Source of the DNA: a virus
Lineage: Duplodnaviria > Caudoviricetes
Length of the DNA: 64,000 nucleotides
Strand: one strand, 5' to 3'
Virus record (IMG/VR): IMGVR_UViG_3300027847_001698
The notes under the pieces were generated by a model. It was not told the origin of the DNA, searched no databases, and was given only the letters and a program-made list of their open reading frames with translations. Both the position numbers and the translations under genes were made by a program. This document shows positions 1 through 64,000 of the stretch, piece after piece (positions within the stretch are counted from its first letter, which is position 1; the number at the start of each line of letters is the position of its first letter).

Positions 1-172
1 TGCCTTCCTGACAAACGACTTCGTCGTCGTCCGCCATGTTGGAGTCGATTGACGCATCATAGGTCATTCCGGAACAGCCGCCGGCAACAACGCTGATGCG
101 TACGAACTGATCTTCGGATTGAATGGAATTGACGATACGCTTGCGCGCTTCGTCAGTGATAGCGAGATTCAT
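1..172 (-). CDS. Fe-S cluster carrier, IscA/SufA/ErpA (HesB) family; 5' part only, runs off the window
   Basis: Manual translation MNLAITDEARKRIVNSIQSEDQFVRISVVAGGCSGMTYDASIDSNMADDDEVVCQEG contains the GGCSG motif. AGAGG RBS upstream. Visibly GC-richer than the flanking DNA. Not in the ORF track. Confidence 0.88.
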   Translation of the reverse strand, partial: MNLAITDEARKRIVNSIQSEDQFVRISVVAGGCSGMTYDASIDSNMADDDEVVCQEG

Positions 173-436
173 GGTCCTACCTCTTCTAGTGCCTGTTCGC
201 CTACGTCCCGGGGGCGGCCGACATGTTGTTCTTTTGTAAACATTGTAAAACTCTTTTGGTAGGTTTTATTTTACCATTCAGGCCCACGGCCTTCAAAATA
301 TGAGTCTGGTGAACTAATCTATCCATAACTAAAAGTATTTAATAATTGTTCTAAATAATAATAACAACAATTTACATGTTATTAAAAGAAAGGAAAAAAA
401 GATGAGCTAGGGGTAACATCATGGGATGCACAAGAA

Positions 437-1171
437 TTGGGGAAATACTTGATTGATAATATTCCCCTAACTCACAAATTAATATATACAGATGGTTCCT
501 ACAAAGCTCAAGTTAAGAACAAAAATCAAAAGGGAAATAAAGTGAAAGAAAGTTTAAATTGGGCATGTAAGCAATCTCTATTAGAAGTAACTACGTCTAA
601 TTGTGTACATGCTTTTTTAAATGAAGATGCCACATCCGAACAATTATTAAATCTTTGTTTCAATCCATTCCATACGGAAGTTACTGTAGATGGTGATAAG
701 TTATATAAATCTGTAATTGAATCATTCGTTTCAGTTTTAGAAGAACTTAAAGACGATGAACGTAGAGAACTAAAAAGAAGTGTAGCTATTAATGCTGCAA
801 TTGCAGGCGGGGTTACAGGGATAACTAAAGGGGTTAAGGGTGTTAAAGATGTAGTTGGGCAAAACTTTTATAGTCCAGATGGCAAACTAACATCTACACA
901 AGCTGCTAGATACTTTAGGATTAATCCAAAGTGGAGAAAGAAAGTCATTAAAGATTTTCTAATACAAGGTGGAGTTAAGCCTCTGGCATGGGGAACAGGA
1001 ATGGCAGCAGCCGCAGCAGGAATAAGTGCTTTGACTTTCTTCGTATATAAAGAAATGAAAAAAGAAGGAAACTCTGAACAAGCAGCTGCTAATAAAGTTG
1101 CAGCTATTTCAAAGAAATTAGGATTTCTTAAACAAGCTAGCAATTGGGTTAAACGGGCTAGGGGAAGTTAA
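437..1171 (+). CDS. Hypothetical protein, possibly virion-associated
   Basis: 244-aa ORF with two Gly/Ala-rich hydrophobic segments; no family recognised. Confidence 0.6.
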   Translation: MGKYLIDNIPLTHKLIYTDGSYKAQVKNKNQKGNKVKESLNWACKQSLLEVTTSNCVHAFLNEDATSEQLLNLCFNPFHTEVTVDGDKLYKSVIESFVSVLEELKDDERRELKRSVAINAAIAGGVTGITKGVKGVKDVVGQNFYSPDGKLTSTQAARYFRINPKWRKKVIKDFLIQGGVKPLAWGTGMAAAAAGISALTFFVYKEMKKEGNSEQAAANKVAAISKKLGFLKQASNWVKRARGS

Positions 1172-1384
1172 TATTAACATTCTATTAGATGAGATTATTG
1201 GGTGCAGATTAAGAATGCCTCTATTTTCACCAACTAAGTGCTATAGGGTATTTTGAATCTAATCCTGAACATGGATAAATATTTATATATTGACATCTTA
1301 CATGTAAATTAAAAATTGTAGATATCATTAAAGGAGTTTTTATATTAGGATCAGGTTTAAAAAAGAATTGTTCTACTCCTACAT

Positions 1385-1639
1385 TCATGATTCACACAAA
1401 GGAAATAATTTTGCATCTGTTTCATTATTCGCAATCCATATCTTTTTATCATCAGGAACTTCTTCTATTTCAAATATAGCGTCTACTGGACATACTGGTA
1501 CACATGCCCCACAGTCTATGCATTCATCTGGATTTATAACTAACATAGCTCCATTATCATGAAAGCAATCAACAGGGCATACATCTAAGCAATCTTTGTG
1601 TCTACATCCTATACATGCATCTATCACGACATGAGGCAT
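1385..1639 (-). CDS. fdxA: 7Fe (FdxA-type) ferredoxin
   Basis: Start reassigned to MPHVVIDAC (GGAG RBS upstream). Motifs CIGCRHKDCLDVCPVDC and ECIDCGACVPVCPVDAI. Confidence 0.92.
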   Translation of the reverse strand: MPHVVIDACIGCRHKDCLDVCPVDCFHDNGAMLVINPDECIDCGACVPVCPVDAIFEIEEVPDDKKIWIANNETDAKLFPLCES

Positions 1640-1814
1640 ATAAAACTCCGTTAAGTATAACATTAAAAAAAAGGCGACCAAGGAAGAGAAGGATAGACGC
1701 CAGTTTACCCATCTCCCTCTACCCATAAACTCTCCCAGTGGCGGAGAAGAATATACCTTGGTCATCACCTTATGGTTCACAATTAATCGAACCATATGGG
1801 TAGATTATAAATGA

Positions 1815-1887
1815 TACACCCGCCCGGATTCGAACCGGGGACTCACGCATTAAAAGTGCGTTACTCTACCAGCTGAGTTACAGGTGC
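1815..1887 (-). tRNA. tRNA-Lys(UUU), CCA not encoded
   Basis: Cloverleaf; anticodon arm ACGCA-CT TTT AA-TGCGT; T-loop TTCGAAT. Confidence 0.93.
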
Positions 1888-2113
1888 ACAAACAACAAAC
1901 TTATTCTGGATTTGAATTTTCCACCTGAACGTTTTTGTTGTTCATGAAATGGGTGTTAGTTTTCATTCTTCGGCTCCCATTCGCACCTATAAGAATATAA
2001 ACAACCTAGATACTTACAGGTGTTGTTAATCCACTGTAAGCGTTACTCCTTAAAGGAAGAAGACCTTTTCGACTAGCAACATCCATCGTCAAATGGGATA
2101 CTAGTTAATCATA

Positions 2114-2189
2114 TGGTACTCCTACCAAGATTTGAACTTGAATAGCCGGTTTAGAAGACCGGAGCTTTATCCGATTAAGCTATAGGAGC
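2114..2189 (-). tRNA. tRNA-Arg(UCU)
   Basis: Anticodon arm CCGGT-CT TCT AA-ACCGG; CCA encoded. Confidence 0.93.
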
Positions 2190-2197
2190 AAACACTT

Positions 2198-2404
2198 TCA
2201 CTTTTTTTGTTCTAAGTGATCCATATCCTGGACCCTGTTTGCCTCGACATCAGCAATCGCTGATGTCGATTCATTGAGCTTCTCAATACCCAGATGGATC
2301 TTTTCCAAGTTTATCGAGATGCTCTTCAGTGCGTCAATTAGATCTGGCACCTGACCGCGGTAAAAGCTCTGCCCGTAACCGGTTTCGTGAAACTGTGGCA
2401 TCAT
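2198..2404 (-). CDS. Small phage hypothetical protein
   Basis: 68-aa ORF with RBS (GGAGA). Confidence 0.65.
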   Translation of the reverse strand: MMPQFHETGYGQSFYRGQVPDLIDALKSISINLEKIHLGIEKLNESTSAIADVEANRVQDMDHLEQKK

Positions 2405-2463
2405 CTTTCTCCATGATAGTTTCTATAGTACTTGTACAACTGTTACTCTGGATCACATCAAGG

Positions 2464-2718
2464 TTAATGCAAAAGGTACCACATTAACATTCCCAAAAAG
2501 GCACCCCAGATTGTTATCGAGATGGTATAAAACAATGGGGTAAAATGTGGTCCATGCGGAGCACTCTTAGACCAATACATCAACCGATCAATAATAGGGA
2601 ATAATGTAAACATCATCATCACCCCGACCAAAGCCGCAATTGCAATAATCATCAGTATTCCCTCCTCTTGATAGTGATTCGTTCCACAGTTTCGGTTATT
2701 ATAGTGTTTCCTGTACAT
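2464..2718 (-). CDS. Small membrane protein; true start probably internal (MIIAIAAL)
   Basis: Two hydrophobic stretches. Confidence 0.55.
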   Translation of the reverse strand: MYRKHYNNRNCGTNHYQEEGILMIIAIAALVGVMMMFTLFPIIDRLMYWSKSAPHGPHFTPLFYTISITIWGAFLGMLMWYLLH

Positions 2719-3005
2719 TCCTCGATTCTCACCGTTCTCCCAATAACCGTTTCAGTAACCGTTGTTATAGAATTACAACATATACCATGTATAGGGCGAC
2801 CCATGTCATCATACACCTGGCGGCAGTTGGAACTATGTTGATGTTGATGTTGGCGCGCACGCGCAGGCGAGACCAGACCATCTAATATATTTATTACTTG
2901 CATGGTCCCTAGAATTTTTCCCGCTATGGCCCACTCGCCGTCACCCGAATGTACCACTTGACTTTGGGTTGAAATGAGGAGGATGATAACAAATAGTTTT
3001 TTCAT
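2652..3005 (-). CDS. Hypothetical protein with signal-peptide-like N-terminus
   Basis: MKKLFVIILLIS N-terminus; ATGA overlap with the upstream ORF. Confidence 0.55.
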   Translation of the reverse strand: MKKLFVIILLISTQSQVVHSGDGEWAIAGKILGTMQVINILDGLVSPARARQHQHQHSSNCRQVYDDMGRPIHGICCNSITTVTETVIGRTVRIEECTGNTIITETVERITIKRREY

Positions 3006-3193
3006 TGTTTTTCTCCGTTGTTAGTGATGAATGGAATTAGAGGAGTTAATAACATCAATCTCCTTTTTGTGTCATTTTTATTAATTGAATACCAAAGCAT
3101 CTTCCTGCCACAATTTGGACATATGGTAGGGTTTTCTTCAGGGTCATCATGAATACAGAATGTACATTGGTACATAAAAAGCTCCTGTTTCAA
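3002..3193 (-). CDS. Small zinc-ribbon protein
   Basis: CTFC...CPNCG motifs. Confidence 0.6.
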   Translation of the reverse strand: MKQELFMYQCTFCIHDDPEENPTICPNCGRKMLWYSINKNDTKRRLMLLTPLIPFITNNGEKQ

Positions 3194-3216
3194 AAATTAA
3201 TATATATAGATAAACC

Positions 3217-4008
3217 TTATCTAACAGGAAAAACTCCCTTTAATGCACCAGACACTAATTTCTTGCATTCAGATGAAAAATTCGAATCTAGCATCCATTG
3301 TAAAAAACCAGGATGTAACTCTGATAGTGTTCTAAGGGTAGTCCCCTTGTGTTTACTAAAATCAATAACTACTTTCCCGTCTTGCCACTTAAACTTCCCT
3401 TGACCATCAACATAAGAAGGATCACGTTGGTCGCAGAATTCATTCAATCCAGTCATATTTTTGGGCAGTTCATCATCAGTATATTTCTTTAATTGAGAAA
3501 CAAAAACTTCTATAGTTGCTTCAACGTCTGCTTGTGCATCATGTGCATCTTGCATATTCTTATCCGTATAATACTCATACGCAGCAGTCAATGTTCTAGG
3601 GTGCATTTGACAATGGATAGAATGACAATCAATTAATTTGATCTTAGTTACATCCCATTCTATTCCACATCTAAAGAACTCTTCTTTCAATAATGGTAAA
3701 TCAAATCGTAATATATTATATCCACATAGATCACAATCATCTAACCATGCAAGTAAAGCCTTTGATATTTGTTTGAATGTAGCTTCTTTCTCTACAGTAG
3801 AATCAAGTATGTTATGAATATTACTTGCTTCTAGTGGTATGCACATTTCAGGATTTATCAATCTATACTTAGTTTCATTGGTTCCATCAGGGAAAACCTT
3901 AATCAAGCATATTGAACATATCCGATCTACATAAGCATTTAGCCCAGTAGATTCAATATCAAAAAATACTAAAGGTTTATTTAATTCTATTCCTAAATTA
4001 GTTTTCAC
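3217..4008 (-). CDS. dnaQ: DEDDh 3'-5' exonuclease, DNA polymerase III epsilon-like
   Basis: FFDIESTG, GYNILRFD and AHDAQAD motifs; C-terminal FSKHKG domain. Confidence 0.9.
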   Translation of the reverse strand: MKTNLGIELNKPLVFFDIESTGLNAYVDRICSICLIKVFPDGTNETKYRLINPEMCIPLEASNIHNILDSTVEKEATFKQISKALLAWLDDCDLCGYNILRFDLPLLKEEFFRCGIEWDVTKIKLIDCHSIHCQMHPRTLTAAYEYYTDKNMQDAHDAQADVEATIEVFVSQLKKYTDDELPKNMTGLNEFCDQRDPSYVDGQGKFKWQDGKVVIDFSKHKGTTLRTLSELHPGFLQWMLDSNFSSECKKLVSGALKGVFPVR

Positions 4009-4084
4009 TTCCTTTTCAGTCTCAGTTAATAGTGTCCTTTAAATTTCATACTTATTTAATCGATTATCTATTTTCCCCATTCTA

Positions 4085-4603
4085 TTACCTTTTGATATCT
4101 CTATATGTCAATAGTGTTTTTGATAGTAACAACATATCATGTGTACCATGTGTTGTATCTGAACATGCCATAGTGATTTCTTCTTGAAGATCTTCTGGCT
4201 CTGATACTTCTACTAGCGATTCATCATCTAGGCCCACTCGTACACCAGAACCATCTAAATCTATTTCCGTATATAATAAATCTACATCCGTTCCATTTAT
4301 TTCACAATAGACTTGAAATGAGAGGAAGTCTTCCCCTAAAGTTCTAACAAATTTAACATTTTTACATTTAAGTAGTTCTTTGAATGCTATAACTGTTTGA
4401 TCCAAGATATGTAAATATGCTACAAATTTCGTATCCATGGGCACAGCCATATTAGTTGACATCAGAACTTTTCCGATGTACGGCGTTATGCCTTTGGATT
4501 TTGGAAGGGCTTTTGGTGCTACTTTAATTGGCGTAGATGGAGTTTTAACTTTGGGATGAATTGTTGCTTGTGGTATAGTTGTCGTGATAGCAGTAGCAGG
4601 CAT
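4085..4603 (-). CDS. Hypothetical protein
   Basis: 172-aa ORF co-oriented with neighbours. Confidence 0.6.
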   Translation of the reverse strand: MPATAITTTIPQATIHPKVKTPSTPIKVAPKALPKSKGITPYIGKVLMSTNMAVPMDTKFVAYLHILDQTVIAFKELLKCKNVKFVRTLGEDFLSFQVYCEINGTDVDLLYTEIDLDGSGVRVGLDDESLVEVSEPEDLQEEITMACSDTTHGTHDMLLLSKTLLTYRDIKR

Positions 4604-4626
4604 AAATAATTCTCAGTATGAAAAGA

Positions 4627-4821
4627 TTATTGTTTCAGGATATGTTTGATCACTCTTATATTTTTACCCCAATTAAATAAACCCCCAAGATCAGCAATAG
4701 TAATCATTGTGTTGATTGCTTTGATATCATGATCAATTGCTTTGGTTGCTTCTTTAATTCTTTGGTTTTGAATCTTGATACTTTGAAGTCTCATTTCTAA
4801 ATCTGTTTTCTGTTTCTTCAT
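4627..4821 (-). CDS. Small coiled-coil hypothetical protein
   Basis: 64-aa ORF. Confidence 0.55.
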   Translation of the reverse strand: MKKQKTDLEMRLQSIKIQNQRIKEATKAIDHDIKAINTMITIADLGGLFNWGKNIRVIKHILKQ

Positions 4822-5303
4822 ATAGATTTTTTATTTTCATCCGGACATGTATGAAGTGGATCATTATCTATAGTCCGTTCGTTGCCACACTCTAGACATT
4901 TAATAATAGTCTTCTCGTCCATTGATTGGGTTTTCCCACTTATCAATTTTTATAACAGTGCTATGAAATGTCTTTTGTGTGACAGTTTCATTCCATGGAG
5001 TCTGCCCTGCACATTCAAATATTTCCATTATATTTCTCCTTTTTTAAATAATTTAAAACTTCCTTTGGTTTCATTTGATGTGGTATCAATTATGTAATTC
5101 CTATCTCGATCAACGAGTTCTGTTTCTTGTCTTCGTAATTTTTCAACTGTATCATTGGGTGAGAAATATATAGAGATTTATCAGTAAATAAAGTTGCGAA
5201 TCTCATTAACTCTATCTATAGCTTTATAAACTGTAATCTTCTCATAAATCATAGTATTTGGTTGTGGTCATAAAAACAAAAAAGACTGAAATTATCTAAT
5301 AAT

Positions 5304-5615
5304 TTATACAACTACAGAATCTAATAGCAGGTCTGACGCATGTACACAATCAACTCTGTTATTGTAACCTTCTGTAGAAATAGCTATTATTCTATTCTTT
5401 TTAGTGTTGGGATTTCTAAATCTAAATCTCCACTCACCTCGTTTATCTTTGAATAGGTCAGCATCATGATCTCTACTCAGTATATAAACCAAGTCTATTA
5501 TCATTTCCTGCTTTTGAAGATATCCTTTGGGACATCTGGCAATTATTTTATTGTTATCTGCAATAAATTTCCAACGGTATCTACCCATTCCGTCTTTCCA
5601 TGTATCTATTCTCAT
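5304..5615 (-). CDS. YegP/DUF1508 tandem-domain protein
   Basis: Two repeats of KD..G.(Y/W)R(W/F).F...N..IIA...GY. Confidence 0.8.
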   Translation of the reverse strand: MRIDTWKDGMGRYRWKFIADNNKIIARCPKGYLQKQEMIIDLVYILSRDHDADLFKDKRGEWRFRFRNPNTKKNRIIAISTEGYNNRVDCVHASDLLLDSVVV

Positions 5616-5674
5616 TTTTAATTTCCATTATTTATGCATTCTTTTTCTAGCTATAGTCTTTCCGCTTATCTAAT

Positions 5675-5962
5675 TTATTCTTTGTAGTTTATAGCAGAAA
5701 CAAGTAAGAGTCTGAAATATGCTTCAGGGTCAGGACATTTATTGAGTGAAACCATTAATGCGGCTTCAAATGGATTTGTTATATTCTCATCGGTCATTAT
5801 CTGCTGCATCGTGGGATCAGCTATTGTTAATACTTTAGTATATTCTTCTTCTGTTGCGCCAGGTCGACCTTCTTTCATTTCTGCCAACATTCCAGAAAGG
5901 GTATTATCAACTGCGTCTGATAATTGCTGAGTTTGTTCAGGTGTTAGTTTTGGAATTTTCAT
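5675..5962 (-). CDS. Hypothetical protein
   Basis: 95-aa ORF. Confidence 0.6.
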   Translation of the reverse strand: MKIPKLTPEQTQQLSDAVDNTLSGMLAEMKEGRPGATEEEYTKVLTIADPTMQQIMTDENITNPFEAALMVSLNKCPDPEAYFRLLLVSAINYKE

Positions 5963-6022
5963 AAATAGTATTGGGTGTTAGAATAAAAATAAAATTAATT
6001 AATCTACTAAGAACAGGAATGC

Positions 6023-6190
6023 TCAAGCATACTTTACCATTTGGTTATCAGACGAATCATCTGAAATATTATCTTGTAAATCATTTATCTTGACATAAGT
6101 AGCCAAGTTACTAGTCTTGACCTTTTCAAGATATTCTTCATATTTATCAGTATCCAAGTGAGTTAATTTAACAACTGCATCTATAACTAC
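6023..6190 (-). pseudogene. Remnant C-terminal half of an HD-domain (RelA/SpoT-hydrolase-like) protein
   Basis: Reads VVIDAVVKLTHLDTDKYEEYLEKVKTSNLATYVKINDLQDN. No start codon; in-frame TAG two codons upstream. Confidence 0.6.
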
Positions 6191-6487
6191 CTTCTAAAGT
6201 GAGTGTCTATAAAGATAGGCGATTTTATCAACCTACCCCAAGAACAAAAAGAATCCTAAACAAGATTTAAATGAGAGAAATGCAGTTTGATGTATTCATA
6301 TTTTCTTTCTGTTCTTTTTGATGTATCCTATAATTTGCCCTCTAATATAGGCAATAGCTCTAGTTCGTATGGTGTTTATTTTGATCCCCCGTTGTTGCTG
6401 TTGTTGATGAGTGAGCTTTTAAATAAAAGTTACGCAACATCACAACGTGGGATCTTTATCAGTACCCCATCACTTCTTTTAATTATA

Positions 6488-6625
6488 TTATTGATATTTG
6501 ATACGACATTCATTACATCTAGCGTTTCTTTTTCCCATCGAAATGCACATTAGACAAGATGCCGAGAATGGAGTTCTCGAAGGAAAACTCGTGTGCTTTA
6601 GGATTTTAATCTCTAAAGGTTGCAT
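6488..6625 (-). CDS. 45-aa ORF with two CxxC motifs, ending in the left direct repeat
   Basis: MQPLEIKILKHTSFPSRTPFSASCLMCISMGKRNARCNECRIKYQ*; may be a by-product of the duplication. Confidence 0.3.
   Translation of the reverse strand: MQPLEIKILKHTSFPSRTPFSASCLMCISMGKRNARCNECRIKYQ
6491..6522. repeat. 32-bp direct repeat, left copy
   Basis: TTGATATTTGATACGACATTCATTACATCTAG, identical to 7639-7670. Confidence 0.97.
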
Positions 6626-6632
6626 TTTTTAA

Positions 6633-7634
6633 TCATAGTTCTTTTACAATTTTCCTTCTAAAAGCCCGAATATGCTCTGGTCCGGTACCGCAGCAACCGC
6701 CGATGATCTGAGCACCAGCCTGTAATAGCTCCGGTACAACAACCGCCATATCTTCAGCACTCTGATTATAGATTGTCTGCTGCTGTTTATCCAACTTCGG
6801 AATACCAGCGTTTGGATAAGCCATCATGGGTTTAATCGGGTTAATGCCTCTTGCCTTCATTGCCTCACGAAGTTCGATAATCCCCTGACAAACATATGGC
6901 ATACCCGTATGTTCAACTCGATGTTGCTCCGCACCGCAGTTGATTCCAAGCACATGAACGAAGTCTAAAAGACTAACGCCATCAGAATATTCGCCGCCGG
7001 ACAGGAAATCAAGTAACGAAGTTGCGGAGTGACCCCAGTCTGTTTTGTAGACGATTTTTCCCGTGGCCCGGTCTTTGGTATATTTATATGTACAGTTGAC
7101 AGCAATTGGCAGGTTGAATCGTCGGATGACATCAACTGCAATAGCTGCTTCCGTAGCAGAGAACATCGTTTCCAAACAGAACAGATCAATACCGGCCTCA
7201 GCCATTCTTTCCGCCACCCGTTCGTGTGCATCGCGCACTTTCTGATTTGGAATGCCGAAATCCGTGCCTCCAGCATCTGTCTCGATAGCTCCGGGTGAGG
7301 GTCCAATCGAACCAGCAACGTAGATATCTCTATCGCTGGCATCGGCTGAAGCCCTAGCAATCTCGACGGCACTGGTGACCAGTCCGTCAGAATCATCGGC
7401 ATCATGATCCGCCATCTCCAAGTGTAGTGGCGAAGCCACGAATGTGTTCGTTCCGATAATATCAGAACCAGCAGCAACGTAGGAATCGTGTACATCCCGT
7501 ACCGCTTCAGGATACAACTTAGTCGCCAAAGCACTGTTTGGCAGCTTAATGCCGCGATTGAAAAGCTCAGTGCCAAAAGCGCCATCAAAAAGAATCGGAG
7601 TCACATCCTGTAGGCGTTCAAGAAAGGTTTGCAT
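6633..7634 (-). CDS. Stand-alone homocysteine S-methyltransferase (Hcy-binding domain of MetH/BHMT/MmuM family)
   Basis: FDGAFGTEL, GTNTF, VAGSIGP, ETM, GINC, YPNAG and GGCCGTGPEHI motifs. Likely start is MQTFLERL at 7634; the ORF track extends it into the repeat. GC-richer than flanks. Confidence 0.93.
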   Translation of the reverse strand: MQTFLERLQDVTPILFDGAFGTELFNRGIKLPNSALATKLYPEAVRDVHDSYVAAGSDIIGTNTFVASPLHLEMADHDADDSDGLVTSAVEIARASADASDRDIYVAGSIGPSPGAIETDAGGTDFGIPNQKVRDAHERVAERMAEAGIDLFCLETMFSATEAAIAVDVIRRFNLPIAVNCTYKYTKDRATGKIVYKTDWGHSATSLLDFLSGGEYSDGVSLLDFVHVLGINCGAEQHRVEHTGMPYVCQGIIELREAMKARGINPIKPMMAYPNAGIPKLDKQQQTIYNQSAEDMAVVVPELLQAGAQIIGGCCGTGPEHIRAFRRKIVKEL

Positions 7635-7974
7635 ATTTTTGATATTTGATACGACATTCATTACATCTAGTATGAAGATCTACCATACCCATATGTTCAT
7701 TCATTAATGAATTTCTTACAAAGTCAGATAAAGAATCTAAAACACAAGATTCTACTATTAATGGGGATTTATGATTATATCCCCTATTAACTAATTCAAT
7801 AGCCAAATCATCATGTCTTTTTTGTAATGATCTAACTTCTAAATAATGCTTGTTAACATACCCATCCATTTTTGTGCCTTTTTTCATTGCCCCATAAAAC
7901 ATATGACATTCGCAATGTTCACCTAATAAATGTTGTCGGCACATTGTAGACGGGTCTACCATCCATAATCGCAT
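7618..7974 (-). CDS. Pyrimidine-dimer DNA glycosylase (DenV/endonuclease V-like)
   Basis: MRLWMVDP..MCRQHLLGEH N-terminus, HDDLAIELVNRGYNHKSPL, C-terminal RCNECR. Confidence 0.65.
   Translation of the reverse strand: MRLWMVDPSTMCRQHLLGEHCECHMFYGAMKKGTKMDGYVNKHYLEVRSLQKRHDDLAIELVNRGYNHKSPLIVESCVLDSLSDFVRNSLMNEHMGMVDLHTRCNECRIKYQKYANLS
7639..7670. repeat. 32-bp direct repeat, right copy
   Basis: Identical to 6491-6522; encodes RCNECRIKYQ of the glycosylase. Confidence 0.97.
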
Positions 7975-7992
7975 CTATTTCTCCAAGTTAAA

Positions 7993-8066
7993 GCGGATCC
8001 AGTAGGAGTCGAACCCACAGTCATAAGTTTTAGAAAGTCGTCCCAATGGAAGACTCTATTCTATGT
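7993..8066 (-). pseudogene. Degenerate tRNA-like element, possible CUA loop
   Basis: Intact T-arm GTGGG-TTCGACT-CCTAC. Acceptor 5' strand does not pair. Candidate anticodon loop TT CTA AA on a broken stem. Confidence 0.45.
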
Positions 8067-8093
8067 AGACAGTTCACAAAGTACCTTTCGTGT

Positions 8094-8288
8094 TCAACTC
8101 TTTAAGACTACGAGCTTTCTGTTTCTCTTGACGGATTTTGGCGCGCCGTCACATAGGTATTCAATCTCTACAATAATTTCACTTTTTTCTTCATAGATCA
8201 TATCCACTATGCCGTTGACTGGGTGTGGTCCAAATTTGAATGTAACCTTATCTCCGCGAGTTAGTTTGTCTACTTCGGATCTAGTCAT
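8094..8288 (-). CDS. Hypothetical protein
   Basis: 64-aa ORF with GGAG RBS. Confidence 0.6.
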   Translation of the reverse strand: MTRSEVDKLTRGDKVTFKFGPHPVNGIVDMIYEEKSEIIVEIEYLCDGAPKSVKRNRKLVVLKS

Positions 8289-8324
8289 TTCTCCCCCTTT
8301 CTTTTTTTCTTATTCATTGTCTTG

Positions 8325-8615
8325 TTACCGTTCTCCTGGTTGCCGTTTCTTCTTTGGTGCATATATAATCGGTGGTGGTTCTATCGTTTCATTCGCATAC
8401 CATGCCCCTATCCAATCTACTGCACTCTTTGGTAGCTTCCAGCACTTCGTGCGTCCATCTCCTTTCGGCCTATCATCTATGGCAATAATGTAGCCACCCT
8501 CTTGGTAGACGCTTATGTTACTAAATCCCCTACGTGTCAGACACTGCGCTATTGGATCGTGTCCTCTCTCTTGTGTTGCCTCTACCATATCTTGCTTTGT
8601 GACTAATATCCTCAT
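8325..8615 (-). CDS. Hypothetical protein
   Basis: 96-aa ORF with RBS. Confidence 0.6.
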   Translation of the reverse strand: MRILVTKQDMVEATQERGHDPIAQCLTRRGFSNISVYQEGGYIIAIDDRPKGDGRTKCWKLPKSAVDWIGAWYANETIEPPPIIYAPKKKRQPGER

Positions 8616-8713
8616 TTCTTCTCACCTATGCGCCAATCAATATTCATTAGTTCATCACTTCCATTTAGAGTTCAGTTGCTCTTAACTCTGCTTCGTCTCG
8701 AGACTCAGTACAA

Positions 8714-8789
8714 TGGTGGGACCGGCAGGACTCGAACCTGCAACCAACTGATTATGAGTCAGTTGCTCTAACCATTGAGCTACGGTCCC
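8714..8789 (-). tRNA. tRNA-Met or tRNA-Ile2 (CAU)
   Basis: Anticodon arm ACTGA-CT CAT AA-TCAGT; CCA encoded; paired first base so not initiator. Confidence 0.92.
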
Positions 8790-8865
8790 GTTTAAATCTT
8801 AACGAGCTCTTGTGTTATTTGATTCTTGTCTTATGGTTCTTTTACTTCTAGATGTAACTGGACTA

Positions 8866-9012
8866 CTAGTTTGTAGTATCTGCAGGTGTTTCAGCCGGAA
8901 CTTCAACTGCATCGGTGTTTGCTGGCGCGTCTGATTCTTCAGCTTGGTTTTGGTTGCATCCTGTGAATGTTAATGCGATTGCTATGAAAAATAATGCTAT
9001 GGCCTTCTTCAT
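8866..9012 (-). CDS. Small acidic lipoprotein (48 aa)
   Basis: MKKAIALFFIAIALTFTG|CNQNQAEESDAPANTDAVEVPAETPADTTN*: basic N-terminus, hydrophobic core, lipobox. AAGGA RBS. Below the ORF-track cutoff. Confidence 0.8.
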   Translation of the reverse strand: MKKAIALFFIAIALTFTGCNQNQAEESDAPANTDAVEVPAETPADTTN

Positions 9013-9047
9013 TGTATTTGTCCTTATGTTGATTAGTGATTTTAACG

Positions 9048-9105
9048 ATCTTATTGTTTTATTTTAGGAATAAATTTAAGTTAATTCTTTTATTGCTTTC
9101 GTTGG
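9048..9105 (-). repeat. Diverged copy of the tail-sheath gene 3' end (55124-55182)
   Basis: 58 vs 59 nt; 3 substitutions plus 1 indel by manual alignment. Confidence 0.9.
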
Positions 9106-9164
9106 AAACTTGAATGTAAATTTTGTTCTTTCGCTGTTTTTGATCCTGCTTCTTGGAAATAAAA

Positions 9165-9245
9165 TGGCCCGCCGACCAAGGGATTCGTCAATGAAATTAC
9201 ATACTTTTAACGAGTAAGTAGTTTGCATAACCCTAAGCCGGCAGA
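9165..9245 (-). ncRNA. Putative rod-like hairpin RNA ending in CCA
   Basis: 5' TCTGCCGGCTTAGGG pairs with 3' CCCTTGGTCGGCGGG; inner TACTTAC/GTATGTA stem; followed by CCA and TTTT. Confidence 0.5.
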
Positions 9246-9260
9246 ACCAAACTCATGAAA

Positions 9261-9337
9261 TGGTAGGCGGTGAGGGACTCGAACCCCCGACCTCTTCGGA
9301 GTAAACGAAATGCTCTAGCCAACTGAGCTAACCGCCC
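9261..9337 (-). tRNA. tRNA-Val(UAC)
   Basis: Anticodon arm TTTCG-TT TAC TC-CGAAG; CCA encoded; pyrimidine at position 37. Confidence 0.88.
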
Positions 9338-9629
9338 ATTCTGTACTCTTTATCTTTTTCGTCCTAATATGCTCTAGATATGAAATTGTATTAATCATAC
9401 CTGGATGTGATTGCATACCAACGATAAACATGTAATGTTTACTTTCCGACCCAAACAAGTTTGCCAGTTCTATCTTTGTTATTGTTCCGTCAGGATCTTC
9501 AAGTCGATCTATAAGTCAGGGAAGTGTCTCTGTGAATTGCCCACTGTCACATTCAACTATTAGTTAGCTATGTGTACTCACAAAAATTAGATTATGTTAT
9601 TCTTGAAATATGAGTAGAACTTCCTTTAC

Positions 9630-9941
9630 TTAGTCTTCTCTTTGCCAAAAAGTCTTTTCACAAGAGCAGTACAAACGTTTCACTTTAAGATCTTTAGTAC
9701 AATATATCCACATCTTACGATGATCTTTCTTGAACCAAAGAAACTTACAATGAAACAACCGTTTTATCCGTGCGCTAAGAACACCAATAGCATTCAATAT
9801 ACAAATCCTCGATCTAGGAGTAAGGAAGAATTTAACTTCCATTATCAGATGACAAATTTGATTCCTTTCAATTTTACTCCAGTTTAGAAGATGTTCACTC
9901 ATAGATAAATATATATAACTCACCCGAGATATATATGGCAA
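9630..9941 (-). CDS. Hypothetical protein; start probably internal
   Basis: 103-aa ORF with Cys/His-rich C-terminus. Confidence 0.4.
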   Translation of the reverse strand: MPYISRVSYIYLSMSEHLLNWSKIERNQICHLIMEVKFFLTPRSRICILNAIGVLSARIKRLFHCKFLWFKKDHRKMWIYCTKDLKVKRLYCSCEKTFWQRED

Positions 9942-10053
9942 TCAAAGTATAGATACGTGACAATATAAGTACTAGAATACAATACTTTCTTAGTCAGAAA
10001 AAGCTCTAATTTATAATCTATTTCCTGTCACTAATCTCATCTTCCCTTTAATT

Positions 10054-10299
10054 TTATTCTGGTTTAGATAGTAATAATGATAACAATAATATGTCAGCAA
10101 CATTGTCATCATTACATGTATTTTTTATCTTATCTATAGATGTTACTAGTTTATTTAATTCTGTTTTATTATTCGCTAATGCATGAATATCGTTTATCCT
10201 ATTTTGCAAATTACTAGAAAGCAGAGAAATTTTAGGTTTCCTCTTTGGTCTAACATTGCGTTTTGGTCTAGGAGCTGGTACTTCTAATTCTGATGACAT
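10054..10299 (-). CDS. Hypothetical protein
   Basis: 81-aa ORF. Confidence 0.55.
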   Translation of the reverse strand: MSSELEVPAPRPKRNVRPKRKPKISLLSSNLQNRINDIHALANNKTELNKLVTSIDKIKNTCNDDNVADILLLSLLLSKPE

Positions 10300-10307
10300 A
10301 ATTTCAT

Positions 10308-10913
10308 TTATTCCCCTTGTAATAATGCTTTTAAAGTAATAGCAACTTCAATCTTTTTAGATAGATTACTTGCTTCATCCATATTTTTATAGTTTTTGAA
10401 TTTTATCCATTGTTTAATAACTTCCTCAAGTCTAGACAAAACTAAAATTTCTTGAGTTTCAAATTCAGATTTTTTATTATTGCAGAGTCTACACATCACT
10501 TGATAATTATTTTGAGTGTTACTTCCGTCCTTACCTTTACATATTACATGATCTTTAGTAAAGAGAACTTCATCTCCATCATCATCAATCCCATATAAAT
10601 TTAAATGAAACTTGTCTTGTTTGTCGTGGCACTCTGCTGCAAAAAATGTACCTTCTAAATTACACGCGCAGCAAACAGTTCCCTTTTCAGCAAACAGTTT
10701 CAATCTTTGTGAAGCCATGTTAATATCTATACCATGAAAATTCATTCTTTGTTTAGGAATATTAACAGTTCGAATTATAGTTAATACTTCTTCTATTGTG
10801 AATGTACATTGTCGGGTTAGATTTTGTTTCTTTCTATTATCTCTATTTCGCCCCCGACCACCATGAACTCCTCTCCGTCTTTTACTCATAATTAACACAA
10901 GGCACATTAACAC
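10308..10913 (-). CDS. HNH endonuclease
   Basis: CCAC...TKDHVI...GSN...NYQVMCRLCNNKK. Confidence 0.85.
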   Translation of the reverse strand: MLMCLVLIMSKRRRGVHGGRGRNRDNRKKQNLTRQCTFTIEEVLTIIRTVNIPKQRMNFHGIDINMASQRLKLFAEKGTVCCACNLEGTFFAAECHDKQDKFHLNLYGIDDDGDEVLFTKDHVICKGKDGSNTQNNYQVMCRLCNNKKSEFETQEILVLSRLEEVIKQWIKFKNYKNMDEASNLSKKIEVAITLKALLQGE

Positions 10914-10951
10914 CTACATTTAAAATTAATACTAAATCATATTTCCTTTTA

Positions 10952-11029
10952 TGGGTGGAATAGTGGGGTTCGAACCCACGACCTCCTGGGCCACAACCGG
11001 GCGCTCTAACCAACTGAGCTATATTCCAC
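10952..11029 (-). tRNA. tRNA-His(GUG)
   Basis: Loop TT GTG GC; encoded G-1 opposite C73; CCA. Confidence 0.92.
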
Positions 11030-11100
11030 ATCTATAAAAATTTCCATTTTAAGAACACCTAGGATCAACTTATGTATGTTCGCGTATCCTATCATTATAT

Positions 11101-11313
11101 CTATATATTATTGATTATATACAGTTTATTAATCTCTAACCTAACTACTATTATTTTTTCTTTTATTTTTGATTTGATATCTTCAAACTCAAAATCTTCC
11201 ATCATTTGGTCAAGTATTAATTTTAATATCAAAAGACCTGGATATCCTAACTCGTCTACTGGTTTAGTTAACAGGTTTCTTTTCTGACCTGAGGTCATTT
11301 CTATTAGCTCCAT
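11101..11313 (-). CDS. Hypothetical protein
   Basis: 70-aa ORF overlapping the upstream gene. Confidence 0.5.
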   Translation of the reverse strand: MELIEMTSGQKRNLLTKPVDELGYPGLLILKLILDQMMEDFEFEDIKSKIKEKIIVVRLEINKLYIINNI

Positions 11314-11623
11314 TCATCCAAGGTTGAGAGTCCATTGTTTTCAGCCAACTACCCAATGTTGGAATGAATCCTAAATCTTCAATTATATGATCCTCGGCAA
11401 GTTGACGTACTGATACCTCTTTGTTATCAGAGTTTATCAATATATGCCCAAATACTTTCTCAACAATAAAAGTACCAAATGCATGATGAAGGACTACACG
11501 ATGACTGATTTCAGGAAAAGCAGACTTACTAGAATCCATAAAATCATGTATCTCTATATAATCTTCCCATTTCCCACCATATTTTACCACACTGTTATCC
11601 GCATGTATTTTTGGTTTTGACAT
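11264..11623 (-). CDS. DUF6915-like His-rich phage protein
   Basis: P..HA..SV.KYGG..EDY..IHDFMDSSK...HR..LHH..G.F...KVFG...EDHIIEDLG pattern. Confidence 0.65.
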   Translation of the reverse strand: MSKPKIHADNSVVKYGGKWEDYIEIHDFMDSSKSAFPEISHRVVLHHAFGTFIVEKVFGHILINSDNKEVSVRQLAEDHIIEDLGFIPTLGSWLKTMDSQPWMNGANRNDLRSEKKPVN

Positions 11624-11626
11624 AAC

Positions 11627-12082
11627 CTACTCCAATAATTCAGATGTATCAACTACGGTTTCTTGTACGAAATAAAACGGAGAAATCATATTATCATATA
11701 TCTCATCCCAACGTTCTATTGGCATATTGGAGTTTATTGAGTCTAGTGGTGACTCAGGATCTTCTTCTACGTATATTTTTTCATGCGGACCAGGACCAAT
11801 TAATCCTTCATTTTTATGTTGTTCGTAGATAGTCATAGACTTGAAAAATTCAGAAGGTTCATAATAAAAATTATCTAAGTTGCCATCATAGTCAGATACA
11901 ACATAATCAAATGACCTCTTTGACGCTTCTTTTATTGCTGTTTTATGCTTAGTAAATATTATTTCACATGACCCTGAATCGCCAGAATCACAATAATATA
12001 TTTCGTCATTATACTCATATTGTCGGGCACATAACACATACATCTTTGGTGATTCGGGCATTAAATTAATCCTTTTGAACAA
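11627..12082 (-). CDS. Acidic hypothetical protein
   Basis: 151-aa ORF. Confidence 0.6.
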   Translation of the reverse strand: MFKRINLMPESPKMYVLCARQYEYNDEIYYCDSGDSGSCEIIFTKHKTAIKEASKRSFDYVVSDYDGNLDNFYYEPSEFFKSMTIYEQHKNEGLIGPGPHEKIYVEEDPESPLDSINSNMPIERWDEIYDNMISPFYFVQETVVDTSELLE

Positions 12083-12399
12083 GTTAATAAAGTGATACTG
12101 TCTGATGTATAAACTTCAACATTATCAACAACAGTTTCTATCATTACTGATTCTTCTAGCCATCGTTGCATCAAAGAATTGGTGATCATATATACACCTA
12201 CATCGCCATTAGTACTAACTATTGATGTATCTACTAATAAATCTATTACATCTGGAGCATAGATTAAAATTTGATTGAAATCACATTCCTCAAATTCTGT
12301 ACATATGATTTCTTTATTCTTCTTAAGCCATCTAACAAAATCTATGGCAGTTATACTCTCTCTATTTCCTGTTAATGCAAGCAGTGTCACATATGCCAT
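12061..12399 (-). CDS. Hypothetical protein
   Basis: 112-aa ORF with AGGA RBS. Confidence 0.6.
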   Translation of the reverse strand: MAYVTLLALTGNRESITAIDFVRWLKKNKEIICTEFEECDFNQILIYAPDVIDLLVDTSIVSTNGDVGVYMITNSLMQRWLEESVMIETVVDNVEVYTSDSITLLTCSKGLI

Positions 12400-12431
12400 A
12401 TTAAGTTCCTTTCTATTACTATTACCACATA

Positions 12432-12505
12432 TGGTTGGGATACTCGGATTTGGACCGAAGACTTTCTCCGTGCAAGGAAGACTCTAACCGCTGAGATATA
12501 CCCCA
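12432..12505 (-). tRNA. Degenerate tRNA-Ala(UGC)-like, probable pseudo-tRNA
   Basis: Loop CT TGC AC and CCA present, but T-loop is TCCAAAT and there is no G3:U70 pair. Confidence 0.6.
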
Positions 12506-12553
12506 TCTTATTGTTTTGTTTAGGTTATACTAATATTAGAAAGGTTCATTCCC

Positions 12554-13624
12554 CTAGCGGTCATCCGCATAATGTAATTCAAATGCGTTCCAATCCGTTT
12601 CTCCGTATTCAGAATCAACAAACCACGTTATCTGTGCTGGTTTTGCGTTACGACCATTTGCGTGATCATATTCAGAACAGCCCGATAAACTACCATTCAC
12701 CATGAAAAACTCTGTGTTCATGGGAACATGAAAATGACCAATTATCATCTTATGAAACTGGTGCTCCGTAAACATGCGAGACTTGGCCTCTCTCGATGTT
12801 TCTCTCTCTGCGCCGTACCATGGAAATCCTGCCCACCCTTGAATCGTGTGTCCGTGTTCAACCAAATACTTAACATTTTGAATTTGAATGACTTTCTTGA
12901 TTGGTACTTCCAAGTGAAAATTAATATTGTCTATTTCTGCCAATTTCAATTGAGCCATATAGCCAACTAAATAATTATATGAATTGACACCAGCTTGTTT
13001 CATCTGGTTCTTCTTGGTTCTTCTAGAATGATTATCCGGAACTAAGAATTCAACTCTTACTGTTTCAAAATGAGGAGAAATTGTAGCAACAAATTCAGAG
13101 AATAATGCTGCGGCATTAGTGCATTGTAATGGTATAGGAAACTCATTTGTTACTCTTAATTCATCATGAATATCACCGGAGATCATGTCCCCATTGCAGA
13201 TGATAACACATTCGTCAATATTATGAGTATGTCGTTTCCCTTCCACTTTCTCTAAGAATCGTTCAATTAGAAAGCCAGCTCTTTTTGTGGCAATTTCAAG
13301 ATTGAATGAATTGAATCCTTCGATCTCATCTTGTTCAATGTCAGCCCCAATATGCCAATCTGATACCTGTAAAACTGCACTGCATGTTTTATCTATATCA
13401 GTATTGGCTACATATTCTATTTCAGGGGCATCAATGATATCTAGGTGTTCTACTATTTGACCAAAGAAATCTTCCTGTTGTCCAAGTTGTAATTTTAACT
13501 CATCTACTTTAGATCTAAGTTTTTTAGCATCCGCTCTAAGTTTCCTTACTATTGGATCTGGATCTATTTCATTTTTGAATTCTGCTGCTGATATTGAACT
13601 ATTTAATGTGTCAGTTGACTCCAT
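12554..13624 (-). CDS. Calcineurin-like metallophosphoesterase with N-terminal coiled coil
   Basis: SDWHIG, GDMISG, DNH, HGH and GHFH motifs. Confidence 0.85.
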   Translation of the reverse strand: MESTDTLNSSISAAEFKNEIDPDPIVRKLRADAKKLRSKVDELKLQLGQQEDFFGQIVEHLDIIDAPEIEYVANTDIDKTCSAVLQVSDWHIGADIEQDEIEGFNSFNLEIATKRAGFLIERFLEKVEGKRHTHNIDECVIICNGDMISGDIHDELRVTNEFPIPLQCTNAAALFSEFVATISPHFETVRVEFLVPDNHSRRTKKNQMKQAGVNSYNYLVGYMAQLKLAEIDNINFHLEVPIKKVIQIQNVKYLVEHGHTIQGWAGFPWYGAERETSREAKSRMFTEHQFHKMIIGHFHVPMNTEFFMVNGSLSGCSEYDHANGRNAKPAQITWFVDSEYGETDWNAFELHYADDR

Positions 13625-13647
13625 AATTGTCTATCCGATTTTAAAAG

Positions 13648-14115
13648 TTAAGCGACGTCTATAACTTCTTGTAGTGAAGTCAGGACACCTTCTTTTCCCC
13701 AAATTACATACTGTCTATTTTTCTGTTTGACTTCTAATTGATTAGAAGTCAAATCATCATGTGTAACTGCTTTCTTCCATTTGTCTATAGGTATACCTAA
13801 TTCTCTACGGAAGTCTGCATCTTTTATAATATTATTTCCTAGTCTCTCTAATCCATTTTTAATTTTTTGTGGAACATCAAATTCGGCCTTGAATGATTCA
13901 ACCGACATGGCATTTTGAAGTGCACCTTTAGATTTTTTCCGTTTCTTATTAACTGATGAACCATTTACCTTTTTGAGCATCTTATACGTTGCAGAATAAG
14001 AAACATTTAAAGCGGTCATGCAATCTTTTATGAGAAGTGTATTACTTTCATATTTATGTTTATTTATATTAATCCATTGTCTTGTTGTAATTTTAGTTTC
14101 CAATTTATTCCTCAA
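13648..14115 (-). CDS. Basic hypothetical protein, possibly DNA-binding (HTH-like)
   Basis: 155 aa, Lys-rich; directly upstream of the phosphoesterase. Confidence 0.55.
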   Translation of the reverse strand: MRNKLETKITTRQWININKHKYESNTLLIKDCMTALNVSYSATYKMLKKVNGSSVNKKRKKSKGALQNAMSVESFKAEFDVPQKIKNGLERLGNNIIKDADFRRELGIPIDKWKKAVTHDDLTSNQLEVKQKNRQYVIWGKEGVLTSLQEVIDVA

Positions 14116-14175
14116 TTGTTATTTTGTTCTATCATAAATTCATATTAAATCTCAGAAACTCAACCAGTTATATTT

Positions 14176-14817
14176 TTATTCAGATTCCAAATCTCCAATA
14201 TTAGGCTGGAAGATTACATTAGTTTGATCTGATGTGGTTGATCTCTCACTTGTAAAATCATATTCATAATTTTCTAACAATTCTAAAATCTTTTCATTCA
14301 GTTTTATCTCCCTTTTGATTTCATTTATATGTTTGTTAGTAACTTCTATTTTAGCATCTAACATATGGACTAATGTGTTATCTTTCTTTTCTATTTTATG
14401 AGAAATCTTTTCTTTGATCTTCCCATATTTCATTATAGCCCTGTCTGCGTTCTTGATTTTCTTGTTTAAAGATAAAACATTATTAGTTATATGATTGGTC
14501 ATTGTCGTGACAACATTCATATCAAATGACATATCCATATTTGAGTCAACTATTGAACCAAACAGTTGACACATTCCCGATACCGCCATTGATTCTAATG
14601 ATGTTTCAGATAAGAACTCTAATGGTTCCCCTGAATCATATCTAGCTTTTTTATCAGCATCACTTAAGACTTCATATGCCTGACTTAATTCTTTAAATTC
14701 TTCTTCTTTGTCAGGATGTCGATCAGGATGACACTCCATACTTCGACACCTATATGCCTTTTTGATTTCATCTTCTGATGCATCAACTTCAACTCCTAAT
14801 ATTTCATATAACTTCAT
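14176..14817 (-). CDS. J-domain (DnaJ-like) co-chaperone without zinc finger
   Basis: YEILGV...EIKKAYR...HPDR...[13 protein letters not shown]. Confidence 0.9.
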
Positions 14818-14820
14818 CTA

Positions 14821-15069
14821 TTATATCATGTCATCATGTGTTCGATTAACCTTTTCGTTTAGCTCATCTATGGTTTCAGCGAGAGTTTCCCCGCAATTAG
14901 CACATTGGTAGCGATCAACCTCGCCACCAATGTAATGTGTTAATTGATCACCATATTCAGGGTAACCATCATTAACCTCGGTGACCTCAGAGGATACGGT
15001 AACATCCGTCATAATCTCTTCGACAGACGTGTTTTCCGTATTGCATTTTGTGCAAGTGATACCTTCCAT
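14821..15069 (-). CDS. Zinc-ribbon protein
   Basis: CTKC...CANC motifs. Confidence 0.6.
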   Translation of the reverse strand: MEGITCTKCNTENTSVEEIMTDVTVSSEVTEVNDGYPEYGDQLTHYIGGEVDRYQCANCGETLAETIDELNEKVNRTHDDMI

Positions 15070-15206
15070 TCGTCAATGTCTCCGTAGTCTTGTGCGATTC
15101 TGGTGCAGAGTTCGATCAACATGTCGCGTCCATAGAACGGGCTACCTGCTTGATCATCATACTTCTCCTTGTTAGAATAGTAGCTCCGATTGGGTCCGGC
15201 ACTGAA

Positions 15207-15902
15207 TTAGTTTGCTATATCCTCCTTTTCGGGATAAAGCCCATTCTTTTCATCTCGGCGTTGCTGCTCGTCTAAATCCTTTTCCCGCTCATCTATCTCC
15301 CGCTCTCGGTCTCCAAAATTTTTCATCCATGAGCAAAGCAATTCCCTAGCTTTATTTTTAGTTACAAAAAACTCAGTGATGATGTATTTATCAGCTGCAA
15401 ACATATTGGTTATACCTGATTCGCGCAGTTCATCTAAGAACACATTCACTTCCTCTTTGAAACTATTTTCCATATCATCGACATGCTGCATGGGAGTACG
15501 CCTCGACTGTCCTTCATGCCATGCTGCATTGCATCTTGTAGTAGTGGCAGCTTCGTCTTGCTCCTTCTTACGTTTTTGGGCATCCTTGTATATCTGTACC
15601 CCCTCTGCCGGCCAGCCATCTATCCAGCGCCGCCCCTGTGTGTACTGGGGAGTCTCGTATCGAGTAGTCATATTGTCCCCCTTGTCTACGTCAGGGGTCT
15701 GTCGGTAGTCCACTCTAATGCAGTTATCCAGTACATCTTCTGCGATTGCTGCCTGTACGTCGAGGGATGTCACACTGAGATACTCGGTCGGGTGAACGAT
15801 GGCTACTTCTTGTACGCTGTCATCGCTATCTTCCCGCATCAGAACTACTCGTCCACTTCCGTCAACGTGCATCTCTGTGTAGTAGTCTATTGTCTTTTTC
15901 AC
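15207..15902 (-). CDS. Hypothetical protein, apparently a mosaic of small phage modules
   Basis: 231 aa with alternating GC-rich and AT-rich DNA segments. Confidence 0.55.
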   Translation of the reverse strand: MKKTIDYYTEMHVDGSGRVVLMREDSDDSVQEVAIVHPTEYLSVTSLDVQAAIAEDVLDNCIRVDYRQTPDVDKGDNMTTRYETPQYTQGRRWIDGWPAEGVQIYKDAQKRKKEQDEAATTTRCNAAWHEGQSRRTPMQHVDDMENSFKEEVNVFLDELRESGITNMFAADKYIITEFFVTKNKARELLCSWMKNFGDREREIDEREKDLDEQQRRDEKNGLYPEKEDIAN

Positions 15903-16015
15903 TGGTTACTCTCCTTGGTTGTTAGCTATTACATGCTAAATGAGTTTTCCGAAAATTATTAATTAACTTTTTGATGCTCGCAAACCTTGAAGTCAAGATT
16001 CGTATGTTGTGACTT

Positions 16016-16270
16016 CTAAACGGAGTTTGTACATACCCAAAACCAATTTCCGTGTGAATCCTTCATTACTTCCTTGTTACATTTAGAACAGATCGCATGA
16101 TACCTACGCCCATCATGGTATTTTCGGCCTTCACCGTTTCCATTGTGACAACTAAATAATGTACAAGATAATTTAGTGCCACACATTTTGTCTATTAAAC
16201 AAAAAACGAAAGGTAACAATATTAGTAAACAAACTAAAATTCCTATAACTATAAGCCATTGATTTAACAT
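16016..16270 (-). CDS. Small membrane protein with Cys/His-rich domain
   Basis: N-terminal hydrophobic segment, then CH...H..C..C. Confidence 0.6.
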   Translation of the reverse strand: MLNQWLIVIGILVCLLILLPFVFCLIDKMCGTKLSCTLFSCHNGNGEGRKYHDGRRYHAICSKCNKEVMKDSHGNWFWVCTNSV

Positions 16271-16300
16271 GAAAATATCTCCTTTAGTGTTAGAATGTGG

Positions 16301-16393
16301 TGGGTGGGAAAGGGGAGATTCGAACTCCCAACGGTTCTAAAGTAACGGGTTATAACCCGCCGAGGTACATCACCAGTCTCCTAAGCTTTCCCA
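16301..16393 (-). tRNA. Atypical long-variable-arm tRNA-like gene (Tyr-like or non-canonical)
   Basis: Perfect T-arm GGGAG-TTCGAAT-CTCCC. Acceptor TGGGAAAG/CTTTCCCA (8 bp) then C-CCA. Anticodon loop of only 6 nt (TTATAA). Confidence 0.55.
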
Positions 16394-16421
16394 TATGTAT
16401 TTAAACTGATCTTGTATTTGA

Positions 16422-16494
16422 AAGGTCCAGAAGAATTCGAACCTTCAACCACCAGGATCAAAACCTGGTGTTCTGCCAGTTGAACTATGGAACC
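16422..16494 (-). tRNA. tRNA-Gln(UUG), CCA not encoded
   Basis: Anticodon arm CCAGG-TT TTG AT-CCTGG. Confidence 0.88.
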
Positions 16495-16502
16495 ATTTAT
16501 AA

Positions 16503-16889
16503 CTACTCTGGAAATCTTACCATCACTTCGTCATCATCTAACTTTGTCCACCTAAAACCATATTTGATATACCAATCCGTTAATTCATGGTATGTCATTC
16601 GTCCATATGACAAGGGGATACAAATTACTGTAATATGATTTTTATCAAGAATCGTCAACAACTCTGTCATCAACAGGGTTCCATCGCCCTGACTCTCGAT
16701 TTTAGATTTTATCCTAGAAAACCAAAACACTTTCCCGGGTAGCTCACTATTAGTTATGTCCATGGTAAGACTACATATGGCACCGGACTCGGTTATCATT
16801 TCGATAGTTGTAGAAGTTATTTTTGTTGGAAAAACCAACGTTGGCGTGTAATAACAACTCACATATTTTCTACTATTAACTGAGTACAA
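16503..16889 (-). CDS. GNAT-family acetyltransferase
   Basis: SQGDGTLLMTELL (motif A-like) and WYIKYGF (motif B). Confidence 0.7.
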   Translation of the reverse strand: MYSVNSRKYVSCYYTPTLVFPTKITSTTIEMITESGAICSLTMDITNSELPGKVFWFSRIKSKIESQGDGTLLMTELLTILDKNHITVICIPLSYGRMTYHELTDWYIKYGFRWTKLDDDEVMVRFPE

Positions 16890-18019
16890 TCTAAATAAAG
16901 GTCAGATATTGCATCATCCGATCTAACATAAATGTCATACGGAGTTTGTACATGTCGAATGTCAAACTTATCTGTTAACGGATATTGCCATTCGACAGTA
17001 TCAGCAGCCATTATTTCTTTATCCTTTTTAGTTACTAAAATATGATCACCATTACCTTGTCTTAATAGTTCACTTGTAACAGGATAAACACTATGTACCC
17101 TTTTGTATATTTTAGCATCTGATTTAAATCCTAACAGGAATGTAGCATCATTAATCTTAGGCTCTCTCCACTTTCCATTATATGGACAGTTAACAAGCTG
17201 CCAATTGAAACGTCCACTTACTGCTCCCTGTGTAGGTTTCTTTTTTCTTCCCTTATATAATTTAACCATTTGATTTCTGAGTTCTAATGGATAGTTATCC
17301 CTAGTTTTTAAGAAAGCAATTAAGGGCTTTATCAATGTTGGATTTGTTTGATATGTAGTTATGGCGGTTAATAGCTGATTTATAGTTGACAAGTTATAAA
17401 CTTTAAAATGTACAGCTCCAGATATACTTGCCAACTCTTCCCAGTAATCATTGTTCTCAGGTTTGGTCATTATTTGAATTATAAATAATTTAGCCAAATC
17501 ATTTTCCGCTAATTTCTGAGCTTCAACTCTCCAATCCAATTTATTAACATTTAATGGGTGATTTATCGAATTAGGTTTATTTTCCCCAATCATCACTAAT
17601 GCACGTCTCTGGTATATGGAAGTAGATAAAGAATGGTTGAATTTACTCAATACTAACTCATAACATGACGAGTCGGAATTAATTTCAGGGAATCTAAGGT
17701 CAGTGATCGCTTGGGAAAGAAATGAAGTTGGGCATCTTAGTGGTGACTGGCAAATTGTAAATGGATCTCCTTCATGTTCATAATTGGTATGAATTATGAA
17801 TGATGTAGATGTATGACATCCATTGGAACACATCGAGGCATAATAATCCCCTGCCCAATCTGCACAATTTAAAAATTTAAATGATTGACATCCTATGTGG
17901 GTAGACATGTCAAATGAATAATATATCCCATGTGAGTTGTCTAGTTTCTCCATAGCTATCCTTGAAGCTAATTTAGAATACTGATACTTCATATGTGAGT
18001 TGCTCCGAATTCCTGGCAT
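16859..18019 (-). CDS. vWA-domain protein with degenerate MIDAS
   Basis: IYYSFDMST, AGDYY, ALVMIGE..P, LDWRVEA..L and YWEELASISG follow the order of phage vWA proteins. Confidence 0.5.
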   Translation of the reverse strand: MPGIRSNSHMKYQYSKLASRIAMEKLDNSHGIYYSFDMSTHIGCQSFKFLNCADWAGDYYASMCSNGCHTSTSFIIHTNYEHEGDPFTICQSPLRCPTSFLSQAITDLRFPEINSDSSCYELVLSKFNHSLSTSIYQRRALVMIGENKPNSINHPLNVNKLDWRVEAQKLAENDLAKLFIIQIMTKPENNDYWEELASISGAVHFKVYNLSTINQLLTAITTYQTNPTLIKPLIAFLKTRDNYPLELRNQMVKLYKGRKKKPTQGAVSGRFNWQLVNCPYNGKWREPKINDATFLLGFKSDAKIYKRVHSVYPVTSELLRQGNGDHILVTKKDKEIMAADTVEWQYPLTDKFDIRHVQTPYDIYVRSDDAISDLYLDCTQLIVENM

Positions 18020-18111
18020 GTTGGTAATTATTTCCTTTAGTTATAATGTTTATTTAAAACTATTTAATTTCCTTTTAAAAAATAAAAAAGAGAATAACTC
18101 CAATTTGTAAA

Positions 18112-18202
18112 TGGCAGAGAGGGTGGGATTCGAACCCACGAATCACTTGCACGATTTTCAGTTTTCAAGACTGACGCCTTTTATCCACTCAGCCACCTCT
18201 CC
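18112..18202 (-). tRNA. tRNA-Ser(UGA)
   Basis: Anticodon arm TCAGT-CT TGA AA-ACTGA; long variable arm; GCCA end. Confidence 0.94.
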
Positions 18203-18383
18203 ATATAATTTATATTATTTAGAAAACTCCTGTTCTCTTCTCATATAGGAATATATATAGAAATAGTTTTCTATATAAAAAAAATCAACCACTGGCCAGT
18301 TGGTCAATTTTTACTTCTTATAGTTCCTTCGTTAACACATCCTAAATAACAATTCATTACATTTATAGTTCCTAAATTTTCTT

Positions 18384-18460
18384 TGGTCGGGGCGACACGA
18401 TTTGAACATGCGACATTTTCGTCCCAAACGAAATGCTCTACCAGCCTGAGCTACGCCCCG
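18384..18460 (-). tRNA. tRNA-Pro(UGG)
   Basis: Anticodon arm TTTCG-TT TGG GA-CGAAA; CCA. Confidence 0.94.
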
Positions 18461-18506
18461 ATAACTTATTTATCTTTTATTCACAATGTTTCTAACAACA
18501 TTCAAC

Positions 18507-18737
18507 TCATACCATAGAGATAGTAGATGAATCTATAAACACTTTCATGTTGTTAACATGATAATATGGTAATATGAAACTACATGATTTTACCTTCAAT
18601 CGTTTAGCTTTTTCTTTATATTCAGTCGGAAAAGATAAAACCTTAAATGTTACATATGGGCCAGGATATTGTCCGGTTTCAGATTTAATTTTCATAACTT
18701 TAAGATAAGTTCCTGCCAGAATCTGTGCCGCGTACAT
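18507..18737 (-). CDS. Hypothetical protein
   Basis: 76-aa ORF. Confidence 0.55.
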   Translation of the reverse strand: MYAAQILAGTYLKVMKIKSETGQYPGPYVTFKVLSFPTEYKEKAKRLKVKSCSFILPYYHVNNMKVFIDSSTISMV

Positions 18738-18762
18738 TGGTAATAATCTAAATGGTTATATT

Positions 18763-19002
18763 TTATTTTAATTTTAAATTTTTATTCATGGTATCAATGC
18801 AGTCCGGACACATGTATATCGGTGGAGAAATAGGTGATCTGTGATCAACTATAACATTTACAAGATTCCCACCAATTCCACACATATAACATTTAAGAGA
18901 TTCCATTCTTCTCATGAAATTTCTATGATTTCTAATACATAACAATACATATACTACAAAACAGCCTATTGCATACCATCCTACTAATTCCATATGAGTC
19001 AC
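18763..19002 (-). CDS. Small membrane-anchored zinc-finger protein
   Basis: Hydrophobic N-terminus, CYMC...CPDC. Confidence 0.55.
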   Translation of the reverse strand: MTHMELVGWYAIGCFVVYVLLCIRNHRNFMRRMESLKCYMCGIGGNLVNVIVDHRSPISPPIYMCPDCIDTMNKNLKLK

Positions 19003-19005
19003 AAT

Positions 19006-19476
19006 CTACTCCGATGCTAGTTGTTTAATTATTGATGTTCTATCTAATTCTGTTTGTAGTATCTTACATCTCATACAAGTAGAACGATCTCTTAATGGAT
19101 CTACAAAATACAGTGTCCCATGATCACATAGAGGTATTATATAATCATGTACTGATACAATTTGTTTAGCGGGTGTTACAATGGAGTTGTATGTGAAGGT
19201 AGGGTGTACATACATGTAACAACCATGCTTCTTTTTAGGTATTCGTATCTTATATGTCACATTTTGTGATCTCTCTGAACTACTAGAAGATACCCCTATC
19301 AACATGGACATAGTTATACATTTACTACATACTAGTTGTCCTGTTATCTTTGTTGATTCATAATCAACTTCTTTCTTTTCCCTATCTATAAATATATAAT
19401 CACAAAATGAGAAATAACTAAAACTACCATCTATATTGATTTCTTTATAATAAAAATGACAATCAGAATTAGTCAT
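19006..19476 (-). CDS. Cys-rich hypothetical protein
   Basis: 156-aa ORF. Confidence 0.55.
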   Translation of the reverse strand: MTNSDCHFYYKEINIDGSFSYFSFCDYIFIDREKKEVDYESTKITGQLVCSKCITMSMLIGVSSSSSERSQNVTYKIRIPKKKHGCYMYVHPTFTYNSIVTPAKQIVSVHDYIIPLCDHGTLYFVDPLRDRSTCMRCKILQTELDRTSIIKQLASE

Positions 19477-19478
19477 AG

Positions 19479-19691
19479 TTATATAACACTTCTTACAAAA
19501 AAAGTGGTTTCTTCTATAAGATTAGATATAATGTGAAAGTGATTATGCTCACAAATAGATGAACATGACAAACATATATTACATTCTTGTGCAAGAGATT
19601 GATCTCTATCTAGTTCTACTGCCTCACAAAATGATGGGCATCTACTTTTTATTAAATTAGATCCCAATACAAAATAACATATATAAATCAT
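19479..19691 (-). CDS. Cys-rich hypothetical protein
   Basis: 70-aa ORF. Confidence 0.45.
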   Translation of the reverse strand: MIYICYFVLGSNLIKSRCPSFCEAVELDRDQSLAQECNICLSCSSICEHNHFHIISNLIEETTFFVRSVI

Positions 19692-19699
19692 TCTTTAAC

Positions 19700-20317
19700 C
19701 TACTCGTCTAGTTTAACATTCCAATAAGCAATATCAATGAATTGCTCCCACGACTTAGGAATTTCTTCCCCTCTGGTTTTGTTTTGAACGTACTGAGGTC
19801 TAACTGGATTCTTAATCAATATCATGCCTGCCTGAATAGGAGTTCTATCTCCCTTAACTGAGTTACATGGGATACATGACACTACAACATTCTTCCATGT
19901 AGATTTGCCACCTTGACTTCTTGGCAACACATGGTCGATGTTTAATTTATTATATAAAAGTTGCTTCCCGCAGTACTGACACGTATTGTTATCTCTCAGG
20001 AATACATTCTTCCTACTAAACTTAACGTTCATTGGTCTGAAAATTTTAACTCTAGTAAAAATAATGATCTCAGGGATCATAAAGCATATAGATGAGTTAC
20101 CAATAAATCTCTGTTTTTGATCCTTAGAAATTGAAGTTATGTCACTCCAATTATCTACCCATGATTCAAAATCATGTAAAGAAAAATCATGACGTACAAT
20201 TTTAGCTTTACCTGCTACAACTTTCTTTAGTGCTTTGAACACTGGCGTCACATTGATTGGTTGCCATGATTTGTTCAGTACTAGTACGTTGTGCCTTAAT
20301 AAAGCATTCGAGTTCAT
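19700..20317 (-). CDS. HNH endonuclease (McrA/HNH_5-like)
   Basis: VLVLN, FSRKNVFLRD..TCQYCG, IDHVLPRSQGG.STW.NVV.SC..CN..KG. Confidence 0.93.
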   Translation of the reverse strand: MNSNALLRHNVLVLNKSWQPINVTPVFKALKKVVAGKAKIVRHDFSLHDFESWVDNWSDITSISKDQKQRFIGNSSICFMIPEIIIFTRVKIFRPMNVKFSRKNVFLRDNNTCQYCGKQLLYNKLNIDHVLPRSQGGKSTWKNVVVSCIPCNSVKGDRTPIQAGMILIKNPVRPQYVQNKTRGEEIPKSWEQFIDIAYWNVKLDE

Positions 20318-20354
20318 TTTAAATCCTAATTTCTTTTAGGTTGTTTCAATTTAG

Positions 20355-20427
20355 TGACTCCGACCAGATTTGAACTGGCGTTACTGCTGCGAAAGAGCAG
20401 AGTCCTGACCAACTAGACGACAGAATC
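20355..20427 (-). tRNA. tRNA-Glu(UUC), CCA not encoded
   Basis: Anticodon arm CTGCT-CT TTC GC-AGCAG. Confidence 0.9.
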
Positions 20428-20435
20428 ACTATAAA

Positions 20436-20897
20436 TTAAGGGGCGTGTTTAGTTTCATTCCATAACTGATGAATGATCATAAACTTATCCGTTTTATCAA
20501 AATCTCTAATATATCGTTTGGGCATTGTTCTAACTTTAAACAATTCTACTCCATTAAATCGGAATGTCCATTTTTGCTTTTTTCTTTGTTTTACAATATA
20601 CCATCCTGGCCTATTGATTAGCCACGTACTAACTTTTCTTTTATTGGAATATACTACATAATTACCATGACATACAGATAATTCTGTAAATCTTCTTCTA
20701 ACGGATTGTACTGATCCTTTTATTACAACTGGCCCTGTTACAGGATAAGCATATACAACTGCCCATGTACCAGAAGATTCATTAAGACGTTGTTTGCGTT
20801 TTAGATGTGTTAGTAATGAATTAATCCCATTACTTGGGCCCCAGGTGTTCGCGGGCGACTTCGACCTGTTGTGCGATCCCATAGCAACTATTGCCAT
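20436..20897 (-). CDS. Basic hypothetical protein
   Basis: 153-aa ORF with AAGGAG RBS. Confidence 0.65.
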   Translation of the reverse strand: MAIVAMGSHNRSKSPANTWGPSNGINSLLTHLKRKQRLNESSGTWAVVYAYPVTGPVVIKGSVQSVRRRFTELSVCHGNYVVYSNKRKVSTWLINRPGWYIVKQRKKQKWTFRFNGVELFKVRTMPKRYIRDFDKTDKFMIIHQLWNETKHAP

Positions 20898-20919
20898 ATA
20901 TTTCTCCTTGTAATAAAAA

Positions 20920-21109
20920 ATGAACTGGTTCTCAACTTTGTTATCGTGTCGTCTGGTTTAGACTAAAGGTACTTGTCTAAACCATTAATTATCTAATTTT
21001 TAATATCCCTAAATGATATTTAATATGACACCAAACTATAAGTCTTACCAATGCGTCCCAAGATACAAATAATTTTAAATTAGTGTAATGCATCCAAGAA
21101 CCAGTTCAT
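20920..21109. repeat. 13-bp inverted repeat enclosing 190 nt, with an internal 10-bp hairpin
   Basis: ATGAACTGGTTCT (20920-32) / AGAACCAGTTCAT (21097-109); TGGTTTAGAC/GTCTAAACCA (20954-84). Confidence 0.75.
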
Positions 21110-21186
21110 ATCTTATAACAAGAAAAAGTAGTTGATCAAAGACTTAAACCTCATGATCCCCTGCGTTGACTGATATAAATAAAAAA

Positions 21187-21271
21187 GATCTTCTGACAGG
21201 ATTCGAACCTGCAAAGACTTACGCCGGGTGTGAGGTCCCTGCTTTTTCCATAATTAGCATTACAGAAGATC
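21187..21271 (-). pseudogene. tRNA-like element with 9-bp acceptor-type stem and 8-nt loop containing UCA
   Basis: T-arm GCAGG-TTCGAAT-CCTGT; GATCTTCTG/CAGAAGATC stem followed by a U-tract; no CCA. Confidence 0.5.
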
Positions 21272-21274
21272 TAT

Positions 21275-21360
21275 TGGTACCCGAGGAGGGACTCGAACCC
21301 ACACACCCTTGCGGATAACGGATTTTAAGTCCGTTGCGTCTGCCATTCCGCCACTCGGGC
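21275..21360 (-). tRNA. tRNA-Leu(UAA)
   Basis: Anticodon arm ACGGA-CT TAA AA-TCCGT; variable arm; CCA. Confidence 0.95.
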
Positions 21361-21482
21361 ACAACTTAAGTCTCTTAGCTCTACTATAGTTCCCCCTTTT
21401 GCAACAAGTCCACATTTCAATAAAGCCTGTCTAATATTTGAAGTTGAATTTAAAGCTTTGTTAAGAAGGGGGGTAAGGGGCA

Positions 21483-21532
21483 ATAGGTATCTCGGATTCA
21501 TTTATGATATTTATAAAATCTGAGATACCTAT
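21483..21532. terminator. 16-bp intergenic hairpin (terminator or processing signal)
   Basis: ATAGGTATCTCGGATT / AATCTGAGATACCTAT with one G-T pair. Confidence 0.45.
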
Positions 21533-21569
21533 CTATGATATAAGACATATTACGCAGCGAATGCATTGG

Positions 21570-21773
21570 TCATACTACAGGTAGCCTTTTCAAGAGTTTA
21601 GACGTATGCTGGCCCGGATGAACCATGGATGAATTGATTGCATCAATCGCATCATCGTTATCATCCGAGATAGAAGTGGTTCGCCGGAAAGTGGGACACT
21701 TTCGATGATTAGTCCCAACTTTTTTTTTTCTCCGACTGCGCTGGCTTCCACCATTCCGTGCACTCTTCTTCAT
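21570..21773 (-). CDS. Small basic hypothetical protein
   Basis: 67 aa; GAGAGG RBS; GC-richer DNA. Confidence 0.55.
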   Translation of the reverse strand: MKKSARNGGSQRSRRKKKVGTNHRKCPTFRRTTSISDDNDDAIDAINSSMVHPGQHTSKLLKRLPVV

Positions 21774-21937
21774 CAGTTCCTCTCTCTTAGTTTAAGATTA
21801 GCCTATAAATAGGAGAAGCTAATCATGCTTTTTTACTGTGTCTTTCATGCAACGCATGACGGCTTAGACATCAAACTCCTTCTTCATTTTTAAATATATA
21901 TAGAATACGGTTTTTAAAAGGGAATCTTATTAATCTA

Positions 21938-22888
21938 CTAGCGTGTTTTCGTTTCATACTCCCCTAGATTTTCAACTATGGTCGTTCTTTCACATTCAGT
22001 CCTGTCTTCATCAGATAATGGGGCGATTTTAATAGTGTTCATGATCTTCTCTATTCGTTCAGGAATATGGTCCCCCTCAGCATAGCGTTTTCTAAAACCT
22101 AAATGTTTCTGAACAATTGATTTGACTCTTGATTTGGTATTGATCTTCCCTCCTAGTTCTTTATATTTCTGAAGGCAACATAATTCACCAAGCAATGCAA
22201 GATGACAAAATGGATTGTAATTATTCTCCTTACATACTGGTTGATTGATATCTACATGTTTAGCTTTATGTACCGTCCTCATTCCGCGGATTCTCTCATC
22301 ATGTAAAGCAGTTACACCAGTATAATGTTTATGGGAATTCCATGAGTCATTATAGTTAACAATTCCCAAATCTTTTACTTTTGCAAGTTCCATAATTTGA
22401 GATGTTATATCTAATACTGTAGCACCAAACGAAGTTAAGTTAAATCCTAACACATTCTTGAACATAAGTAACATCCCATGAGTATGAAACATAGTATTTG
22501 GTTTAACTACTCTTAAAAGTCGTTTGAAACCATCCGCCTTTAACATTGATCCTTTTGGGAATAAAACAGGAAATACAACAGTACATCTAATAAGATCCTT
22601 TAGAAAAGTATCCGGAAAAAGTGCAGTCTCGACCGGCTTCCCTTGAATACAAAATGCTACTCCGGACGTATGGGAATGAGTACCAAAATCACTAGTGGAT
22701 GGCCTTTCAAATCTATCCTCTCTATTCAACTCTGTACAGAATATATTCCAAACCTCTAAATGATGTTGAGTTGGCCAATGTCCCGCTGAATCAATCACAA
22801 AATGAGGCATGTTCGGTTTTATTAATGTACAACTACCAGGACTAACTAATAAAGTATGAGCCTTATAACTAATATGCAAATCAATCAT
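21938..22888 (-). CDS. Hypothetical protein
   Basis: 316-aa ORF; no family recognised. Confidence 0.7.
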   Translation of the reverse strand: MIDLHISYKAHTLLVSPGSCTLIKPNMPHFVIDSAGHWPTQHHLEVWNIFCTELNREDRFERPSTSDFGTHSHTSGVAFCIQGKPVETALFPDTFLKDLIRCTVVFPVLFPKGSMLKADGFKRLLRVVKPNTMFHTHGMLLMFKNVLGFNLTSFGATVLDITSQIMELAKVKDLGIVNYNDSWNSHKHYTGVTALHDERIRGMRTVHKAKHVDINQPVCKENNYNPFCHLALLGELCCLQKYKELGGKINTKSRVKSIVQKHLGFRKRYAEGDHIPERIEKIMNTIKIAPLSDEDRTECERTTIVENLGEYETKTR

Positions 22889-22959
22889 TTTATATCAACT
22901 AATTATGAATTTTCTAACTCCTAACGAGTCCAATCCTTCTACTTGGTCCTTAAAACTTC

Positions 22960-23157
22960 TTATACACTTTTTCTTAATTCATCAACTATATGTTCTTCTA
23001 GAAAATATCTTCCCTCGTATTCTGTTATTTCATTTATTACATCTGTGCTATTTGCATCTGTCAAAACTGCACACATAAATTTATAGGATTTTAGACTAAT
23101 CCCATTGGGTTCGTCTAAAATATCAATTGCCATTAACCTAATGCCATTCTTTGCCAT
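22960..23157 (-). CDS. Hypothetical protein
   Basis: 65 aa; GAGG RBS. Confidence 0.6.
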   Translation of the reverse strand: MAKNGIRLMAIDILDEPNGISLKSYKFMCAVLTDANSTDVINEITEYEGRYFLEEHIVDELRKSV

Positions 23158-23216
23158 GAATCTTCCTCAAGTTAATTAAAGGATATAACGATTAAATTAT
23201 ACCCTTTAATATTAAA

Positions 23217-23666
23217 TTATACGTCGCCTTTATCTCGGAGAACGTCGAATAACGAATTTACAGCCCATTCTGCTGCAAACGTTACAATCTTTCTTTCAAA
23301 CTTAGTTTCAAGACCACCAATTAACAACGGAACATTAATGTTGTTTTTGGTTCCATCCGGATAACCATCAACCGTCTTGTATGTTAACCATACTGCATCA
23401 ACAACAAACTGTTTCTTTTGTTCACCTGTAAAATCATTAATAGTACTGGCCAACGTCATAAATGGTCCAACCACTTTTCCTAAAGTTACAGCATCAGACC
23501 ATTGAAACCCATCAGCCAATGAACCAACAACCGAATATACAATCTCTGTTAACTCAGGAATCTTCTCTGCTAACTGCCCATAAGAGACTTCCTCAATCTC
23601 ACTGGTGCCTTTCAATTTACTCAAAGTGCCTGTAACGGTTTCTTTTAATTTTTCTAGAATTTCCAT
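23217..23666 (-). CDS. Hypothetical protein
   Basis: 149 aa; AAGGA RBS. Confidence 0.7.
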   Translation of the reverse strand: MEILEKLKETVTGTLSKLKGTSEIEEVSYGQLAEKIPELTEIVYSVVGSLADGFQWSDAVTLGKVVGPFMTLASTINDFTGEQKKQFVVDAVWLTYKTVDGYPDGTKNNINVPLLIGGLETKFERKIVTFAAEWAVNSLFDVLRDKGDV

Positions 23667-23832
23667 TTGTTTAATTTCCTTTTACAAATTTAATATATCT
23701 TATAACAAATCTTAATATATTTTTAATTTTTTACTATATTAGATCTCTACATAATCTAACATCATTATGATTAATTAACCATCCATAAATACCCATTCTT
23801 CTGGGAAATAAAAAAGTTCTAATTCTCCCTGA

Positions 23833-24075
23833 TCAACTATAGCGGTTAGGGTCTGCTAAACCAGTGTCCAACCGATTCTTTGAGGTTGTGTAGCTTCCCG
23901 TATCTGTATCGATGACTACGCTGTCGGTGCTGCTGAGATTATCAAACTCGATACCTTCATTAAGCGTCTTGGTTGCCTCCTTATCCACCATCGAGGCATG
24001 ACTGCCGTAGTCTGATGGGTAGGTAGGCAGTACTTCTTTCTCTTTCTTTGCTTGGTATTTCGCCATGCTCATCAT
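23833..24075 (-). CDS. Hypothetical protein
   Basis: 80 aa; AAGGA RBS. Confidence 0.6.
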   Translation of the reverse strand: MMSMAKYQAKKEKEVLPTYPSDYGSHASMVDKEATKTLNEGIEFDNLSSTDSVVIDTDTGSYTTSKNRLDTGLADPNRYS

Positions 24076-24235
24076 TCCTTTTTTAGTTTTTGATTGTCCT
24101 ATTATACTCTTTTTTTGGAAGGTGGTATTCTCGTTCTGTAACGTTAAATATAATATTACATATTAAACAGCTAACATTAAATTCCTTTTTCTCCCCAAAT
24201 TTCCTATCGTAATATTTACAAATTCTTCCTTCTGA

Positions 24236-24272
24236 CTCCATTTAGAACTTTTTTAATTTATTCTAAATGGAG
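24236..24272 (-). terminator. 12-bp perfect hairpin just downstream of the tmRNA
   Basis: CTCCATTTAGAA / TTCTAAATGGAG. Confidence 0.5.
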
Positions 24273-24292
24273 CCAAAGAAGGTCGAACCTAC

Positions 24293-24705
24293 TGGTGGAG
24301 CTGTCGGGGATCGAACCCGAGTCCGAAATAAACCAACAACAAGCGTCTACATACATAGGATTCTGTTTTTTTGTATTATTAAGAGATCAAGTCAACACAG
24401 ACCAAGACCATTTCTCTGATTCAATTTAGAATTTTAGTTCTCCTGCCAATTGACAAATACAGAAGACTTATTCTCACAAATTTTACACCCTCGCCACATC
24501 CCCAGAGACCTGAGAATTTGTGGGTTGAGGTCTACTTAATTAAGCAGCCACCTGATAAGCAACAGTTCCGGGGAACTGAAGGATGGGAGTCTCAACACTA
24601 GTTGTTTTAGCAATTAGTATGTTGATCGATATTTTATGAGGCCAACGATCATCCTCAGTATGCAACTTGCCATCTAATCTACTCCGTCGAAGCCAATTCA
24701 GCCCC
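24293..24705 (-). ncRNA. ssrA: tmRNA with 23-aa tag AKTTSVETPILQFPGTVAYQVAA
   Basis: 5' GGGGCTG...TTCGAC; 3' T-arm and CAGCTCCACCA with G3:U pair; tag ORF at 24611-24540 ending VAA-TAA. Confidence 0.95.
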
Positions 24706-24924
24706 GTTTAAAATTAATCTGATGTGGAAATCTTTCTTTTCTTTGTGATCATGCGATTGAGTTTTCTGGCAGCTCGACTAAGAAACTTTCCATTTTTACT
24801 TCTCTTCGCGTCATCTGGTAGTTCTTCAAATGCCTGTTGCGGTGTAAGCTCTTCTGCTTTTACTCTGTCGATCAGTCCCATTTGGTGTGTTCCTTGTAAT
24901 AGTAATAATAATAATACTTAAAAC

Positions 24925-25122
24925 TTATAGTTGGATGCCATCGGGATCTTTGTCCGGATGAATCTTCTGGAGTTTACAAGTCGTTTTTATATCAAATTGA
25001 CAATCTGCAAGTGAGCCATCCATGTGATCTTTAATTTCTCTACCAATTCTTCTTGCTTCTACGTCATCAAGTGCATCAATCTCAACTCGAATAACTAAGT
25101 GATATTTCCCGTTATTCAACAT
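24925..25122 (-). CDS. Hypothetical protein
   Basis: 65-aa ORF. Confidence 0.55.
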   Translation of the reverse strand: MLNNGKYHLVIRVEIDALDDVEARRIGREIKDHMDGSLADCQFDIKTTCKLQKIHPDKDPDGIQL

Positions 25123-25240
25123 TTCCCCCTACGCTTGTTGTGTTTGTCGATTTATATATTTAAGGCGTATAGGTGTTTTTTTGTTCTTAATTGTTTAGAA
25201 TGAATATGTAATTTATTATTACCATATTAGAATTAAGAAG

Positions 25241-25317
25241 TGGTGGAGCTGATCGGATTCGAACCGATGACTTCTGCCTTGCAAAAGCAGTGCTCTATCC
25301 AACTGAGCTACAGCCCC
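25241..25317 (-). tRNA. tRNA-Ala(UGC)
   Basis: GGGGCTG acceptor with G3:U70; loop TT TGC AA; CCA. Confidence 0.95.
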
Positions 25318-25384
25318 CAAGAATTTAAAATGGTTTAATTACTATTTGTATAATTTGTTTTCTCACTTTAACATACTCCATTAA

Positions 25385-25459
25385 TGGAGCGAGTGGTCGG
25401 ATTCGAACCGACGACAAGTAGTTTGGAAAACTACGGCTCTACCACTGAGCTACACTCGC
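25385..25459 (-). tRNA. tRNA-Gly(UCC)
   Basis: Anticodon arm GTAGT-TT TCC AA-ACTAC; TCCA end. Confidence 0.95.
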
Positions 25460-25604
25460 GTAAAAAGTATTCTTAATCAAATTCTATTCTTATCAAGAAT
25501 ATGAAAATGAAAGACTGTTATGAATCCCACAAGATTACTCACTAACAATGACCCATTAGAGCTAACCTTTAATAGTTATTCTAATGATAAAATATAGGTT
25601 CGAA

Positions 25605-25694
25605 TGGTAGGCGAGGTGGGACTCGAACCCACAACTCCCGTTAAAGGAGGCCAGATCCTAAATCTGGTGCGTAGGCCAATTCCGCCACTCGCCC
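25605..25694 (-). tRNA. tRNA-Leu(UAG)
   Basis: Anticodon arm CCAGA-TT TAG GA-TCTGG; variable arm; CCA. Confidence 0.95.
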
Positions 25695-25953
25695 ACAATA
25701 ATTACTTCTACTTATAGCCTTTCTTGGTCCAAGTATAAAATAAAAAATTCATCGTGACTGTGATGACCAGGATCTTGTATCACACCAAACATGAATTATA
25801 ATCATGTTTATATATATGTTGTTAATAAAGTTCTTTCTTCATTTATAAATATATATACCTTTTTATTCTTAACCAAATTAAACTCTATATATTTTATGAA
25901 GGATCACCATGTGATCATATGGGCAATTTCTATCTCTATCATTATTAGGATCA

Positions 25954-26217
25954 TCAGGAGTCATCAGAGTCATCAGGGTCATCATCATCTTCCTCTGTTT
26001 CTAATAAAAGATTCTCCCATGAGTCAGCATCCGTCCATCCGAAATATATCCCATATCTTATCAATGGATTAATTACGAAAAAGGAAAGAAGCATAAACCA
26101 TATGAACGCAAATATTCCCCATAATACAGGAACCCATTCCCATTCTCCTGCTTCTATTCTTATGGCTACCATCATAGACATAAAACATGCAAATAACCAA
26201 TAGATAGTTCCTGGCAT
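25954..26217 (-). CDS. Small membrane protein with acidic tail
   Basis: Two hydrophobic segments; AGGAGG RBS. Confidence 0.7.
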   Translation of the reverse strand: MPGTIYWLFACFMSMMVAIRIEAGEWEWVPVLWGIFAFIWFMLLSFFVINPLIRYGIYFGWTDADSWENLLLETEEDDDDPDDSDDS

Positions 26218-26244
26218 TACAATTTGCCTCCTTTTGAATTAACT

Positions 26245-26619
26245 TTATTTAATTTTAGTTAATACTGATTTCCACGTATCAAAATGAACTGCTCTATCAT
26301 CAATATAATATTCAGCCGCATATTTTATGTTAGTGACCTTTTTGATGTATTGAGCTAAGTCGTATTTTTCTAACCATTCCCAGACTGCTTTCCATTGTTT
26401 ATCTCCCACTTTATTAATTCGGGCTGTTAAAATAAACAATGAATACTTCTTATTTAGTTGTTCTAATGCATCTTTGACATCATCCATTGGTTCATCATAA
26501 ACTGCACCACCTCTCCATCCACTAGAATATTTATGGATAGTAGCATCAAAATCAATTCCTATTAGTTTCTTTCTGGACACTATTGATGCCTCCGCTATAT
26601 ATTCTTTAATTGGTTTCAT
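26245..26619 (-). CDS. HAD-superfamily phosphatase (5'-nucleotidase/PNK-phosphatase-like)
   Basis: IGIDFDATI (motif I), LTAR, K..A..YIDDRA. Confidence 0.85.
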   Translation of the reverse strand: MKPIKEYIAEASIVSRKKLIGIDFDATIHKYSSGWRGGAVYDEPMDDVKDALEQLNKKYSLFILTARINKVGDKQWKAVWEWLEKYDLAQYIKKVTNIKYAAEYYIDDRAVHFDTWKSVLTKIK

Positions 26620-27329
26620 ATTGTTTTACCTGCCTTTGTCATAGACATATTTACAGACGCTATATTATCACAGATCAATCCTTCTTTTGTTAATCCATGT
26701 CTAACTATATGAATTGATCTTGTATAATTGGGACTTAAATCAAAATTGATTGTTCCCGGTTTTCGTCCTTTTATATTAACTAAATATTCATTTTGATTAT
26801 TAGATAAAAGATTATATATCTCCCCCCTCAGTAATCCTATTGATAGTTTAGGTTTAATGTATCCTATAAGGTGCATTCCGTATGGTGATGTAAAAAGTTT
26901 CTCCCAATTCAGAACTCCCATATCATAAAGAGATTTCTGTGCAATTTCTGATGCCTCCCATATCTCTTTATAGTTAATTCCTTTTCCTGCATCAATATCC
27001 ACTATAAAATAATCTGTTCGATCCGGTCTCTCCACATAAATAGATACTGTTCTCCCTGTAATTAATTCTTCATAATTACTATCATTCAGTATAATAGGCC
27101 CGGATTTTAACTTACGTTTAACTACTATCTTCCCATCAATCACTAAAAAGAAAGCTACTGGGCGACTACCAATCCAATTAAGTATCTTTCTTTTATTCCC
27201 CATGTAGTAATCATAAATCTGCTGCTCAGTCAAACCACGTGGATAGAATTTGTTTTTGATTACAATATCATCTACATTCTGTGGGGCATGTTCACTGATG
27301 TCGTTTAGATACTCTGAGATAGTATACAT
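26616..27329 (-). CDS. Archaeo-eukaryotic primase-polymerase, LigD PolDom-like
   Basis: LT..QIYDYY...RP N-terminus; IVDID, TSPYGMH and DLSPN as AEP motifs I-III. Confidence 0.7.
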   Translation of the reverse strand: MYTISEYLNDISEHAPQNVDDIVIKNKFYPRGLTEQQIYDYYMGNKRKILNWIGSRPVAFFLVIDGKIVVKRKLKSGPIILNDSNYEELITGRTVSIYVERPDRTDYFIVDIDAGKGINYKEIWEASEIAQKSLYDMGVLNWEKLFTSPYGMHLIGYIKPKLSIGLLRGEIYNLLSNNQNEYLVNIKGRKPGTINFDLSPNYTRSIHIVRHGLTKEGLICDNIASVNMSMTKAGKTI

Positions 27330-27342
27330 ATAAATTTTCTAT

Positions 27343-28014
27343 TTAATAATCCATTATCATATGATTATAAGAGCTACCATCTATTAATGTATCAGCCGTA
27401 TCATAATAACTAGCTATAATATTCTTTTTGTTATTATCTTTTCCTTGTATCCAATTAATAAGAGTAATATCTTCTATTATCTTTTTATCATTAAATGTTA
27501 GAATCTTTTTACATTTGTTATAATACGATAATACATCCTTTAGATAACTATTTGGTTTATCTTTTCTATTTAAAATTTTTAAGTATTTTTTATATTCTGG
27601 TAAAATAGCTATTAACTTATCTGTTTCTTTGATATGTAATTTCAGAAAGGATTTAAATTTGGGGAGGATCTTTTTGACATTGTTATGTATTATAGGTAAC
27701 TGTTTATCATAGTATTGTTTGTATTTTAAATAATGAGATCTTTTCCCAAAATAGAAAGGACTCCCATATTCAATACTTAGATCTTCTGGCATTGTGGCTA
27801 CCATCTTACTCAGCCAATGATCAAGAGCTTTAGTTACTAATGGATCTATAGTATCATTCTTTAAAAAATATAAATAGTCTATTTGTTTGTCTATTTCATT
27901 AAGTCTTTTCTTAGCTTCTTTGACTTCCTCACTAGCTCGAGGAAAGCGCCACGTAGAAGCGGGAGGGGGTTTAAAAAATAAAGATTCTAGTATCAAAATA
28001 TATTTATCGTTCAT
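27343..28014 (-). CDS. Hypothetical protein
   Basis: 223-aa ORF. Confidence 0.6.
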   Translation of the reverse strand: MNDKYILILESLFFKPPPASTWRFPRASEEVKEAKKRLNEIDKQIDYLYFLKNDTIDPLVTKALDHWLSKMVATMPEDLSIEYGSPFYFGKRSHYLKYKQYYDKQLPIIHNNVKKILPKFKSFLKLHIKETDKLIAILPEYKKYLKILNRKDKPNSYLKDVLSYYNKCKKILTFNDKKIIEDITLINWIQGKDNNKKNIIASYYDTADTLIDGSSYNHMIMDY

Positions 28015-28952
28015 TATACAACTCTATGTTGGATATGTTTTTTTTCTATGAAGTTTATTGCATTTTCTACTGCACCTACTTCCATACCAAATCTACTTTT
28101 AGTTGAACAACTCCCCAAATGAGGAGTTAAGAAGGTGTTAGGAAGGTCGATTAATTTGCCGGTGTAAGGTTCGTCATTGTATACATCAATAGCAGCACGG
28201 GCCATTATATTGGTTAATAGAAAACCACATAAGTCATGTTCATTGATTATACCCCCTCTACTTGTATTTATCAAACAAACATCAGATCTAAGATTATCAA
28301 AATCAGAACCAGCAATATAATTTTTGTTCTCATCTGTATATGGGATATGTATTGTCACAATATCACACATGCTTAATATTGACTCTTTATAATCAGGCTC
28401 ACATCTAGGCAAGTTCATCTTCTCTTCATCTATATCATTAACGAAGATACGTCTAGGTTTCAATCCTTGGAGTTTTTCAATAACCAATTTGCCTACTCGG
28501 CCACATCCTATAACTCCCACATTACAATCCCTGATCTCTTTTCCTATTCTTCTAATCCACTTGCCATTTCTAATATCTTCATCTGTCTTTTGAACATGTC
28601 TTAACATATTTAACATCTGACAAATAGTTAGTTCAGCTACAGCATTAGAAGGAGCATCTGGTGTATATGCTACAGTGATTCCTTTCTTATGACATAGATC
28701 TAAAGGTATTGAATCAAGACCAATTCCCACCCTAGAAATCATTTTTATGCAATCAAATTGATTTAAAATATTATTATATTTTTCAGTTCCTGCTATAACT
28801 ATATTAGGTTGATGTTCTGTCAAAAGTTTTTCTATTTCAGCTTCTGTATATTCTCGACCTACTTCATTATAATGGACATCATACTTATCTAATAGCAATT
28901 TAGGTGTCTCATTTGGAGTCCCAAATGGATAAGTTGTAACCATTATTTTCAT
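28014..28952 (-). CDS. D-isomer 2-hydroxyacid dehydrogenase (phosphoglycerate dehydrogenase-like)
   Basis: SRVGIGLD, GVIGCGRVG, LINTSRG, AAIDVY..EP, TPHLGS. Start set at MKIMVTT (ATGA overlap). Confidence 0.9.
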   Translation of the reverse strand: MKIMVTTYPFGTPNETPKLLLDKYDVHYNEVGREYTEAEIEKLLTEHQPNIVIAGTEKYNNILNQFDCIKMISRVGIGLDSIPLDLCHKKGITVAYTPDAPSNAVAELTICQMLNMLRHVQKTDEDIRNGKWIRRIGKEIRDCNVGVIGCGRVGKLVIEKLQGLKPRRIFVNDIDEEKMNLPRCEPDYKESILSMCDIVTIHIPYTDENKNYIAGSDFDNLRSDVCLINTSRGGIINEHDLCGFLLTNIMARAAIDVYNDEPYTGKLIDLPNTFLTPHLGSCSTKSRFGMEVGAVENAINFIEKKHIQHRVV

Positions 28953-29605
28953 TTCAACACATCCAATAATTTCACGGCCCAATCAAATTGTACAGGAGTA
29001 TCAATATCTAAACTCTCAGGATAAGGCACATCAATAAATGAATGATGACTAGATATTCTATTCCCTGTTTCTTTAAATGATGAGACTCTAAACATATAAA
29101 ATGAAGAATTTTCCTCAATCATTATTGGTAGGTCTTGGGTCTGTAATAACTTTAAAGGATTATGATTAACGGGAACGGGTATATTTCCAAATGACTGCAT
29201 CCAAAATCTAGACTTCTTATATTCTCCACCACATATAGAATCACAATCGTCCATTTCCATTAGGTTAAATGCTCGCTGTATAGTATCAGGCTTCAAGAAC
29301 GGAGATGTTACATGAATCTGACAAAGAATATCAGATGGATGACAGTAATTATTTACACAGTATTTGATAAGACTGTTTACAGACATTTCATGGCCTTCTA
29401 GATTATGACTTCTTCTATAAGCCCTAACATGACCATATGATTCTGCTTCTTCTAGTATTTGTTGACTATCAGTGTCAATCAAAATCGTATAATCAGAAAA
29501 CTTTTCAACAGTTCTCTTCCATAATTCTTTACCCCCAAAGTCCCTAAAATTCTTATTAGGTACTCTTTGGGATTCTTGTTTTATTGGTATAAATAGTATT
29601 TTCAT
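28949..29605 (-). CDS. CMP-ulosonate synthetase (NeuA-like cytidylyltransferase) 1
   Basis: IPIKQESQRVPNKN, VTSPF, ENSSFY, DIDTP..F. Confidence 0.9.
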   Translation of the reverse strand: MKILFIPIKQESQRVPNKNFRDFGGKELWKRTVEKFSDYTILIDTDSQQILEEAESYGHVRAYRRSHNLEGHEMSVNSLIKYCVNNYCHPSDILCQIHVTSPFLKPDTIQRAFNLMEMDDCDSICGGEYKKSRFWMQSFGNIPVPVNHNPLKLLQTQDLPIMIEENSSFYMFRVSSFKETGNRISSHHSFIDVPYPESLDIDTPVQFDWAVKLLDVLK

Positions 29606-29619
29606 TATGTTAGTTTAAG

Positions 29620-30348
29620 TTATAAATTGTATTTAAAAAATGATTCCCAATCATATATATCATTATCCCCTATCACTGCTTTAGCAATAGCGAAATCAAA
29701 TGGAGTATCAATATCAATAGATTCTATGTCATCTAATATATAAAAGTCTGGATTATCACTGATTACTCGTTTCAAAGTTTCCATTACAGTCCGTTTAACC
29801 AATGTTATAGCATAGTTCAATTTCATAACATCTGGAAGCTCTTGACTATTTGGAACGTTATCTAATTGATAGTTTATTGGTTTTTTATCTAACCATAAAT
29901 GATTTTTAACTAAATCGACTGAAGTTAAACTATCATAATCATTAGAATCAAAATGTTTAATTGCATTGATATGACTAGTAACTGATACGTGAGGAGAACA
30001 CACAGGGGCAAGAAAAATAAAATCAGTATCTGTAGTCTGTGCTATATTTCCATGAAATTCACTATTAGTACATTCGGAACTAGCAAAGTAATCTTCTCGT
30101 TTATAAGTTTCACACTCATAATCTTTTCCAAGATTAAGCATCTTATCACAATCACTATTCACAATGATCTCATCTAAAAATCCATGTTGTTTAACGGCAC
30201 ATAAAACTTCTAATTTTCGTTCTAAAAGAGTAGTATTTCCTAATAGTTTAAGATTTTTATCTTTTATTCTCACTGAGCCTTTTCTAACTGCAACAACCGC
30301 AGTCAATTTACCTCGTTTCAAAGTTGACCTCCATTTATATCTATACAT
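29620..30348 (-). CDS. CMP-ulosonate synthetase (NeuA-like cytidylyltransferase) 2
   Basis: VAVRKGSVRIKDKN, CSP, NSQ.LP, IDIDTPFDF. Real start possibly TTG at 30321. Confidence 0.9.
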   Translation of the reverse strand: MYRYKWRSTLKRGKLTAVVAVRKGSVRIKDKNLKLLGNTTLLERKLEVLCAVKQHGFLDEIIVNSDCDKMLNLGKDYECETYKREDYFASSECTNSEFHGNIAQTTDTDFIFLAPVCSPHVSVTSHINAIKHFDSNDYDSLTSVDLVKNHLWLDKKPINYQLDNVPNSQELPDVMKLNYAITLVKRTVMETLKRVISDNPDFYILDDIESIDIDTPFDFAIAKAVIGDNDIYDWESFFKYNL

Positions 30349-31019
30349 GCACCATGAATATAAGAACTCCCATTAGAACATAAAAAAACAATCGGGTCTA
30401 CTATTTCCCGTACTGTTGCTAATCTACGTAATGGGATATTCTTGGCTAATAGCACTTGTTCATCCGTAGTCATTGATTGCATCAACATTTCTGTCATGGT
30501 TTGACTTGGGCAAACACAATTTATATTTATTCCTTTATGTCCAAATTCATATGCTAACTGACGAGTGAATCCTATAATTCCAGCTTTAGATGAAGTATAA
30601 TGTATACCACTAACAATACTTCTATTTCTTCCTGCTATTGAAGATACATTAACTATCTTCCCTCCCGGTTTCATTGACTTTAAAGCCTCTTGGCATGAAA
30701 CAAAATAAGATGCTAAATTAACTTTTAGAACTTCATCCCATTCAAGAATATCGATTTCAGCTAACGGTTTACAATAATTGACCCCCGCACAGTTTATTAA
30801 GATATCAATATTGGAATCTAATCGTTTTATACGATTGAACGCTTCTACTATTTCAGTGTAATATAAAATATCTGCTTTTATATGAACACCTTCACTATTT
30901 TTGATTTCGGTCCGAGATAAATAATAAACATTTTCATTTTTATCTAAAAAATAATCAACCACGCCTTTACCTATTCCTCTACTTCCCCCAACAACTACAA
31001 CTGTTTTACTCGTAGACAT
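30318..31019 (-). CDS. Short-chain dehydrogenase/reductase (SDR)
   Basis: GGSRGIG, INCAG, VNVSS, YTSSK, INGG. Confidence 0.93.
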   Translation of the reverse strand: MSTSKTVVVVGGSRGIGKGVVDYFLDKNENVYYLSRTEIKNSEGVHIKADILYYTEIVEAFNRIKRLDSNIDILINCAGVNYCKPLAEIDILEWDEVLKVNLASYFVSCQEALKSMKPGGKIVNVSSIAGRNRSIVSGIHYTSSKAGIIGFTRQLAYEFGHKGININCVCPSQTMTEMLMQSMTTDEQVLLAKNIPLRRLATVREIVDPIVFLCSNGSSYIHGACIDINGGQL

Positions 31020-31419
31020 GATCTACATCTGGTCTAGTAATTGCATATCTTGCACCAACATCAGAAATACATTTAATCTGATGCCATACGTTGTTTGGTA
31101 CTATAATGATATCCCCGGTATTGACTTTCTGGTATCCTTGACCATCAATCCACCATTCCCATTCGCCGTCAAGTATCACCCAGTTTTCATCAGCATCCGG
31201 ATGATAATGTCGTCTGTTACCTTCATTCTTTAACTGTTGAATTACTACCCCACCAAACAACTCATTATATGCTACCCTGACTGCCCAAGACCCCATACCC
31301 AAATCTTTTCTTAATTCCTCAAGATTTATGGTAGATATATTTTGATATTTTAACACAGTATCCCAATCAGCGGAAATTAGACCATCACTTTTTAATACTT
31401 CTACTAAATCTGTACTCAT
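31006..31419 (-). CDS. Cupin-domain protein
   Basis: HYHPDADE.W...G and VP..VWH motifs. Confidence 0.85.
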   Translation of the reverse strand: MSTDLVEVLKSDGLISADWDTVLKYQNISTINLEELRKDLGMGSWAVRVAYNELFGGVVIQQLKNEGNRRHYHPDADENWVILDGEWEWWIDGQGYQKVNTGDIIIVPNNVWHQIKCISDVGARYAITRPDVDHVYE

Positions 31420-31428
31420 ATTATTCTC

Positions 31429-32295
31429 TTATGCCTCTAATGTATCATGCCATTTAAAACGATCATTTAATTCTTCCGTAAATAAATTATTTAGAAGATT
31501 ATCATCAAGTTTCATTGTATCTGTATGATTAGGAACTACTATATCTCTAAAATATCTAGCTTGTGCTAATTGATCATGGAGAGTAAGAAAGTTTCTTTTA
31601 CCTCTATAATCTATATGATCAGCAGCTTCTAAATATTTAGTATAGTTCTTATGATATTTTAAACCTTTGTTTTCTTCTTCTGTAATTTCATCTACTTCCT
31701 TATTATCAATTCTAAATCCATAAGCCTTACCATAGTTATAAAAATTCAATCCAGTAATAAAAATCTCTTGTACTGGATAATTCAATATCATTAGAAGACC
31801 AGCGTATCCATTATTAAAACTAGAATTAGAATGAACACCATTCTCGACATATGCCTTTCCCTTAATTTCATTGGCAATATTTCCCCTCAATACAGGATCT
31901 ATAATGTACAATGGGATATCATACTGTGACACATATTGTTTATAATTTGCTTCAGTATCTGGCATTCTCCAATTAGTTTCTCCTTCTTTTATTTTACAAT
32001 TTTCCCCAACAACTATGTATTTAATACCTTTTCTGTTTTCTTCTTCTTTTAAGAATTCTCCTAGAATTGGACCATAACAATTATTTAAGTTATGAACCAA
32101 AATATCAGTTCGAGATCCATAATCTACAGGATCAGGAATAGTTTCATTGATTCTTATAACTAAATCATAAGAATCGATTACGGATCCTAAACCAGACCCC
32201 ATTATATGTGGGGACGGTCCAACATACGCAACACGTTTACCAGATACAAGATTTGAAAAGTTTTCATCTTTATTAATATTTAGATATGCGGGCAT
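31429..32295 (-). CDS. GT29-like (sialyltransferase-like) glycosyltransferase
   Basis: GKRVAYVGPS...G..IDSYDLVIRIN...DYGSRTD (L-motif-like); NNGYAGLL...ITGLNFY (S-motif-like). Confidence 0.75.
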   Translation of the reverse strand: MPAYLNINKDENFSNLVSGKRVAYVGPSPHIMGSGLGSVIDSYDLVIRINETIPDPVDYGSRTDILVHNLNNCYGPILGEFLKEEENRKGIKYIVVGENCKIKEGETNWRMPDTEANYKQYVSQYDIPLYIIDPVLRGNIANEIKGKAYVENGVHSNSSFNNGYAGLLMILNYPVQEIFITGLNFYNYGKAYGFRIDNKEVDEITEEENKGLKYHKNYTKYLEAADHIDYRGKRNFLTLHDQLAQARYFRDIVVPNHTDTMKLDDNLLNNLFTEELNDRFKWHDTLEA

Positions 32296-32307
32296 TATTT
32301 ATATTCC

Positions 32308-33165
32308 TTATAATTTAGATAAATCAAAAAATTCTGTTATTAGATCATAATTTAAATGATTTGTTTTTTGGCCATTTCGTTCTATAGGTACTATTTTCAT
32401 TCTATCTAATACCGATAACATAAATTCTTTAATTCGTAAAGATCGATTATCAGTCTTTAATGTATTTAATGGAAATGGAGAATATGCCATATTGAGGTGC
32501 TTCTCTATAGCTTCAAATTTAATAGCCGGACGTATCCATTGCCACATTCTATCCATGTTTCCCATAGGATCACTAACTTGATTATGATTAGACTCACTAG
32601 AACTAATATCATTATTGTAGAGTATATTATGTGTTACTACGGCATCATTATAAAATGGAATTTCTAGAATATTGAAGAAATGACAAGATGACCATCCTCC
32701 ATCAAACTCTAATGTGTATGGAAAGAACCAATCTAGTAATGAATTATGTACCATCTTAAATCCATTATGGGTAAACAAATGAGAAGAATAATTACAGCTT
32801 CTCAAAAAATCATGATCGCCTGAATATTTAGATGAAATATTCTTCCATGGGTATACTGTAAGTGTTGCAGGCACAAGAACAGTTAGATCTTCTATTAGTT
32901 GATCCAAAATAGATTTATCACCTAATGCTTCAATACCATAATCATAATCTACAAATCCATAATATTCATAATCTTTAGGAACCATGTCTACTAATATATT
33001 TCTAGTCTCCGCCCATGTAGTATTCGGACAAAACTTAAGTGCATCAGGATGCGGAGAATCATGAGTTACAAAATAAAAATCACACTCATCTTTATTTGCA
33101 AATAACTTTATATGTTCCGGATTTGGTGTAGTCGGTGTTACTTGTAAAATGCATAATTTTTTCAT
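32308..33165 (-). CDS. Putative GT-A fold glycosyltransferase
   Basis: TWAETRN.L and YYGFVDYD pattern; located inside the glycan cluster. Confidence 0.5.
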   Translation of the reverse strand: MKKLCILQVTPTTPNPEHIKLFANKDECDFYFVTHDSPHPDALKFCPNTTWAETRNILVDMVPKDYEYYGFVDYDYGIEALGDKSILDQLIEDLTVLVPATLTVYPWKNISSKYSGDHDFLRSCNYSSHLFTHNGFKMVHNSLLDWFFPYTLEFDGGWSSCHFFNILEIPFYNDAVVTHNILYNNDISSSESNHNQVSDPMGNMDRMWQWIRPAIKFEAIEKHLNMAYSPFPLNTLKTDNRSLRIKEFMLSVLDRMKIVPIERNGQKTNHLNYDLITEFFDLSKL

Positions 33166-34145
33166 TTGACTTCTTTTTTGTATACCTCAAGCCAATGTGT
33201 TGTCATTTCATTCATCATAGTTTCAAATGTATATTTCTTGTCCCAATCAAATAAAGTCTTAGCTTTCGAACAATCCCCTTTAAGATACTTCAATTCATCT
33301 GGTCTCATGTATCTAGGATCTTGTTCTATGTATTGAGTATAATCAAGTCCTAGCTTACTAAATACTTGATCACATAATTCCCTAATTGAATGTGTTATTC
33401 CTGTGGCTATCACAATATCATTAGGTTTATCAAGTTCAAGAATCTTTTTCATTGCTCTTACATAATCATATGAATGACCCCAATCTCTATAAGCATCAAG
33501 ATTACCTAATGTTAAAACATCTTGTAGTCCTAACTTAATTCTAACCGCAGCTTTAACTACTTTATTTGTTACAAAGTTAGCTCCCCGTCTAGGACTCTCA
33601 TGATTAAACAGAATACCATTTGATGCAAATAATTTATATGCTTTTCTATATGATCTAACTATATTATATGCATACAACTTTGCACATCCATATGGACTAA
33701 CTGGTGTCATTGGGGTGGATTCTCTTTGATAATTATCATCATCTACTGAATTACCAAACATCTCAGATGAACTAGCTTGATAGAATCTTGCGGCTGGGCA
33801 TATCTGTCTATAGCATTCTAACATATTTAATACACCCAATGCATTAACTTGGCATGTAAACTGAGGTTGATCGAAACTTATTCGCACATGACTTTGTGCA
33901 GCCAGATTATATATTTCATCTGGCATTATTGCCATCATAGCTTTTTGTATAGATGAAATATCTAGTAAATCACCATATGTTATATTGACCTTACCGTCAA
34001 GATGATCAATGCGGGTGTGCTGATGTTCAGGAGTTGAGTTTCTCCTTACTATTCCGTGTACATCGTATCCTTCATCTAATAAATGTTCAGATAAATATGA
34101 ACCATCCTGGCCAGCTATTCCTGTTATAAATGCTTTCTTTTTCAT
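33162..34145 (-). CDS. gmd: GDP-mannose 4,6-dehydratase
   Basis: ITGIAGQDGSYL, YNLAAQSHV, YQASSSE, SPYGCAK, LFNHESPRRG. Confidence 0.97.
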   Translation of the reverse strand: MKKKAFITGIAGQDGSYLSEHLLDEGYDVHGIVRRNSTPEHQHTRIDHLDGKVNITYGDLLDISSIQKAMMAIMPDEIYNLAAQSHVRISFDQPQFTCQVNALGVLNMLECYRQICPAARFYQASSSEMFGNSVDDDNYQRESTPMTPVSPYGCAKLYAYNIVRSYRKAYKLFASNGILFNHESPRRGANFVTNKVVKAAVRIKLGLQDVLTLGNLDAYRDWGHSYDYVRAMKKILELDKPNDIVIATGITHSIRELCDQVFSKLGLDYTQYIEQDPRYMRPDELKYLKGDCSKAKTLFDWDKKYTFETMMNEMTTHWLEVYKKEVK

Positions 34146-35182
34146 TTTTCCTTCTCTATTTTTAATACAGTTTCACATATATATTCAATATCATCATCAG
34201 TAAGAGTCAAGGATGATGGCAAATATACAATACTTTTATAAACTTTTTCTGTAACTGGGAATTCTTTATGTGAATAGAAATAATTATTATGATATATCGG
34301 AACGTAATATTGAGTTGCCGATATTCCTGATTCTTTTAATTTAGATATCAATGTTAAAGGGTCATCAGATCTAATTATAATTCCCCAGGATGAATCATAA
34401 CCATAATCAATTATATCTAAATATTGTTTATATTTATTCCATATTCTGTTTCGAATACTTAGTAATTCATCTAACTTCTCTAATTGATCTAGGCCGTATG
34501 CTGCAAGAATATCATTAAACTTAAGATTTAAACCTACATGTTCATGTATCCTAGTTTTTCTCCAGTTGCCACCTTGATCTCTTAATTGAAGACTTCTCTC
34601 GTAGATGTTTTTGTCGTTGGTAAATAATACTCCACCTTGACCAGTTGTAACTAGCTTAGGAACTGAGAATGAGAATGTGCCAAATAATCCTTTCTGACCA
34701 CAATCTCTAATACCTATTCCCTGACAAGAATCTTCAATCATTAAAACTTCGCTATCATCACATGCATCACTTATTAAATCTCTATCTTCACCACAATACC
34801 CATTATGGTTTACAAAGATAATACCTGAACATGCAGCCATGCGCTCTATGACTAAATCAGGATTCATGCATAGTGTATCTTCTTTTATATCTATCAATTC
34901 AATATCCAGATTTAAAAATTTAGCTACATTTGCTGCTGCCAAGAAAGAATATGCAGGAAACAAAATAGTTTCCCCTTTTATGAATCCACAGGCATTCATA
35001 CCTAACAATAATGCTGATGTTCCTGAATTAGTAGAAACGCAATACTTACTATTAGTTATCTCACATATTTTCTCTTCAAACTTTCTAACAGTTTCTCCTG
35101 GTCCTACGAAACCAGTTTCCATCTGACTACAAACTCTTTTAACACTAGATGACATTACTAATGGTTCTACTTGATGTATCAT
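34142..35182 (-). CDS. DegT/DnrJ/EryC1/StrS PLP sugar aminotransferase (perosamine synthase-like)
   Basis: NSGTSAL, IEDSCQ, FSFSVPKLVTTGQGG. Confidence 0.92.
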   Translation of the reverse strand: MIHQVEPLVMSSSVKRVCSQMETGFVGPGETVRKFEEKICEITNSKYCVSTNSGTSALLLGMNACGFIKGETILFPAYSFLAAANVAKFLNLDIELIDIKEDTLCMNPDLVIERMAACSGIIFVNHNGYCGEDRDLISDACDDSEVLMIEDSCQGIGIRDCGQKGLFGTFSFSVPKLVTTGQGGVLFTNDKNIYERSLQLRDQGGNWRKTRIHEHVGLNLKFNDILAAYGLDQLEKLDELLSIRNRIWNKYKQYLDIIDYGYDSSWGIIIRSDDPLTLISKLKESGISATQYYVPIYHNNYFYSHKEFPVTEKVYKSIVYLPSSLTLTDDDIEYICETVLKIEKEK

Positions 35183-35733
35183 GGTTTTGTTGCTTCAATA
35201 TTCAGACTTATCAACCGTCCAGTGGAATCCATATGTGGAATATATGCCATTGAATAATCATCGTAATCTTCTGGCATAACGTCTTGCCATCTATATCGAC
35301 TAACATGTGTAAACCCACATTCATATAAAGTTTCACTCATAGACTTGAAATCATAAGTTGTTTTTTGATAGATATATTTATTTTCTCCATCAACTATTAT
35401 CTTCCAACGTCCAAATATAGGACCTAATATACCTTGGTGATTTAAGTCACCGGTTGTTGAATATACACTAACTATTGATTCGAAATCGGGAACCGATAAT
35501 CTAAGAGTTCCGCCCGATTTTAATACTCTTTTCCACTCAGTTAAAACACCTGGTATTTGAAATCTATCAAAATACACTAATGCTCCACATGAGTAAATTA
35601 TGGATACACTGTCTGATTCAATCATAGGTAGAGTTTCTATTGTATGACAATAATCTATATGTTCAGAATTATTTATATCTACATGGACATATCCTGGAAG
35701 AAATCTATCTCCGCATCCCAAATGTAAATTCAT
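35179..35733 (-). CDS. Class I SAM-dependent methyltransferase
   Basis: LHLGCG, EWKRVLKSGG.LR.SVPD. Confidence 0.88.
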   Translation of the reverse strand: MNLHLGCGDRFLPGYVHVDINNSEHIDYCHTIETLPMIESDSVSIIYSCGALVYFDRFQIPGVLTEWKRVLKSGGTLRLSVPDFESIVSVYSTTGDLNHQGILGPIFGRWKIIVDGENKYIYQKTTYDFKSMSETLYECGFTHVSRYRWQDVMPEDYDDYSMAYIPHMDSTGRLISLNIEATKP

Positions 35734-36152
35734 TGACTCTGTCCTTGTTCAATCAAATGAGGAGTAATTCTAAATGTATCAGATTCATAATCACTTCCGC
35801 CTCTTGGACCTTTAGAGAAAACTACAAATTCATTATCTTCTAACATGTTTAAAGCGTGAATTTCATATGGAGTAGAAGTAATCAAATCTCCCACCTCCAT
35901 GATTTCACATTTAATGGAATCATTATCATCTCTAGCATCTGTATACCAATATTCCAATCTGCCTTTTGTAACCAAAATAGTTTGAGTACTTTGTTTATGG
36001 TAATGACTACCTCTCCATGCACCTTTTACTGATTTTATTATTGCAACATGATCTATTTTATCCTTATAAAATAGATCAGCTATCACTCCCCTATCATCTT
36101 CATGGACTTCTAATGGTTCTTTTACTTCATTCCATGAATTCCGTTTAATCAT
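35730..36152 (-). CDS. Cupin, NDP-sugar epimerase/isomerase-like (WxcM/RmlC-like)
   Basis: HEDDRG, RGSHYH, EIHA. Confidence 0.8.
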   Translation of the reverse strand: MIKRNSWNEVKEPLEVHEDDRGVIADLFYKDKIDHVAIIKSVKGAWRGSHYHKQSTQTILVTKGRLEYWYTDARDDNDSIKCEIMEVGDLITSTPYEIHALNMLEDNEFVVFSKGPRGGSDYESDTFRITPHLIEQGQSQ

Positions 36153-37366
36153 TCTGTTATCCCATCCATATCCATAATTATGGCTTTGGGATTTATATTA
36201 TATATAATTTCTTTAAGTTTACTTGATAGGTTCCATGACAATATCAATACATAAACCCCTTTATACTTTTCTAGTATTTCATCCCCGGTAATTAGTATTC
36301 TGCTTAATGGAGTATATTTTCCTTGTTTATATTCGGAACAATCCGTAACATAATCTATAACACTACTATCAAGATTATAAAAATTAAGAAATGTATTCCC
36401 CTTTGCTGCTGCACCAACTGCTACAATATTATGCCCCATAGTTTTCAAGGTATATATTTTCTGTAAAAAACTATTTCTTCTACTAAGAATACTTTGCATG
36501 AAAGAATCATACGTAGAAGGTTCAAATAAACCCATAGCCTCTTCTTGAGCTTTAAACTCTCTAACTGAATAAGGAGAACGTACTTTCTTCTTTCCTGCAT
36601 ATATTCTTAATGATCCACCATGATAATCAACAATCTCCGCATCATAAATATATAATCCAGCTTTTCCGAGTAGATTTTGTAAACCAGTTATCGTAAAATA
36701 ACTAACATGTTCATGATAGATTTGATCAAAACGTTGAGTCTCAACTGATGTTGCCCAATATGGTTGTTCACATACAAATGTTCCATTCTCTACTAGTACG
36801 CTTGCAACACCTTTAGCAAAATCTAAAGGATCATTAGAATGATTGAATACATTATTTGCTAGTACAACATCGGCGGCAGTCATATGATCTGCCATATTTA
36901 AATCAAAACACCCATGAATCACATCAATGTCATTTTCGTTAGATATATCCACCATTGCTTTTGCTGCATCTACTCCAGATACATTCATTCCAATAGATTT
37001 AAATTGATTACATAAATAACCATCATTAGATCCAATTTCTACAAGTATAGATTCTGGTTTCAATGATAATTTTTCAGTCACCGTTAATGCATATTCCTCC
37101 CAATGAGCTCTCGCTATTCCCGAATTAGATGATGTATACGAATAATCATAATCATTATATCGTTTAACAGCATCTGATTCATAACCCGTTTGGATATGTC
37201 CACACTTTTGACATAAATGACATTCTAATGGCAACACTGGTTCTGATTCTTCTAATCGTTCTTCCCCTATAAACGTATCACTAAATGGATGAACTCCTAA
37301 TTGAATTATAGGGATTAATGTTTTAGATTTACATGATAGGCATTCAGTTCTTCTCATTTTATCCAC
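36149..37366 (-). CDS. NDP-hexose C-methyltransferase
   Basis: C..C...LG.HP...CGH.Q zinc domain, EIGSNDG, FDQIYHEH, HGGSLR, GAAAKGNT. Confidence 0.9.
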   Translation of the reverse strand: MDKMRRTECLSCKSKTLIPIIQLGVHPFSDTFIGEERLEESEPVLPLECHLCQKCGHIQTGYESDAVKRYNDYDYSYTSSNSGIARAHWEEYALTVTEKLSLKPESILVEIGSNDGYLCNQFKSIGMNVSGVDAAKAMVDISNENDIDVIHGCFDLNMADHMTAADVVLANNVFNHSNDPLDFAKGVASVLVENGTFVCEQPYWATSVETQRFDQIYHEHVSYFTITGLQNLLGKAGLYIYDAEIVDYHGGSLRIYAGKKKVRSPYSVREFKAQEEAMGLFEPSTYDSFMQSILSRRNSFLQKIYTLKTMGHNIVAVGAAAKGNTFLNFYNLDSSVIDYVTDCSEYKQGKYTPLSRILITGDEILEKYKGVYVLILSWNLSSKLKEIIYNINPKAIIMDMDGITE

Positions 37367-37764
37367 GCCTTATCGTTTGATTGACCTAGATATGGTCCAT
37401 TTTTAAATTCAAAGACCTTAGTTCCATCTTCAATCATTTCAAAGAAATGGCCACCTCTAAATGTCATACAATAATCTGATGGCAACAATTCTACTTCTTG
37501 TAGTATTGTATCATCTAAATCATAAAATACAGCTTTAAGAACTCCAGCTATAACTATGATTGATTCTTGGGTTATATTATTTTCTTTCTTTACTTCTAAA
37601 TGTTTATGTGCTTCAAATCTTTTTCCAGTATTACCTTTTATTATAGCCATCTGTAAGGCTTCTTGTTCAGTAGTAACATCACATCTACCTTCACTTATGT
37701 CGTCAATATTCCCAACTACATGAAGAAGATTCCCAGGTTCAATTTTAGAATATATTTTTTCCAT
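37354..37764 (-). CDS. WbuC-like cupin
   Basis: FEAHKH, TQE.I.V..G, GGHFFE, KNGPY. Confidence 0.75.
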   Translation of the reverse strand: MEKIYSKIEPGNLLHVVGNIDDISEGRCDVTTEQEALQMAIIKGNTGKRFEAHKHLEVKKENNITQESIIVIAGVLKAVFYDLDDTILQEVELLPSDYCMTFRGGHFFEMIEDGTKVFEFKNGPYLGQSNDKAWIK

Positions 37765-37765
37765 T

Positions 37766-38572
37766 TTACGCTTGTATTAGTGTTAGGTTTCCCCAATCTT
37801 TATTGGGAGTGCTTATATTGTTTTGTATATTGGATACAGATTTATATTTATTTGCTTTCATCTCGACATATATTTTATGTCTTGATTCGTCTGAGTGAGT
37901 TTCATGACTTACACATGAATGTTCACTTGATATGAATCTATAGTTATTAACAAATTCATGTGGTTCTAAATCTTCTCTATCATCCAAATGACTACATATT
38001 TCAACTAAAGGAGTAGATTTATTAAATATCATTATTCGGTTTAATAAATCTCTTTCTTCTGATCCCCAACCTACAAATTCTTCATCGAATCCTAAAACTG
38101 ATTCAACTAGTTTTCGAGGATAAACCCAACAACTACCATAACGGTCACCTTTTTTGAACTCATAATAAGATTCTTGATATGGGAACGTCATGCCATTTCT
38201 TGATCCGTCTTTAGTTTCATAACATGCAATCTTAAAAACAGTTGATGGACTTGATTCTAACATTGGGACTAATGTTTCTAAAAATTGACTATCAAATCTG
38301 AAATCACAATCCCAACCTAAAACGAAATCGGATTCGCTTCGTTTAAATCCAAAATTCAAAAGTTTTCCTCTACTCCAATCACAATCAAGATCAACAACAT
38401 AATGTGTTAAATTATCTAATTTTATAGTATCCGGATTTACTATATTTTCACTAACTGCTTCCGTTATAACAAACGCACAATCATTCAGGTTATCTTGAGT
38501 TGAGATAGATTTAATAGAATCGGGAATCATATGAAGTCTATCTTTCAAACACATACAAAATGTCAATATCAT
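37766..38572 (-). CDS. GT2/GT7-like glycosyltransferase
   Basis: WSRGKLLNFG, WDCD, GFDEEFVGWGSEERD. Confidence 0.85.
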   Translation of the reverse strand: MILTFCMCLKDRLHMIPDSIKSISTQDNLNDCAFVITEAVSENIVNPDTIKLDNLTHYVVDLDCDWSRGKLLNFGFKRSESDFVLGWDCDFRFDSQFLETLVPMLESSPSTVFKIACYETKDGSRNGMTFPYQESYYEFKKGDRYGSCWVYPRKLVESVLGFDEEFVGWGSEERDLLNRIMIFNKSTPLVEICSHLDDREDLEPHEFVNNYRFISSEHSCVSHETHSDESRHKIYVEMKANKYKSVSNIQNNISTPNKDWGNLTLIQA

Positions 38573-41500
38573 GTTATTAATTCTTCTTCTAATGTAGACA
38601 TCCTAAAACAATCTAAACTACTACCAGGACTACAATTAACTACTTCCACCCCATGTTCCTTAGAGAATTCAGCAAATGCATTCCATGCTGGTCTATGAAA
38701 TATTTCTGGTTTAGGATAGTTATATTTATCCCCAACTTTTTGGTAATCATCAAGCCAATAGTTTTCATTTTTTGCAGGCGGTTTAGTTATTACTAACTTC
38801 CCTCCAATTTCAGATGCACCATCAACTATTTCTTTGTACTTACAGTCAACCCCAACAAGAATTATTTTTGTATAACCCAAGATGAGTGCTACTTGACAAC
38901 AGTTAACTCCAGTGTTTCCACCATAACCAAACGTTTCAAATGTATCTCCAAATTCAGCAATGTCACTATTTCTCAAATGAAGATTGACATATTGAAATCT
39001 ATCATTAGCAGAAATATTCAAAGCCATAAAAAAGCGTTTAATTGGTACATTTGAGTCATTTATCATCTTCTCAAATTCAGCTTGGTGATTAGGTATTACT
39101 GTTTCATCAAAGCAACCAAAATACTTAGGCCACCATTTGTTTTCATAATACCATCTATATGCACCATTCATTCCAAACGTATCAACATTCTCAATTAAAT
39201 CAAAATTGATTTCTTTCATTGATGGCCCATTACCCATTATCACTATAGTTTTTTGGGTGTAATCTTTCTTTTCTACCAGTTTAGAATCTCCCCATCCGTT
39301 AGGATTAACTTCCATTACTCGTCCTCTTTGATTTTTAATCATTCTTCGTTTATTTATGTCATAATGTGCCATATCATCTCTACTTTCATCACCATGAGAT
39401 AAATGATATATGTATCCATGCTCTGTAATATATTCCACGTCAATACCATACTTCCTGCATATCCGATCGTTAGCATCTAACTCCTCAAAACCATAAAATT
39501 TAAATTCCTCATCATATCCATTTACTCCCTGAATATGTTTCGTTTTATAAATATACATTCCACCATATAATTGACCTGGATGAAACTTATGACCCCCCCT
39601 ATATGAATGTCCAGTCTCCGTGACACGTATACCATAAAATGTTTGAGTGAAATTCCACCCCAACAAGTCTTCTCTAAAAGTGTTTAGAAATTTATCTGGA
39701 AAAATAAAATCAGCATCCCATGAACTAACAAAAGTGGTTGTTGCTCGTCTAAATCCATAGTTACATGTTTTGGATCTATTCCATTTATCACCGGTATTAA
39801 TTACATAATGATCTATATGTTTAGCATATTTGAAATTGGAAAGATCTAATAAGTCATCACTGTAATCTTCTGATATAATAAAATTACAATAAGGGATTGT
39901 TCTTTCATTAACTAAACTTTCAATAGATCTAATAGCTGTTTCTGATCTATTTTTTAGACACATACAAAATGTTATTAGTTTTGAATCCTTTACTATTACT
40001 TGTAAATTTCCAGCTCTTCCCCAATTAGGATTAGTCCATTTGGAATTATTCGCTAATGGTAAATTGCCAGTCGCTCTGTCTTGAAAAAATGAACCAACTT
40101 TTGGAGTTGCACGTCTAGCGTGATTTATATGCAAAAGTATATAATCAGAATTACTATGGAGATCTATACTATCTGTTTTTTCAAGTCTTCTACATAACTC
40201 AGTATCATCATGACCCCATCCAAATATATCTTCACTATAACCACATGCCTTATGCCAATCTCCACGATGCATTGCAAAACATGCACCAAGACCACCTTTA
40301 TCTTTATCTAGACCTTCCCACTTCTCTAATGTCATACTTGGTTGCTGTTTAGATACATGAGAACATAAGCATATTCTGGCATGACCTAACGATACTTCAT
40401 CTCGTAAATAATTGAAAATATTAGAAGTGAACATGATGTCAATATCAGTTTTCACTATTATAGCAGACGTATCCTGAACTGCCCTTATTCCATAATTTAC
40501 AGTCTTCCCTATTGAAAATTGAGTCTGTTCAATTGGATACATGATGTATGATACATTATCATAATTAGAATTGTAATGGGTATTAGTTACTACAATTACG
40601 TTAATTTGCATAGATACAAATACAGATCTGTTCATTTCAAGAAAGGCATCTACCTTTCTTTTTTCTATATTATATCCTGCAACTACAACATATATTGGAA
40701 TTATATCTTTAGCTATTGATTTTATACGATTGATATATACTACTTCGGTTGATATATCAGGGTGATTAACTCCAGATGATCCTTTCCGTCTATGGATAAT
40801 AGTATTTGTTTTAGGAGTGTCTAACTTCCCAATAAGCTTCCCAAATATTTTTCCGGAAGTAGTTGACACTCCAGTATAATTTAAAAAATCTACTGAGAAA
40901 TCTAATACAGTAACAGTTCCTTTTGAATCATTCCACCGTATTCGTAATCTCCTTCCTTTAACTGCCAACTCTCCCCTAATTCCACCCCACCCCGTACATT
41001 CCCCAAGAATAGAAAAGTAAAACTCAGTCTTAATACCTTTAATAGAGTTATAACTATAAGTCCGACCTATTAATAAGGTTAGAATATCTTGTTTGTCCAT
41101 TATGTATGCCTCTTCGCCTTCATTACAGTCCTTATTGTACCATTCCATATTTCGAGCCACATAAGGGCGTCTGGACCTAAGAGCACAATCACCTTGTACA
41201 TATCGTTGATATACAGCAAACGAATCATTAATATCCGCATAATATGCATCTTTATCTGGCATTAAGTTTTGCCAGTGTTGTTCTTCCTCTATAATTCTGT
41301 CAGGTTTAGATTGAATTTCGGGTAGATCGTTTATCTCTAGTGACAATCCAACCTTTTTCATGGTCGGATATTTTCTTGCTAGACTGATTAAAAAATCAAT
41401 GCTGTTTGATGGACAATTCTCTTTTGGTAATATAGAACTACTTGTTATAAAATAATAATTAAACTCACCTATAAGTTTTAGTTCTCTATTTAATATATCG

Positions 41501-41790
41501 TAATCCAATTTTGGGAAAGATACAAACTTTATATCACTATATGTATTCTTTAGACTGTCAGGTATTTCCTCGTATGCAACATACAAGGAAAGGCTATGTC
41601 CAGTTTTACATCTAGTAAACCAAGCTAATATTCTTCGTAAATACGAAATCGGATTCTTTTTGTAATGCAGTATAATTATTGGTATTTTATTATTTTCTTT
41701 TACGTTCATAAAAAAACGGGATTTAACCCGCTCTTCCAAATTAAGGTTTAATTTCTTGGGTGTCTCCGCATTCACCTGAAGCGCATTCAC
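38569..41790 (-). CDS. 1073-aa multi-domain glycosyltransferase (three GT-A-type modules plus C-terminal GT42/DUF115-like module)
   Basis: KVGLSLEINDLP module; KTDID...GYSEDIFGWGHDD; WDAD...GYDEEFKFYGFEE; IMGNGPSMKEIN...LGY..IILVGVD. Confidence 0.85.
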   Translation of the reverse strand: MNALQVNAETPKKLNLNLEERVKSRFFMNVKENNKIPIIILHYKKNPISYLRRILAWFTRCKTGHSLSLYVAYEEIPDSLKNTYSDIKFVSFPKLDYDILNRELKLIGEFNYYFITSSSILPKENCPSNSIDFLISLARKYPTMKKVGLSLEINDLPEIQSKPDRIIEEEQHWQNLMPDKDAYYADINDSFAVYQRYVQGDCALRSRRPYVARNMEWYNKDCNEGEEAYIMDKQDILTLLIGRTYSYNSIKGIKTEFYFSILGECTGWGGIRGELAVKGRRLRIRWNDSKGTVTVLDFSVDFLNYTGVSTTSGKIFGKLIGKLDTPKTNTIIHRRKGSSGVNHPDISTEVVYINRIKSIAKDIIPIYVVVAGYNIEKRKVDAFLEMNRSVFVSMQINVIVVTNTHYNSNYDNVSYIMYPIEQTQFSIGKTVNYGIRAVQDTSAIIVKTDIDIMFTSNIFNYLRDEVSLGHARICLCSHVSKQQPSMTLEKWEGLDKDKGGLGACFAMHRGDWHKACGYSEDIFGWGHDDTELCRRLEKTDSIDLHSNSDYILLHINHARRATPKVGSFFQDRATGNLPLANNSKWTNPNWGRAGNLQVIVKDSKLITFCMCLKNRSETAIRSIESLVNERTIPYCNFIISEDYSDDLLDLSNFKYAKHIDHYVINTGDKWNRSKTCNYGFRRATTTFVSSWDADFIFPDKFLNTFREDLLGWNFTQTFYGIRVTETGHSYRGGHKFHPGQLYGGMYIYKTKHIQGVNGYDEEFKFYGFEELDANDRICRKYGIDVEYITEHGYIYHLSHGDESRDDMAHYDINKRRMIKNQRGRVMEVNPNGWGDSKLVEKKDYTQKTIVIMGNGPSMKEINFDLIENVDTFGMNGAYRWYYENKWWPKYFGCFDETVIPNHQAEFEKMINDSNVPIKRFFMALNISANDRFQYVNLHLRNSDIAEFGDTFETFGYGGNTGVNCCQVALILGYTKIILVGVDCKYKEIVDGASEIGGKLVITKPPAKNENYWLDDYQKVGDKYNYPKPEIFHRPAWNAFAEFSKEHGVEVVNCSPGSSLDCFRMSTLEEELIT

Positions 41791-42196
41791 TTAACACCCC
41801 AGAAATACTATCATCCGATACGGTATGAATGCATCTTTTCCCGGATGAATCAATGATGATTACTTTATACGTCCCCTCAACCGGAGGATCCATATATGCA
41901 GGAGCAGGATCAGCAGCAGATTTATGATTTGCTTTCCACATAAGTTTATTAGAGTCGGAAAGCGTAAGAGCATACGCCGTCGTGATTGCCGATCTAGTGG
42001 CCTCCCATATTTGACAGGGAACCGGATCCAGTGTGCTTTTCACCAAAGTTTCTGTAAGATTTCTAACAAATCTAGCAAATTCTAAAGCTTCAGCTTCAGT
42101 ATTGAACTCAAGTTTAATATCTGTATTCTGATCGAAGTCAAACTGCGGCTGCAGTTCTTCCCACGGCGACAAATCCCAAAACGTTGTAACTGGCAT
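41741..42196 (-). CDS. Hypothetical protein
   Basis: 151 aa, GC-richer DNA. Confidence 0.65.
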   Translation of the reverse strand: MPVTTFWDLSPWEELQPQFDFDQNTDIKLEFNTEAEALEFARFVRNLTETLVKSTLDPVPCQIWEATRSAITTAYALTLSDSNKLMWKANHKSAADPAPAYMDPPVEGTYKVIIIDSSGKRCIHTVSDDSISGVLSECASGECGDTQEIKP

Positions 42197-42282
42197 AATT
42201 TCACCAAAGTTAATTAGTTATAAACGATTGCTTCAATTATAGATATATATAGAATTAATTTTCTTACTTATTTACAGGTTAG

Positions 42283-42290
42283 AGAACAAA
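42283..42290 (+). promoter_or_regulatory. AGAACAAA motif, candidate late promoter (representative copy)
   Basis: Also intergenic at 47835, 51585, 53436, 57347 and 58649 (+), variant GGAACAAA at 55183, and on the minus strand at 9122, 14123 and 25180. Confidence 0.55.
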
Positions 42291-42312
42291 AAAATAATTA
42301 AAGGATTGATTT

Positions 42313-42825
42313 ATGACAACCATTCAAAACATTCTAAAGAATATAGTTCCCGGTCAAGCAAGTCAAGGATATGGTTATATATTTAAGGCTTTAAATGACT
42401 TCTATAAAAGTATTAGTAAAGAAATAACAATAACATATGTAAAAAAAGAAGCAGGTGGAACTACGGTATATTACGAATTGCCATCTTCTGATAGAACCAA
42501 GATATACACTATAGTAATTTGGTTTGATTCTATAACTAGAGTAAGTTCAGGGACGGCTGTTAAAATTTATTCCGATTCCCCAAATTTCGCTTATACCTTT
42601 GCTTACACTTTTAATAACACTAAGGATCTTTTGTATTCAGACAAGTACCCACAGCAATTTATAAATATTCCACCAAAAAAAAGAAATCCGAGTGGATCTA
42701 AAGGATTTGATAAACATGTTTACTCATGCCTTAAACTAGCAACTAAACATGATTTAGCTACACTAGCTAGCAAATTTGAGACTATGCAAGAACCTATAGT
42801 TCCTCGATTTATTTCGCAGAAGTAG
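42313..42825 (+). CDS. Hypothetical protein, possibly a degenerate SWIM-like fold
   Basis: SDSPNF.Y.F.Y...RNP...DKH resembles C.CPDF...NP...CKH with the Cys residues lost. Confidence 0.55.
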   Translation: MTTIQNILKNIVPGQASQGYGYIFKALNDFYKSISKEITITYVKKEAGGTTVYYELPSSDRTKIYTIVIWFDSITRVSSGTAVKIYSDSPNFAYTFAYTFNNTKDLLYSDKYPQQFINIPPKKRNPSGSKGFDKHVYSCLKLATKHDLATLASKFETMQEPIVPRFISQK

Positions 42826-43042
42826 ATATTATCATATACCCTTAGTGATATAGTTTCTATCTTATATGAATATACGCGTGTCACAACTACGTTGTTCATC
42901 ATCAGGGCATAATAATTTATTAATTATATAGTCCCGTCACCTATTGATAATAAACGTTTTTTATCTTAGCCATATCATATCTCAATGTTCAAGTCTACTA
43001 GAACTATTAATCCTAGTAGACTTAACAATAATTAATTTTTAA

Positions 43043-44152
43043 TTAGATATGTTGTTCTAACTTGTTAATTGCATTGTTAGCTATAAATTCACTAGCTGCC
43101 TTTTTATTGAATTTTATAAATAATATTTCAGGAAGTTGATCTATTGAATCTGCAGTTGTTTCAACTTGAGCTAATGGTACAAAATTAGATCTTGTAGAGA
43201 TTCGTAATATCGTTTTCTCTCCAGTTCTAATTCTGTGTCTATTTGAATTATCTATAGCAAGGTAATAGAATACCCTTTCATCATCTTCTAAATATGCTAA
43301 TGATTCTTCTGTTAAACCTGTTCCTTTAACTCGAATAGAATTAGAAAGTATTTCGAATACTTTATAATTATTCATATCTTCAGGGTCAGTTATTTGGACT
43401 TCATTTAAGTTAGTTAACTCAACAACATCCATATTTCTAAACTGTGACAATTCAACATTGGCACTTGCTAGAAAGTCTTGACCATATTTTCTAGAGAATC
43501 TATTCAAATGACATCTATTCATGAAATCATTATTTTCAATAGCGACCTTCAGATTAGATGGCCGTCTGAGTTCTTGACGTGTTAGAAATTCTCTAGTGAA
43601 CGATTGGGTCTCATATAACTTATTCCATAATTCCTCATCATCATATGACCCTGCTGGCAATGATGTATGAATAGTTCTAGAATTTTGATCTTCTTGCCAA
43701 CTAACTTCAAATTCAATATAATCAGTATTAGAGAATATAAAAGTATCAGATTGTTGAGCTTGGTTACCGGTAGAAGTTCTAAACATTATAGGTGCCAATT
43801 TGTAATTGGTATCAACTATAATAGTTCGCTTTCCATAAGCACCATAACATGTACCTGATAATCTCGTTTCGTTTAGGATTCTACAATCTCCTAAAACTAT
43901 TGATGCCATTGCTTCAGCAGTAATATCATTCTCATCGTACTGAAAATACAATTTAGATGATTGGGCTGATGCATTTCTTCTAGATCTGGGAACGTCTATC
44001 TTGACAATATCCGGATCATAACTATATTCTATGCCTTTATGTACAACACACATTCTGGCGGAAAGAGAACTAAAGCCTGGATTAAATCGTACATATTTGA
44101 ATCCACTTTTGCTTATAGTTCCATTTCTATTAATTTTTAAGACTCCTATCAT
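43043..44152 (-). CDS. Hypothetical protein
   Basis: 369-aa ORF directly downstream of the AAA ATPase. Confidence 0.7.
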   Translation of the reverse strand: MIGVLKINRNGTISKSGFKYVRFNPGFSSLSARMCVVHKGIEYSYDPDIVKIDVPRSRRNASAQSSKLYFQYDENDITAEAMASIVLGDCRILNETRLSGTCYGAYGKRTIIVDTNYKLAPIMFRTSTGNQAQQSDTFIFSNTDYIEFEVSWQEDQNSRTIHTSLPAGSYDDEELWNKLYETQSFTREFLTRQELRRPSNLKVAIENNDFMNRCHLNRFSRKYGQDFLASANVELSQFRNMDVVELTNLNEVQITDPEDMNNYKVFEILSNSIRVKGTGLTEESLAYLEDDERVFYYLAIDNSNRHRIRTGEKTILRISTRSNFVPLAQVETTADSIDQLPEILFIKFNKKAASEFIANNAINKLEQHI

Positions 44153-44160
44153 TTTATCTC

Positions 44161-45411
44161 CTATACTATAACTATAATGTCTTTAATAAGGGCAACAACT
44201 TCACTATCCGCCAAAAGGCGTCTAGTGACCGGGGATGATACCTTCTGTTTGTTTCCTGACTGTTCCTCTCCTATAAGCAATTTTAATCCTAATGGAATGA
44301 TTGCTCTGAATTTTATTGCCAATGGTTTAATAATATCATCTTTGACAATATCTATCATTGGTGATACTGTTTTATCTTCTTTAAAATTATTATTTCTAAG
44401 ATGTTTAAGTAACTCACCGATTGTCGCACTCATTAATGCATAACAATCTACTTGGTTCATAGATGATATGACCCAATCCTTCGGGGAAGTTCTATCGTTT
44501 TCTGTTAAAACTACTTTTCTAGTTCCATTTAGGATTTCAAAAGATACCCATTTAGCCAAGAGTTGTCTGTATTCTACAAACTTCCCTGCATATTCTGGCC
44601 CAACACATCCTTTCATTACAGTATCAACCATATTAGCTGACAAATCCCCGCCCTCTATTATAGTTTCTAGCATGTCTAGTTCCATTGAAGCATAGGTCCA
44701 ACTTCTTGGACTGGCCCACGAACTACTTTCTAATGGAGTACTACTGAAACATTCCTCTGAATGTTGTAAGAACGATATAATATCTGGTCTTACTTGATTG
44801 GGTATTGCAAAATTAGTCACCCAACTATCAACATCGTAATCAACATAGATGTATCTCATTCTATTAGCAATTGGTGCTAACGTTTGCTGGAATCCTGCTT
44901 TATCATCAGACGAATTTCCTGCAAGTACAATTGCTACTCGTTCAGGTAATTTATGACTGTGTATCTTTTTACTACCCAACAATTGGAACATGTAATTCTG
45001 AATTGATTTTTGGGCAGTGTGGGCATCATCTAATAATAGAACAACAGGACTGTCGTCAGACGCTGGAGATACTTGTAGATTATGCTTGAAATTGAATATT
45101 TCAGGTGTTGACCATGGAACGAATTTCTCCGTGTCACCATCATCAGTCACCTTAATCATCGGCATTCCCGACAGCATATCAATTGTCATCTGACTTATAA
45201 ATACGACAACAAGACCCCAGCCTTGTTCTCTGCATATATGTTCCATCCATTCACTTTTCCCTAATCCCGGAGGTCCAGAGATCCATAATGTTGGAGACTG
45301 TTGTTTTGTTTTGTTTCTTTTTATTTGCAGTTGTACGTTACTGACAATATGAGGAGTTAACTCGCTTAATGTGAGACTTTGATTTGTAGTTATCGTTCGT
45401 TGTTGTGGCAT
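44161..45411 (-). CDS. AAA+ ATPase (MoxR/AAA_5-like)
   Basis: GPPGLGKS Walker A, LLLDD Walker B, AGN, PIANR. Confidence 0.9.
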   Translation of the reverse strand: MPQQRTITTNQSLTLSELTPHIVSNVQLQIKRNKTKQQSPTLWISGPPGLGKSEWMEHICREQGWGLVVVFISQMTIDMLSGMPMIKVTDDGDTEKFVPWSTPEIFNFKHNLQVSPASDDSPVVLLLDDAHTAQKSIQNYMFQLLGSKKIHSHKLPERVAIVLAGNSSDDKAGFQQTLAPIANRMRYIYVDYDVDSWVTNFAIPNQVRPDIISFLQHSEECFSSTPLESSSWASPRSWTYASMELDMLETIIEGGDLSANMVDTVMKGCVGPEYAGKFVEYRQLLAKWVSFEILNGTRKVVLTENDRTSPKDWVISSMNQVDCYALMSATIGELLKHLRNNNFKEDKTVSPMIDIVKDDIIKPLAIKFRAIIPLGLKLLIGEEQSGNKQKVSSPVTRRLLADSEVVALIKDIIVIV

Positions 45412-45420
45412 AAATTCTCC

Positions 45421-46866
45421 TTACTGATTAATTCTTATTACTCGTCCCAATAAACCGTGTACATTGTGATCACTATTTACAATCCATACTCTAGGAATAG
45501 AACTAGGTATGATATTTTGAGTTGTTTCTAAATCTGAATATAAATCTGTACATCCTACTAAAACTGATGGCTGTATATCTTGTCTTGATTTCATAAATTC
45601 AGCTATTTTCTCAAACACCCATTTATGAGATGTTCCGCCTGCATGACGCCTTTTTAATAAATCTTTTATTTCATCTTTCTCTCCACTTATACCTTTTTCA
45701 TAAAATTTAAGCCAGACATTATCATAATCATGAGTGGCTAACAAAACACCATCATAATATTCATCAGCTTCTATTGTTATTGATAATGCTTTAGTTACAT
45801 CTTCATCTGACATTGATCCAGACTGATCACTTACAAATATAGCATATCCTGGTATCTCATCCTCGTCAAAATTCGGCAAGTATGGCATATATGGATTTGC
45901 AAGCCACACCGTTCTAGGCATATGCCAAATTTGATCTTGGCTTACCTGTAATGCAGTCAAAATAGAATCTTTAAGTATTCTGGCCCAATCTATTTTGATT
46001 TTAAGTAGTCGTCTTAAAAATGCTTGAAATGATGTCGACCCTATACCTTTGGATAGAGTCTCCCCTAATTTTCCTCTAGCTATGGCTGTTCTGCCTTCTT
46101 TTTCTCCAGCTTTATCTTTACCAATAATCTGTTCTAATGGTGGAAAGTTAATATCCGTTCTAGTGTGTCCACCAAGACCAGGAAGATCAATTGTTGTTTC
46201 AGTTATCTCAACTACTTGGCCATCTATATCCTCAGGACTTTTAGAAATGGAAGGAGTTTCTCCTTCTCCATCTACTGAATTTTTAAAGTCGGCATACGAC
46301 ATATAGTACTTTTTCTTTTTGTAAGATTTAGAAGCTAATTGAGAATAGACTTCTTCCTCTAGCATATTCTCAAACATACTATTTAATAAAATATACCCAT
46401 CAGGAATTTCAGATATGCCCAAGTTGACCAAGTTGTCTGCCTTAGACGATGTTTGATTATGGGATTCTTCTTCCAAATGTTTTAGTATTAAATTAATAAC
46501 ATAGTCACATGCTATATTCCATAACTCTGGATCTCTATGGCCTCTTCTTCTATTATGTTGAAGCATTATATGTAATACTTCGTGCATAAAAAGAGTACTC
46601 AATAATTGACTTCTCGTTATCCTTTTCCCTACCACGGTGAAAAAAGCAGATGTGGGACATATCCATATTGTTTCATAATCAGTACATGCAGGAACATCCT
46701 GTGGAAATGGAAGACTATCTACAAACTTTATATCATAATTTAAACATTCTAATGCAAACGGTAAAAATATATTATCTCGTAATGCTGTGGATAATATAAC
46801 ATCCTTCTCTCTTTGTAATTTAGGGAGCTCTCTTGTGAATAATGCTTTTCTATTTAGGTCAGACAT
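45421..46866 (-). CDS. DUF2201-type metallopeptidase-vWA protein
   Basis: HEVLH...WNIACDYVIN; C-terminal DQSGSMS MIDAS; GGT. Confidence 0.88.
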   Translation of the reverse strand: MSDLNRKALFTRELPKLQREKDVILSTALRDNIFLPFALECLNYDIKFVDSLPFPQDVPACTDYETIWICPTSAFFTVVGKRITRSQLLSTLFMHEVLHIMLQHNRRRGHRDPELWNIACDYVINLILKHLEEESHNQTSSKADNLVNLGISEIPDGYILLNSMFENMLEEEVYSQLASKSYKKKKYYMSYADFKNSVDGEGETPSISKSPEDIDGQVVEITETTIDLPGLGGHTRTDINFPPLEQIIGKDKAGEKEGRTAIARGKLGETLSKGIGSTSFQAFLRRLLKIKIDWARILKDSILTALQVSQDQIWHMPRTVWLANPYMPYLPNFDEDEIPGYAIFVSDQSGSMSDEDVTKALSITIEADEYYDGVLLATHDYDNVWLKFYEKGISGEKDEIKDLLKRRHAGGTSHKWVFEKIAEFMKSRQDIQPSVLVGCTDLYSDLETTQNIIPSSIPRVWIVNSDHNVHGLLGRVIRINQ

Positions 46867-46935
46867 ATTTATTTACCCTCCTAAAAAAAACAAAGTGACA
46901 AAGGTATTACCCCCTGCCACTCTATTTTTTTTACG

Positions 46936-47679
46936 TTATACTGTTACTTCCGGATAGACTGGAGCTCCCGCTCCTTTAATAGACTTCTCGAGTAACGCCC
47001 GCTGCTGGCGAGCGGAAACAATCACCAGCTTGTTTTCCGCTTTGGGTTTTTTCACCAACATGAATTTGTCAGCTTCCGTCATAGCTTCCGCACACTCAAC
47101 ACATGACTTTGCAGCCAAGAGAGTGCTATGTTGGTGGAGGTGTTGTGTAGCTACGAAATATGATGGAGTGGCAGGAAAAATCCGACAGTGATCGGTGTCA
47201 ACTTGCAACCCAAACGAGGTATGTTTCATGTCCATGAATGCCCAGGCGATGTGCCTAGCCAACCAATTCATGGGTCGGAATACACCGAGAGGTGTCGGAT
47301 TTCCATTGAAGTGATCTCTTGGTACACAGGATAGGAACGACATTGACATCTTCGTTTCTTGTTTCACAGGGTCATGATAGTCCCCTAAACTCATGTGACC
47401 AAAACAACGGATCTCGGTCTCTTGGGTTTTAAGGTTATACATAGCCATGTGGATGGCCGCCGCGACCGAGTTTCGACTCTTTGAAAGGAAGAACTCATAC
47501 CTAAGTGATTCTTCCCTCGATGCGGTGCTGGATTTGTATTGCGCCGTTCCGCTGCAGGCATGGTCTAGGTTTGAACCTATCCACATACCGGCTTGAATCG
47601 GAGAGATCTCTGATGCCGCTCTTTTATAACTCTTTGTTGTTGACTTCTGCGTGGGAGCAGTTCCGGAAGCGTTTGGCAC
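46936..47679 (-). CDS. Hypothetical protein
   Basis: 247 aa, GC-richer DNA. Confidence 0.7.
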   Translation of the reverse strand: MPNASGTAPTQKSTTKSYKRAASEISPIQAGMWIGSNLDHACSGTAQYKSSTASREESLRYEFFLSKSRNSVAAAIHMAMYNLKTQETEIRCFGHMSLGDYHDPVKQETKMSMSFLSCVPRDHFNGNPTPLGVFRPMNWLARHIAWAFMDMKHTSFGLQVDTDHCRIFPATPSYFVATQHLHQHSTLLAAKSCVECAEAMTEADKFMLVKKPKAENKLVIVSARQQRALLEKSIKGAGAPVYPEVTV

Positions 47680-47787
47680 TTTAGGCGGTTCTCCTTGTTA
47701 AAAAAGATGGAAGGGTTTTATTCTTCCGGTTCTCGGTTTAATGGAAAACATTATTAATACATAACAAAGTTTTCCTCTCATAATTTA

Positions 47788-47797
47788 ATATATATAG
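47788..47797 (-). promoter_or_regulatory. CTATATATAT motif, candidate promoter for leftward units (representative copy)
   Basis: Plus-strand ATATATATAG at 3200, 18251, 21894, 42243 and 47788; all intergenic and upstream of minus-strand genes. Confidence 0.5.
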
Positions 47798-47877
47798 AAT
47801 GAGTTTATTAAACCAAGATACGATTAATACGACAAGAACAAATAATAAGAGGAAATGCCATCCACGGAAAAAGTTTC

Positions 47878-48036
47878 ATGAATGATAAATTTATACAAGT
47901 TAAACAAATACTGCAAGATAACACATCTGCAACTATATCTGGGTACGAATCTTTACCTACCAATAATGGTAATTTAATAGATTCATCTAAGAAAAAGAAA
48001 AAGAAAAAAATACTAAAGTTATATAAAGACTACTAA
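47878..48036 (+). CDS. Small basic protein (52 aa)
   Basis: MNDKFIQ...KKKKKKKILKLYKDY; stop abuts the ATG of 48037. Confidence 0.5.
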   Translation: MNDKFIQVKQILQDNTSATISGYESLPTNNGNLIDSSKKKKKKKILKLYKDY

Positions 48037-49113
48037 ATGGCACAATCTATTGTTGATACCCCATATCTGGATACATCGCCTCCAGTTTTCAATGTCTCTC
48101 CTGTAATTGTTGAACCTTTCATTTTTGTCCCTGAAATTAATTATTGGGCCACTAATGTTATAGAAAACAGTTCAGTGGAAGTAGACTATATGAAAAAACC
48201 AGTTAAAGTTTCTGAAACCGATTGGAAGCTAGATGGTTCAGTATTAGACTTATTGTTTAATTATACCTACAATTCCGATAAGTACGGTATATACTATAGA
48301 AAAGTATCAAAAGAAAAAATAACAGATAAACAGGTTAGTAATAGAATTAGTATATATGCTGGCCGATTAGATATATATCATTCTGATTCTACAACTGCAT
48401 TAGAAGTAGGAGTGGTAGCTGGAGATACCACCACATTTGGTATGAGTGTAGAAATTATTCCTGATACTACTATTACTCTTGTACAAGCTCAAGATAATGC
48501 TCTTCTACTTGATACTAATGTACTGGATAGCAAAAACATCTTCAATATCACATTTGGTGAGAATGATATGTTGTCATTATTATATGATTTCAAAGTAGGA
48601 AATACTATAGTATTAAATAGCATAGTGTATAATGACCTTCCTAGTGATCTATCAAAGCTAATTTATATATTTCTGAATTACGAATTAAATAATGATACAA
48701 CATTATATGAAACAGGAACTTCTCTCTCCACCGAAGATAGACTTATAACTTGGTTATTTGAACAGTGGTTAGTAAATCATTTCTTTAGACGAAAGAAATT
48801 CAATCCTTCGTTACCTTTTACAGATTTAGGATCTTTATTAGAAAGTCAAGATTTTTGGCAGATTATAGAATTAGATCAAACTTCTATAACTGATAAAAAA
48901 GTTGTATTTCCTCCAGGAAAAGATCCTATAAATGCATCATTCATATTTATGGCGCATGATTCACATAAGCAAGTATTAGATACTGATTATAAATTTATAA
49001 CCAACGATGATTCTACTGCATCAGCAGAAGTAAACTGGAGCGGATTAGGACTAGAGAGTAAAGTATCTCTAACCGATAGAATCTATTTATTATGGGCATA
49101 CAATCCTAATTAA
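48037..49113 (+). CDS. Putative virion structural protein
   Basis: 358 aa, first large gene of the plus-strand tail block. Confidence 0.6.
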   Translation: MAQSIVDTPYLDTSPPVFNVSPVIVEPFIFVPEINYWATNVIENSSVEVDYMKKPVKVSETDWKLDGSVLDLLFNYTYNSDKYGIYYRKVSKEKITDKQVSNRISIYAGRLDIYHSDSTTALEVGVVAGDTTTFGMSVEIIPDTTITLVQAQDNALLLDTNVLDSKNIFNITFGENDMLSLLYDFKVGNTIVLNSIVYNDLPSDLSKLIYIFLNYELNNDTTLYETGTSLSTEDRLITWLFEQWLVNHFFRRKKFNPSLPFTDLGSLLESQDFWQIIELDQTSITDKKVVFPPGKDPINASFIFMAHDSHKQVLDTDYKFITNDDSTASAEVNWSGLGLESKVSLTDRIYLLWAYNPN

Positions 49114-49115
49114 AC

Positions 49116-51572
49116 ATGCATAGTCACAACGACGTTTTCACTCTAATTAAATTCTATGATGACAATAAAAACATTATAGGTTCAAGTCAATCCGATCTAC
49201 AGGACATAATTCTTACAACTGAAACAAAAGATATAGAAGAAACGACCCTGCAAATTGCAATTGATACTAAGCTGCAAACTTTAGAATATTTCAAAGTAGC
49301 AATAGATGTTCCTGCTTTTAATTCAACTGATTATAATAAAATAAGAAGATTACTTATAGACTGGTATTCCGCAAATAAAACCTTCTCGACTCTTCAAAAA
49401 AATACATCTGACCCTAATACATTAGAAGCACCATTATTAGAAGAAGCAATAAAGAGTATGGGTTTTAATTACTCTCATCTAATAACACAAAAAGATTCTA
49501 GAGCTCAGTTTTTATTAAACTTAACAGAGCTATATAAAACAAAAGGCTCACCTCAAACTATGTTAGATGCATTAAAATTCTTCGGATTCTTTAATGTAAA
49601 GGTGTATGAATGGTGGTTAGTAAGAGATCATACTGATGATAAATTCACATTCGAAGGTCGGAAAGTAAATACGACTGAGACTGAATTTGAAAGTGTATTT
49701 CCTGAAACACGACTTTTAGATTATGAAGACTTTGAATTATTAGCTGATCCTCATTGGTTTTATAATAAAGCAAAAATATTAGAATTAGATAATGATCCTG
49801 ATAGAGGACTGTTAGGGTTACCTTCAGGTACTCCATATTTCAGTCTAGCTTCTATTGCTGACATCGGAACTATCAATGAATCATATCTAATCATTAGTAG
49901 GTTAGTTAAGGATCAATACGATAATCATATTGCAGGAACTCCTCCACCTAAAGATATTTTAATTGATGCATTCAGATATAAAGTGTCATTACTTTCGTTA
50001 TTTTTATCTATTCTTTATATTCATTGGAAATACAATGATTTCTTAAAATATGATAAACTTAGAGATTATGTTATTACAGAGTTTTTTGTTGATCCCGAAA
50101 CTGATCTATTAAATCCTTTTACATTTGAACAACCAAATTCATATGAAAAACTTCTCTTCTGGACTATTGCAAGAGTTAATGCCATTGGTGATCCTGATCC
50201 ATTTGATATAACGGCATCTAACAAAGCAATAAATCTCCCTAAAGTTAAGACTATACCTGATCTTCCTGTAACTGCGGAATTGAATACACTGAATACCGTG
50301 TTAATTGGTGCTAGTGGTACTCCAGAAATATACAAATACAATGGAACATCTTGGGACCTTAGTGAAATTCCATTCATTGCCAAACAGCCACAATCAGAAA
50401 CATCATTTAAATTATATCCGGCATGTCATGAAGTTTATGATTCTGAAGTTGATGTCTCAAGTGATTTAAATGATTCGTTTTTAAATTTTGATGATTCAGT
50501 AATCAATTATGATGAAAAGGTATTATATCCTCTGTTAAATAGATCTCCAAATCTACCCGATTTTGCTAAGTATTTATATGCAACAGATGATGATATTCCT
50601 AACTACAATCTACCATTTACACAAGTCGTAGATTTAGAAGAAGAGATTACAGAAACAATTGCAGCATACAAAACAACAATTGAAAGACCTACTGATTATG
50701 ATGACGCTAAAGCAAAATTAGATACGTTGTTATCTACCTATCATAGAAATCAATCATTAAACTTCTTACAGAATAAAATAAACCCTGAAGCATTACTGAC
50801 AGCTTTGAATCCTGAATTTAAAGCAGATATTGATGCACGAATTGGTACTGACTTATTTTCATCTGTCGATATAGAAGAGATACTGTTCATTGAATTAGAT
50901 GCGTTTTCTGCTGGATTAATTGGCAAAACTCCTATTGATCTAAAACAATTATTATTAGGTATTCCTAATATTGATACTAAGTTCATTCCTGTTGTTGATT
51001 TCTGGAAGCCTAAGCGTGCTAGATTTTTAGCATTTGAGTTGATATATCAGATATCTAATGCATTAACTGATTCTATTAATTTAAAGGATACACTTAGCCA
51101 AACAATATCTGAAACTTATCATGACACGATTAGAGGAGTACATAGAGAGAACTATGATGTATACCCGTATAGCCATGATCAGAACCATGTAAGAGACGAG
51201 GTAACTGTATCAATGACATTGTTCAATGATGACCCAATTCCATCTATACAGATAGCAACTGGACCACATAGGCTATACCCATGTAAAGCTCTTACAGGGG
51301 ATGACCTATCAGCTAAAAATGATTTAGTTACATTAGCTGATGACGAAGGAACAACATATACAATAATAGAAGGTGATAGAATAGTGTCATCATTTGATCA
51401 TAAGATATATGTAGCACAAGCAACCGGTACTACTTGGGTTGTAGCATACAATGGAACCTTAACCACAGATGACATTTTTAGAGTAGATACTGATTTAACT
51501 AAGACACCTGGATCTGCTGAAGTATCAGCATTGTACTTTTATAACGGATCTAGCTTAGACTTGATAATTTAG
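49116..51572 (+). CDS. Baseplate wedge protein (gp7-like)
   Basis: LYKTKGSP...LKFFG motif typical of gp7/P2 gpI-like wedge proteins; tail-module context. Confidence 0.65.
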   Translation: MHSHNDVFTLIKFYDDNKNIIGSSQSDLQDIILTTETKDIEETTLQIAIDTKLQTLEYFKVAIDVPAFNSTDYNKIRRLLIDWYSANKTFSTLQKNTSDPNTLEAPLLEEAIKSMGFNYSHLITQKDSRAQFLLNLTELYKTKGSPQTMLDALKFFGFFNVKVYEWWLVRDHTDDKFTFEGRKVNTTETEFESVFPETRLLDYEDFELLADPHWFYNKAKILELDNDPDRGLLGLPSGTPYFSLASIADIGTINESYLIISRLVKDQYDNHIAGTPPPKDILIDAFRYKVSLLSLFLSILYIHWKYNDFLKYDKLRDYVITEFFVDPETDLLNPFTFEQPNSYEKLLFWTIARVNAIGDPDPFDITASNKAINLPKVKTIPDLPVTAELNTLNTVLIGASGTPEIYKYNGTSWDLSEIPFIAKQPQSETSFKLYPACHEVYDSEVDVSSDLNDSFLNFDDSVINYDEKVLYPLLNRSPNLPDFAKYLYATDDDIPNYNLPFTQVVDLEEEITETIAAYKTTIERPTDYDDAKAKLDTLLSTYHRNQSLNFLQNKINPEALLTALNPEFKADIDARIGTDLFSSVDIEEILFIELDAFSAGLIGKTPIDLKQLLLGIPNIDTKFIPVVDFWKPKRARFLAFELIYQISNALTDSINLKDTLSQTISETYHDTIRGVHRENYDVYPYSHDQNHVRDEVTVSMTLFNDDPIPSIQIATGPHRLYPCKALTGDDLSAKNDLVTLADDEGTTYTIIEGDRIVSSFDHKIYVAQATGTTWVVAYNGTLTTDDIFRVDTDLTKTPGSAEVSALYFYNGSSLDLII

Positions 51573-51622
51573 AAAACGACAACTAGAACAAATTTACTAT
51601 ATCACTAGTAGGAAATTAGAGA

Positions 51623-52303
51623 ATGGTCAATATAATAAACATTAAAGAAAATCTTCACAAACATGTAAAGGACGAAGTAACCTCTACGGTTAGAGGACAA
51701 GTAGAAATATACGAAAAGTTCCCCGATGGTAATTTAAAGTTACACGACAAAAGTAATTTAGTAGTATACCAAGGACGTAATTGGTTAATGCAAAGGGCAT
51801 TAAATGAAATCACTATTCCCGAATCTGTGTCAAATATAAAGAATGCATTTATATCTTGGTTTGGTTGTGGATCAGGTGGAGCATCGTCAAACTTAATGGT
51901 CCCATTAGCTCCATCATTGAGTGATGCAGATTTAACACAACAGTCAACTATAAATAACAAAGTCTCAACTGATTGTATTGATGATGGAAAATATCATCCA
52001 TTTGATAGTGTGGAATTTGTTATTGATTCTGATAACAATAATGAATTACTTAAAGCTTCTATAACTGTTACATTAGGAGCAGATGACGGTAATGGTCCAG
52101 CAGGCGGAACAACTGTTTCAGATTTCTATGACCTCAATGAAGCTGGCTTATATGTAAGTGACAGTAAACTTCAAGCGGACTTCACAGGTGGAAGTGCAGC
52201 CGCACATTTAGCAACTATTAGAATGTTTGCTAGAGTGACATTCAGCACATTAAGAAAGTTTCCAGAACGTCAGATTGTTTTCGTCTGGAATGTATTCTTT
52301 TAA
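51623..52303 (+). CDS. Baseplate/tail-fibre attachment protein
   Basis: NLVV..GR, FGCGSG, NEAGL, FARVTF...K...W.VFF pattern. Confidence 0.65.
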   Translation: MVNIINIKENLHKHVKDEVTSTVRGQVEIYEKFPDGNLKLHDKSNLVVYQGRNWLMQRALNEITIPESVSNIKNAFISWFGCGSGGASSNLMVPLAPSLSDADLTQQSTINNKVSTDCIDDGKYHPFDSVEFVIDSDNNNELLKASITVTLGADDGNGPAGGTTVSDFYDLNEAGLYVSDSKLQADFTGGSAAAHLATIRMFARVTFSTLRKFPERQIVFVWNVFF

Positions 52304-52323
52304 AAAAAGAGAGAAATAAAGAA

Positions 52324-52518
52324 ATGACTAAATATTCATATGTATTACGAGAACTATCTGGATCAAGTATCAACAAGAAATCCAATAAGACTGCCAAAAA
52401 GGAAGTCCCAGAAGCTTTTAAGAAGGAATGGAAGAACAAAGACAAAGATGGTGATGGCAAGGAGAATGAACCCAAACCTGACTTCGTGAAAGAGGTTGAA
52501 AAGAATAAGAAGAAATAA
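52324..52518 (+). CDS. Small charged protein
   Basis: 64 aa; shares its 5' sequence with the next gene. Confidence 0.65.
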   Translation: MTKYSYVLRELSGSSINKKSNKTAKKEVPEAFKKEWKNKDKDGDGKENEPKPDFVKEVEKNKKK

Positions 52519-52532
52519 TCAAAGATAATAAA

Positions 52533-52882
52533 ATGTCTATATATTCATATGTATTACGAGAATTATTTAACAAGAAAAGAAAAGATTGGAATCGTAAGAT
52601 ATCACCAGAAGAAAAATAGCTCAGGATATATATGATGTATCAATTAGTGGTCGAACAGATGTTTACGATTTAGCAGAGTCAAAATTTAAAGATTTAGAAA
52701 AAAATCCAAAAACTGTACCCATAGCTGCAAAATGGATGGCTGATCATTGTTTTAAGAAATATAAACAACTGATCAACAAGTTATCAAAATCTCAAAAATT
52801 AAAAGTTCATACCAAACTTAAAGATGGATTTGAAGAGCAACTTTATGAAAGTGGAAAAATGGATTGGATAAAAAAGGGGTAA
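52533..52882 (+). pseudogene. Frameshifted ORF (pseudogene, recoded gene or sequence error)
   Basis: MSIYSYVLREL... stops after 28 codons; a different frame is open 52598-52882 with no nearby start. Confidence 0.55.
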
Positions 52883-52891
52883 CCCCCTCTT

Positions 52892-53119
52892 TTATCCCGG
52901 AATACGGAGTGTTACACATGTAACATCGTGTTTTTCCGCATGACGATCATTCATCGCCACATCGACTTGATTCTGAAGAAAATCAATCCCCCAGTCCATT
53001 ACGTCTTTGTGACTCAAAAACGCGTCCACTGATTCAATAGTGAACTTTGTTTTCAATGTGGATTCCAATTGACTCACTGCTTCTGCAATACTCGTAGCAA
53101 CATCAATGACATCTGGCAT
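52892..53119 (-). CDS. Hypothetical protein
   Basis: 75 aa; GAGGG RBS. Confidence 0.6.
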   Translation of the reverse strand: MPDVIDVATSIAEAVSQLESTLKTKFTIESVDAFLSHKDVMDWGIDFLQNQVDVAMNDRHAEKHDVTCVTLRIPG

Positions 53120-53494
53120 TTTTAATTCCCTCTGTTAGTTGTTAAAGTTTGAATAGTTTCTTTGAATCACAAGTTAATATGTATAGACAAACTATAGCCA
53201 AAAGAAACATGCAACCAACTGAAGGGTTAGTTCAATTGGCCACATATCCAAACGACTGACTCGTCTTGTACTAATTGTGAGTATAACGTTTATACTCACA
53301 ATTCAATGTATCTGAATCACATTGGACTGTCCTCCTATTTCTGATTCCTATACCGTTGTTATAGCAATATGGAACGAGTTTCGTTCCTGATGCGTGCATC
53401 AATATATATAAATGAATTATCCTATACCATTCTCCAGAACAAAAATAAAAGTACAATTTAAGTATAATAGATTTTAAACTAAGGATTAGTTATT

Positions 53495-55171
53495 ATGGCA
53501 AACAATGTAAGCCCAGGTGTGTTCACTAAAATAATAGATTTATCTTCCTTTCTTGTAGAAACTCCAGGAACTCATGCATTCCTGCCATTTCTATCGAGAA
53601 CAGGTCCAGATAACAAAGCAGTTTTTGTTGCAAGTCTTCAACAGTTTGTAGATCTATATGGAAGACCAAATATCAATGACTTTGGGAAGTCATTCGGGCA
53701 AGGCCCATATGTGGCGTATAACCACATTTCTGTTGCTCCTGGATTTTGGGCAATGCGCGTTCTACCTACTGATGCAACGTATTCTAATTTATTTGTAAAC
53801 TATAATACAGATTCAACAGGGGCAATATCAGTAACTCACGAAACTACCCTTAATACACATGGGGAAATAGATACTGAAGTAGCACAGACAACTGGGACTA
53901 TTACTCCATTAGTAGCTTTCTACCCAATTGGTAGAGGAGATGCTTATGATGATTTTGCCATTACAATTACTAAACATGCAAATACACAATTAACTGGAAT
54001 CTACATTCTTGATATTTGGAAAACTCAAGCTGATGGAGATGATGTAATTATAGAAACATATGAGATTTCATTTGAATCAACTGCTATAGATGATTCTGGT
54101 GATTCCATATTCATTGTGGATGTTGTAAATAGATACTCCAAATGGATTAGAGTTAAAGCCAATGAAACATCTATTAATGAATGGCAAAAATCATCTATCG
54201 AAATTGTAGTTGGTGATTCAGTAACACCTGTTCACTTATTCAACGGTTCAGAAGGCAATATCATTGCGGTTGATTCCGATACCGGTAAGAGAACAATGGG
54301 GTCAACCGAAATTACAAATGCAACTTCACTTCTAATTGATGCATATACAGGATTGATTGAAAATCCCGAAAGTGGACTATTGGATGAAACTGTATTAGAC
54401 CTAGATGATACATACATACCAATCGTATATGATGCTGGTTATCCAACATCAGTCAAGAATGCTGCTGTTACATTAACAAGTAGCTTAAGATTAGATGGTG
54501 TAGCTATCCTTGATAATGGTGATAATGTATCAGTAGATGCAGCCCTTTCAGCTAGAGATGCTAGTCATACATACAATACTGCTTACGCATCAATATTTGA
54601 ATGTTACAGTAAAATATTTGATAACCATACTGGTAAAGAATTATGGGTAAGTCCTGTTTATCACATGGCTTCAATGATTCCTCAGAATGATAGATTGTTT
54701 GGTATTTGGTATCCAAATGCTGGATTCAATAGAGGAACCGTTGATAACATTATGGAATTGAGATTCAATCCCAGGATAGCTGATAGAGACAGATTATATC
54801 TCAAACAAGTTAATCCAATTGTTAAATTCTCAATCGGTTATGCAGTATTCTCTAATTTAACTACACAAAGAAAACCTTCTGCTCTTCAAGACTTAAGTGT
54901 ACACAGAACAATTCTGTATATTCAAAGGAACTTGGAACAATTTCTCAAGTTCCATATCTTTGAATTAAATACACCTGAAGAACATTCAAGAATGGCTGCG
55001 GCAATAACACCGTTCTTATCATCAATCAAATCTGCAAGAGGATTGGTTGATTACAGTGTTGAGGTCGGAGCAAACGAATATGAAATTAAAACTAAACAAA
55101 TGCACGTTAATGTAATATTACAGCCAACGAAAGCAATTGAAAGAATTAACTTAAATCTATTCATAAAATAA
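53495..55171 (+). CDS. Contractile tail sheath protein (gp18-like)
   Basis: SPGV N-terminus, YDAGY, WYPNAGFNRG, LY..QVNP, PTKAIERI.L C-terminus. Confidence 0.93.
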   Translation: MANNVSPGVFTKIIDLSSFLVETPGTHAFLPFLSRTGPDNKAVFVASLQQFVDLYGRPNINDFGKSFGQGPYVAYNHISVAPGFWAMRVLPTDATYSNLFVNYNTDSTGAISVTHETTLNTHGEIDTEVAQTTGTITPLVAFYPIGRGDAYDDFAITITKHANTQLTGIYILDIWKTQADGDDVIIETYEISFESTAIDDSGDSIFIVDVVNRYSKWIRVKANETSINEWQKSSIEIVVGDSVTPVHLFNGSEGNIIAVDSDTGKRTMGSTEITNATSLLIDAYTGLIENPESGLLDETVLDLDDTYIPIVYDAGYPTSVKNAAVTLTSSLRLDGVAILDNGDNVSVDAALSARDASHTYNTAYASIFECYSKIFDNHTGKELWVSPVYHMASMIPQNDRLFGIWYPNAGFNRGTVDNIMELRFNPRIADRDRLYLKQVNPIVKFSIGYAVFSNLTTQRKPSALQDLSVHRTILYIQRNLEQFLKFHIFELNTPEEHSRMAAAITPFLSSIKSARGLVDYSVEVGANEYEIKTKQMHVNVILQPTKAIERINLNLFIK

Positions 55172-55215
55172 AACAATAAGATGGAACAAATTAATAAAAT
55201 TCGCGGAGTAATAGG

Positions 55216-56037
55216 ATGCATAATAGTTTCGTAAAAACCCAAGAGAACCGCCATGATAGATATTTTGGCGGGACTAGTAAGGGGGTCGCTGATCCATATA
55301 TCAGTGGCTATCACTTCATTCATTTCAAACATCTTCCGCCAAACCTTTCAGCCCACCTAGCTGTTAATGACCCGGCAGATCTCGGTTTTCAAGAAGGTCC
55401 TCCTGGAAACGATGAAATAGCTAGATTATTAGCTGCATCATGTTTGTCTGTTACTCCAGTCGGGGGAACACTAAACAGAGCTGAATTCACTGGTCTTGGC
55501 GGAACGAAATGGTCCGTTCCTACAAATATTGATTATGGGAATACTCTTTCAATGAGATTCCTGGAATATAGTAGATTACCTATCCTTCATGTATTCAACA
55601 ACTGGTTTAGAATGATCAGAGAATACAGAAATGGTACCAGTTTGTTAACTGGAAGTGCTAAAAGCCAGACATCTATAGAATATACTAAATCGGCATATTC
55701 TGGAACACTATTATACTGGACAACAAAACCAGATGGTGTAACAGTAGAATATGCTGCATGTTATACAGGTGTTTACCCAACAAAAGATCCCCAAGAACTG
55801 TATGCTGGCGACATAGCCTCATCAGATAAGCTAGAAGTTGATATGGAGTTCAGCTTCGATATGCCTTTCATGGAGAGTTGGGTAAGAAAAGAATGTCAGT
55901 TCATGGCAAATCTCTACCACGGGGAAGGTATCAAGGCACATGGCGGATATAAGGTAGGTACTTCAACAGCTAATAATACTGAAGAAGGTAGTCATACCGA
56001 TTCCGGTGGAATTGGCACTGCAACATCACCTGCATAA
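55216..56037 (+). CDS. Tail tube protein (gp19-like)
   Basis: Follows the sheath gene; VPTNI.YG...SMRFLE...FNNW and GVYP.......D...F.FD pattern. Confidence 0.8.
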   Translation: MHNSFVKTQENRHDRYFGGTSKGVADPYISGYHFIHFKHLPPNLSAHLAVNDPADLGFQEGPPGNDEIARLLAASCLSVTPVGGTLNRAEFTGLGGTKWSVPTNIDYGNTLSMRFLEYSRLPILHVFNNWFRMIREYRNGTSLLTGSAKSQTSIEYTKSAYSGTLLYWTTKPDGVTVEYAACYTGVYPTKDPQELYAGDIASSDKLEVDMEFSFDMPFMESWVRKECQFMANLYHGEGIKAHGGYKVGTSTANNTEEGSHTDSGGIGTATSPA

Positions 56038-56067
56038 TAAGAATAATAGCAGCTAAATCATAAGTTC

Positions 56068-56115
56068 ACAGGAATCAACATAGTATATGTATTATGTTGA
56101 TTCCTGTTTTTTTTT
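56068..56115 (+). terminator. Rho-independent terminator after the tube gene
   Basis: 15-bp perfect stem ACAGGAATCAACATA/TATGTTGATTCCTGT followed by a T-run. Confidence 0.85.
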
Positions 56116-56202
56116 CGTTATATACTAGGAAATTTATTTCTACGATTAATTAAATCAAATCAATAACTATCTACAAACTAATTTTAATCGAAGGAGCTTG
56201 TC

Positions 56203-57156
56203 ATGGACAACCCATCTGTAGAAGAATCACCAATGGCTAATGTTGCACCGTTACCGCAACAATTAACGCCTGACACACCCCCACCCCCACCCCAAATGCC
56301 ACCACCCCAAATGCCACCACCAGTGGTAACACCTCAAGTATCAACTGCTACAATGTCCCCAACAGGATACTTTGCTGGCTTTACTGATGTTAAGTTACCA
56401 GAATATGAGTTAATAACTCCTCAAAGTTTATATTCCATAACAGTTAAAACAATGACTGTTGAAGTGGAAGAAAATCTTAAAGGTAGTTTAATAACCCCTA
56501 GAAAAGTTCCGGAACATTTGAATAAAGCACTCTGGCAATCAATTGTAAGCAAACCTGAAAATATTGTAACATATGATGACTTTCTAAAAAATATAACTAT
56601 TAAGGATAGAGATGTCCTTATGTATGCATTGTACCATATCTCATATAAAGATGTGAGGAATTATGATGTAACATGTTTACAGTGTAGAAAATCCAATCCT
56701 ATTACATTTGAAATTGGAAAGATATTTCAGATGGAAGCATTTAATGGTAGTCCTGGAGAAATAATCAATAAACGTATTGATATTCCACTGCCTATCATAA
56801 GCAATGTTACTGCCGTTATAAAGCAACCAGTTATTGCAGATGAAAAAGCAATGTTAGAAGATATGCTTTTTCAGAGCGATAAGAATTTAGAATTGGGAAC
56901 AGAAATGTTAGTCATTGATAAATTCGTTATGGAAAATAATGGAGTACGTCAAGATATTACAGGACGAGACAATATATTCAGAGCATATAATACATTGTCG
57001 AGTCAAGATAGAAAAGCAATAAGTCGTGAGTATGTAGAAAACTTTGGTAAGTATGCTATGAAATTAGAAATACAAACCACCTGTCCAAGTTGCGGAGTCT
57101 CGGACGATACACCCATAGACTTATTCAACCAATTTTTTCGTTCACTGCACGAATGA
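56203..57156 (+). CDS. Baseplate hub/tail assembly protein (gp26-like)
   Basis: PEYELITP, KTMTV..E, DRD.L, two CxxC motifs (CLQC, CPSCG), FF near the end. Confidence 0.8.
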   Translation: MDNPSVEESPMANVAPLPQQLTPDTPPPPPQMPPPQMPPPVVTPQVSTATMSPTGYFAGFTDVKLPEYELITPQSLYSITVKTMTVEVEENLKGSLITPRKVPEHLNKALWQSIVSKPENIVTYDDFLKNITIKDRDVLMYALYHISYKDVRNYDVTCLQCRKSNPITFEIGKIFQMEAFNGSPGEIINKRIDIPLPIISNVTAVIKQPVIADEKAMLEDMLFQSDKNLELGTEMLVIDKFVMENNGVRQDITGRDNIFRAYNTLSSQDRKAISREYVENFGKYAMKLEIQTTCPSCGVSDDTPIDLFNQFFRSLHE

Positions 57157-57346
57157 AGAATCACTGATCGAGTACCAGAAGTCAATACAGGAAAATATAT
57201 TCCTAGCAATGGAACTCGGTAAACAACAATATACCTCTATTATTAAAATGCCGATTGATCGTCTTCATAGTTACATCAAGTGGAAAGTTAAATTTGACGA
57301 AGAAGTGTCCAAAATGAAAGAAGATCAACTTAAAGATATTAAGTAG
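57134..57346 (+). CDS. gp51-like/tail-chaperone extension, probably reached by frameshift
   Basis: Frame open 57119-57346: FFVHCTNEESLIEYQKSIQENIFLAMELGKQQYTSIIKMPIDRLHSYIKWKVKFDEE...; first ATG only at 57209. Confidence 0.65.
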   Translation, partial: FFVHCTNEESLIEYQKSIQENIFLAMELGKQQYTSIIKMPIDRLHSYIKWKVKFDEEVSKMKEDQLKDIK

Positions 57347-57359
57347 AGAACAAATTTAA

Positions 57360-57866
57360 ATGATTGAATATAAGAAAGTTTTAGCTCCTGTAGATACTAC
57401 AACTACAACTTCTCTGGAAATAGCTAATAATACATCCAGAACATTTTCTAGAAGTTTAGAAGGAGCAGATAATATTTATGTAGACTTCTCCTCTATTATT
57501 TCACCCGAGGGAGATTTTAAAAGGCTATCCGGTATCAACGTTTTAATAAACTCTATCAGAAATTTATTAATGACACCTATTGGGACATATCCATTTAATC
57601 CGTTATATGGATCAAATTTATATAAGAAGATATTTGATCTGGCCGATAATGATACTGAAGATGAAATTATAGCAGAAGTAGTAGACAGGATTAGAGAATG
57701 GGATGATAGACTTGAAATAACTGATGTTGATACTGGATTCTTTTCTAATAGGAAAGGATTTCGATTATCTATAACTATCCAAACAGGAGAAGAGACTGCC
57801 TCTACATCTCTTGACTTTATAGAATCGTATACAGACTTATTTACAGACTTACACGGAGAAGCATAA
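57360..57866 (+). CDS. Baseplate wedge gp25-like protein
   Basis: SIRNLLMTPIG.YPFNP.YGS.L...FD and WDDR motifs. Confidence 0.9.
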   Translation: MIEYKKVLAPVDTTTTTSLEIANNTSRTFSRSLEGADNIYVDFSSIISPEGDFKRLSGINVLINSIRNLLMTPIGTYPFNPLYGSNLYKKIFDLADNDTEDEIIAEVVDRIREWDDRLEITDVDTGFFSNRKGFRLSITIQTGEETASTSLDFIESYTDLFTDLHGEA

Positions 57867-58516
57867 TGCAAAATTGGTTAAGGCTTCAACACTATCCCGC
57901 TGATTATTTAAATCTCGTATACAGGTATTATGCAGCTCATGGTGTTTCCTATATTTGTAACTATTATCACTTGGATCTCCCTAGCAGCACGGCAGATCTC
58001 GAAGTGTTAGATTCAGGAGCATATGAAGTATTGGGAGAATTATCTGGATATTGTTGGGAGAAGATTACACTACTACCTATCTATAACACAGAACAGATTC
58101 AGCCAGTATTTGAAGCAGATGAACGAGGATTTGGTAAATTCAATCAATCATCAAGTCTTAACTTTCCTACTCTATATAACATTCAGCCTACTGCTACTGA
58201 TTTCATTCAATTTGTAGAACCAAAATTAAACGAGAGCGATGCTCCTTCAATTGATAGTCCTTTATATAGAGTGGTAAATTTTGAGAAGGCAACTAATTCA
58301 TTTTTCTCTTTCTGGAAATTAAGTTTACAAGTTAGTGAATTTACACTAACAAAATTAGAAAAACAACTTAGAGCAATTTTTTCATTTGTCGATTATGAAA
58401 AACAAATATATGATATTGACACTGCAACATTAATATATAGATTGTTAGATAAAAATCAAACATCTAAGGTTAAAGACTATTATAATGAACGAATTGGATT
58501 CTATTTTAACTCATGA
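57866..58516 (+). CDS. Putative virion structural protein (neck-like)
   Basis: 216 aa inside the tail block. Confidence 0.55.
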   Translation: MQNWLRLQHYPADYLNLVYRYYAAHGVSYICNYYHLDLPSSTADLEVLDSGAYEVLGELSGYCWEKITLLPIYNTEQIQPVFEADERGFGKFNQSSSLNFPTLYNIQPTATDFIQFVEPKLNESDAPSIDSPLYRVVNFEKATNSFFSFWKLSLQVSEFTLTKLEKQLRAIFSFVDYEKQIYDIDTATLIYRLLDKNQTSKVKDYYNERIGFYFNS

Positions 58517-58664
58517 CTAATTGTTCATATATCGCAAAAGATATTAATACTAATAAACAAAGAAGAATGGATTATTCTATAATATTTAATGGAAAATCTT
58601 CCCCTAAGATAAAGCTAGAATATGGTTATTAATCATAAAACTAATCTGAGAACAAATATTTAAA

Positions 58665-61466
58665 ATGGCCCTATTTAAAGATAACGATATAAAGATCTTC
58701 AGTTCTAGAGAAGAGATAAGGAATCAGCTTGTAGAGGAGGCTAAAAACTATTTAGAACTATCTAATGTTGACCTGACTAATACTAGTTTTATGTCATACA
58801 TTATAAATATACTATCCATTCTGTCCGCCAATCAAATGTTTTATAGTTCTACGTTATATAGAGAATTCTTTTTAACTCAAGCTCAAATACAAGAGTCAGT
58901 ATATAACTTATCGAAATGGATAGGATATACCATACCCCAAGCCACTCCTTCAAATATCAATGTATTATTTACACTACCTTTGCAATTTAATGATCCCCAC
59001 GTAAACTTAGTTTTCCCAACTGATTTTCAAGTACGAGCTGGAGATGTAGCATTCACATTAGACACCAGCTTTGTTTTAAATGGAACTTTAGTATCTGGGA
59101 CAGAAGAAGATCTTCGTGCCCAAATAGCAAGTATGATCGCTAATGGAGTTCAAACTGAAATATTAAATAACCGAATTGTATCTGTACGAAATGCAACTAC
59201 TGGTTTCTTATATCCAGTAGAAATAAATATTGGTGACGGAGGAGATACTGCATCAGCATCATTCGTTTTACCATTTAGTCAAATAGTTAAAGAATATAGA
59301 TCATTTACAATTCCTGACGATTTGGAATTTTATCAATTCTTTACAAAACGCTTAACTAATCTTGATGGTCAAGTTAGTGAGTTAACTATTTATGTAATTC
59401 CTCCAGAAATAGACATGACAGATGTATCAACTGTTACAGACATAGAATCTAAATTAACGGAAGATCAAAAAACTGAATACCTATGGACTGAAGCAATTTC
59501 TGGGCTATATACTTTAAACCAAGGAGATAAATCATTCATAAGCACAAACTTTGATGGTGAATCCGAAATACTCTTTGGAAATGGAATTATTGGTGAACAA
59601 CCAACTAGAGCTTCAACAATTGCAATAATTGTATCATTAACTAAAGGCGAAAAAGGAAATGTAATTCCTGCTTCAATTACTTCATCAGATAGTCTATTCT
59701 ATGAAAATGATAATAATAGAGTCCAACGGGTAAAACTGACCACAGTAAATACTGAACCTGCTACTGGAGGAAAAGATACTCCATCCTTATCAGAAATTAA
59801 AAGTGCAGCAATAACCAATCTCACCAGCAAAGGTAGACTCGTATCAGAGTTTGACTATGACGATTTTAATATTATTGCTCCTAATGTACCTATTAAAAAA
59901 ACGAAACCTATTCTAAAACGAAGCGATTTAAAAACAAACGAAATTTCGGTATTTTCTGAGCTCATATATAACAATCCAGAAAACGCAAATGGGGCGGCTG
60001 AAATCGTACCAACTAGAAATCTCCCCTATGTGTTTGATAGTACAAGTTTCTTTGTCCCTAGGGGTGCTACAATTCCTAATCATGATGATTTTGAATCAGC
60101 ATTCAATATGATTATTGATTTAACATCGCTACAAGCTAGTTATGAATATATCTTAAGAGAAGTTACAATTACTTCTGCTTTAGAAAGTAGTGATCCGACA
60201 TATAATCCTCTTGTATTTTTAAATATTCCTTCAGTCAAATTTACATCAACTGTTGATCCAAATGATACTAATATTATCAATATAGATATCTATACAAATG
60301 CAAACCATACGCCCACAACTAATGTTACTCAATTCAGAGCAAATCTAATTACTACATTTGATAATGCAAAGTATTCAATGACAACTGAATTAGATACTGA
60401 AGATGTTACAAAGGTTAATGGATTTAGTTATCAATTCTTTGACTTCTTAAACTTTCCTAGAAACTCTGTTCAATTCAAAGTATTAGTGGAAGGACTTATT
60501 CCGTACAGCCAGATTACAATGGAAGATAAAATCGCATTAGGAATTGAAAGCGATACATCTCAACCATCAAAATGGATTACATTAACTACTCATACTGCAG
60601 ATGTAATCATTAGAAAAGATTTAAGTGATTTCATGTTTAGTTCAATAACGGAGACTGATGGAGTAACAACAGTACATAACGTTCCAACTATACTCTCATC
60701 TTATATAACTCAAGAAAATTTCAATGTAGATAATTTTGAATTGGCTGTATTTCAGAAACTTATTGGTAATCTAAAAATTAACTCAATTCGAATGTTAACA
60801 GATTTTCTCAATATTAAGTTTGCAGATACAATTGGCAAGTTGACTAACATGAAATATAATGCCATTGCATCAACAAAGATAATATCCAGAAGTTTAACTG
60901 AAGTTCCTAATACTCCAGTAATAAATGATACATATATTGTAAATGGAACAGAAGGAATTGATATATTCAGTCAAGACTGGAATACACATAAAAATGAACT
61001 GGCACAATGGAACGGTAACAGTTGGATATTTATAAAACCATCATTCGATGAGTTTATTCAAATAGTTAATCCATTAAATACAAGTGATCCAGATCAAAAC
61101 AAAAAATTACAATGGACAGGAATAAGTTGGGTTGAACCAATATTTGATATTCCGTTTAATGTATCTTTAAAAATTAACAAAGATCCTGATATAGCAATAT
61201 CTTCTTCAGCATTAGAAGCTAACATAAAAACAGCATTACTAGATAATTTTGCATCAAAATTTGGTATGGATGTTGATATTGATAGATCGGAAATTGTAAA
61301 AGTTGCTAGAGGGGTATTAGGTGTTCGATTTGTAGAAATTATTGGCCCAGAAATAGATATTAGATTCAACTATAAAATAGATGATCTTGTGTTTGCTGAT
61401 CTATTAGATTATACACCTCAATTAGTAGCATTCACATCAGATTCAATATCCATTACCATTATATAA
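58665..61466 (+). CDS. Baseplate wedge gp6-like protein
   Basis: IR..L...Y...D..S....I.IL...E.FL..AQ...SV..L...IGY N-terminus; GNG..G, GGKD, RLVS..DY. Confidence 0.9.
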   Translation: MALFKDNDIKIFSSREEIRNQLVEEAKNYLELSNVDLTNTSFMSYIINILSILSANQMFYSSTLYREFFLTQAQIQESVYNLSKWIGYTIPQATPSNINVLFTLPLQFNDPHVNLVFPTDFQVRAGDVAFTLDTSFVLNGTLVSGTEEDLRAQIASMIANGVQTEILNNRIVSVRNATTGFLYPVEINIGDGGDTASASFVLPFSQIVKEYRSFTIPDDLEFYQFFTKRLTNLDGQVSELTIYVIPPEIDMTDVSTVTDIESKLTEDQKTEYLWTEAISGLYTLNQGDKSFISTNFDGESEILFGNGIIGEQPTRASTIAIIVSLTKGEKGNVIPASITSSDSLFYENDNNRVQRVKLTTVNTEPATGGKDTPSLSEIKSAAITNLTSKGRLVSEFDYDDFNIIAPNVPIKKTKPILKRSDLKTNEISVFSELIYNNPENANGAAEIVPTRNLPYVFDSTSFFVPRGATIPNHDDFESAFNMIIDLTSLQASYEYILREVTITSALESSDPTYNPLVFLNIPSVKFTSTVDPNDTNIINIDIYTNANHTPTTNVTQFRANLITTFDNAKYSMTTELDTEDVTKVNGFSYQFFDFLNFPRNSVQFKVLVEGLIPYSQITMEDKIALGIESDTSQPSKWITLTTHTADVIIRKDLSDFMFSSITETDGVTTVHNVPTILSSYITQENFNVDNFELAVFQKLIGNLKINSIRMLTDFLNIKFADTIGKLTNMKYNAIASTKIISRSLTEVPNTPVINDTYIVNGTEGIDIFSQDWNTHKNELAQWNGNSWIFIKPSFDEFIQIVNPLNTSDPDQNKKLQWTGISWVEPIFDIPFNVSLKINKDPDIAISSSALEANIKTALLDNFASKFGMDVDIDRSEIVKVARGVLGVRFVEIIGPEIDIRFNYKIDDLVFADLLDYTPQLVAFTSDSISITII

Positions 61467-61472
61467 TAAACC

Positions 61473-62621
61473 ATGCCTAACATATCCTACATTCGAAAAT
61501 TAGATGCACCTAACAACACTTCTAAGGACGATATAATTGCTATACTTGATGCAGCTAAACTTCATAGATTAATTTTAAAGAAAGTAGCTAATGAGCTTCA
61601 ATTCTTGATTCAGGAATGCTACTATCCACGTGTTGCGGATATACACAAAGAACTTCTACATGTAACTAAATCTAATGAAGCTGATCTATTAGCATATTCT
61701 AAAGCTAAATACAGAAATCCAAAATGGAAGAAAGTAGATCCTAAACTTCTGCATGATGCTCAAACTGTTTTACTTGTATTAATTTGTCAAGACTTTACAA
61801 TCAAAAAAGATTCCGCCGCTGGTCTAGCTACATTAAATCTTTTAGCATTAAGATTCTATACTAATACAATGTATAAGTTTATAAAATACTGTAACCCAGA
61901 TTATTTTAGAGCAGCCATTAGTAGGTTATCACATAATCATTTATTTACGACCAAAAAAACAATTGGGGAAGCCGTATTATATTTATCGGGTCAAGTCTAT
62001 AAGAAGTTCCAAAAGGGTCTATCTAATGATGATCCTGTAGAAATTATTGATATGATATATGTACTACGTGGAAGAATTAACCAATCAGTTAGGAGCTTCG
62101 CTAATAAGTATTATGACATTGCGAAAGATGGCGGAGCATCAAGATTAACAAAAGAAGATCTTCCAGAAGAACAAACCACAGATAAAAAATTAAGAATAGA
62201 AGCTGGAAGAATTGCTAAAGAAATTACTATCTATAGAGCCGTAGATACTAGTGCCATTAAATTATCTCAGCAAATTACCAAATTTAATAGACGGTTAGCT
62301 AAAGAATATTCAAATACTTTAACTAATACTAAATACACGGAGAATCTAGAATTACTAATATTCTTGTTATTACGAGAAACTCCTAGTGTACATATGCCAC
62401 AAAATGACTATGCAAAAATAGTCAAAAAACTAATGGCAATAAAGAAAAGTACAAAACCTGTGTACTTTAAAAAGGTCCTAATTCAAGTACATAATCAACT
62501 TAACCAAGATTTAGGTTATGTTGAAAAATTCGATAAACTCTCTTCTCAATCGAAGCATATTTCAAGGAGCTATTTAGCATATTATATTGCTATGCTTGTT
62601 TATAATCATTTCAGCAATTAA
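61473..62621 (+). CDS. Hypothetical protein
   Basis: 382-aa basic helical ORF. Confidence 0.7.
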   Translation: MPNISYIRKLDAPNNTSKDDIIAILDAAKLHRLILKKVANELQFLIQECYYPRVADIHKELLHVTKSNEADLLAYSKAKYRNPKWKKVDPKLLHDAQTVLLVLICQDFTIKKDSAAGLATLNLLALRFYTNTMYKFIKYCNPDYFRAAISRLSHNHLFTTKKTIGEAVLYLSGQVYKKFQKGLSNDDPVEIIDMIYVLRGRINQSVRSFANKYYDIAKDGGASRLTKEDLPEEQTTDKKLRIEAGRIAKEITIYRAVDTSAIKLSQQITKFNRRLAKEYSNTLTNTKYTENLELLIFLLLRETPSVHMPQNDYAKIVKKLMAIKKSTKPVYFKKVLIQVHNQLNQDLGYVEKFDKLSSQSKHISRSYLAYYIAMLVYNHFSN

Positions 62622-63925
62622 GTAGTATTAAACAAGCCAGGATTTGAATTAACAAGCCCATTACCTCGGGCAATTTGTGCCGGCGTCACTCTGGCAGATG
62701 TATCATTTCTAGTACCAGTACTACTTACTCTGGATATTGAGCTCGGTTTAGTAGCCAACACAATACTAGCCTCATCATCAAGAGCAGAATCAATGTGGAA
62801 TTGTTTATCAGGATAATCATCCCCACCATAATTTATCCAATGAGGAGGACTCTCTTGTGCACCGTCTGACCACCCCTTACATGCCCCAAATTCATTTAAG
62901 TAATCTAATACCGTAGGGGTATCTGTTTTTATACCATGTGCAGCTTTAGTAACATTAACCATCGTGTCATATAAACTACCAATTTCAACTGTAACATCTA
63001 CAATACCGGGACGTTGATTATATGCAATATGATTATCGTCTCCACCCTTTGTAACTGTTACAGTTTTTATGTACGCTGCCTTCAAATTAAATAATCCAGC
63101 GATTCTGGCACCACACAACCAAGGCCAGAAGAATGTATGCCCATCAACACTCCTTGGTGTAACGAACATCATAAGGGTAGCTAATGGGGCAGTTATATAT
63201 TTGTGTGTCATATCGCTATCGTTAGGATACGGATTATATAATCTGATCTGTGCTCTATATGATGGAGACCACCCTGAAGATTTCCAAATATGGGGAAAGT
63301 CTAATTTATGACCCATAAGTACCCCTGACACAGCATTACCAATTGTTTTGGCTTGACCCGAAACTCCACTATTTTTTAATCTTGAATCTAAAGACTCTCC
63401 CCATCCTGTTAAAGTTCCTGACAGGGCATCTGGTAATAGTTCTGAAAGTGTCTTCAATCCTTGTCCTGCTGTTTCTGTTCCTGTTGCAAATGTAAACTCT
63501 CTAACTGCTTTAGATGCAGCATCTGTACTACTAGCAAACATACTTTCTTCATAATCATTACTATATGATTCAGTAGGAGGATTGTTATTTAATGTTGCAT
63601 ATTTAAGTGTATTCTGTGATGTTCCATTGCCTTTCAATATTATGTTATATGTATCTTTAAGATGCTGTCTAAATGAAGGTTTAACATCTGTTCCACCATC
63701 CATTGCAGCAGTAAGTCTGTAAAATTCTGATCCAGAATGTGATAATCTAGGAGTTTTTGGACTAAGTTCTAATATAGGAAGAGTGTCTATAATCGCATCA
63801 TCAGGAGTTGGTCCTTTGGCATCCATACCCATTATTCTTCCGTCTAAAGGCGGGAGACCTAATGGTATATTATTATTAAGAATAATCTCTTTTGCACCGA
63901 GTCCTGATTCTGTTATTGACGCCAT
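62618..63925 (-). CDS. Tail tube initiator/baseplate cap (gp48/gp54-like)
   Basis: DFPHIWKSS...SY...IRL, P.L......GLF......I..V.V.KG. Confidence 0.65.
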   Translation of the reverse strand: MASITESGLGAKEIILNNNIPLGLPPLDGRIMGMDAKGPTPDDAIIDTLPILELSPKTPRLSHSGSEFYRLTAAMDGGTDVKPSFRQHLKDTYNIILKGNGTSQNTLKYATLNNNPPTESYSNDYEESMFASSTDAASKAVREFTFATGTETAGQGLKTLSELLPDALSGTLTGWGESLDSRLKNSGVSGQAKTIGNAVSGVLMGHKLDFPHIWKSSGWSPSYRAQIRLYNPYPNDSDMTHKYITAPLATLMMFVTPRSVDGHTFFWPWLCGARIAGLFNLKAAYIKTVTVTKGGDDNHIAYNQRPGIVDVTVEIGSLYDTMVNVTKAAHGIKTDTPTVLDYLNEFGACKGWSDGAQESPPHWINYGGDDYPDKQFHIDSALDDEASIVLATKPSSISRVSSTGTRNDTSARVTPAQIARGNGLVNSNPGLFNTT

Positions 63926-64000
63926 TATCTTACTCCTGTTCCATTAACTACACCAGACATATTAACATCCAAATCTCCATCTGTAGGAGCTGAAGTAGTA
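63925..64000 (-). CDS. 3' end of an upstream gene (partial)
   Basis: ...TTSAPTDGDLDVNMSGVVNGTGVR*; TAATG overlap with the next start. Confidence 0.55.
   Translation of the reverse strand, partial: TTSAPTDGDLDVNMSGVVNGTGVR

Follow-up and report, generated by a model that had tools for sequence, protein, structure and literature searches.

A phage DNA window of 64,000 nucleotides, meaning here the whole stretch that we analysed (IMG/VR record IMGVR_UViG_3300027847_001698), carries a homocysteine S-methyltransferase gene between two direct repeats at the end of a DNA glycosylase gene. How did such a gene come to lie there, how old are the gene and its position, and what might it do for the phage? 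The original prediction, made from the sequence alone, took the locus to be a snapshot of gene capture. We find that a 1110-bp composite cassette was inserted in the last codons of the glycosylase gene of this marine jumbo phage and that 38 bp of the target are now present twice. The gene within it has a longer history, which we reconstruct below.

An insertion with a duplicated target

All genes at the locus lie on the minus strand. The first (7618..7974) encodes a DenV-like pyrimidine-dimer DNA glycosylase (Pyr_excise) of 118 aa (Pfam PF03013, E 4.7e-16, 59.4 bits against a cut-off of 23; PHROG 1183), a protein for which 158 homologues share a conserved C-terminal R-C-x-E-C motif. The predicted perfect 32-bp direct repeat is present (6491-6522 = 7639-7670) and is part of a 38-bp repeat (6485-6522 and 7633-7670) that matches at 37 of 38 positions, with the single mismatch at 6490/7638. 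This 38-bp sequence is the coding end of the glycosylase gene and occurs at these two places only. The insert between the copies is a real insertion, although its size is 1110 bp (6523-7632) plus the 38-bp target duplication rather than the 1116 bp first given, and its boundaries read ...AAATAT/GCAAAC and ...GAAACG/CTAGAT.

An empty-site allele, which the original prediction had proposed to look for, is present in the contig of a sister phage (L008) that is 97-99% identical. Its site is unoccupied and holds one 38-mer, compared with two copies in the window and in three other loci (L001-L003), and on both sides its sequence runs on into that of the window at 98.7-99.3% identity.

The two copies have had different fates. 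The right copy (7633..7670, minus strand) is identical to the single copy of the sister phage (L008 5103-5140). Besides coding for the C-terminal end of the glycosylase, it provides the first two letters, A and T, of the methyltransferase ATG. It runs into the insert, so that the glycosylase end, KYQKYN in the empty-site allele (P0121), is altered from ...KYN* to ...KYANLS* and the C-terminus in the window reads ...RCNECRIKYQKYANLS*. The glycosylase stop (7620-7618) falls 14 nt past the methyltransferase ATG, which gives the anticipated overlap a length of 17 nt. The glycosylase stays functional by virtue of the right copy. The left copy (6485..6522, minus strand) is redundant; it encodes RCNECRIKYQ followed by TAA, as had been noted. 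However, this TAA is not the original stop that it had been taken for. It is a later mutation (A to T on the minus strand, position 6490), because the empty site reads KYQKYN*. Most lineages have one substitution in the left copy, and one lineage (L105) has a second; this copy is a decaying relic.

The filled allele in marine samples

The filled form is present in more than 20 independent marine contigs and runs and is therefore not an assembly artefact. Four other assemblies match it at 99.45% without gaps, and it accounts for about 16 contig records against one for the empty form. A gene for a 64-aa protein upstream is carried by 23 contigs on record, and the nine loci whose available DNA extends to the site all show either the filled arrangement or its right junction. 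The stretches 6352-7039 and 7587-7737 are each spanned by a single Logan contig, with unique sequence on either side of each repeat, and the Logan unitig of the repeat has about twice the depth of its neighbours (22 versus 11-13). The junctions thus hold up against the concern, raised with the original prediction, that a repeat of this length might mislead assembly, since both are bridged in independent data. In one data set (X4) the depth of the insert is marginally under that of the flanks (11.2 versus 12.6-13.2), a difference too weak to interpret.

The insert had also been proposed to be able to excise through its repeats. A transient insertion finds no support in our data: the filled allele is the prevailing one in the populations sampled, and we saw neither an excision product nor a circle, although Logan contigs, being k=31 unitigs that break at the 32-bp repeat with no joints listed, cannot reveal such a product. 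Among 50,697 GenBank phage records there is no close relative of the phage by DNA, and its proteins match at only 25-50% identity. The phage itself, the tail of the insert and the 38-mer are all absent from IMG/VR and from the metagenome contig collection that we searched.

Age and ancestry of the methyltransferase gene

The insert is GC-rich, as first described (46-55% GC versus 34% for the whole window), and the nearest relatives of its methyltransferase are genes of marine Lentisphaeria (82% amino-acid and 76% DNA identity). In a tree of this large bacterial family, the phage gene branches as the sister of the marine Lentisphaeria clade and not within it (support 99/97), a position that argues for cellular ancestry. 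Divergence from the Lentisphaeria genes amounts to a dN of 0.10 and a dS of approximately 1.9, versus dS values of 0.13-0.25 within the Lentisphaeria clade, and the dN/dS of the methyltransferase is 0.05. At third codon positions, the GC content of the phage methyltransferase is 44%, lower than the 68-73% of the cellular genes and above the 26% of phage genes.

A second cellular gene provides a useful standard. The same phage has captured iscA, which is 97.8% identical in DNA to the same Lentisphaeria; it therefore shows what a fresh capture looks like and also points to the host, which is probably a marine Lentisphaeria bacterium. The phage genome is at least 229 kb and its GC content is 24 points under that of this host (34% versus 58%). 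Because the methyltransferase gene is far more diverged than iscA, it is old and probably second-hand. Its second-hand status rests on relative divergence because the search for a donor gave Lentisphaeria-type relatives and no immediate donor: nothing above 84% identity, and no copy of the 135-nt tail described below, turned up in any phage or cell, and among 5.8 billion proteins there are no methyltransferases between 84% and 99% identity. The direct donor could be an unsampled bacterium of lower GC content. Of the gene-capture snapshot, then, the target-duplicating insertion stands, but capture fresh from a host is not supported, given the DNA identity, the dS, the sister position, the third-position GC content and a tail that is not donor-like.

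The insertion at the glycosylase site is a different matter. Although the gene is old, its arrival there is recent: the repeats still agree at 37 of 38 positions, and the window phage and the sister phage are about 2-3% apart.

The gene also has a history of exchange. Of the 19 differences between two phage alleles, 17 fall in a 91-bp tract (7044..7134, minus strand), where three of them change a residue, and both alleles are about 83% identical to the Lentisphaeria genes. This mostly synonymous stretch is a recombination tract between diverged alleles, and other diverged alleles should therefore exist. A diversity-generating retroelement was considered as its source and rejected, given that the changes are mostly synonymous and not adenine-specific and that the alleles are equally distant from cellular genes.

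The AT-rich end of the cassette

Homology to all cellular relatives ends at about 6657. From there, the insert continues as an AT-rich 3' piece of 135 nt (6523..6657, minus strand) that comprises the last eight codons of the methyltransferase (RKIVKEL*) and a 110-nt tail with a GC content of 37%. Searches of the rest of the window, of the retrieved loci and of viral_contigs gave no second copy of the piece, and the tail resembles neither the glycosylase nor the body of the methyltransferase. We also considered and rejected the tail as a diverged glycosylase end, since it does not contain the L-x-E-L-x-x-R-C motif common to the homologues. The predicted RNA fold of the tail is at background level.

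The tail runs into the left repeat copy as a 45-aa ORF (6488..6625, minus strand), which ends in the repeat-derived residues RCNECRIKYQ and TAA. It matches no Pfam, NCBIfam or PHROG family. Among 1.84 billion representatives it gave three weak matches composed of multiple stretches (best E 6e-9, in 10 stretches of an 833-aa protein), and we judged these spurious. The repeat-derived end is gathering substitutions, and the ORF is most likely a by-product of the junction. The second microhomology described earlier is borne out and extends to AAAAA(T)ATGC(A)AACCTTT. An inner imperfect repeat at the start of the tail ORF (6615..6630, minus strand), AAAAAATGCAACCTTT, resembles the start region of the methyltransferase (7640-7623 versus 6630-6615) at 16 of 18 positions with two 1-nt gaps, and only 3 of 2000 shuffles reach its score.

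Predicted function of the methyltransferase

The product of the methyltransferase gene (6633..7634, minus strand) is a stand-alone protein of 333 aa that matches PF02574 (E 1.3e-54; 186.5 bits versus a cut-off of 22), with residues 24-337 covering profile positions 2-282 of 283. Homology to the Lentisphaeria proteins starts at the ATG at 7634; some gene callers choose an alternative in-frame ATG at 7661, which lies within the glycosylase gene. The zinc-binding cysteines reported earlier are indeed kept, in the motifs G-I-N-C-G and G-G-C-C-G, and all family-invariant residues are retained, including C233 and C314/C315. C314 and C315 correspond in the alignment to C272 and C273 of T. maritima MetH; C233, in the first motif, is invariant in the family alignment and is the presumed equivalent of the first zinc ligand. 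We infer a zinc-dependent enzyme that would convert homocysteine to methionine.

An AF2 model (pLDDT 92.3, pTM 0.92) has as its nearest fold in Foldseek the homocysteine (Hcy) module of MetH (1q7m and 8ssc, TMq 0.77-0.78), followed by BHMT (0.73-0.76) and MmuM (0.64-0.69). The protein falls below every NCBIfam equivalog cut-off: YitJ (176 versus 453 bits), MmuM (127 versus 215), MetH (97 versus 1011) and BHMT (PRK07534, betaine--homocysteine S-methyltransferase; 132 versus 338), the last of which we take to be the model for the Phaeobacter/Ruegeria group. PF02574 is without a PHROG family, and matches in phage records are only distant ones (25-32% identity), mostly to unannotated fragments or metagenome-derived sequences.

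Of the methyl donors suggested with the original prediction, a methyl-cobalamin partner has the best support from gene context and modelling. A homologue 63% identical to the phage enzyme is encoded in an operon with a URO-D methyltransferase, a corrinoid (B12-binding) protein and a RACo activase. The same three genes are found in Lentisphaeria, at a locus that does not adjoin their methyltransferase gene; the neighbours that this gene does have (aroC, MarR, PhyH and a nitrilase-type hydrolase) give no functional hint. When the phage enzyme is modelled in complex with the Lentisphaeria corrinoid protein, the score is 0.72 versus 0.01 for the best control, although the model may echo solved MetH structures. 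This mark was reached by 51 of 78 solved complexes and by 2 of 108 mismatched pairs. The docking runs share at least 77% of contacts with a partner pLDDT of at least 75, and the predicted interface is formed by family-invariant residues (116-124, 184-186 and 197-201). No gene for a corrinoid partner was found in the phage window. The enzyme is most likely module 3 (the homocysteine module) of a split B12-dependent methionine synthase that would use a methyl-corrinoid protein of the host.

As for expression, there is no Shine-Dalgarno sequence before the methyltransferase ATG, in keeping with the earlier statement that no host ribosome binding site was retained, and scans for promoters and terminators gave background levels. 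The methyltransferase would be translated by coupling to the overlapping glycosylase gene. One RNA run has coverage at 6200-6411 only, and no methyltransferase expression is seen in it. SAM-type methyltransferase genes are located at 35179-37366, and a putative supply of methionine and SAM to glycan methyltransferases, as originally put forward, is plausible.

Mechanism of insertion and alternative histories

We consider it likely that the locus as a whole is best explained by the recombinase-free insertion of a composite cassette bearing a second-hand gene of corrinoid-linked function. The cassette body (6657-7634) would be a Lentisphaeria-type gene long resident in AT-rich, probably phage, DNA, and the attached 135 nt of AT-rich sequence would be a remnant of that earlier context. 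Insertion would have taken place by illegitimate recombination at the level of microhomology, or by replicative template switching, with no recombinase encoded by the element. In the latter process, a strand would leave the phage template at ...AAATAT, copy the cassette from the G of its ATG, and rejoin the phage template 38 nt behind its point of departure. The start codon lies exactly at the junction, no donor upstream sequence was carried along, and the junction shares at most about 2 nt with donor-type sequence. Other joins in the same phage lineage are similar in kind. The iscA insert combines sequence from two distinct Lentisphaeria loci; its joins have microhomology of 0-3 nt and its target duplication is 3 bp long. 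In addition, an 835-bp indel has 2-3 nt of microhomology. The data do not distinguish template switching from a pair of offset end-joinings or from a circle that integrated through 38 bp of homology.

Such a circle, excised from a related phage via the same repeats and integrated in Campbell fashion, as has been suggested for the PeSL mini-circles of T4-type phages, is unlikely but the most serious competitor. If a circle with one 38-mer integrated by a single crossover, exactly the observed structure would result, and mini-circles of this general sort are documented (PMC2839356). The combination of a gene old in AT-rich DNA with a young site would also fit, as would the recombination tract, which shows other alleles in circulation. 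However, in this history the duplication would simply have originated in another phage. Neither a circle nor a joint nor a second context of the cassette was found in IMG/VR, metagenome contigs or Logan unitigs, and the repeats are a coding 3' end and not a regulatory cassette.

A fresh capture straight from the chromosome of the current host is distinctly unlikely, even though the nearest relatives are cellular genes of marine Lentisphaeria, the same phage took iscA directly from these bacteria, the insert has more GC than the phage and the repeats are nearly perfect. Against it stand a dS of approximately 1.9 and a DNA identity of 76% where iscA has 97.8%, a sister rather than nested position, a third-position GC content of 44% rather than about 70%, the last eight codons and tail that do not resemble a donor, and the empty interval of 84-99% identity among 5.8 billion proteins.

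Improbable for other reasons is an ancient insertion that the sister phage later lost precisely through recombination of the repeats. The perfect identity over 32 bp could support such recombination, and the filled allele is by far the commoner one. However, the sister phage joins the A of the right copy to the left flank, where a crossover in the perfect 32 bp would leave the T of the TAA; its sequence is obtainable only by a crossover in the last 5 bp. In addition, the protein cluster contains no 112-aa glycosylase ending in KYQ*, and a non-coding copy would not hold 37 of 38 matches for the time behind a dS of approximately 1.9.

A site-specific mobile element, whether an integron cassette, a transposon or MITE, or an integrase-mobilised islet that targets the 3' ends of genes, has very little probability. 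The insert does consist of a promoterless single ORF that starts at the boundary and is followed by a non-coding tail of about 110 nt, and it sits at a gene 3' end with a direct repeat that restores the gene. Yet no inverted repeats were found at its ends, the boundaries have no GTTRRRY core, and the region 5600-9400 contains no match to an Rfam RNA or structured-element family. The precomputed Pfam domain matches within about 8 kb on each side include no integrase or transposase, in agreement with the original reading, and a 38-bp duplication far exceeds the footprints of transposases. An HNH gene is present at 10308-10913. Finally, we give almost no credence to a chimera caused by the repeat during assembly: repeats of 32-38 bp can confuse short k-mer graphs, and Logan unitigs do break there, but JGI, MEGAHIT and Logan assemblies of many samples agree on the structure, single contigs bridge each repeat into unique sequence, and the repeat has the doubled depth given above.

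A bolder reading is that the 1.1-kb unit is a recombinase-free, repeat-bracketed mini-circle cassette that travels among marine jumbo phages and taps the Lentisphaeria corrinoid methyl pool for methionine, SAM and glycan methylation in the course of infection. We regard this as improbable.

Comparison with known systems

Split B12-dependent methionine synthases have been documented (PMC5764234, PMC12478193), with the homocysteine-binding subunits PGA1_c13370 of Phaeobacter inhibens and MtgE (SPO1884) of Ruegeria pomeroyi. Like these, the phage enzyme is a stand-alone PF02574 protein of about 330 aa, its relatives adjoin a separate corrinoid protein and a RamA/RACo-type activase, and it is predicted to dock on a corrinoid protein. 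Unlike them, it comes from a phage, whose window contains no partner genes, and the methyltransferase beside its relatives belongs to the URO-D family and not to the pterin-binding type; the likeness to the Rhodobacterales proteins carries no claim of orthology. The Hcy module of MetH (Thermotoga maritima, 1Q7M; Thermus thermophilus, 8SSC) is the best match in both sequence and fold (E 4e-24, TM 0.77-0.78, rmsd 2.6-3.0), and its zinc cysteines in G-G-C-C-G align. However, identity is only 26-28%, and the phage enzyme has no fused folate, B12 or activation domains. It also has a family-specific segment (approximately 176-264) whose invariant residues K184, T186, Y196, T198, D199 and W200 belong to the predicted interface. 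A piece of a split B12-dependent methionine synthase would join the accessory functions of phages. It belongs to no PHROG family, close matches are absent from the phage records searched, and purified proteins would allow a direct test of its proposed function.

The layout of the locus recalls the PeSL cassettes and mini-circles of T4-type phages (Arbiol et al. 2010, PMC2839356), in which short direct repeats likewise flank a single accessory ORF, within a variable part of the genome of a large lytic-type phage and with no dedicated recombinase. Repeat-mediated excision and re-insertion are conceivable in both. However, the repeats described here are a one-off duplication of a coding 3' end and not a dispersed promoter and stem-loop motif, and no circles were observed. 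The PeSL motif is absent, as are the features of transposons, IS elements and MITEs and the attC site and GTTRRRY core of integron cassettes.

The gain of cellular metabolic genes by phages is usually inferred from phylogeny alone. The present locus has the features of an auxiliary metabolic gene (AMG) gained by illegitimate recombination: occupied and unoccupied alleles occur in near-identical phages, and the junctions have no long homology. As with morons and AMGs gained in this way, and with replicative template switching (MMBIR/FoSTeS, PMC2621351), a cellular metabolic gene lies among phage genes, junction microhomology is 0-3 nt, inserts are composite, and the target between the switch points is duplicated. 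The difference is that a single phage lineage preserves the empty site and the footprint alongside a contrasting fresh capture. This lineage keeps an unoccupied site, a 38-bp footprint, a decaying relic copy and the fresh iscA capture, which together permit three separate datings, of the departure of the gene from cells, of its arrival at the site and of the making of the joins, and it also provides a sequence-based assignment of a probable marine Lentisphaeria host for an uncultured phage of this size.

Gene order and the empty site in a sister phage

Every gene in this region of the window is encoded on the minus strand: a DenV-like glycosylase (PF03013; 7974 to 7618), a homocysteine S-methyltransferase (PF02574, E = 1.3e-54; 7634 to 6633), and a 45-aa ORF (6625 to 6488). 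The perfect 32-bp direct repeat of the original prediction is present and lengthens to 38 bp (6485–6522 and 7633–7670), with a sole mismatch at 6490/7638. As was also proposed, the insert is GC-rich, reaching 46–55% compared with 34% for the window, and the glycosylase stop lies 14 nucleotides past the methyltransferase ATG, ahead of which there is no Shine-Dalgarno sequence. A T-arm-like sequence just upstream of the glycosylase (7989–8022) resembles the 3' ends of neighboring tRNA genes; it is not recognized as a tRNA by ARAGORN or Rfam and is possibly a tRNA remnant. In the window alone there are 14 tRNA genes and a tmRNA.

A search with the glycosylase gave a 115-aa variant, identical across the aligned length and ending in KYQKYN, from a sister phage contig (L008) that carries no methyltransferase and whose flanks are 94.6–99.3% identical to the window. 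Positions 5103–5140 of L008 align with both repeat copies, running upstream into the glycosylase and downstream into the sequence at window position 6484 and below. Comparison with related phages, originally suggested as a check, thus reveals an unoccupied site with a single copy of the target, and because this 38-mer has continuous flanks, the window must contain 1110 bp of new DNA (6523–7632) plus a second 38-bp target copy. The right copy is identical to L008, and the left copy carries an A-to-T change that creates a TAA. This TAA had been taken as probably the original glycosylase stop; since the change is found only in the left copy and is lacking in L008, the original protein instead ended in KYQKYN*. 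An additional T-to-C change in one lineage (L105) is likewise confined to the left copy, which shows it to be a neutral relic.

The methyltransferase protein is also encoded on contigs of four other samples (JGI and ENA), and three of these four contigs span both junctions with 99.45% DNA identity and zero gaps. For 23 contigs of further samples, a 64-aa protein exactly matching the upstream one is recorded; DNA was obtained for nine of these, and those extending as far as the site all show the filled arrangement or its right junction. More than half of 6200–8000 is present in at least 10 marine runs. Junction spanning, another check proposed at the outset, is provided by single Logan contigs that cross the left repeat (6352–7039) and the right repeat (7587–7737); together with the gapless junctions from multiple samples, these rule out an assembly artifact. 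The filled form dominates the sampled populations, and the insertion, first read as a snapshot of gene capture, is fixed in the population and not transient.

Origin and age of the inserted gene

The nearest cellular genes, from four marine Lentisphaeria metagenome-assembled genomes (MAGs) and three unbinned contigs, share 79–84% amino acid and 74–78% DNA identity with the methyltransferase. This homology extends precisely from the ATG, whose first two bases (A and T) come from the phage 38-mer, to approximately 6657. The last eight codons (RKIVKEL*) and a 110-nucleotide tail have a GC content of 37%, and no likeness to them was found in the window, the retrieved loci, viral contigs, or the proteins searched. 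At the start of the tail is AAAAA(T)ATGC(A)AACCTTT, which nearly repeats the beginning of the methyltransferase. This is the second microhomology noted at the starts of the methyltransferase and the 45-aa ORF, and only 3 of 2000 shuffles reach its score. An earlier capture into another AT-rich genome would have used and duplicated this microhomology, and the present cassette would then have brought along a stub of that older context.

The original prediction considered the gene a fresh capture from the host; the gene is, however, old. Between the phage and Lentisphaeria genes dN is 0.10 and dS approximately 1.9 (ratio 0.05), compared with a dS of 0.13–0.25 inside the Lentisphaeria clade, to which the phage gene is sister (99/97 support) and not nested. 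Its GC3 is 44%, versus 68–73% for the cellular genes and 26% for ordinary phage genes. Two phage alleles, found in different marine runs, differ at 19 positions, 17 of which (3 non-synonymous) fall in a 91-bp tract (7044–7134) whose two versions are equally far from the cellular genes. This is a recombination tract, which implies further diverged, unsampled copies. In contrast, the repeats agree at 37 of 38 positions, whereas the window and L008 differ by approximately 2–3%, and the insertion thus reached the site at roughly the time when these phages diverged. Judged from these sequence comparisons, the gene appears to have left its cellular relatives much earlier than it arrived here.

What fresh capture looks like is shown by a second GC-rich insert in the same phage, an iscA-like Fe-S carrier gene (window 1–225, extending past the window start; 15445–15848 in the filled relative L001) that is absent from L008. 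The phage iscA matches one of the same Lentisphaeria MAGs at 99% amino acid and 97.8% DNA identity and has a host-like GC3. The insert joins two host loci: 38 nucleotides from inside another gene (1–2 mismatches), and 366 nucleotides comprising the iscA ribosome-binding site, iscA, and the first 10 nucleotides of the next gene. Microhomology at the joins amounts to 0–3 nucleotides, and the target duplication is 3 bp. This capture makes a marine Lentisphaeria bacterium the very probable host, with a GC content of 58–61% versus 34% for the phage, a gap of 24 points. The same glycosylase protein occurs on a 229,015-bp contig, indicating a jumbo phage.

Mechanism of insertion

No terminal inverted repeats were found at the insert ends, no recombinase gene within approximately 8 kb on either side (Pfam), in agreement with the initial reading that no integrase or transposase is nearby, and no attC-like element in 5600–9400 (Rfam). 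These results favor replicative template switching or a pair of offset end-joinings; by either route, the DNA lying between the points of exit and re-entry would be duplicated. Alternatively, a circle may have integrated through the 38-bp homology, as in the mini-circle model for phage cassettes (PMC2839356), which yields an identical structure. It is unlikely that the empty site of L008 reflects secondary loss by recombination between the repeats, since a crossover within the 32-bp perfect part would leave the T, which L008 lacks, and the protein cluster contains no 112-aa glycosylase variant.

Further differences separate the window from L008. Indels other than the two captures have just 2–3 nucleotides of microhomology, among them an 835-bp stretch of L008 (6130–6964, three small ORFs) that the window lacks at 5652/5653. 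L008 has an intact gene for a 134-aa HD-type phosphohydrolase (5379–5783; PHROG 990). At window 6023–6202, 229 bp including the start of this gene are swapped for a 10-nucleotide filler, and a 44-aa ORF persists as its remnant. Relative to L008, the non-coding DNA downstream of the left repeat has approximately 50 additional bases at 6323–6372. As the iscA insert shows, illegitimate joins of a patchwork type arise in this phage lineage. The methyltransferase insertion itself is real, unusually well documented, and ordinary in its mechanistic kind.

Predicted function of the methyltransferase

All residues invariant in the family are kept, including, as first proposed for the Zn-binding cysteines, C233 and C314/C315. 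The predicted fold (pLDDT 92.3) most closely matches the homocysteine module of MetH, and the protein scores under the cut-offs for MmuM, BHMT, YitJ, and MetH. A 63%-identical homolog leads an operon that also encodes a URO-D-type methyltransferase, a corrinoid protein, and a RACo activase. This trio is conserved (62–3333 of L099, a locus in Lentisphaeria MAG G001; 7024–11899 of L096); in Lentisphaeria its locus is apart from the methyltransferase gene, and in one lineage a methyltransferase homolog and a PF13769 protein immediately precede it.

When the phage enzyme was modeled in complex with the Lentisphaeria corrinoid protein, the score was 0.72, versus 0.01 for the best control. This passes a mark that 51 of 78 solved complexes and 2 of 108 mismatched pairs attained, although such a pass indicates likeness and not binding because solved MetH structures exist. 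Contact agreement between runs was at least 77% and partner pLDDT at least 75, and the predicted interface consists of family-invariant residues (116–124, 184–186, and 197–201). With moderate confidence, these models and gene neighborhoods suggest a phage-supplied methyl-corrinoid:homocysteine step. A putative link to the SAM-dependent sugar methyltransferase genes at 35179–37366 is plausible. Split methionine synthases have been described (PMC5764234, PMC12478193); the probable function of the methyltransferase is new for a phage.

Follow-up and report, generated by a model that had tools for sequence, protein, structure and literature searches.

The 64,000-nucleotide stretch of viral DNA analysed here (the window; IMG/VR record IMGVR_UViG_3300027847_001698) carries a phage-borne glycan-synthesis operon in which one arm for a GDP-deoxysugar and one for a CMP-sugar accompany several glycosyltransferases, in support of the original prediction made from the DNA letters. 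We give about even chances to the reading in which this island directs a phage-encoded, wholly cytoplasmic glycan assembly whose acceptor is a protein, most probably a virion protein. The island and its bordering ORFs are:

41741..42196, minus strand: 151-aa ORF, probable first gene of the operon, hypervariable in the phage population
38569..41790, minus strand: multi-domain 'assembly-line' glycosyltransferase, 1073 aa from GTG (GT2, Glyco_transf_7C and MptE-like domains)
37766..38572, minus strand: GT2-type (GT-A) glycosyltransferase, 268 aa (Pfam Glyco_tranf_2_2, Glycos_transf_2, Glyco_transf_7C)
37354..37764, minus strand: WbuC-like cupin, 136 aa (NCBIfam TIGR04366, 34.1 bits, cut-off 42)
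36149..37366, minus strand: NDP-4-keto-hexose 3-C-methyltransferase (TylC3/TcaB9 type), 405 aa (Pfam and PDB)
35730..36152, minus strand: cupin, 140 aa, CapF C-terminal domain- or FdtA-like (Pfam)
35179..35733, minus strand: small SAM-methyltransferase-like protein, 184 aa (Methyltransf_11, 22.6 bits, cut-off 21.2; weak)
34142..35182, minus strand: DegT/DnrJ/EryC1 PLP-dependent sugar aminotransferase, 346 aa (Pfam, 218.9 bits)
33162..34145, minus strand: GDP-mannose 4,6-dehydratase (Gmd), 327 aa (PF16363, 382 bits)
32308..33165, minus strand: GT-A fold glycosyltransferase, 285 aa, DUF5672/DUF707-like (structure model)
31429..32295, minus strand: GT29-like (sialyltransferase-like) CMP-sugar transferase, 288 aa (Pfam Glyco_transf_29)
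31006..31419, minus strand: Cupin_2 protein, 137 aa (Pfam Cupin_2, 47.4 bits)
30318..31019, minus strand: classical SDR (FabG/PtmA-like), 233 aa (Pfam adh_short, 143 bits)
29620..30348, minus strand: divergent CMP-ulosonate-synthetase-like protein, 242 aa, or 233 aa from an alternative start (CTP_transf_3, 30.7 bits, cut-off 22.6)
28949..29605, minus strand: CMP-ulosonate synthetase-like protein, 218 aa (Pfam CTP_transf_3, 55.7 bits, cut-off 22.6)
28014..28982, minus strand: D-2-hydroxyacid dehydrogenase, 322 aa, or 312 aa from an alternative start (Pfam 2-Hacid_dh_C, 137.8 bits)
27343..28014, minus strand: 223-aa ORF, translationally coupled to the island end at 28014 by a 1-nt overlap

Fifteen consecutive minus-strand ORFs form a gap-free run from position 41790 to 28014, their junctions being overlaps of 1-34 nt or spacers of 1-14 nt, and the flanking genes are those of a phage (tail sheath, baseplate, virion proteins and exonucleases); the ORF list, junctions and flanks thus uphold the tightly overlapped 15-gene operon in phage DNA that had been proposed. 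Terminator-like sites in the island are not commoner than in shuffled sequence. The GC content of the island is 0.31-0.35 and that of the whole window 0.30-0.41, GC skew is negative without interruption through the island, and both composition and strand skew run on unbroken into the flanks. None of the 15 island proteins has a membrane segment, and Pfam and NCBIfam revealed no flippase, polymerase or ligase among the island genes, as had been claimed, and no priming phosphoglycosyltransferase either. The window, whose context is that of a lytic-type jumbo phage, contains no integrase. The transcription unit probably starts at the 151-aa ORF, which has no Pfam, NCBIfam or PHROG match; among six near-identical contigs it holds 13 SNPs (11 non-synonymous) and an in-frame 6-nt indel, while the enzyme genes show just 13 SNPs over 13.7 kb. 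An exact TTCTATATATAT motif lies at 42254-42243, 47 nt upstream of this ORF; AGAACAAA precedes the structural genes of the window and is absent ahead of the island, which carries instead TTCTATATATAT, the other recurring, promoter-like motif of the window. At the opposite border the 223-aa ORF matches nothing in Pfam, PHROGs or NCBIfam and has a homologue in none of the fetched loci, and its membership of the island is uncertain.

Among ENA, JGI and Logan assemblies, 13 contigs contain the large glycosyltransferase; in the six that were fetched the island is 99.8-99.99% identical and has the same phage flank on the structural-gene side, and five of the six also include the phage genes upstream. 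Of the island's sampled words, a fraction of at least 0.66 is present in 11 sequencing runs from seawater or other marine samples. About 25-30 IMG/VR viral contigs carry most of the cassette, colinear and with intact ORFs, at 31-71% identity, and include T4-like genomes of about 190 kb, such as UViG_3300020477_000014 (189.7 kb) and UViG_3300030330_005091 (195.7 kb), each of which has a capsid gene of the T4 Gp23 type. The order common to these relatives and the window is Maf-like, (C-methyltransferase, cupin), small methyltransferase, WbuC cupin, DegT-like, Gmd, GT-A plus GT29-like, cupin, SDR and cytidylyltransferase-like. In the relatives the Maf-like unit (about 230-260 aa) is free-standing, the DegT-like gene encodes a short form of 198-235 aa, and GT-A and GT29-like parts share one gene; in the window the Maf-like unit follows two to three GT-A domains within one protein, the DegT-like gene is full length, and GT-A and GT29-like enzymes have separate genes. 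HpcH/HpaI aldolase, GT4, FkbM, TylF and NTP-transferase genes are found only in the relatives, whereas the window has in addition the pair of 218-aa synthetase and 2-hydroxyacid dehydrogenase, which recurs in loci L011 and L012 at 53-62% identity. The fetched contexts of close homologues (47 IMG/VR loci and phage-like marine contigs) all look viral. The gene kit is widespread in uncultured ocean phages and appears to be missing from sequenced phage isolates; the five island proteins tested have no match in 50,697 phage records, in which the C-methyltransferase finds distant matches only, and in the literature we found no description of a colinear glycan cassette of uncultured marine phages. 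The conservation of the cassette across phage lineages and the low SNP count in the population were counted in favour of the explanation preferred here.

HMM annotation with Pfam and NCBIfam confirmed all the enzyme families that had been named, including, in the GDP arm, Gmd, DegT, the C-methyltransferase, the weakly matched small methyltransferase and the cupins. Gmd scores 374 bits against TIGR01472 (NCBIfam cut-off 415) and up to 312 bits against Gmd proteins in the PDB, with which it lines up at the SSSE, YxxxK and NHESPRRG motifs. Perosamine synthetases are among the PDB matches of the DegT enzyme, whose lysine lies within an SVPK motif aligned with the homologues in L004 and L026, that in L004 (39%) being the sole full-length one. 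The C-methyltransferase has three Pfam domains, Methyltransf_13 (Zn), Methyltransf_23 and Methyltransf_14, and matches D-mycarose 3-C-methyltransferase (4rv9, 5.6e-52) and TcaB9 (2.4e-36) in the PDB. The small methyltransferase is 38-52% conserved in 20 loci, and the WbuC-like cupin, probably a sugar epimerase or isomerase, is 36-47% conserved in 26 viral loci. The 140-aa cupin, a candidate 3-epimerase, 5-epimerase or ketoisomerase, matches Polysacc_synt_C (28.9 bits, cut-off 28.7), Cupin_2 and, weakly, FdtA in Pfam, and accompanies the C-methyltransferase in L004, L020, L024, L026, L038, L042 and L045. From the families present, the predicted 'perosamine-type' sugar should be refined to a putative 3-C-methyl-4-amino-4,6-dideoxyhexose.

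The CMP arm was likewise matched, with two CTP_transf_3 proteins, SDR, 2-Hacid_dh and the third of the island's three cupins. The 218-aa synthetase-like protein, whose PDB matches are CMP-Neu5Ac synthetases (1qwj, 3e-11) and NeuA, has more than 400 marine homologues at 42-53%, and its 242-aa counterpart bears an N-terminal R-x-G-S-x-R-x-x-x-K-N motif; since they score 70.7 and 31.9 bits, respectively, against the PseF model, far under its equivalog cut-off of 205.7, the activated acid is not specified. Homologues of the SDR, at 48-54% identity in 14 viral loci and a weaker 25-26% in three others, always adjoin a cupin and a cytidylyltransferase-like gene. The 137-aa cupin is the best-conserved cassette protein (63-71% identity in 14 viral loci), and its PDB matches are generic cupins only; the dehydrogenase resembles PGDH and glyoxylate reductase (PDB PGDH, 2e-35). 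NeuB and KdsA had no match in the island or the larger window ORFs tested, nor in three cassette-bearing relatives rated complete. No HpcH aldolase turned up when every window ORF of at least 50 aa was searched with HMMs. An HpcH/HpaI aldolase does adjoin the cassette, or lie within about 10 kb of it, in all relatives rated complete and in L011 and L012. As no synthase was found in the ORFs searched, it is solely the activating and transferring enzymes, both present, that point to the predicted ulosonate cap. The claim of autonomous synthesis is likewise supported only in part, and not as worded: the island holds no GDP-mannose supply gene, nor was an ulosonate synthase found in it.

At least four glycosyltransferase genes had been expected and four were counted, the fourth being the 285-aa ORF by its GT-A fold; they hold at least five catalytic domains, a sixth being a lead only, with two types of CMP-sugar transferase, one of Maf/CstII fold and one GT29-like. 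Gene callers start the largest at the ATG at 41709 (1046 aa), not at the GTG at 41790. Its domain N1 (about residues 1-330) is a GT-A-like lead (Atlas lead 0.89), N2 (about 300-600) a weak GT-A paralogue by internal BLAST and M (about 590-850) a GT2 domain, with Pfam Glycos_transf_2 at 608-705; Pfam also finds Glyco_transf_7C twice. Domain C (about 840-1073) has an MptE-like match at 842-986 (Pfam, 34.0 bits versus a cut-off of 34.6), and the best PDB matches of its AlphaFold model (pLDDT 89) are Maf (5mu5, E 2.7e-6) and CstII/Cst-I, all 17 matches below 1e-3 being Maf or sialyltransferases. The model suggests that domain C is a CMP-sugar transferase of the Maf/CstII fold. This phage unit is the catalytic core alone (~230 aa), without the N- and C-terminal domains of Maf, and, as it resembles CstII, a lipo-oligosaccharide enzyme, equally well, it provides no pointer to a protein acceptor. 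The 268-aa GT2 is a paralogue of domain M (30% identity to residues 605-840). The 285-aa protein, the sole island ORF lacking a match in Pfam and NCBIfam, scores 0.99 in the Atlas to viral DUF5672-like clusters; its AlphaFold model (pLDDT 90) best matches RmlT, TarP and TarS in the PDB (E 4e-7), and a D-x-D motif is invariant across 23 homologues. In relatives it is fused with a GT29-like or a Maf-like domain, and the shared position of these two domains suggests equivalent roles. The GT29-like enzyme matches Glyco_transf_29 over residues 20-97 (29.8 bits, cut-off 23) and phage GT29 clusters (Atlas 0.95), and 11 aligned homologues display sialylmotif-L-like and S-like blocks with H-D-Q invariant.

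In the pathway that we propose, Gmd, as its family membership shows, converts host GDP-mannose to GDP-4-keto-6-deoxymannose. From the families present, the TylC3/TcaB9-type enzyme would methylate C3, one or both cupins would epimerise or isomerise the sugar, DegT would aminate the keto carbon and the small methyltransferase might add an N- or O-methyl group, giving a GDP-linked 3-C-methyl-4-amino-4,6-dideoxyhexose. One or two acidic 2-keto sugars would be activated with CTP by the two CMP-sialate-synthetase-like enzymes, the acid being tailored or generated by the SDR, cupin and 2-hydroxyacid dehydrogenase. Its carbon skeleton would be supplied not by a NeuB- or KdsA-type synthase but by the host, or else by an HpcH/HpaI-type aldolase with its gene at another site of the genome, the situation in every relative examined. 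The soluble GT-A domains of the 1073-aa enzyme, which number two to three, would work with the 268-aa GT2 and the 285-aa GT-A to build a short oligosaccharide, to which, in an order that is conjectural, the Maf/CstII-fold domain and the GT29-like enzyme would add the CMP-activated acid. In what is the least certain step, the putative acceptor would be a protein present in the cell during infection; the likeliest is a virion protein that is glycosylated before or during assembly.

Parts of this pathway have counterparts in known systems. The island shares its three-domain 3-C-methyltransferase with actinomycete C-methyl branch pathways (TylC3, mycarose; TcaB9, tetronitrose), and its Gmd and DegT-type transaminase with the GDP-perosamine pathway (Gmd plus Per). 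Known C-methyltransferases, however, use dTDP-sugars; that the substrate here is GDP-linked we infer from the island's only dehydratase being the GDP-mannose enzyme. To our knowledge this combination has not been characterised, and the suggestion that the product is likely undescribed is plausible. Giant viruses encode their own nucleotide-sugar tailoring enzymes (Gmd, aminotransferases, methyltransferases), as the island does: chlorovirus PBCV-1 has Gmd and the multi-domain transferase A064R, the capsid-glycan transferases of chloroviruses being multi-domain, and Mimivirus and Megavirus possess amino-sugar pathways for virion glycosylation. Their soluble multi-domain transferases work without host secretory or lipid-carrier pathways. 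These are eukaryotic viruses, however, and we know of no CMP-sugar arm of the island's composition or 3-C-methyl branch among them, although some giant-virus MAG contigs (L046, L048) hold distant sets of Maf-like, synthetase, dehydrogenase and SDR genes. Mycobacteriophage glycosylation systems consist of one to a few transferase genes within the structural operon, and we know of none with a CMP-sugar arm or C-methyl amino-sugar pathway. According to the account of Freeman et al. 2023 in PMC12619734, phage-encoded transferases O-glycosylate the mycobacteriophage capsid and tail tube, such that the phage decorates its own virion proteins, as proposed for the island. The transferase-domain fold is that of bacterial nonulosonic-acid systems (Maf; CstII, GT42; 5mu5, 1ro8). 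GDP-linked precursors feature in the legionaminic acid route. The pairing of CTP_transf_3 with an SDR recalls PtmA (SDR) and LegF (CMP synthetase) in legionaminic acid loci (PMC4481668). In contrast to bacterial flagellin and lipo-oligosaccharide systems, the island lacks a NeuB, PseI or LegI synthase, a hydrolysing 2-epimerase and an N-acetyltransferase, and its synthetases fall far below the PseF threshold.

A serious rival to this reading, though a less probable one, is that the sugars are instead placed on a lipid-linked or envelope acceptor of the host (lipopolysaccharide core or O-chain, capsule or S-layer) with host priming, flipping and ligation, blocking superinfection or altering the surface of the dying cell. 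Known phage seroconversion takes one to three genes, against 15 genes with rare sugars here, and the lytic-type context and the lack of any membrane-associated component also argue against it. Soluble glycosyltransferases do, however, use lipid-linked inner-membrane acceptors as well, so absent membrane segments are compatible with host export machinery. In the T4-like relatives the cassette adjoins rIIA/rIIB, PhoH and an exonuclease, outside the structural genes, which makes early expression for host remodelling equally plausible, and the island's promoter-like motif differs from that of the structural genes. The equal match of CstII and the likeness of the 285-aa GT-A to the wall-teichoic-acid glycosyltransferases TarP, TarS and RmlT point in the same direction, and pelagimyophage clusters of glycosyltransferase and LPS genes have been given this interpretation in print (PMC7029224).

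Attachment of the sugars to modified bases in the phage's DNA, as a means of restriction evasion, is improbable, and of the three targets originally offered (virion proteins, DNA and host surface) DNA is an unlikely one, the least likely. Some phage clusters attach hexose, heptose or Kdo-like sugars to 5-hydroxymethylcytosine (5hmC); Pyle et al. reconstituted clusters that glycosylate 5hmC, assigned one product as a Kdo-type acid and describe another cluster with a cytidylyltransferase (bioRxiv 10.1101/2023.12.21.572611). Like the island, these clusters unite transferases and enzymes of sugar activation, a cytidylyltransferase among them. They are defined, however, by a C5-methyltransferase and a 5mC dioxygenase, which produce their 5hmC acceptor, and the island and window ORFs tested revealed no cytosine C5-methyltransferase, TET/JBP or hydroxymethylase. 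No island transferase is of the GT-B T4-beta-GT type, and a thymidylate-synthase-family gene was found in none of the three cassette-bearing relatives rated complete, in a search whose positive controls responded; Tet_JBP had no match there either, but the control of that search was silent and this negative has no weight. That host or other bacterial DNA was mis-assembled onto the phage contig can be dismissed: all the enzyme families are ones that bacterial loci for O-antigen or capsule typically contain, but the island recurs with its phage flank in contigs from several data sources, is continuous with its surroundings in composition and strand skew, is translationally coupled into the next phage ORF and has close homologues in viral-looking contexts.

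The ORF map of the window contains 15 consecutive minus-strand ORFs, running from 41790 to 28014, and family models bear out the original prediction that these genes form a phage glycan-synthesis island. Neighbouring genes share 1-34 nt or leave gaps of 1-14 nt, the GC content of the island (0.31-0.35) lies within the whole-window range of 0.30-0.41, and the GC skew is negative across its entire length. In scans, terminator-like sites inside the island, and likewise sigma-70 promoter sites, were no commoner than in shuffled sequence. Two recurring motifs are promoter-like. Exact TTCTATATATAT occurs four times in the window, each copy upstream of minus-strand genes, the island included, while AGAACAAA occurs 15 times against an expected 4.5 and is found upstream of plus-strand structural genes, those for the sheath and baseplate among them; one copy falls within the 2-hydroxyacid dehydrogenase gene (28323-28330, minus strand), and the island is not preceded by this motif.

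Features of the island, its flanks and the two motifs
41741-42196, minus strand: 151-aa ORF, first of the operon, no family match
38569-41790, minus strand: multi-domain glycosyltransferase, 1073 aa
37766-38572, minus strand: GT2 glycosyltransferase, 268 aa
37354-37764, minus strand: WbuC-like cupin
36149-37366, minus strand: three-domain C-methyltransferase (PF08421 47.9, PF13489 61.6 and PF08484 117.4 bits, in that order)
35730-36152, minus strand: cupin like the CapF C-terminal domain or FdtA
35179-35733, minus strand: small methyltransferase-like protein
34142-35182, minus strand: DegT aminotransferase (PF01041 218.9 bits, residues 14-339)
33162-34145, minus strand: Gmd (PF16363 382 bits, profile positions 1-332 of 332)
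32308-33165, minus strand: 285-aa ORF, no family match, assigned by fold
31429-32295, minus strand: GT29-like protein (Pfam 29.8 bits, cut-off 23)
31006-31419, minus strand: Cupin_2 protein, 137 aa
30318-31019, minus strand: classical SDR
29620-30348, minus strand: divergent CTP_transf_3 protein (30.7 bits, Pfam cut-off 22.6)
28949-29605, minus strand: CTP_transf_3 protein, 218 aa (55.7 bits, Pfam cut-off 22.6)
28014-28982, minus strand: D-2-hydroxyacid dehydrogenase, most like phosphoglycerate dehydrogenases and glyoxylate reductases
53495-55171, plus strand: tail sheath (flanking phage gene)
58665-61466, plus strand: baseplate wedge (flanking phage gene)
42243-42254, 47788-47799, 21894-21905 and 18251-18262, all minus strand: TTCTATATATAT
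42283, 47835, 51585, 53436, 57347 and 58649, plus strand, and elsewhere: AGAACAAA

The DNA flanking the island is that of a phage. In addition to the sheath and baseplate wedge it encodes members of several virion-protein families, a MoxR-type ATPase with its partner protein, and nucleases, namely exonucleases and the exonuclease subunit of a DNA polymerase. The best relatives of the sheath belong to jumbo phages (~26% identity), and island-bearing contigs reach 229,015 bp. Assemblies from ENA, JGI and Logan yielded 13 contigs with the exact 1073-aa transferase; the six that were fetched align to the window at 99.83-99.99%, and five of these extend into the upstream phage genes, up to the virion-protein gene at 49116-51572. 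Eleven seawater or marine metagenome runs dated 2017-2025 contain at least two thirds of the sampled words of the island, and no RNA dataset was among the matches listed for the island or for its C-methyltransferase gene. The recurrence of the island in near-identical contigs and in these runs thus disposes of the concern, raised with the original prediction, that host DNA had been mis-assembled into the contig.

The first arm of the pathway starts from GDP-mannose. From Gmd-specific models and motifs, the Gmd ORF is predicted to encode a full-length GDP-mannose 4,6-dehydratase: its best 11 PDB matches are all Gmd (271-312 bits, human Gmd at 312 bits), its TIGR01472 score (374 bits) is slightly below the strict equivalog cut-off of 415, and its SSSE, YGCAK and NHESPRRG segments align with human Gmd 6gpj as the Ser/Thr-Glu, Tyr-x3-Lys and nucleotide-sugar loop, respectively. 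The C-methyltransferase displays the TylC3/TcaB9 architecture, in which an N-terminal zinc domain is followed by a SAM domain and a C-terminal Methyltransf_14 domain. In the PDB it matches the mycarose 3-C-methyltransferase 4rv9 (5.6e-52 over residues 7-383), with TcaB9 also among its best solved relatives, and tblastn against phage records returned only distant matches (21-32%), one in a Synechococcus phage and the others in huge uncultured phages. C-methyltransferases of this type require a 4-keto group to methylate C3, as established for TylC3 and TcaB9. The family is defined on dTDP-4-keto sugars, whereas the island enzyme would act on a GDP-sugar, because Gmd is the only 4,6-dehydratase in the island. 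The DegT ORF is predicted from its family match to encode a full-length DegT/DnrJ/EryC1 sugar aminotransferase, acting at C3 or C4; the lysine of its SVPK motif, which we take to be the PLP-binding lysine, is kept in the related contig L004 and in the short forms of other relatives.

In the proposed pathway Gmd would generate GDP-4-keto-6-deoxymannose, and the TylC3/TcaB9-type enzyme would methylate C3 of this 4-keto intermediate. The cupins are candidates for epimerization or keto-isomerization, while amination by DegT would come next, and the small methyltransferase would then transfer a second methyl group. These steps would yield a derivative of GDP-3-C-methyl-4-amino-4,6-dideoxyhexose, for which we infer the step order and stereochemistry as well as a GDP rather than dTDP substrate. 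The island contains no GDP-mannose supply gene, and the GDP arm thus depends on the host. Elsewhere in the window a phage-borne homocysteine S-methyltransferase (6633-7661, minus strand; Pfam 186.5 bits) could, speculatively, help renew methionine and SAM for the two methyltransferases of the island.

The second arm appears to be directed at a CMP-sugar. The 218-aa CTP_transf_3 protein matches CMP-Neu5Ac synthetases in the PDB, and the 137-aa Cupin_2 protein gave generic matches only in a PDB sequence search. Neither of the two CTP_transf_3 proteins has an equivalog-level match to PseF, KdsB or NeuA; they score 70.7 and 31.9 bits with the PseF model (far below the cut-off of 205.7) and at most 29 bits with the KdsB models (cut-offs 155-281), and thus point to no particular acid. 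The presence of two activating enzymes and two types of CMP-sugar transferase implies an acidic 2-keto sugar. Among the island genes and the larger window ORFs tested, family models detected no NeuB/PseI/LegI- or KdsA-type synthase. Similarly, PF03102 and PF00793 were found in none of the three CheckV-complete relatives that carry a colinear cassette, positive controls having responded in both searches. The original interpretation stands as regards a glycan-building operon with two sugar arms, but not as regards autonomous synthesis, as the island has no gene for GDP-mannose supply, nor as regards synthesis of an ulosonate within the island, as no NeuB- or KdsA-type synthase was found in it.

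One option for the source of the keto acid is an aldolase encoded elsewhere in the phage genome. Aldolases of 2-keto-3-deoxy sugar acids belong to the HpcH/HpaI family, and a class II enzyme of this family is encoded beside or within ~10 kb of the cassette in all three CheckV-complete relatives and likewise in the large marine contigs L011 and L012. The aldolase of the relatives has more than 6000 matching clusters in marine data, the source names among the matches listed including 2-dehydro-3-deoxyglucarate aldolase and RhmA, and an HMM from five phage HpcH aldolases found nothing above noise in any window ORF of 50 aa or more. A second option is a host-made acid such as Kdo. As a third, we infer that an aldonic acid could be oxidized at C2 by the 2-hydroxyacid dehydrogenase, because its family includes known 2-ketoaldonate reductases.

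Further transferases accompany the GT2 enzyme. The C-terminal domain of the 1073-aa protein, folded with 30 homologues (pLDDT 89), is predicted to be an MptE-like catalytic domain with a sialyltransferase-like fold. All 17 of its PDB matches below 1e-3 are Maf or sialyltransferases, among them CstII and Cst-I; the top match by fold is Maf 5mu5 (E 2.7e-6, TM 0.52), although the Maf-like unit of ~230 aa covers only part of the 632-residue chain (TM normalized to target 0.22). The MptE-like model PF01973 scores 34.0 bits, just below its cut-off of 34.6, and stand-alone Maf-like relatives are 228-262 aa in length. Identity as a true Maf was rejected, as the N- and C-terminal domains that flank this unit in Maf proteins of ~600 aa are absent, and the domain was filed as Maf/GT42-fold. 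Internal comparison of the same protein revealed a GT2 domain paralogous to the 268-aa gene, preceded by a weaker GT-A paralogue; that its N-terminal 300 residues are GT-A-like is only a lead. The 285-aa ORF is, as judged from its modelled fold, a GT-A glycosyltransferase: the model built from 23 aligned viral homologues (pLDDT 90.3, pTM 0.90) has 153 PDB matches below 1e-3, led by RmlT, TarP and TarS, and D73 and D75 of a D-x-D motif are invariant in the 23 sequences. In the GT29-like protein the Pfam match spans the motif-L region only (residues 20-97), and an alignment of 11 phage homologues, read by eye, suggests sialylmotif L- and S-like blocks and an invariant His-Asp-Gln.

Membrane-spanning segments are lacking in all 15 proteins, the only feature over threshold being a conserved beta-strand in the Maf domain. 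Pfam and NCBIfam searches of the island found no priming phosphoglycosyltransferase, flippase or ABC transporter, polymerase or ligase, in agreement with the earlier statement that flippase, polymerase and ligase genes are missing. A lipid-carrier (Wzx/Wzy or ABC) surface-polysaccharide locus was consequently rejected, as its priming, export, polymerase and ligase genes were not found.

Searching IMG/VR with the whole 1073-aa protein found no relative, while an alignment of the Maf-like domain retrieved 47 viral loci. A map of these loci, made from ORF maps and searches with all the island proteins, revealed a colinear cassette in ~25-30 IMG/VR contigs of 8-214 kb. In order, it comprises the Maf-like unit, the C-methyltransferase and cupin (in a subset), the small methyltransferase, the WbuC cupin, a short DegT-like gene and Gmd, followed by a fusion of the 285-aa GT-A with a GT29-like domain, the 137-aa cupin, the SDR, a cytidylyltransferase-like gene, and additional GT2, FkbM, TylF and nucleotidyltransferase genes. 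Identity to the island is 61-67% for Gmd, 63-71% for the 137-aa cupin, 48-54% for the SDR and 31-35% for the cytidylyltransferase-like protein. In one contig (L021) the GT-A homologue is fused to a second Maf-like domain instead of the GT29-like protein. A T4-type major capsid gene is present in two of the three relatives searched whole. In the T4-like relatives the cassette adjoins rIIA/rIIB, PhoH and an exonuclease, and the DegT slot is occupied by a 197-235-aa short form (for example L026:4638-5234 and L021:11627-12220) that keeps the lysine motif and lacks ~60 internal residues and the C-terminal domain. L011 and L012 contain a second, overlapping set in which GT2 and the Maf-like unit occur with homologues of the 218-aa synthetase (50-53%) and of the 2-hydroxyacid dehydrogenase (53-62%). 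In L004 the GDP arm is present, its DegT being full-length, and here too the Maf-like domain is joined to a GT2 domain. Thus, phages draw on a pool of glycan modules, of which the island in the window is a mosaic and an unusually complete example.

The cassette is widespread in phages and common in seawater, and is apparently without a description in the literature. A profile of the Maf-like domain matched 585 clusters (50% identity) at E <1e-30 among 1.84 billion representatives, and many of the matches are 1000-2700 aa long and contain the domain two or three times, indicating that assembly-line fusions are common. Against 50,697 phage records, neither megablast of the whole island nor tblastn of the Maf-like domain, 137-aa cupin, 285-aa GT-A protein and 218-aa synthetase gave a match. 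The island is absent, with other genes in its place, from three syntenic but distant relatives of the window's own phage lineage (L001-L003) found through the flanking ATPase (35-42% identity). In the literature searched, neither Maf/DUF115-type transferases nor HpcH aldolases of phages were the subject of a paper; the nearest was a study of pelagimyophages, in which glycosyltransferase and LPS-type genes were read as modifying the host O-chain (PMC7029224). Within the 140-kb L011, which carries the related CMP module, a thymidylate-synthase-family gene lies 3 kb upstream (L011:1327-2232) and an IS605 OrfB/Cas12f-like TnpB gene lies inside the sugar cluster (L011:16058-17215). Two giant-virus MAG contigs (L046 and L048) and a 334-kb contig (L047) encode, all within 20 kb of one another, distant forms of the Maf-like unit (32-33%), the synthetase (33-34%), the 2-hydroxyacid dehydrogenase (23-24%) and the SDR (25-26%), and thus giant viruses of eukaryotes may possess a CMP-sugar module of similar make-up.

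With respect to the acceptor, we place slightly less than even confidence in a phage protein, probably of the virion. All the enzymes are soluble and the pathway has no link to a lipid carrier or to export, which favours a cytoplasmic acceptor; a search of the window proteins for Ser/Thr-rich acceptor-like tracts found nothing convincing. It could be argued that the glycan instead decorates the host envelope, as the island is preceded by TTCTATATATAT and not by the structural-gene motif AGAACAAA, and the cassette of T4-like relatives is located in the rII/PhoH region, both of which speak against a virion-specific role. The lack of membrane segments and of a route to a lipid carrier or export, however, also tells against the envelope, which we judge a somewhat unlikely acceptor but a serious alternative. 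Phage DNA is a highly improbable one, for although other phage clusters are known to make DNA glycans, one of them with a Kdo-type acid (bioRxiv 10.1101/2023.12.21.572611), which keeps this explanation above zero, there is no hydroxymethylase, C5-methyltransferase or TET-type gene in the island or the window ORFs tested, and a thymidylate-synthase-family gene is present in none of the three relatives rated complete. A glycan on virions, if true, would matter in the ocean for the stability and stickiness of particles, for grazing and for host recognition, and one on the host would bear on superinfection exclusion.

Virus-encoded glycan synthesis is a kind of system that is already known, being established in giant viruses of eukaryotes and, in a simple form, in mycobacteriophages. 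The island is far more complete than these simple forms, as it combines two sugar-nucleotide pathways with five or more transferase domains. Marine-phage glycosyltransferase clusters have been noted before but, to our knowledge, were read only as lipopolysaccharide genes. What appear to be new are the gene composition, the absence of a NeuB- or KdsA-type synthase and the spread across uncultured marine phage lineages. Taken as a whole, the data are compatible with a reading that we put forward as unlikely to hold in full: several ocean-phage lineages would share a mobile kit that joins a CMP-activated acidic keto-sugar and a GDP-derived 3-C-methyl-4-amino-6-deoxyhexose into a virion-protein glycan, with the NeuB/KdsA synthases bypassed through the HpcH/HpaI class II aldolase and/or the 2-hydroxyacid dehydrogenase. 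If true, the cap would resemble sialic acid but be of a new kind, and no protein glycosylation system would have been described before in tailed phages of the sea. Enzymes of the pathway also pose new questions open to test, among them whether a C-methyltransferase can act on a GDP-sugar and by what route an activated keto-acid sugar arises without a NeuB- or KdsA-type synthase.

Variation among the six near-identical contigs is concentrated in the first ORF of the operon, for which no homologue was found in any database or fetched locus. Its 456 nt contain 13 SNPs, 11 of them non-synonymous, and an in-frame 6-nt indel, against only 13 SNPs in the 13.7 kb of enzyme genes, and it may encode a fast-evolving specificity, adaptor or anti-defence protein. 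In one population variant (L007, JGI Ga0586925_0000124) a gene for a 250-aa DUF559/MTES_1575-like protein of the Vsr endonuclease fold (L007:16535-17287) sits exactly between the small methyltransferase and DegT genes, at the junction corresponding to ~35180 in the window, with several substitutions at the insertion junction; it looks like a free-standing homing endonuclease. Finally, a 124-aa ORF 1.4 kb downstream of the island (26245-26619, minus strand), which had no database match, PDB sequence search included, has an I-D-F-D-A-T segment resembling motif I of HAD phosphatases and, at its C terminus, Y-I-D-D, and from these motifs could be a candidate small sugar-phosphate or nucleotide phosphatase.
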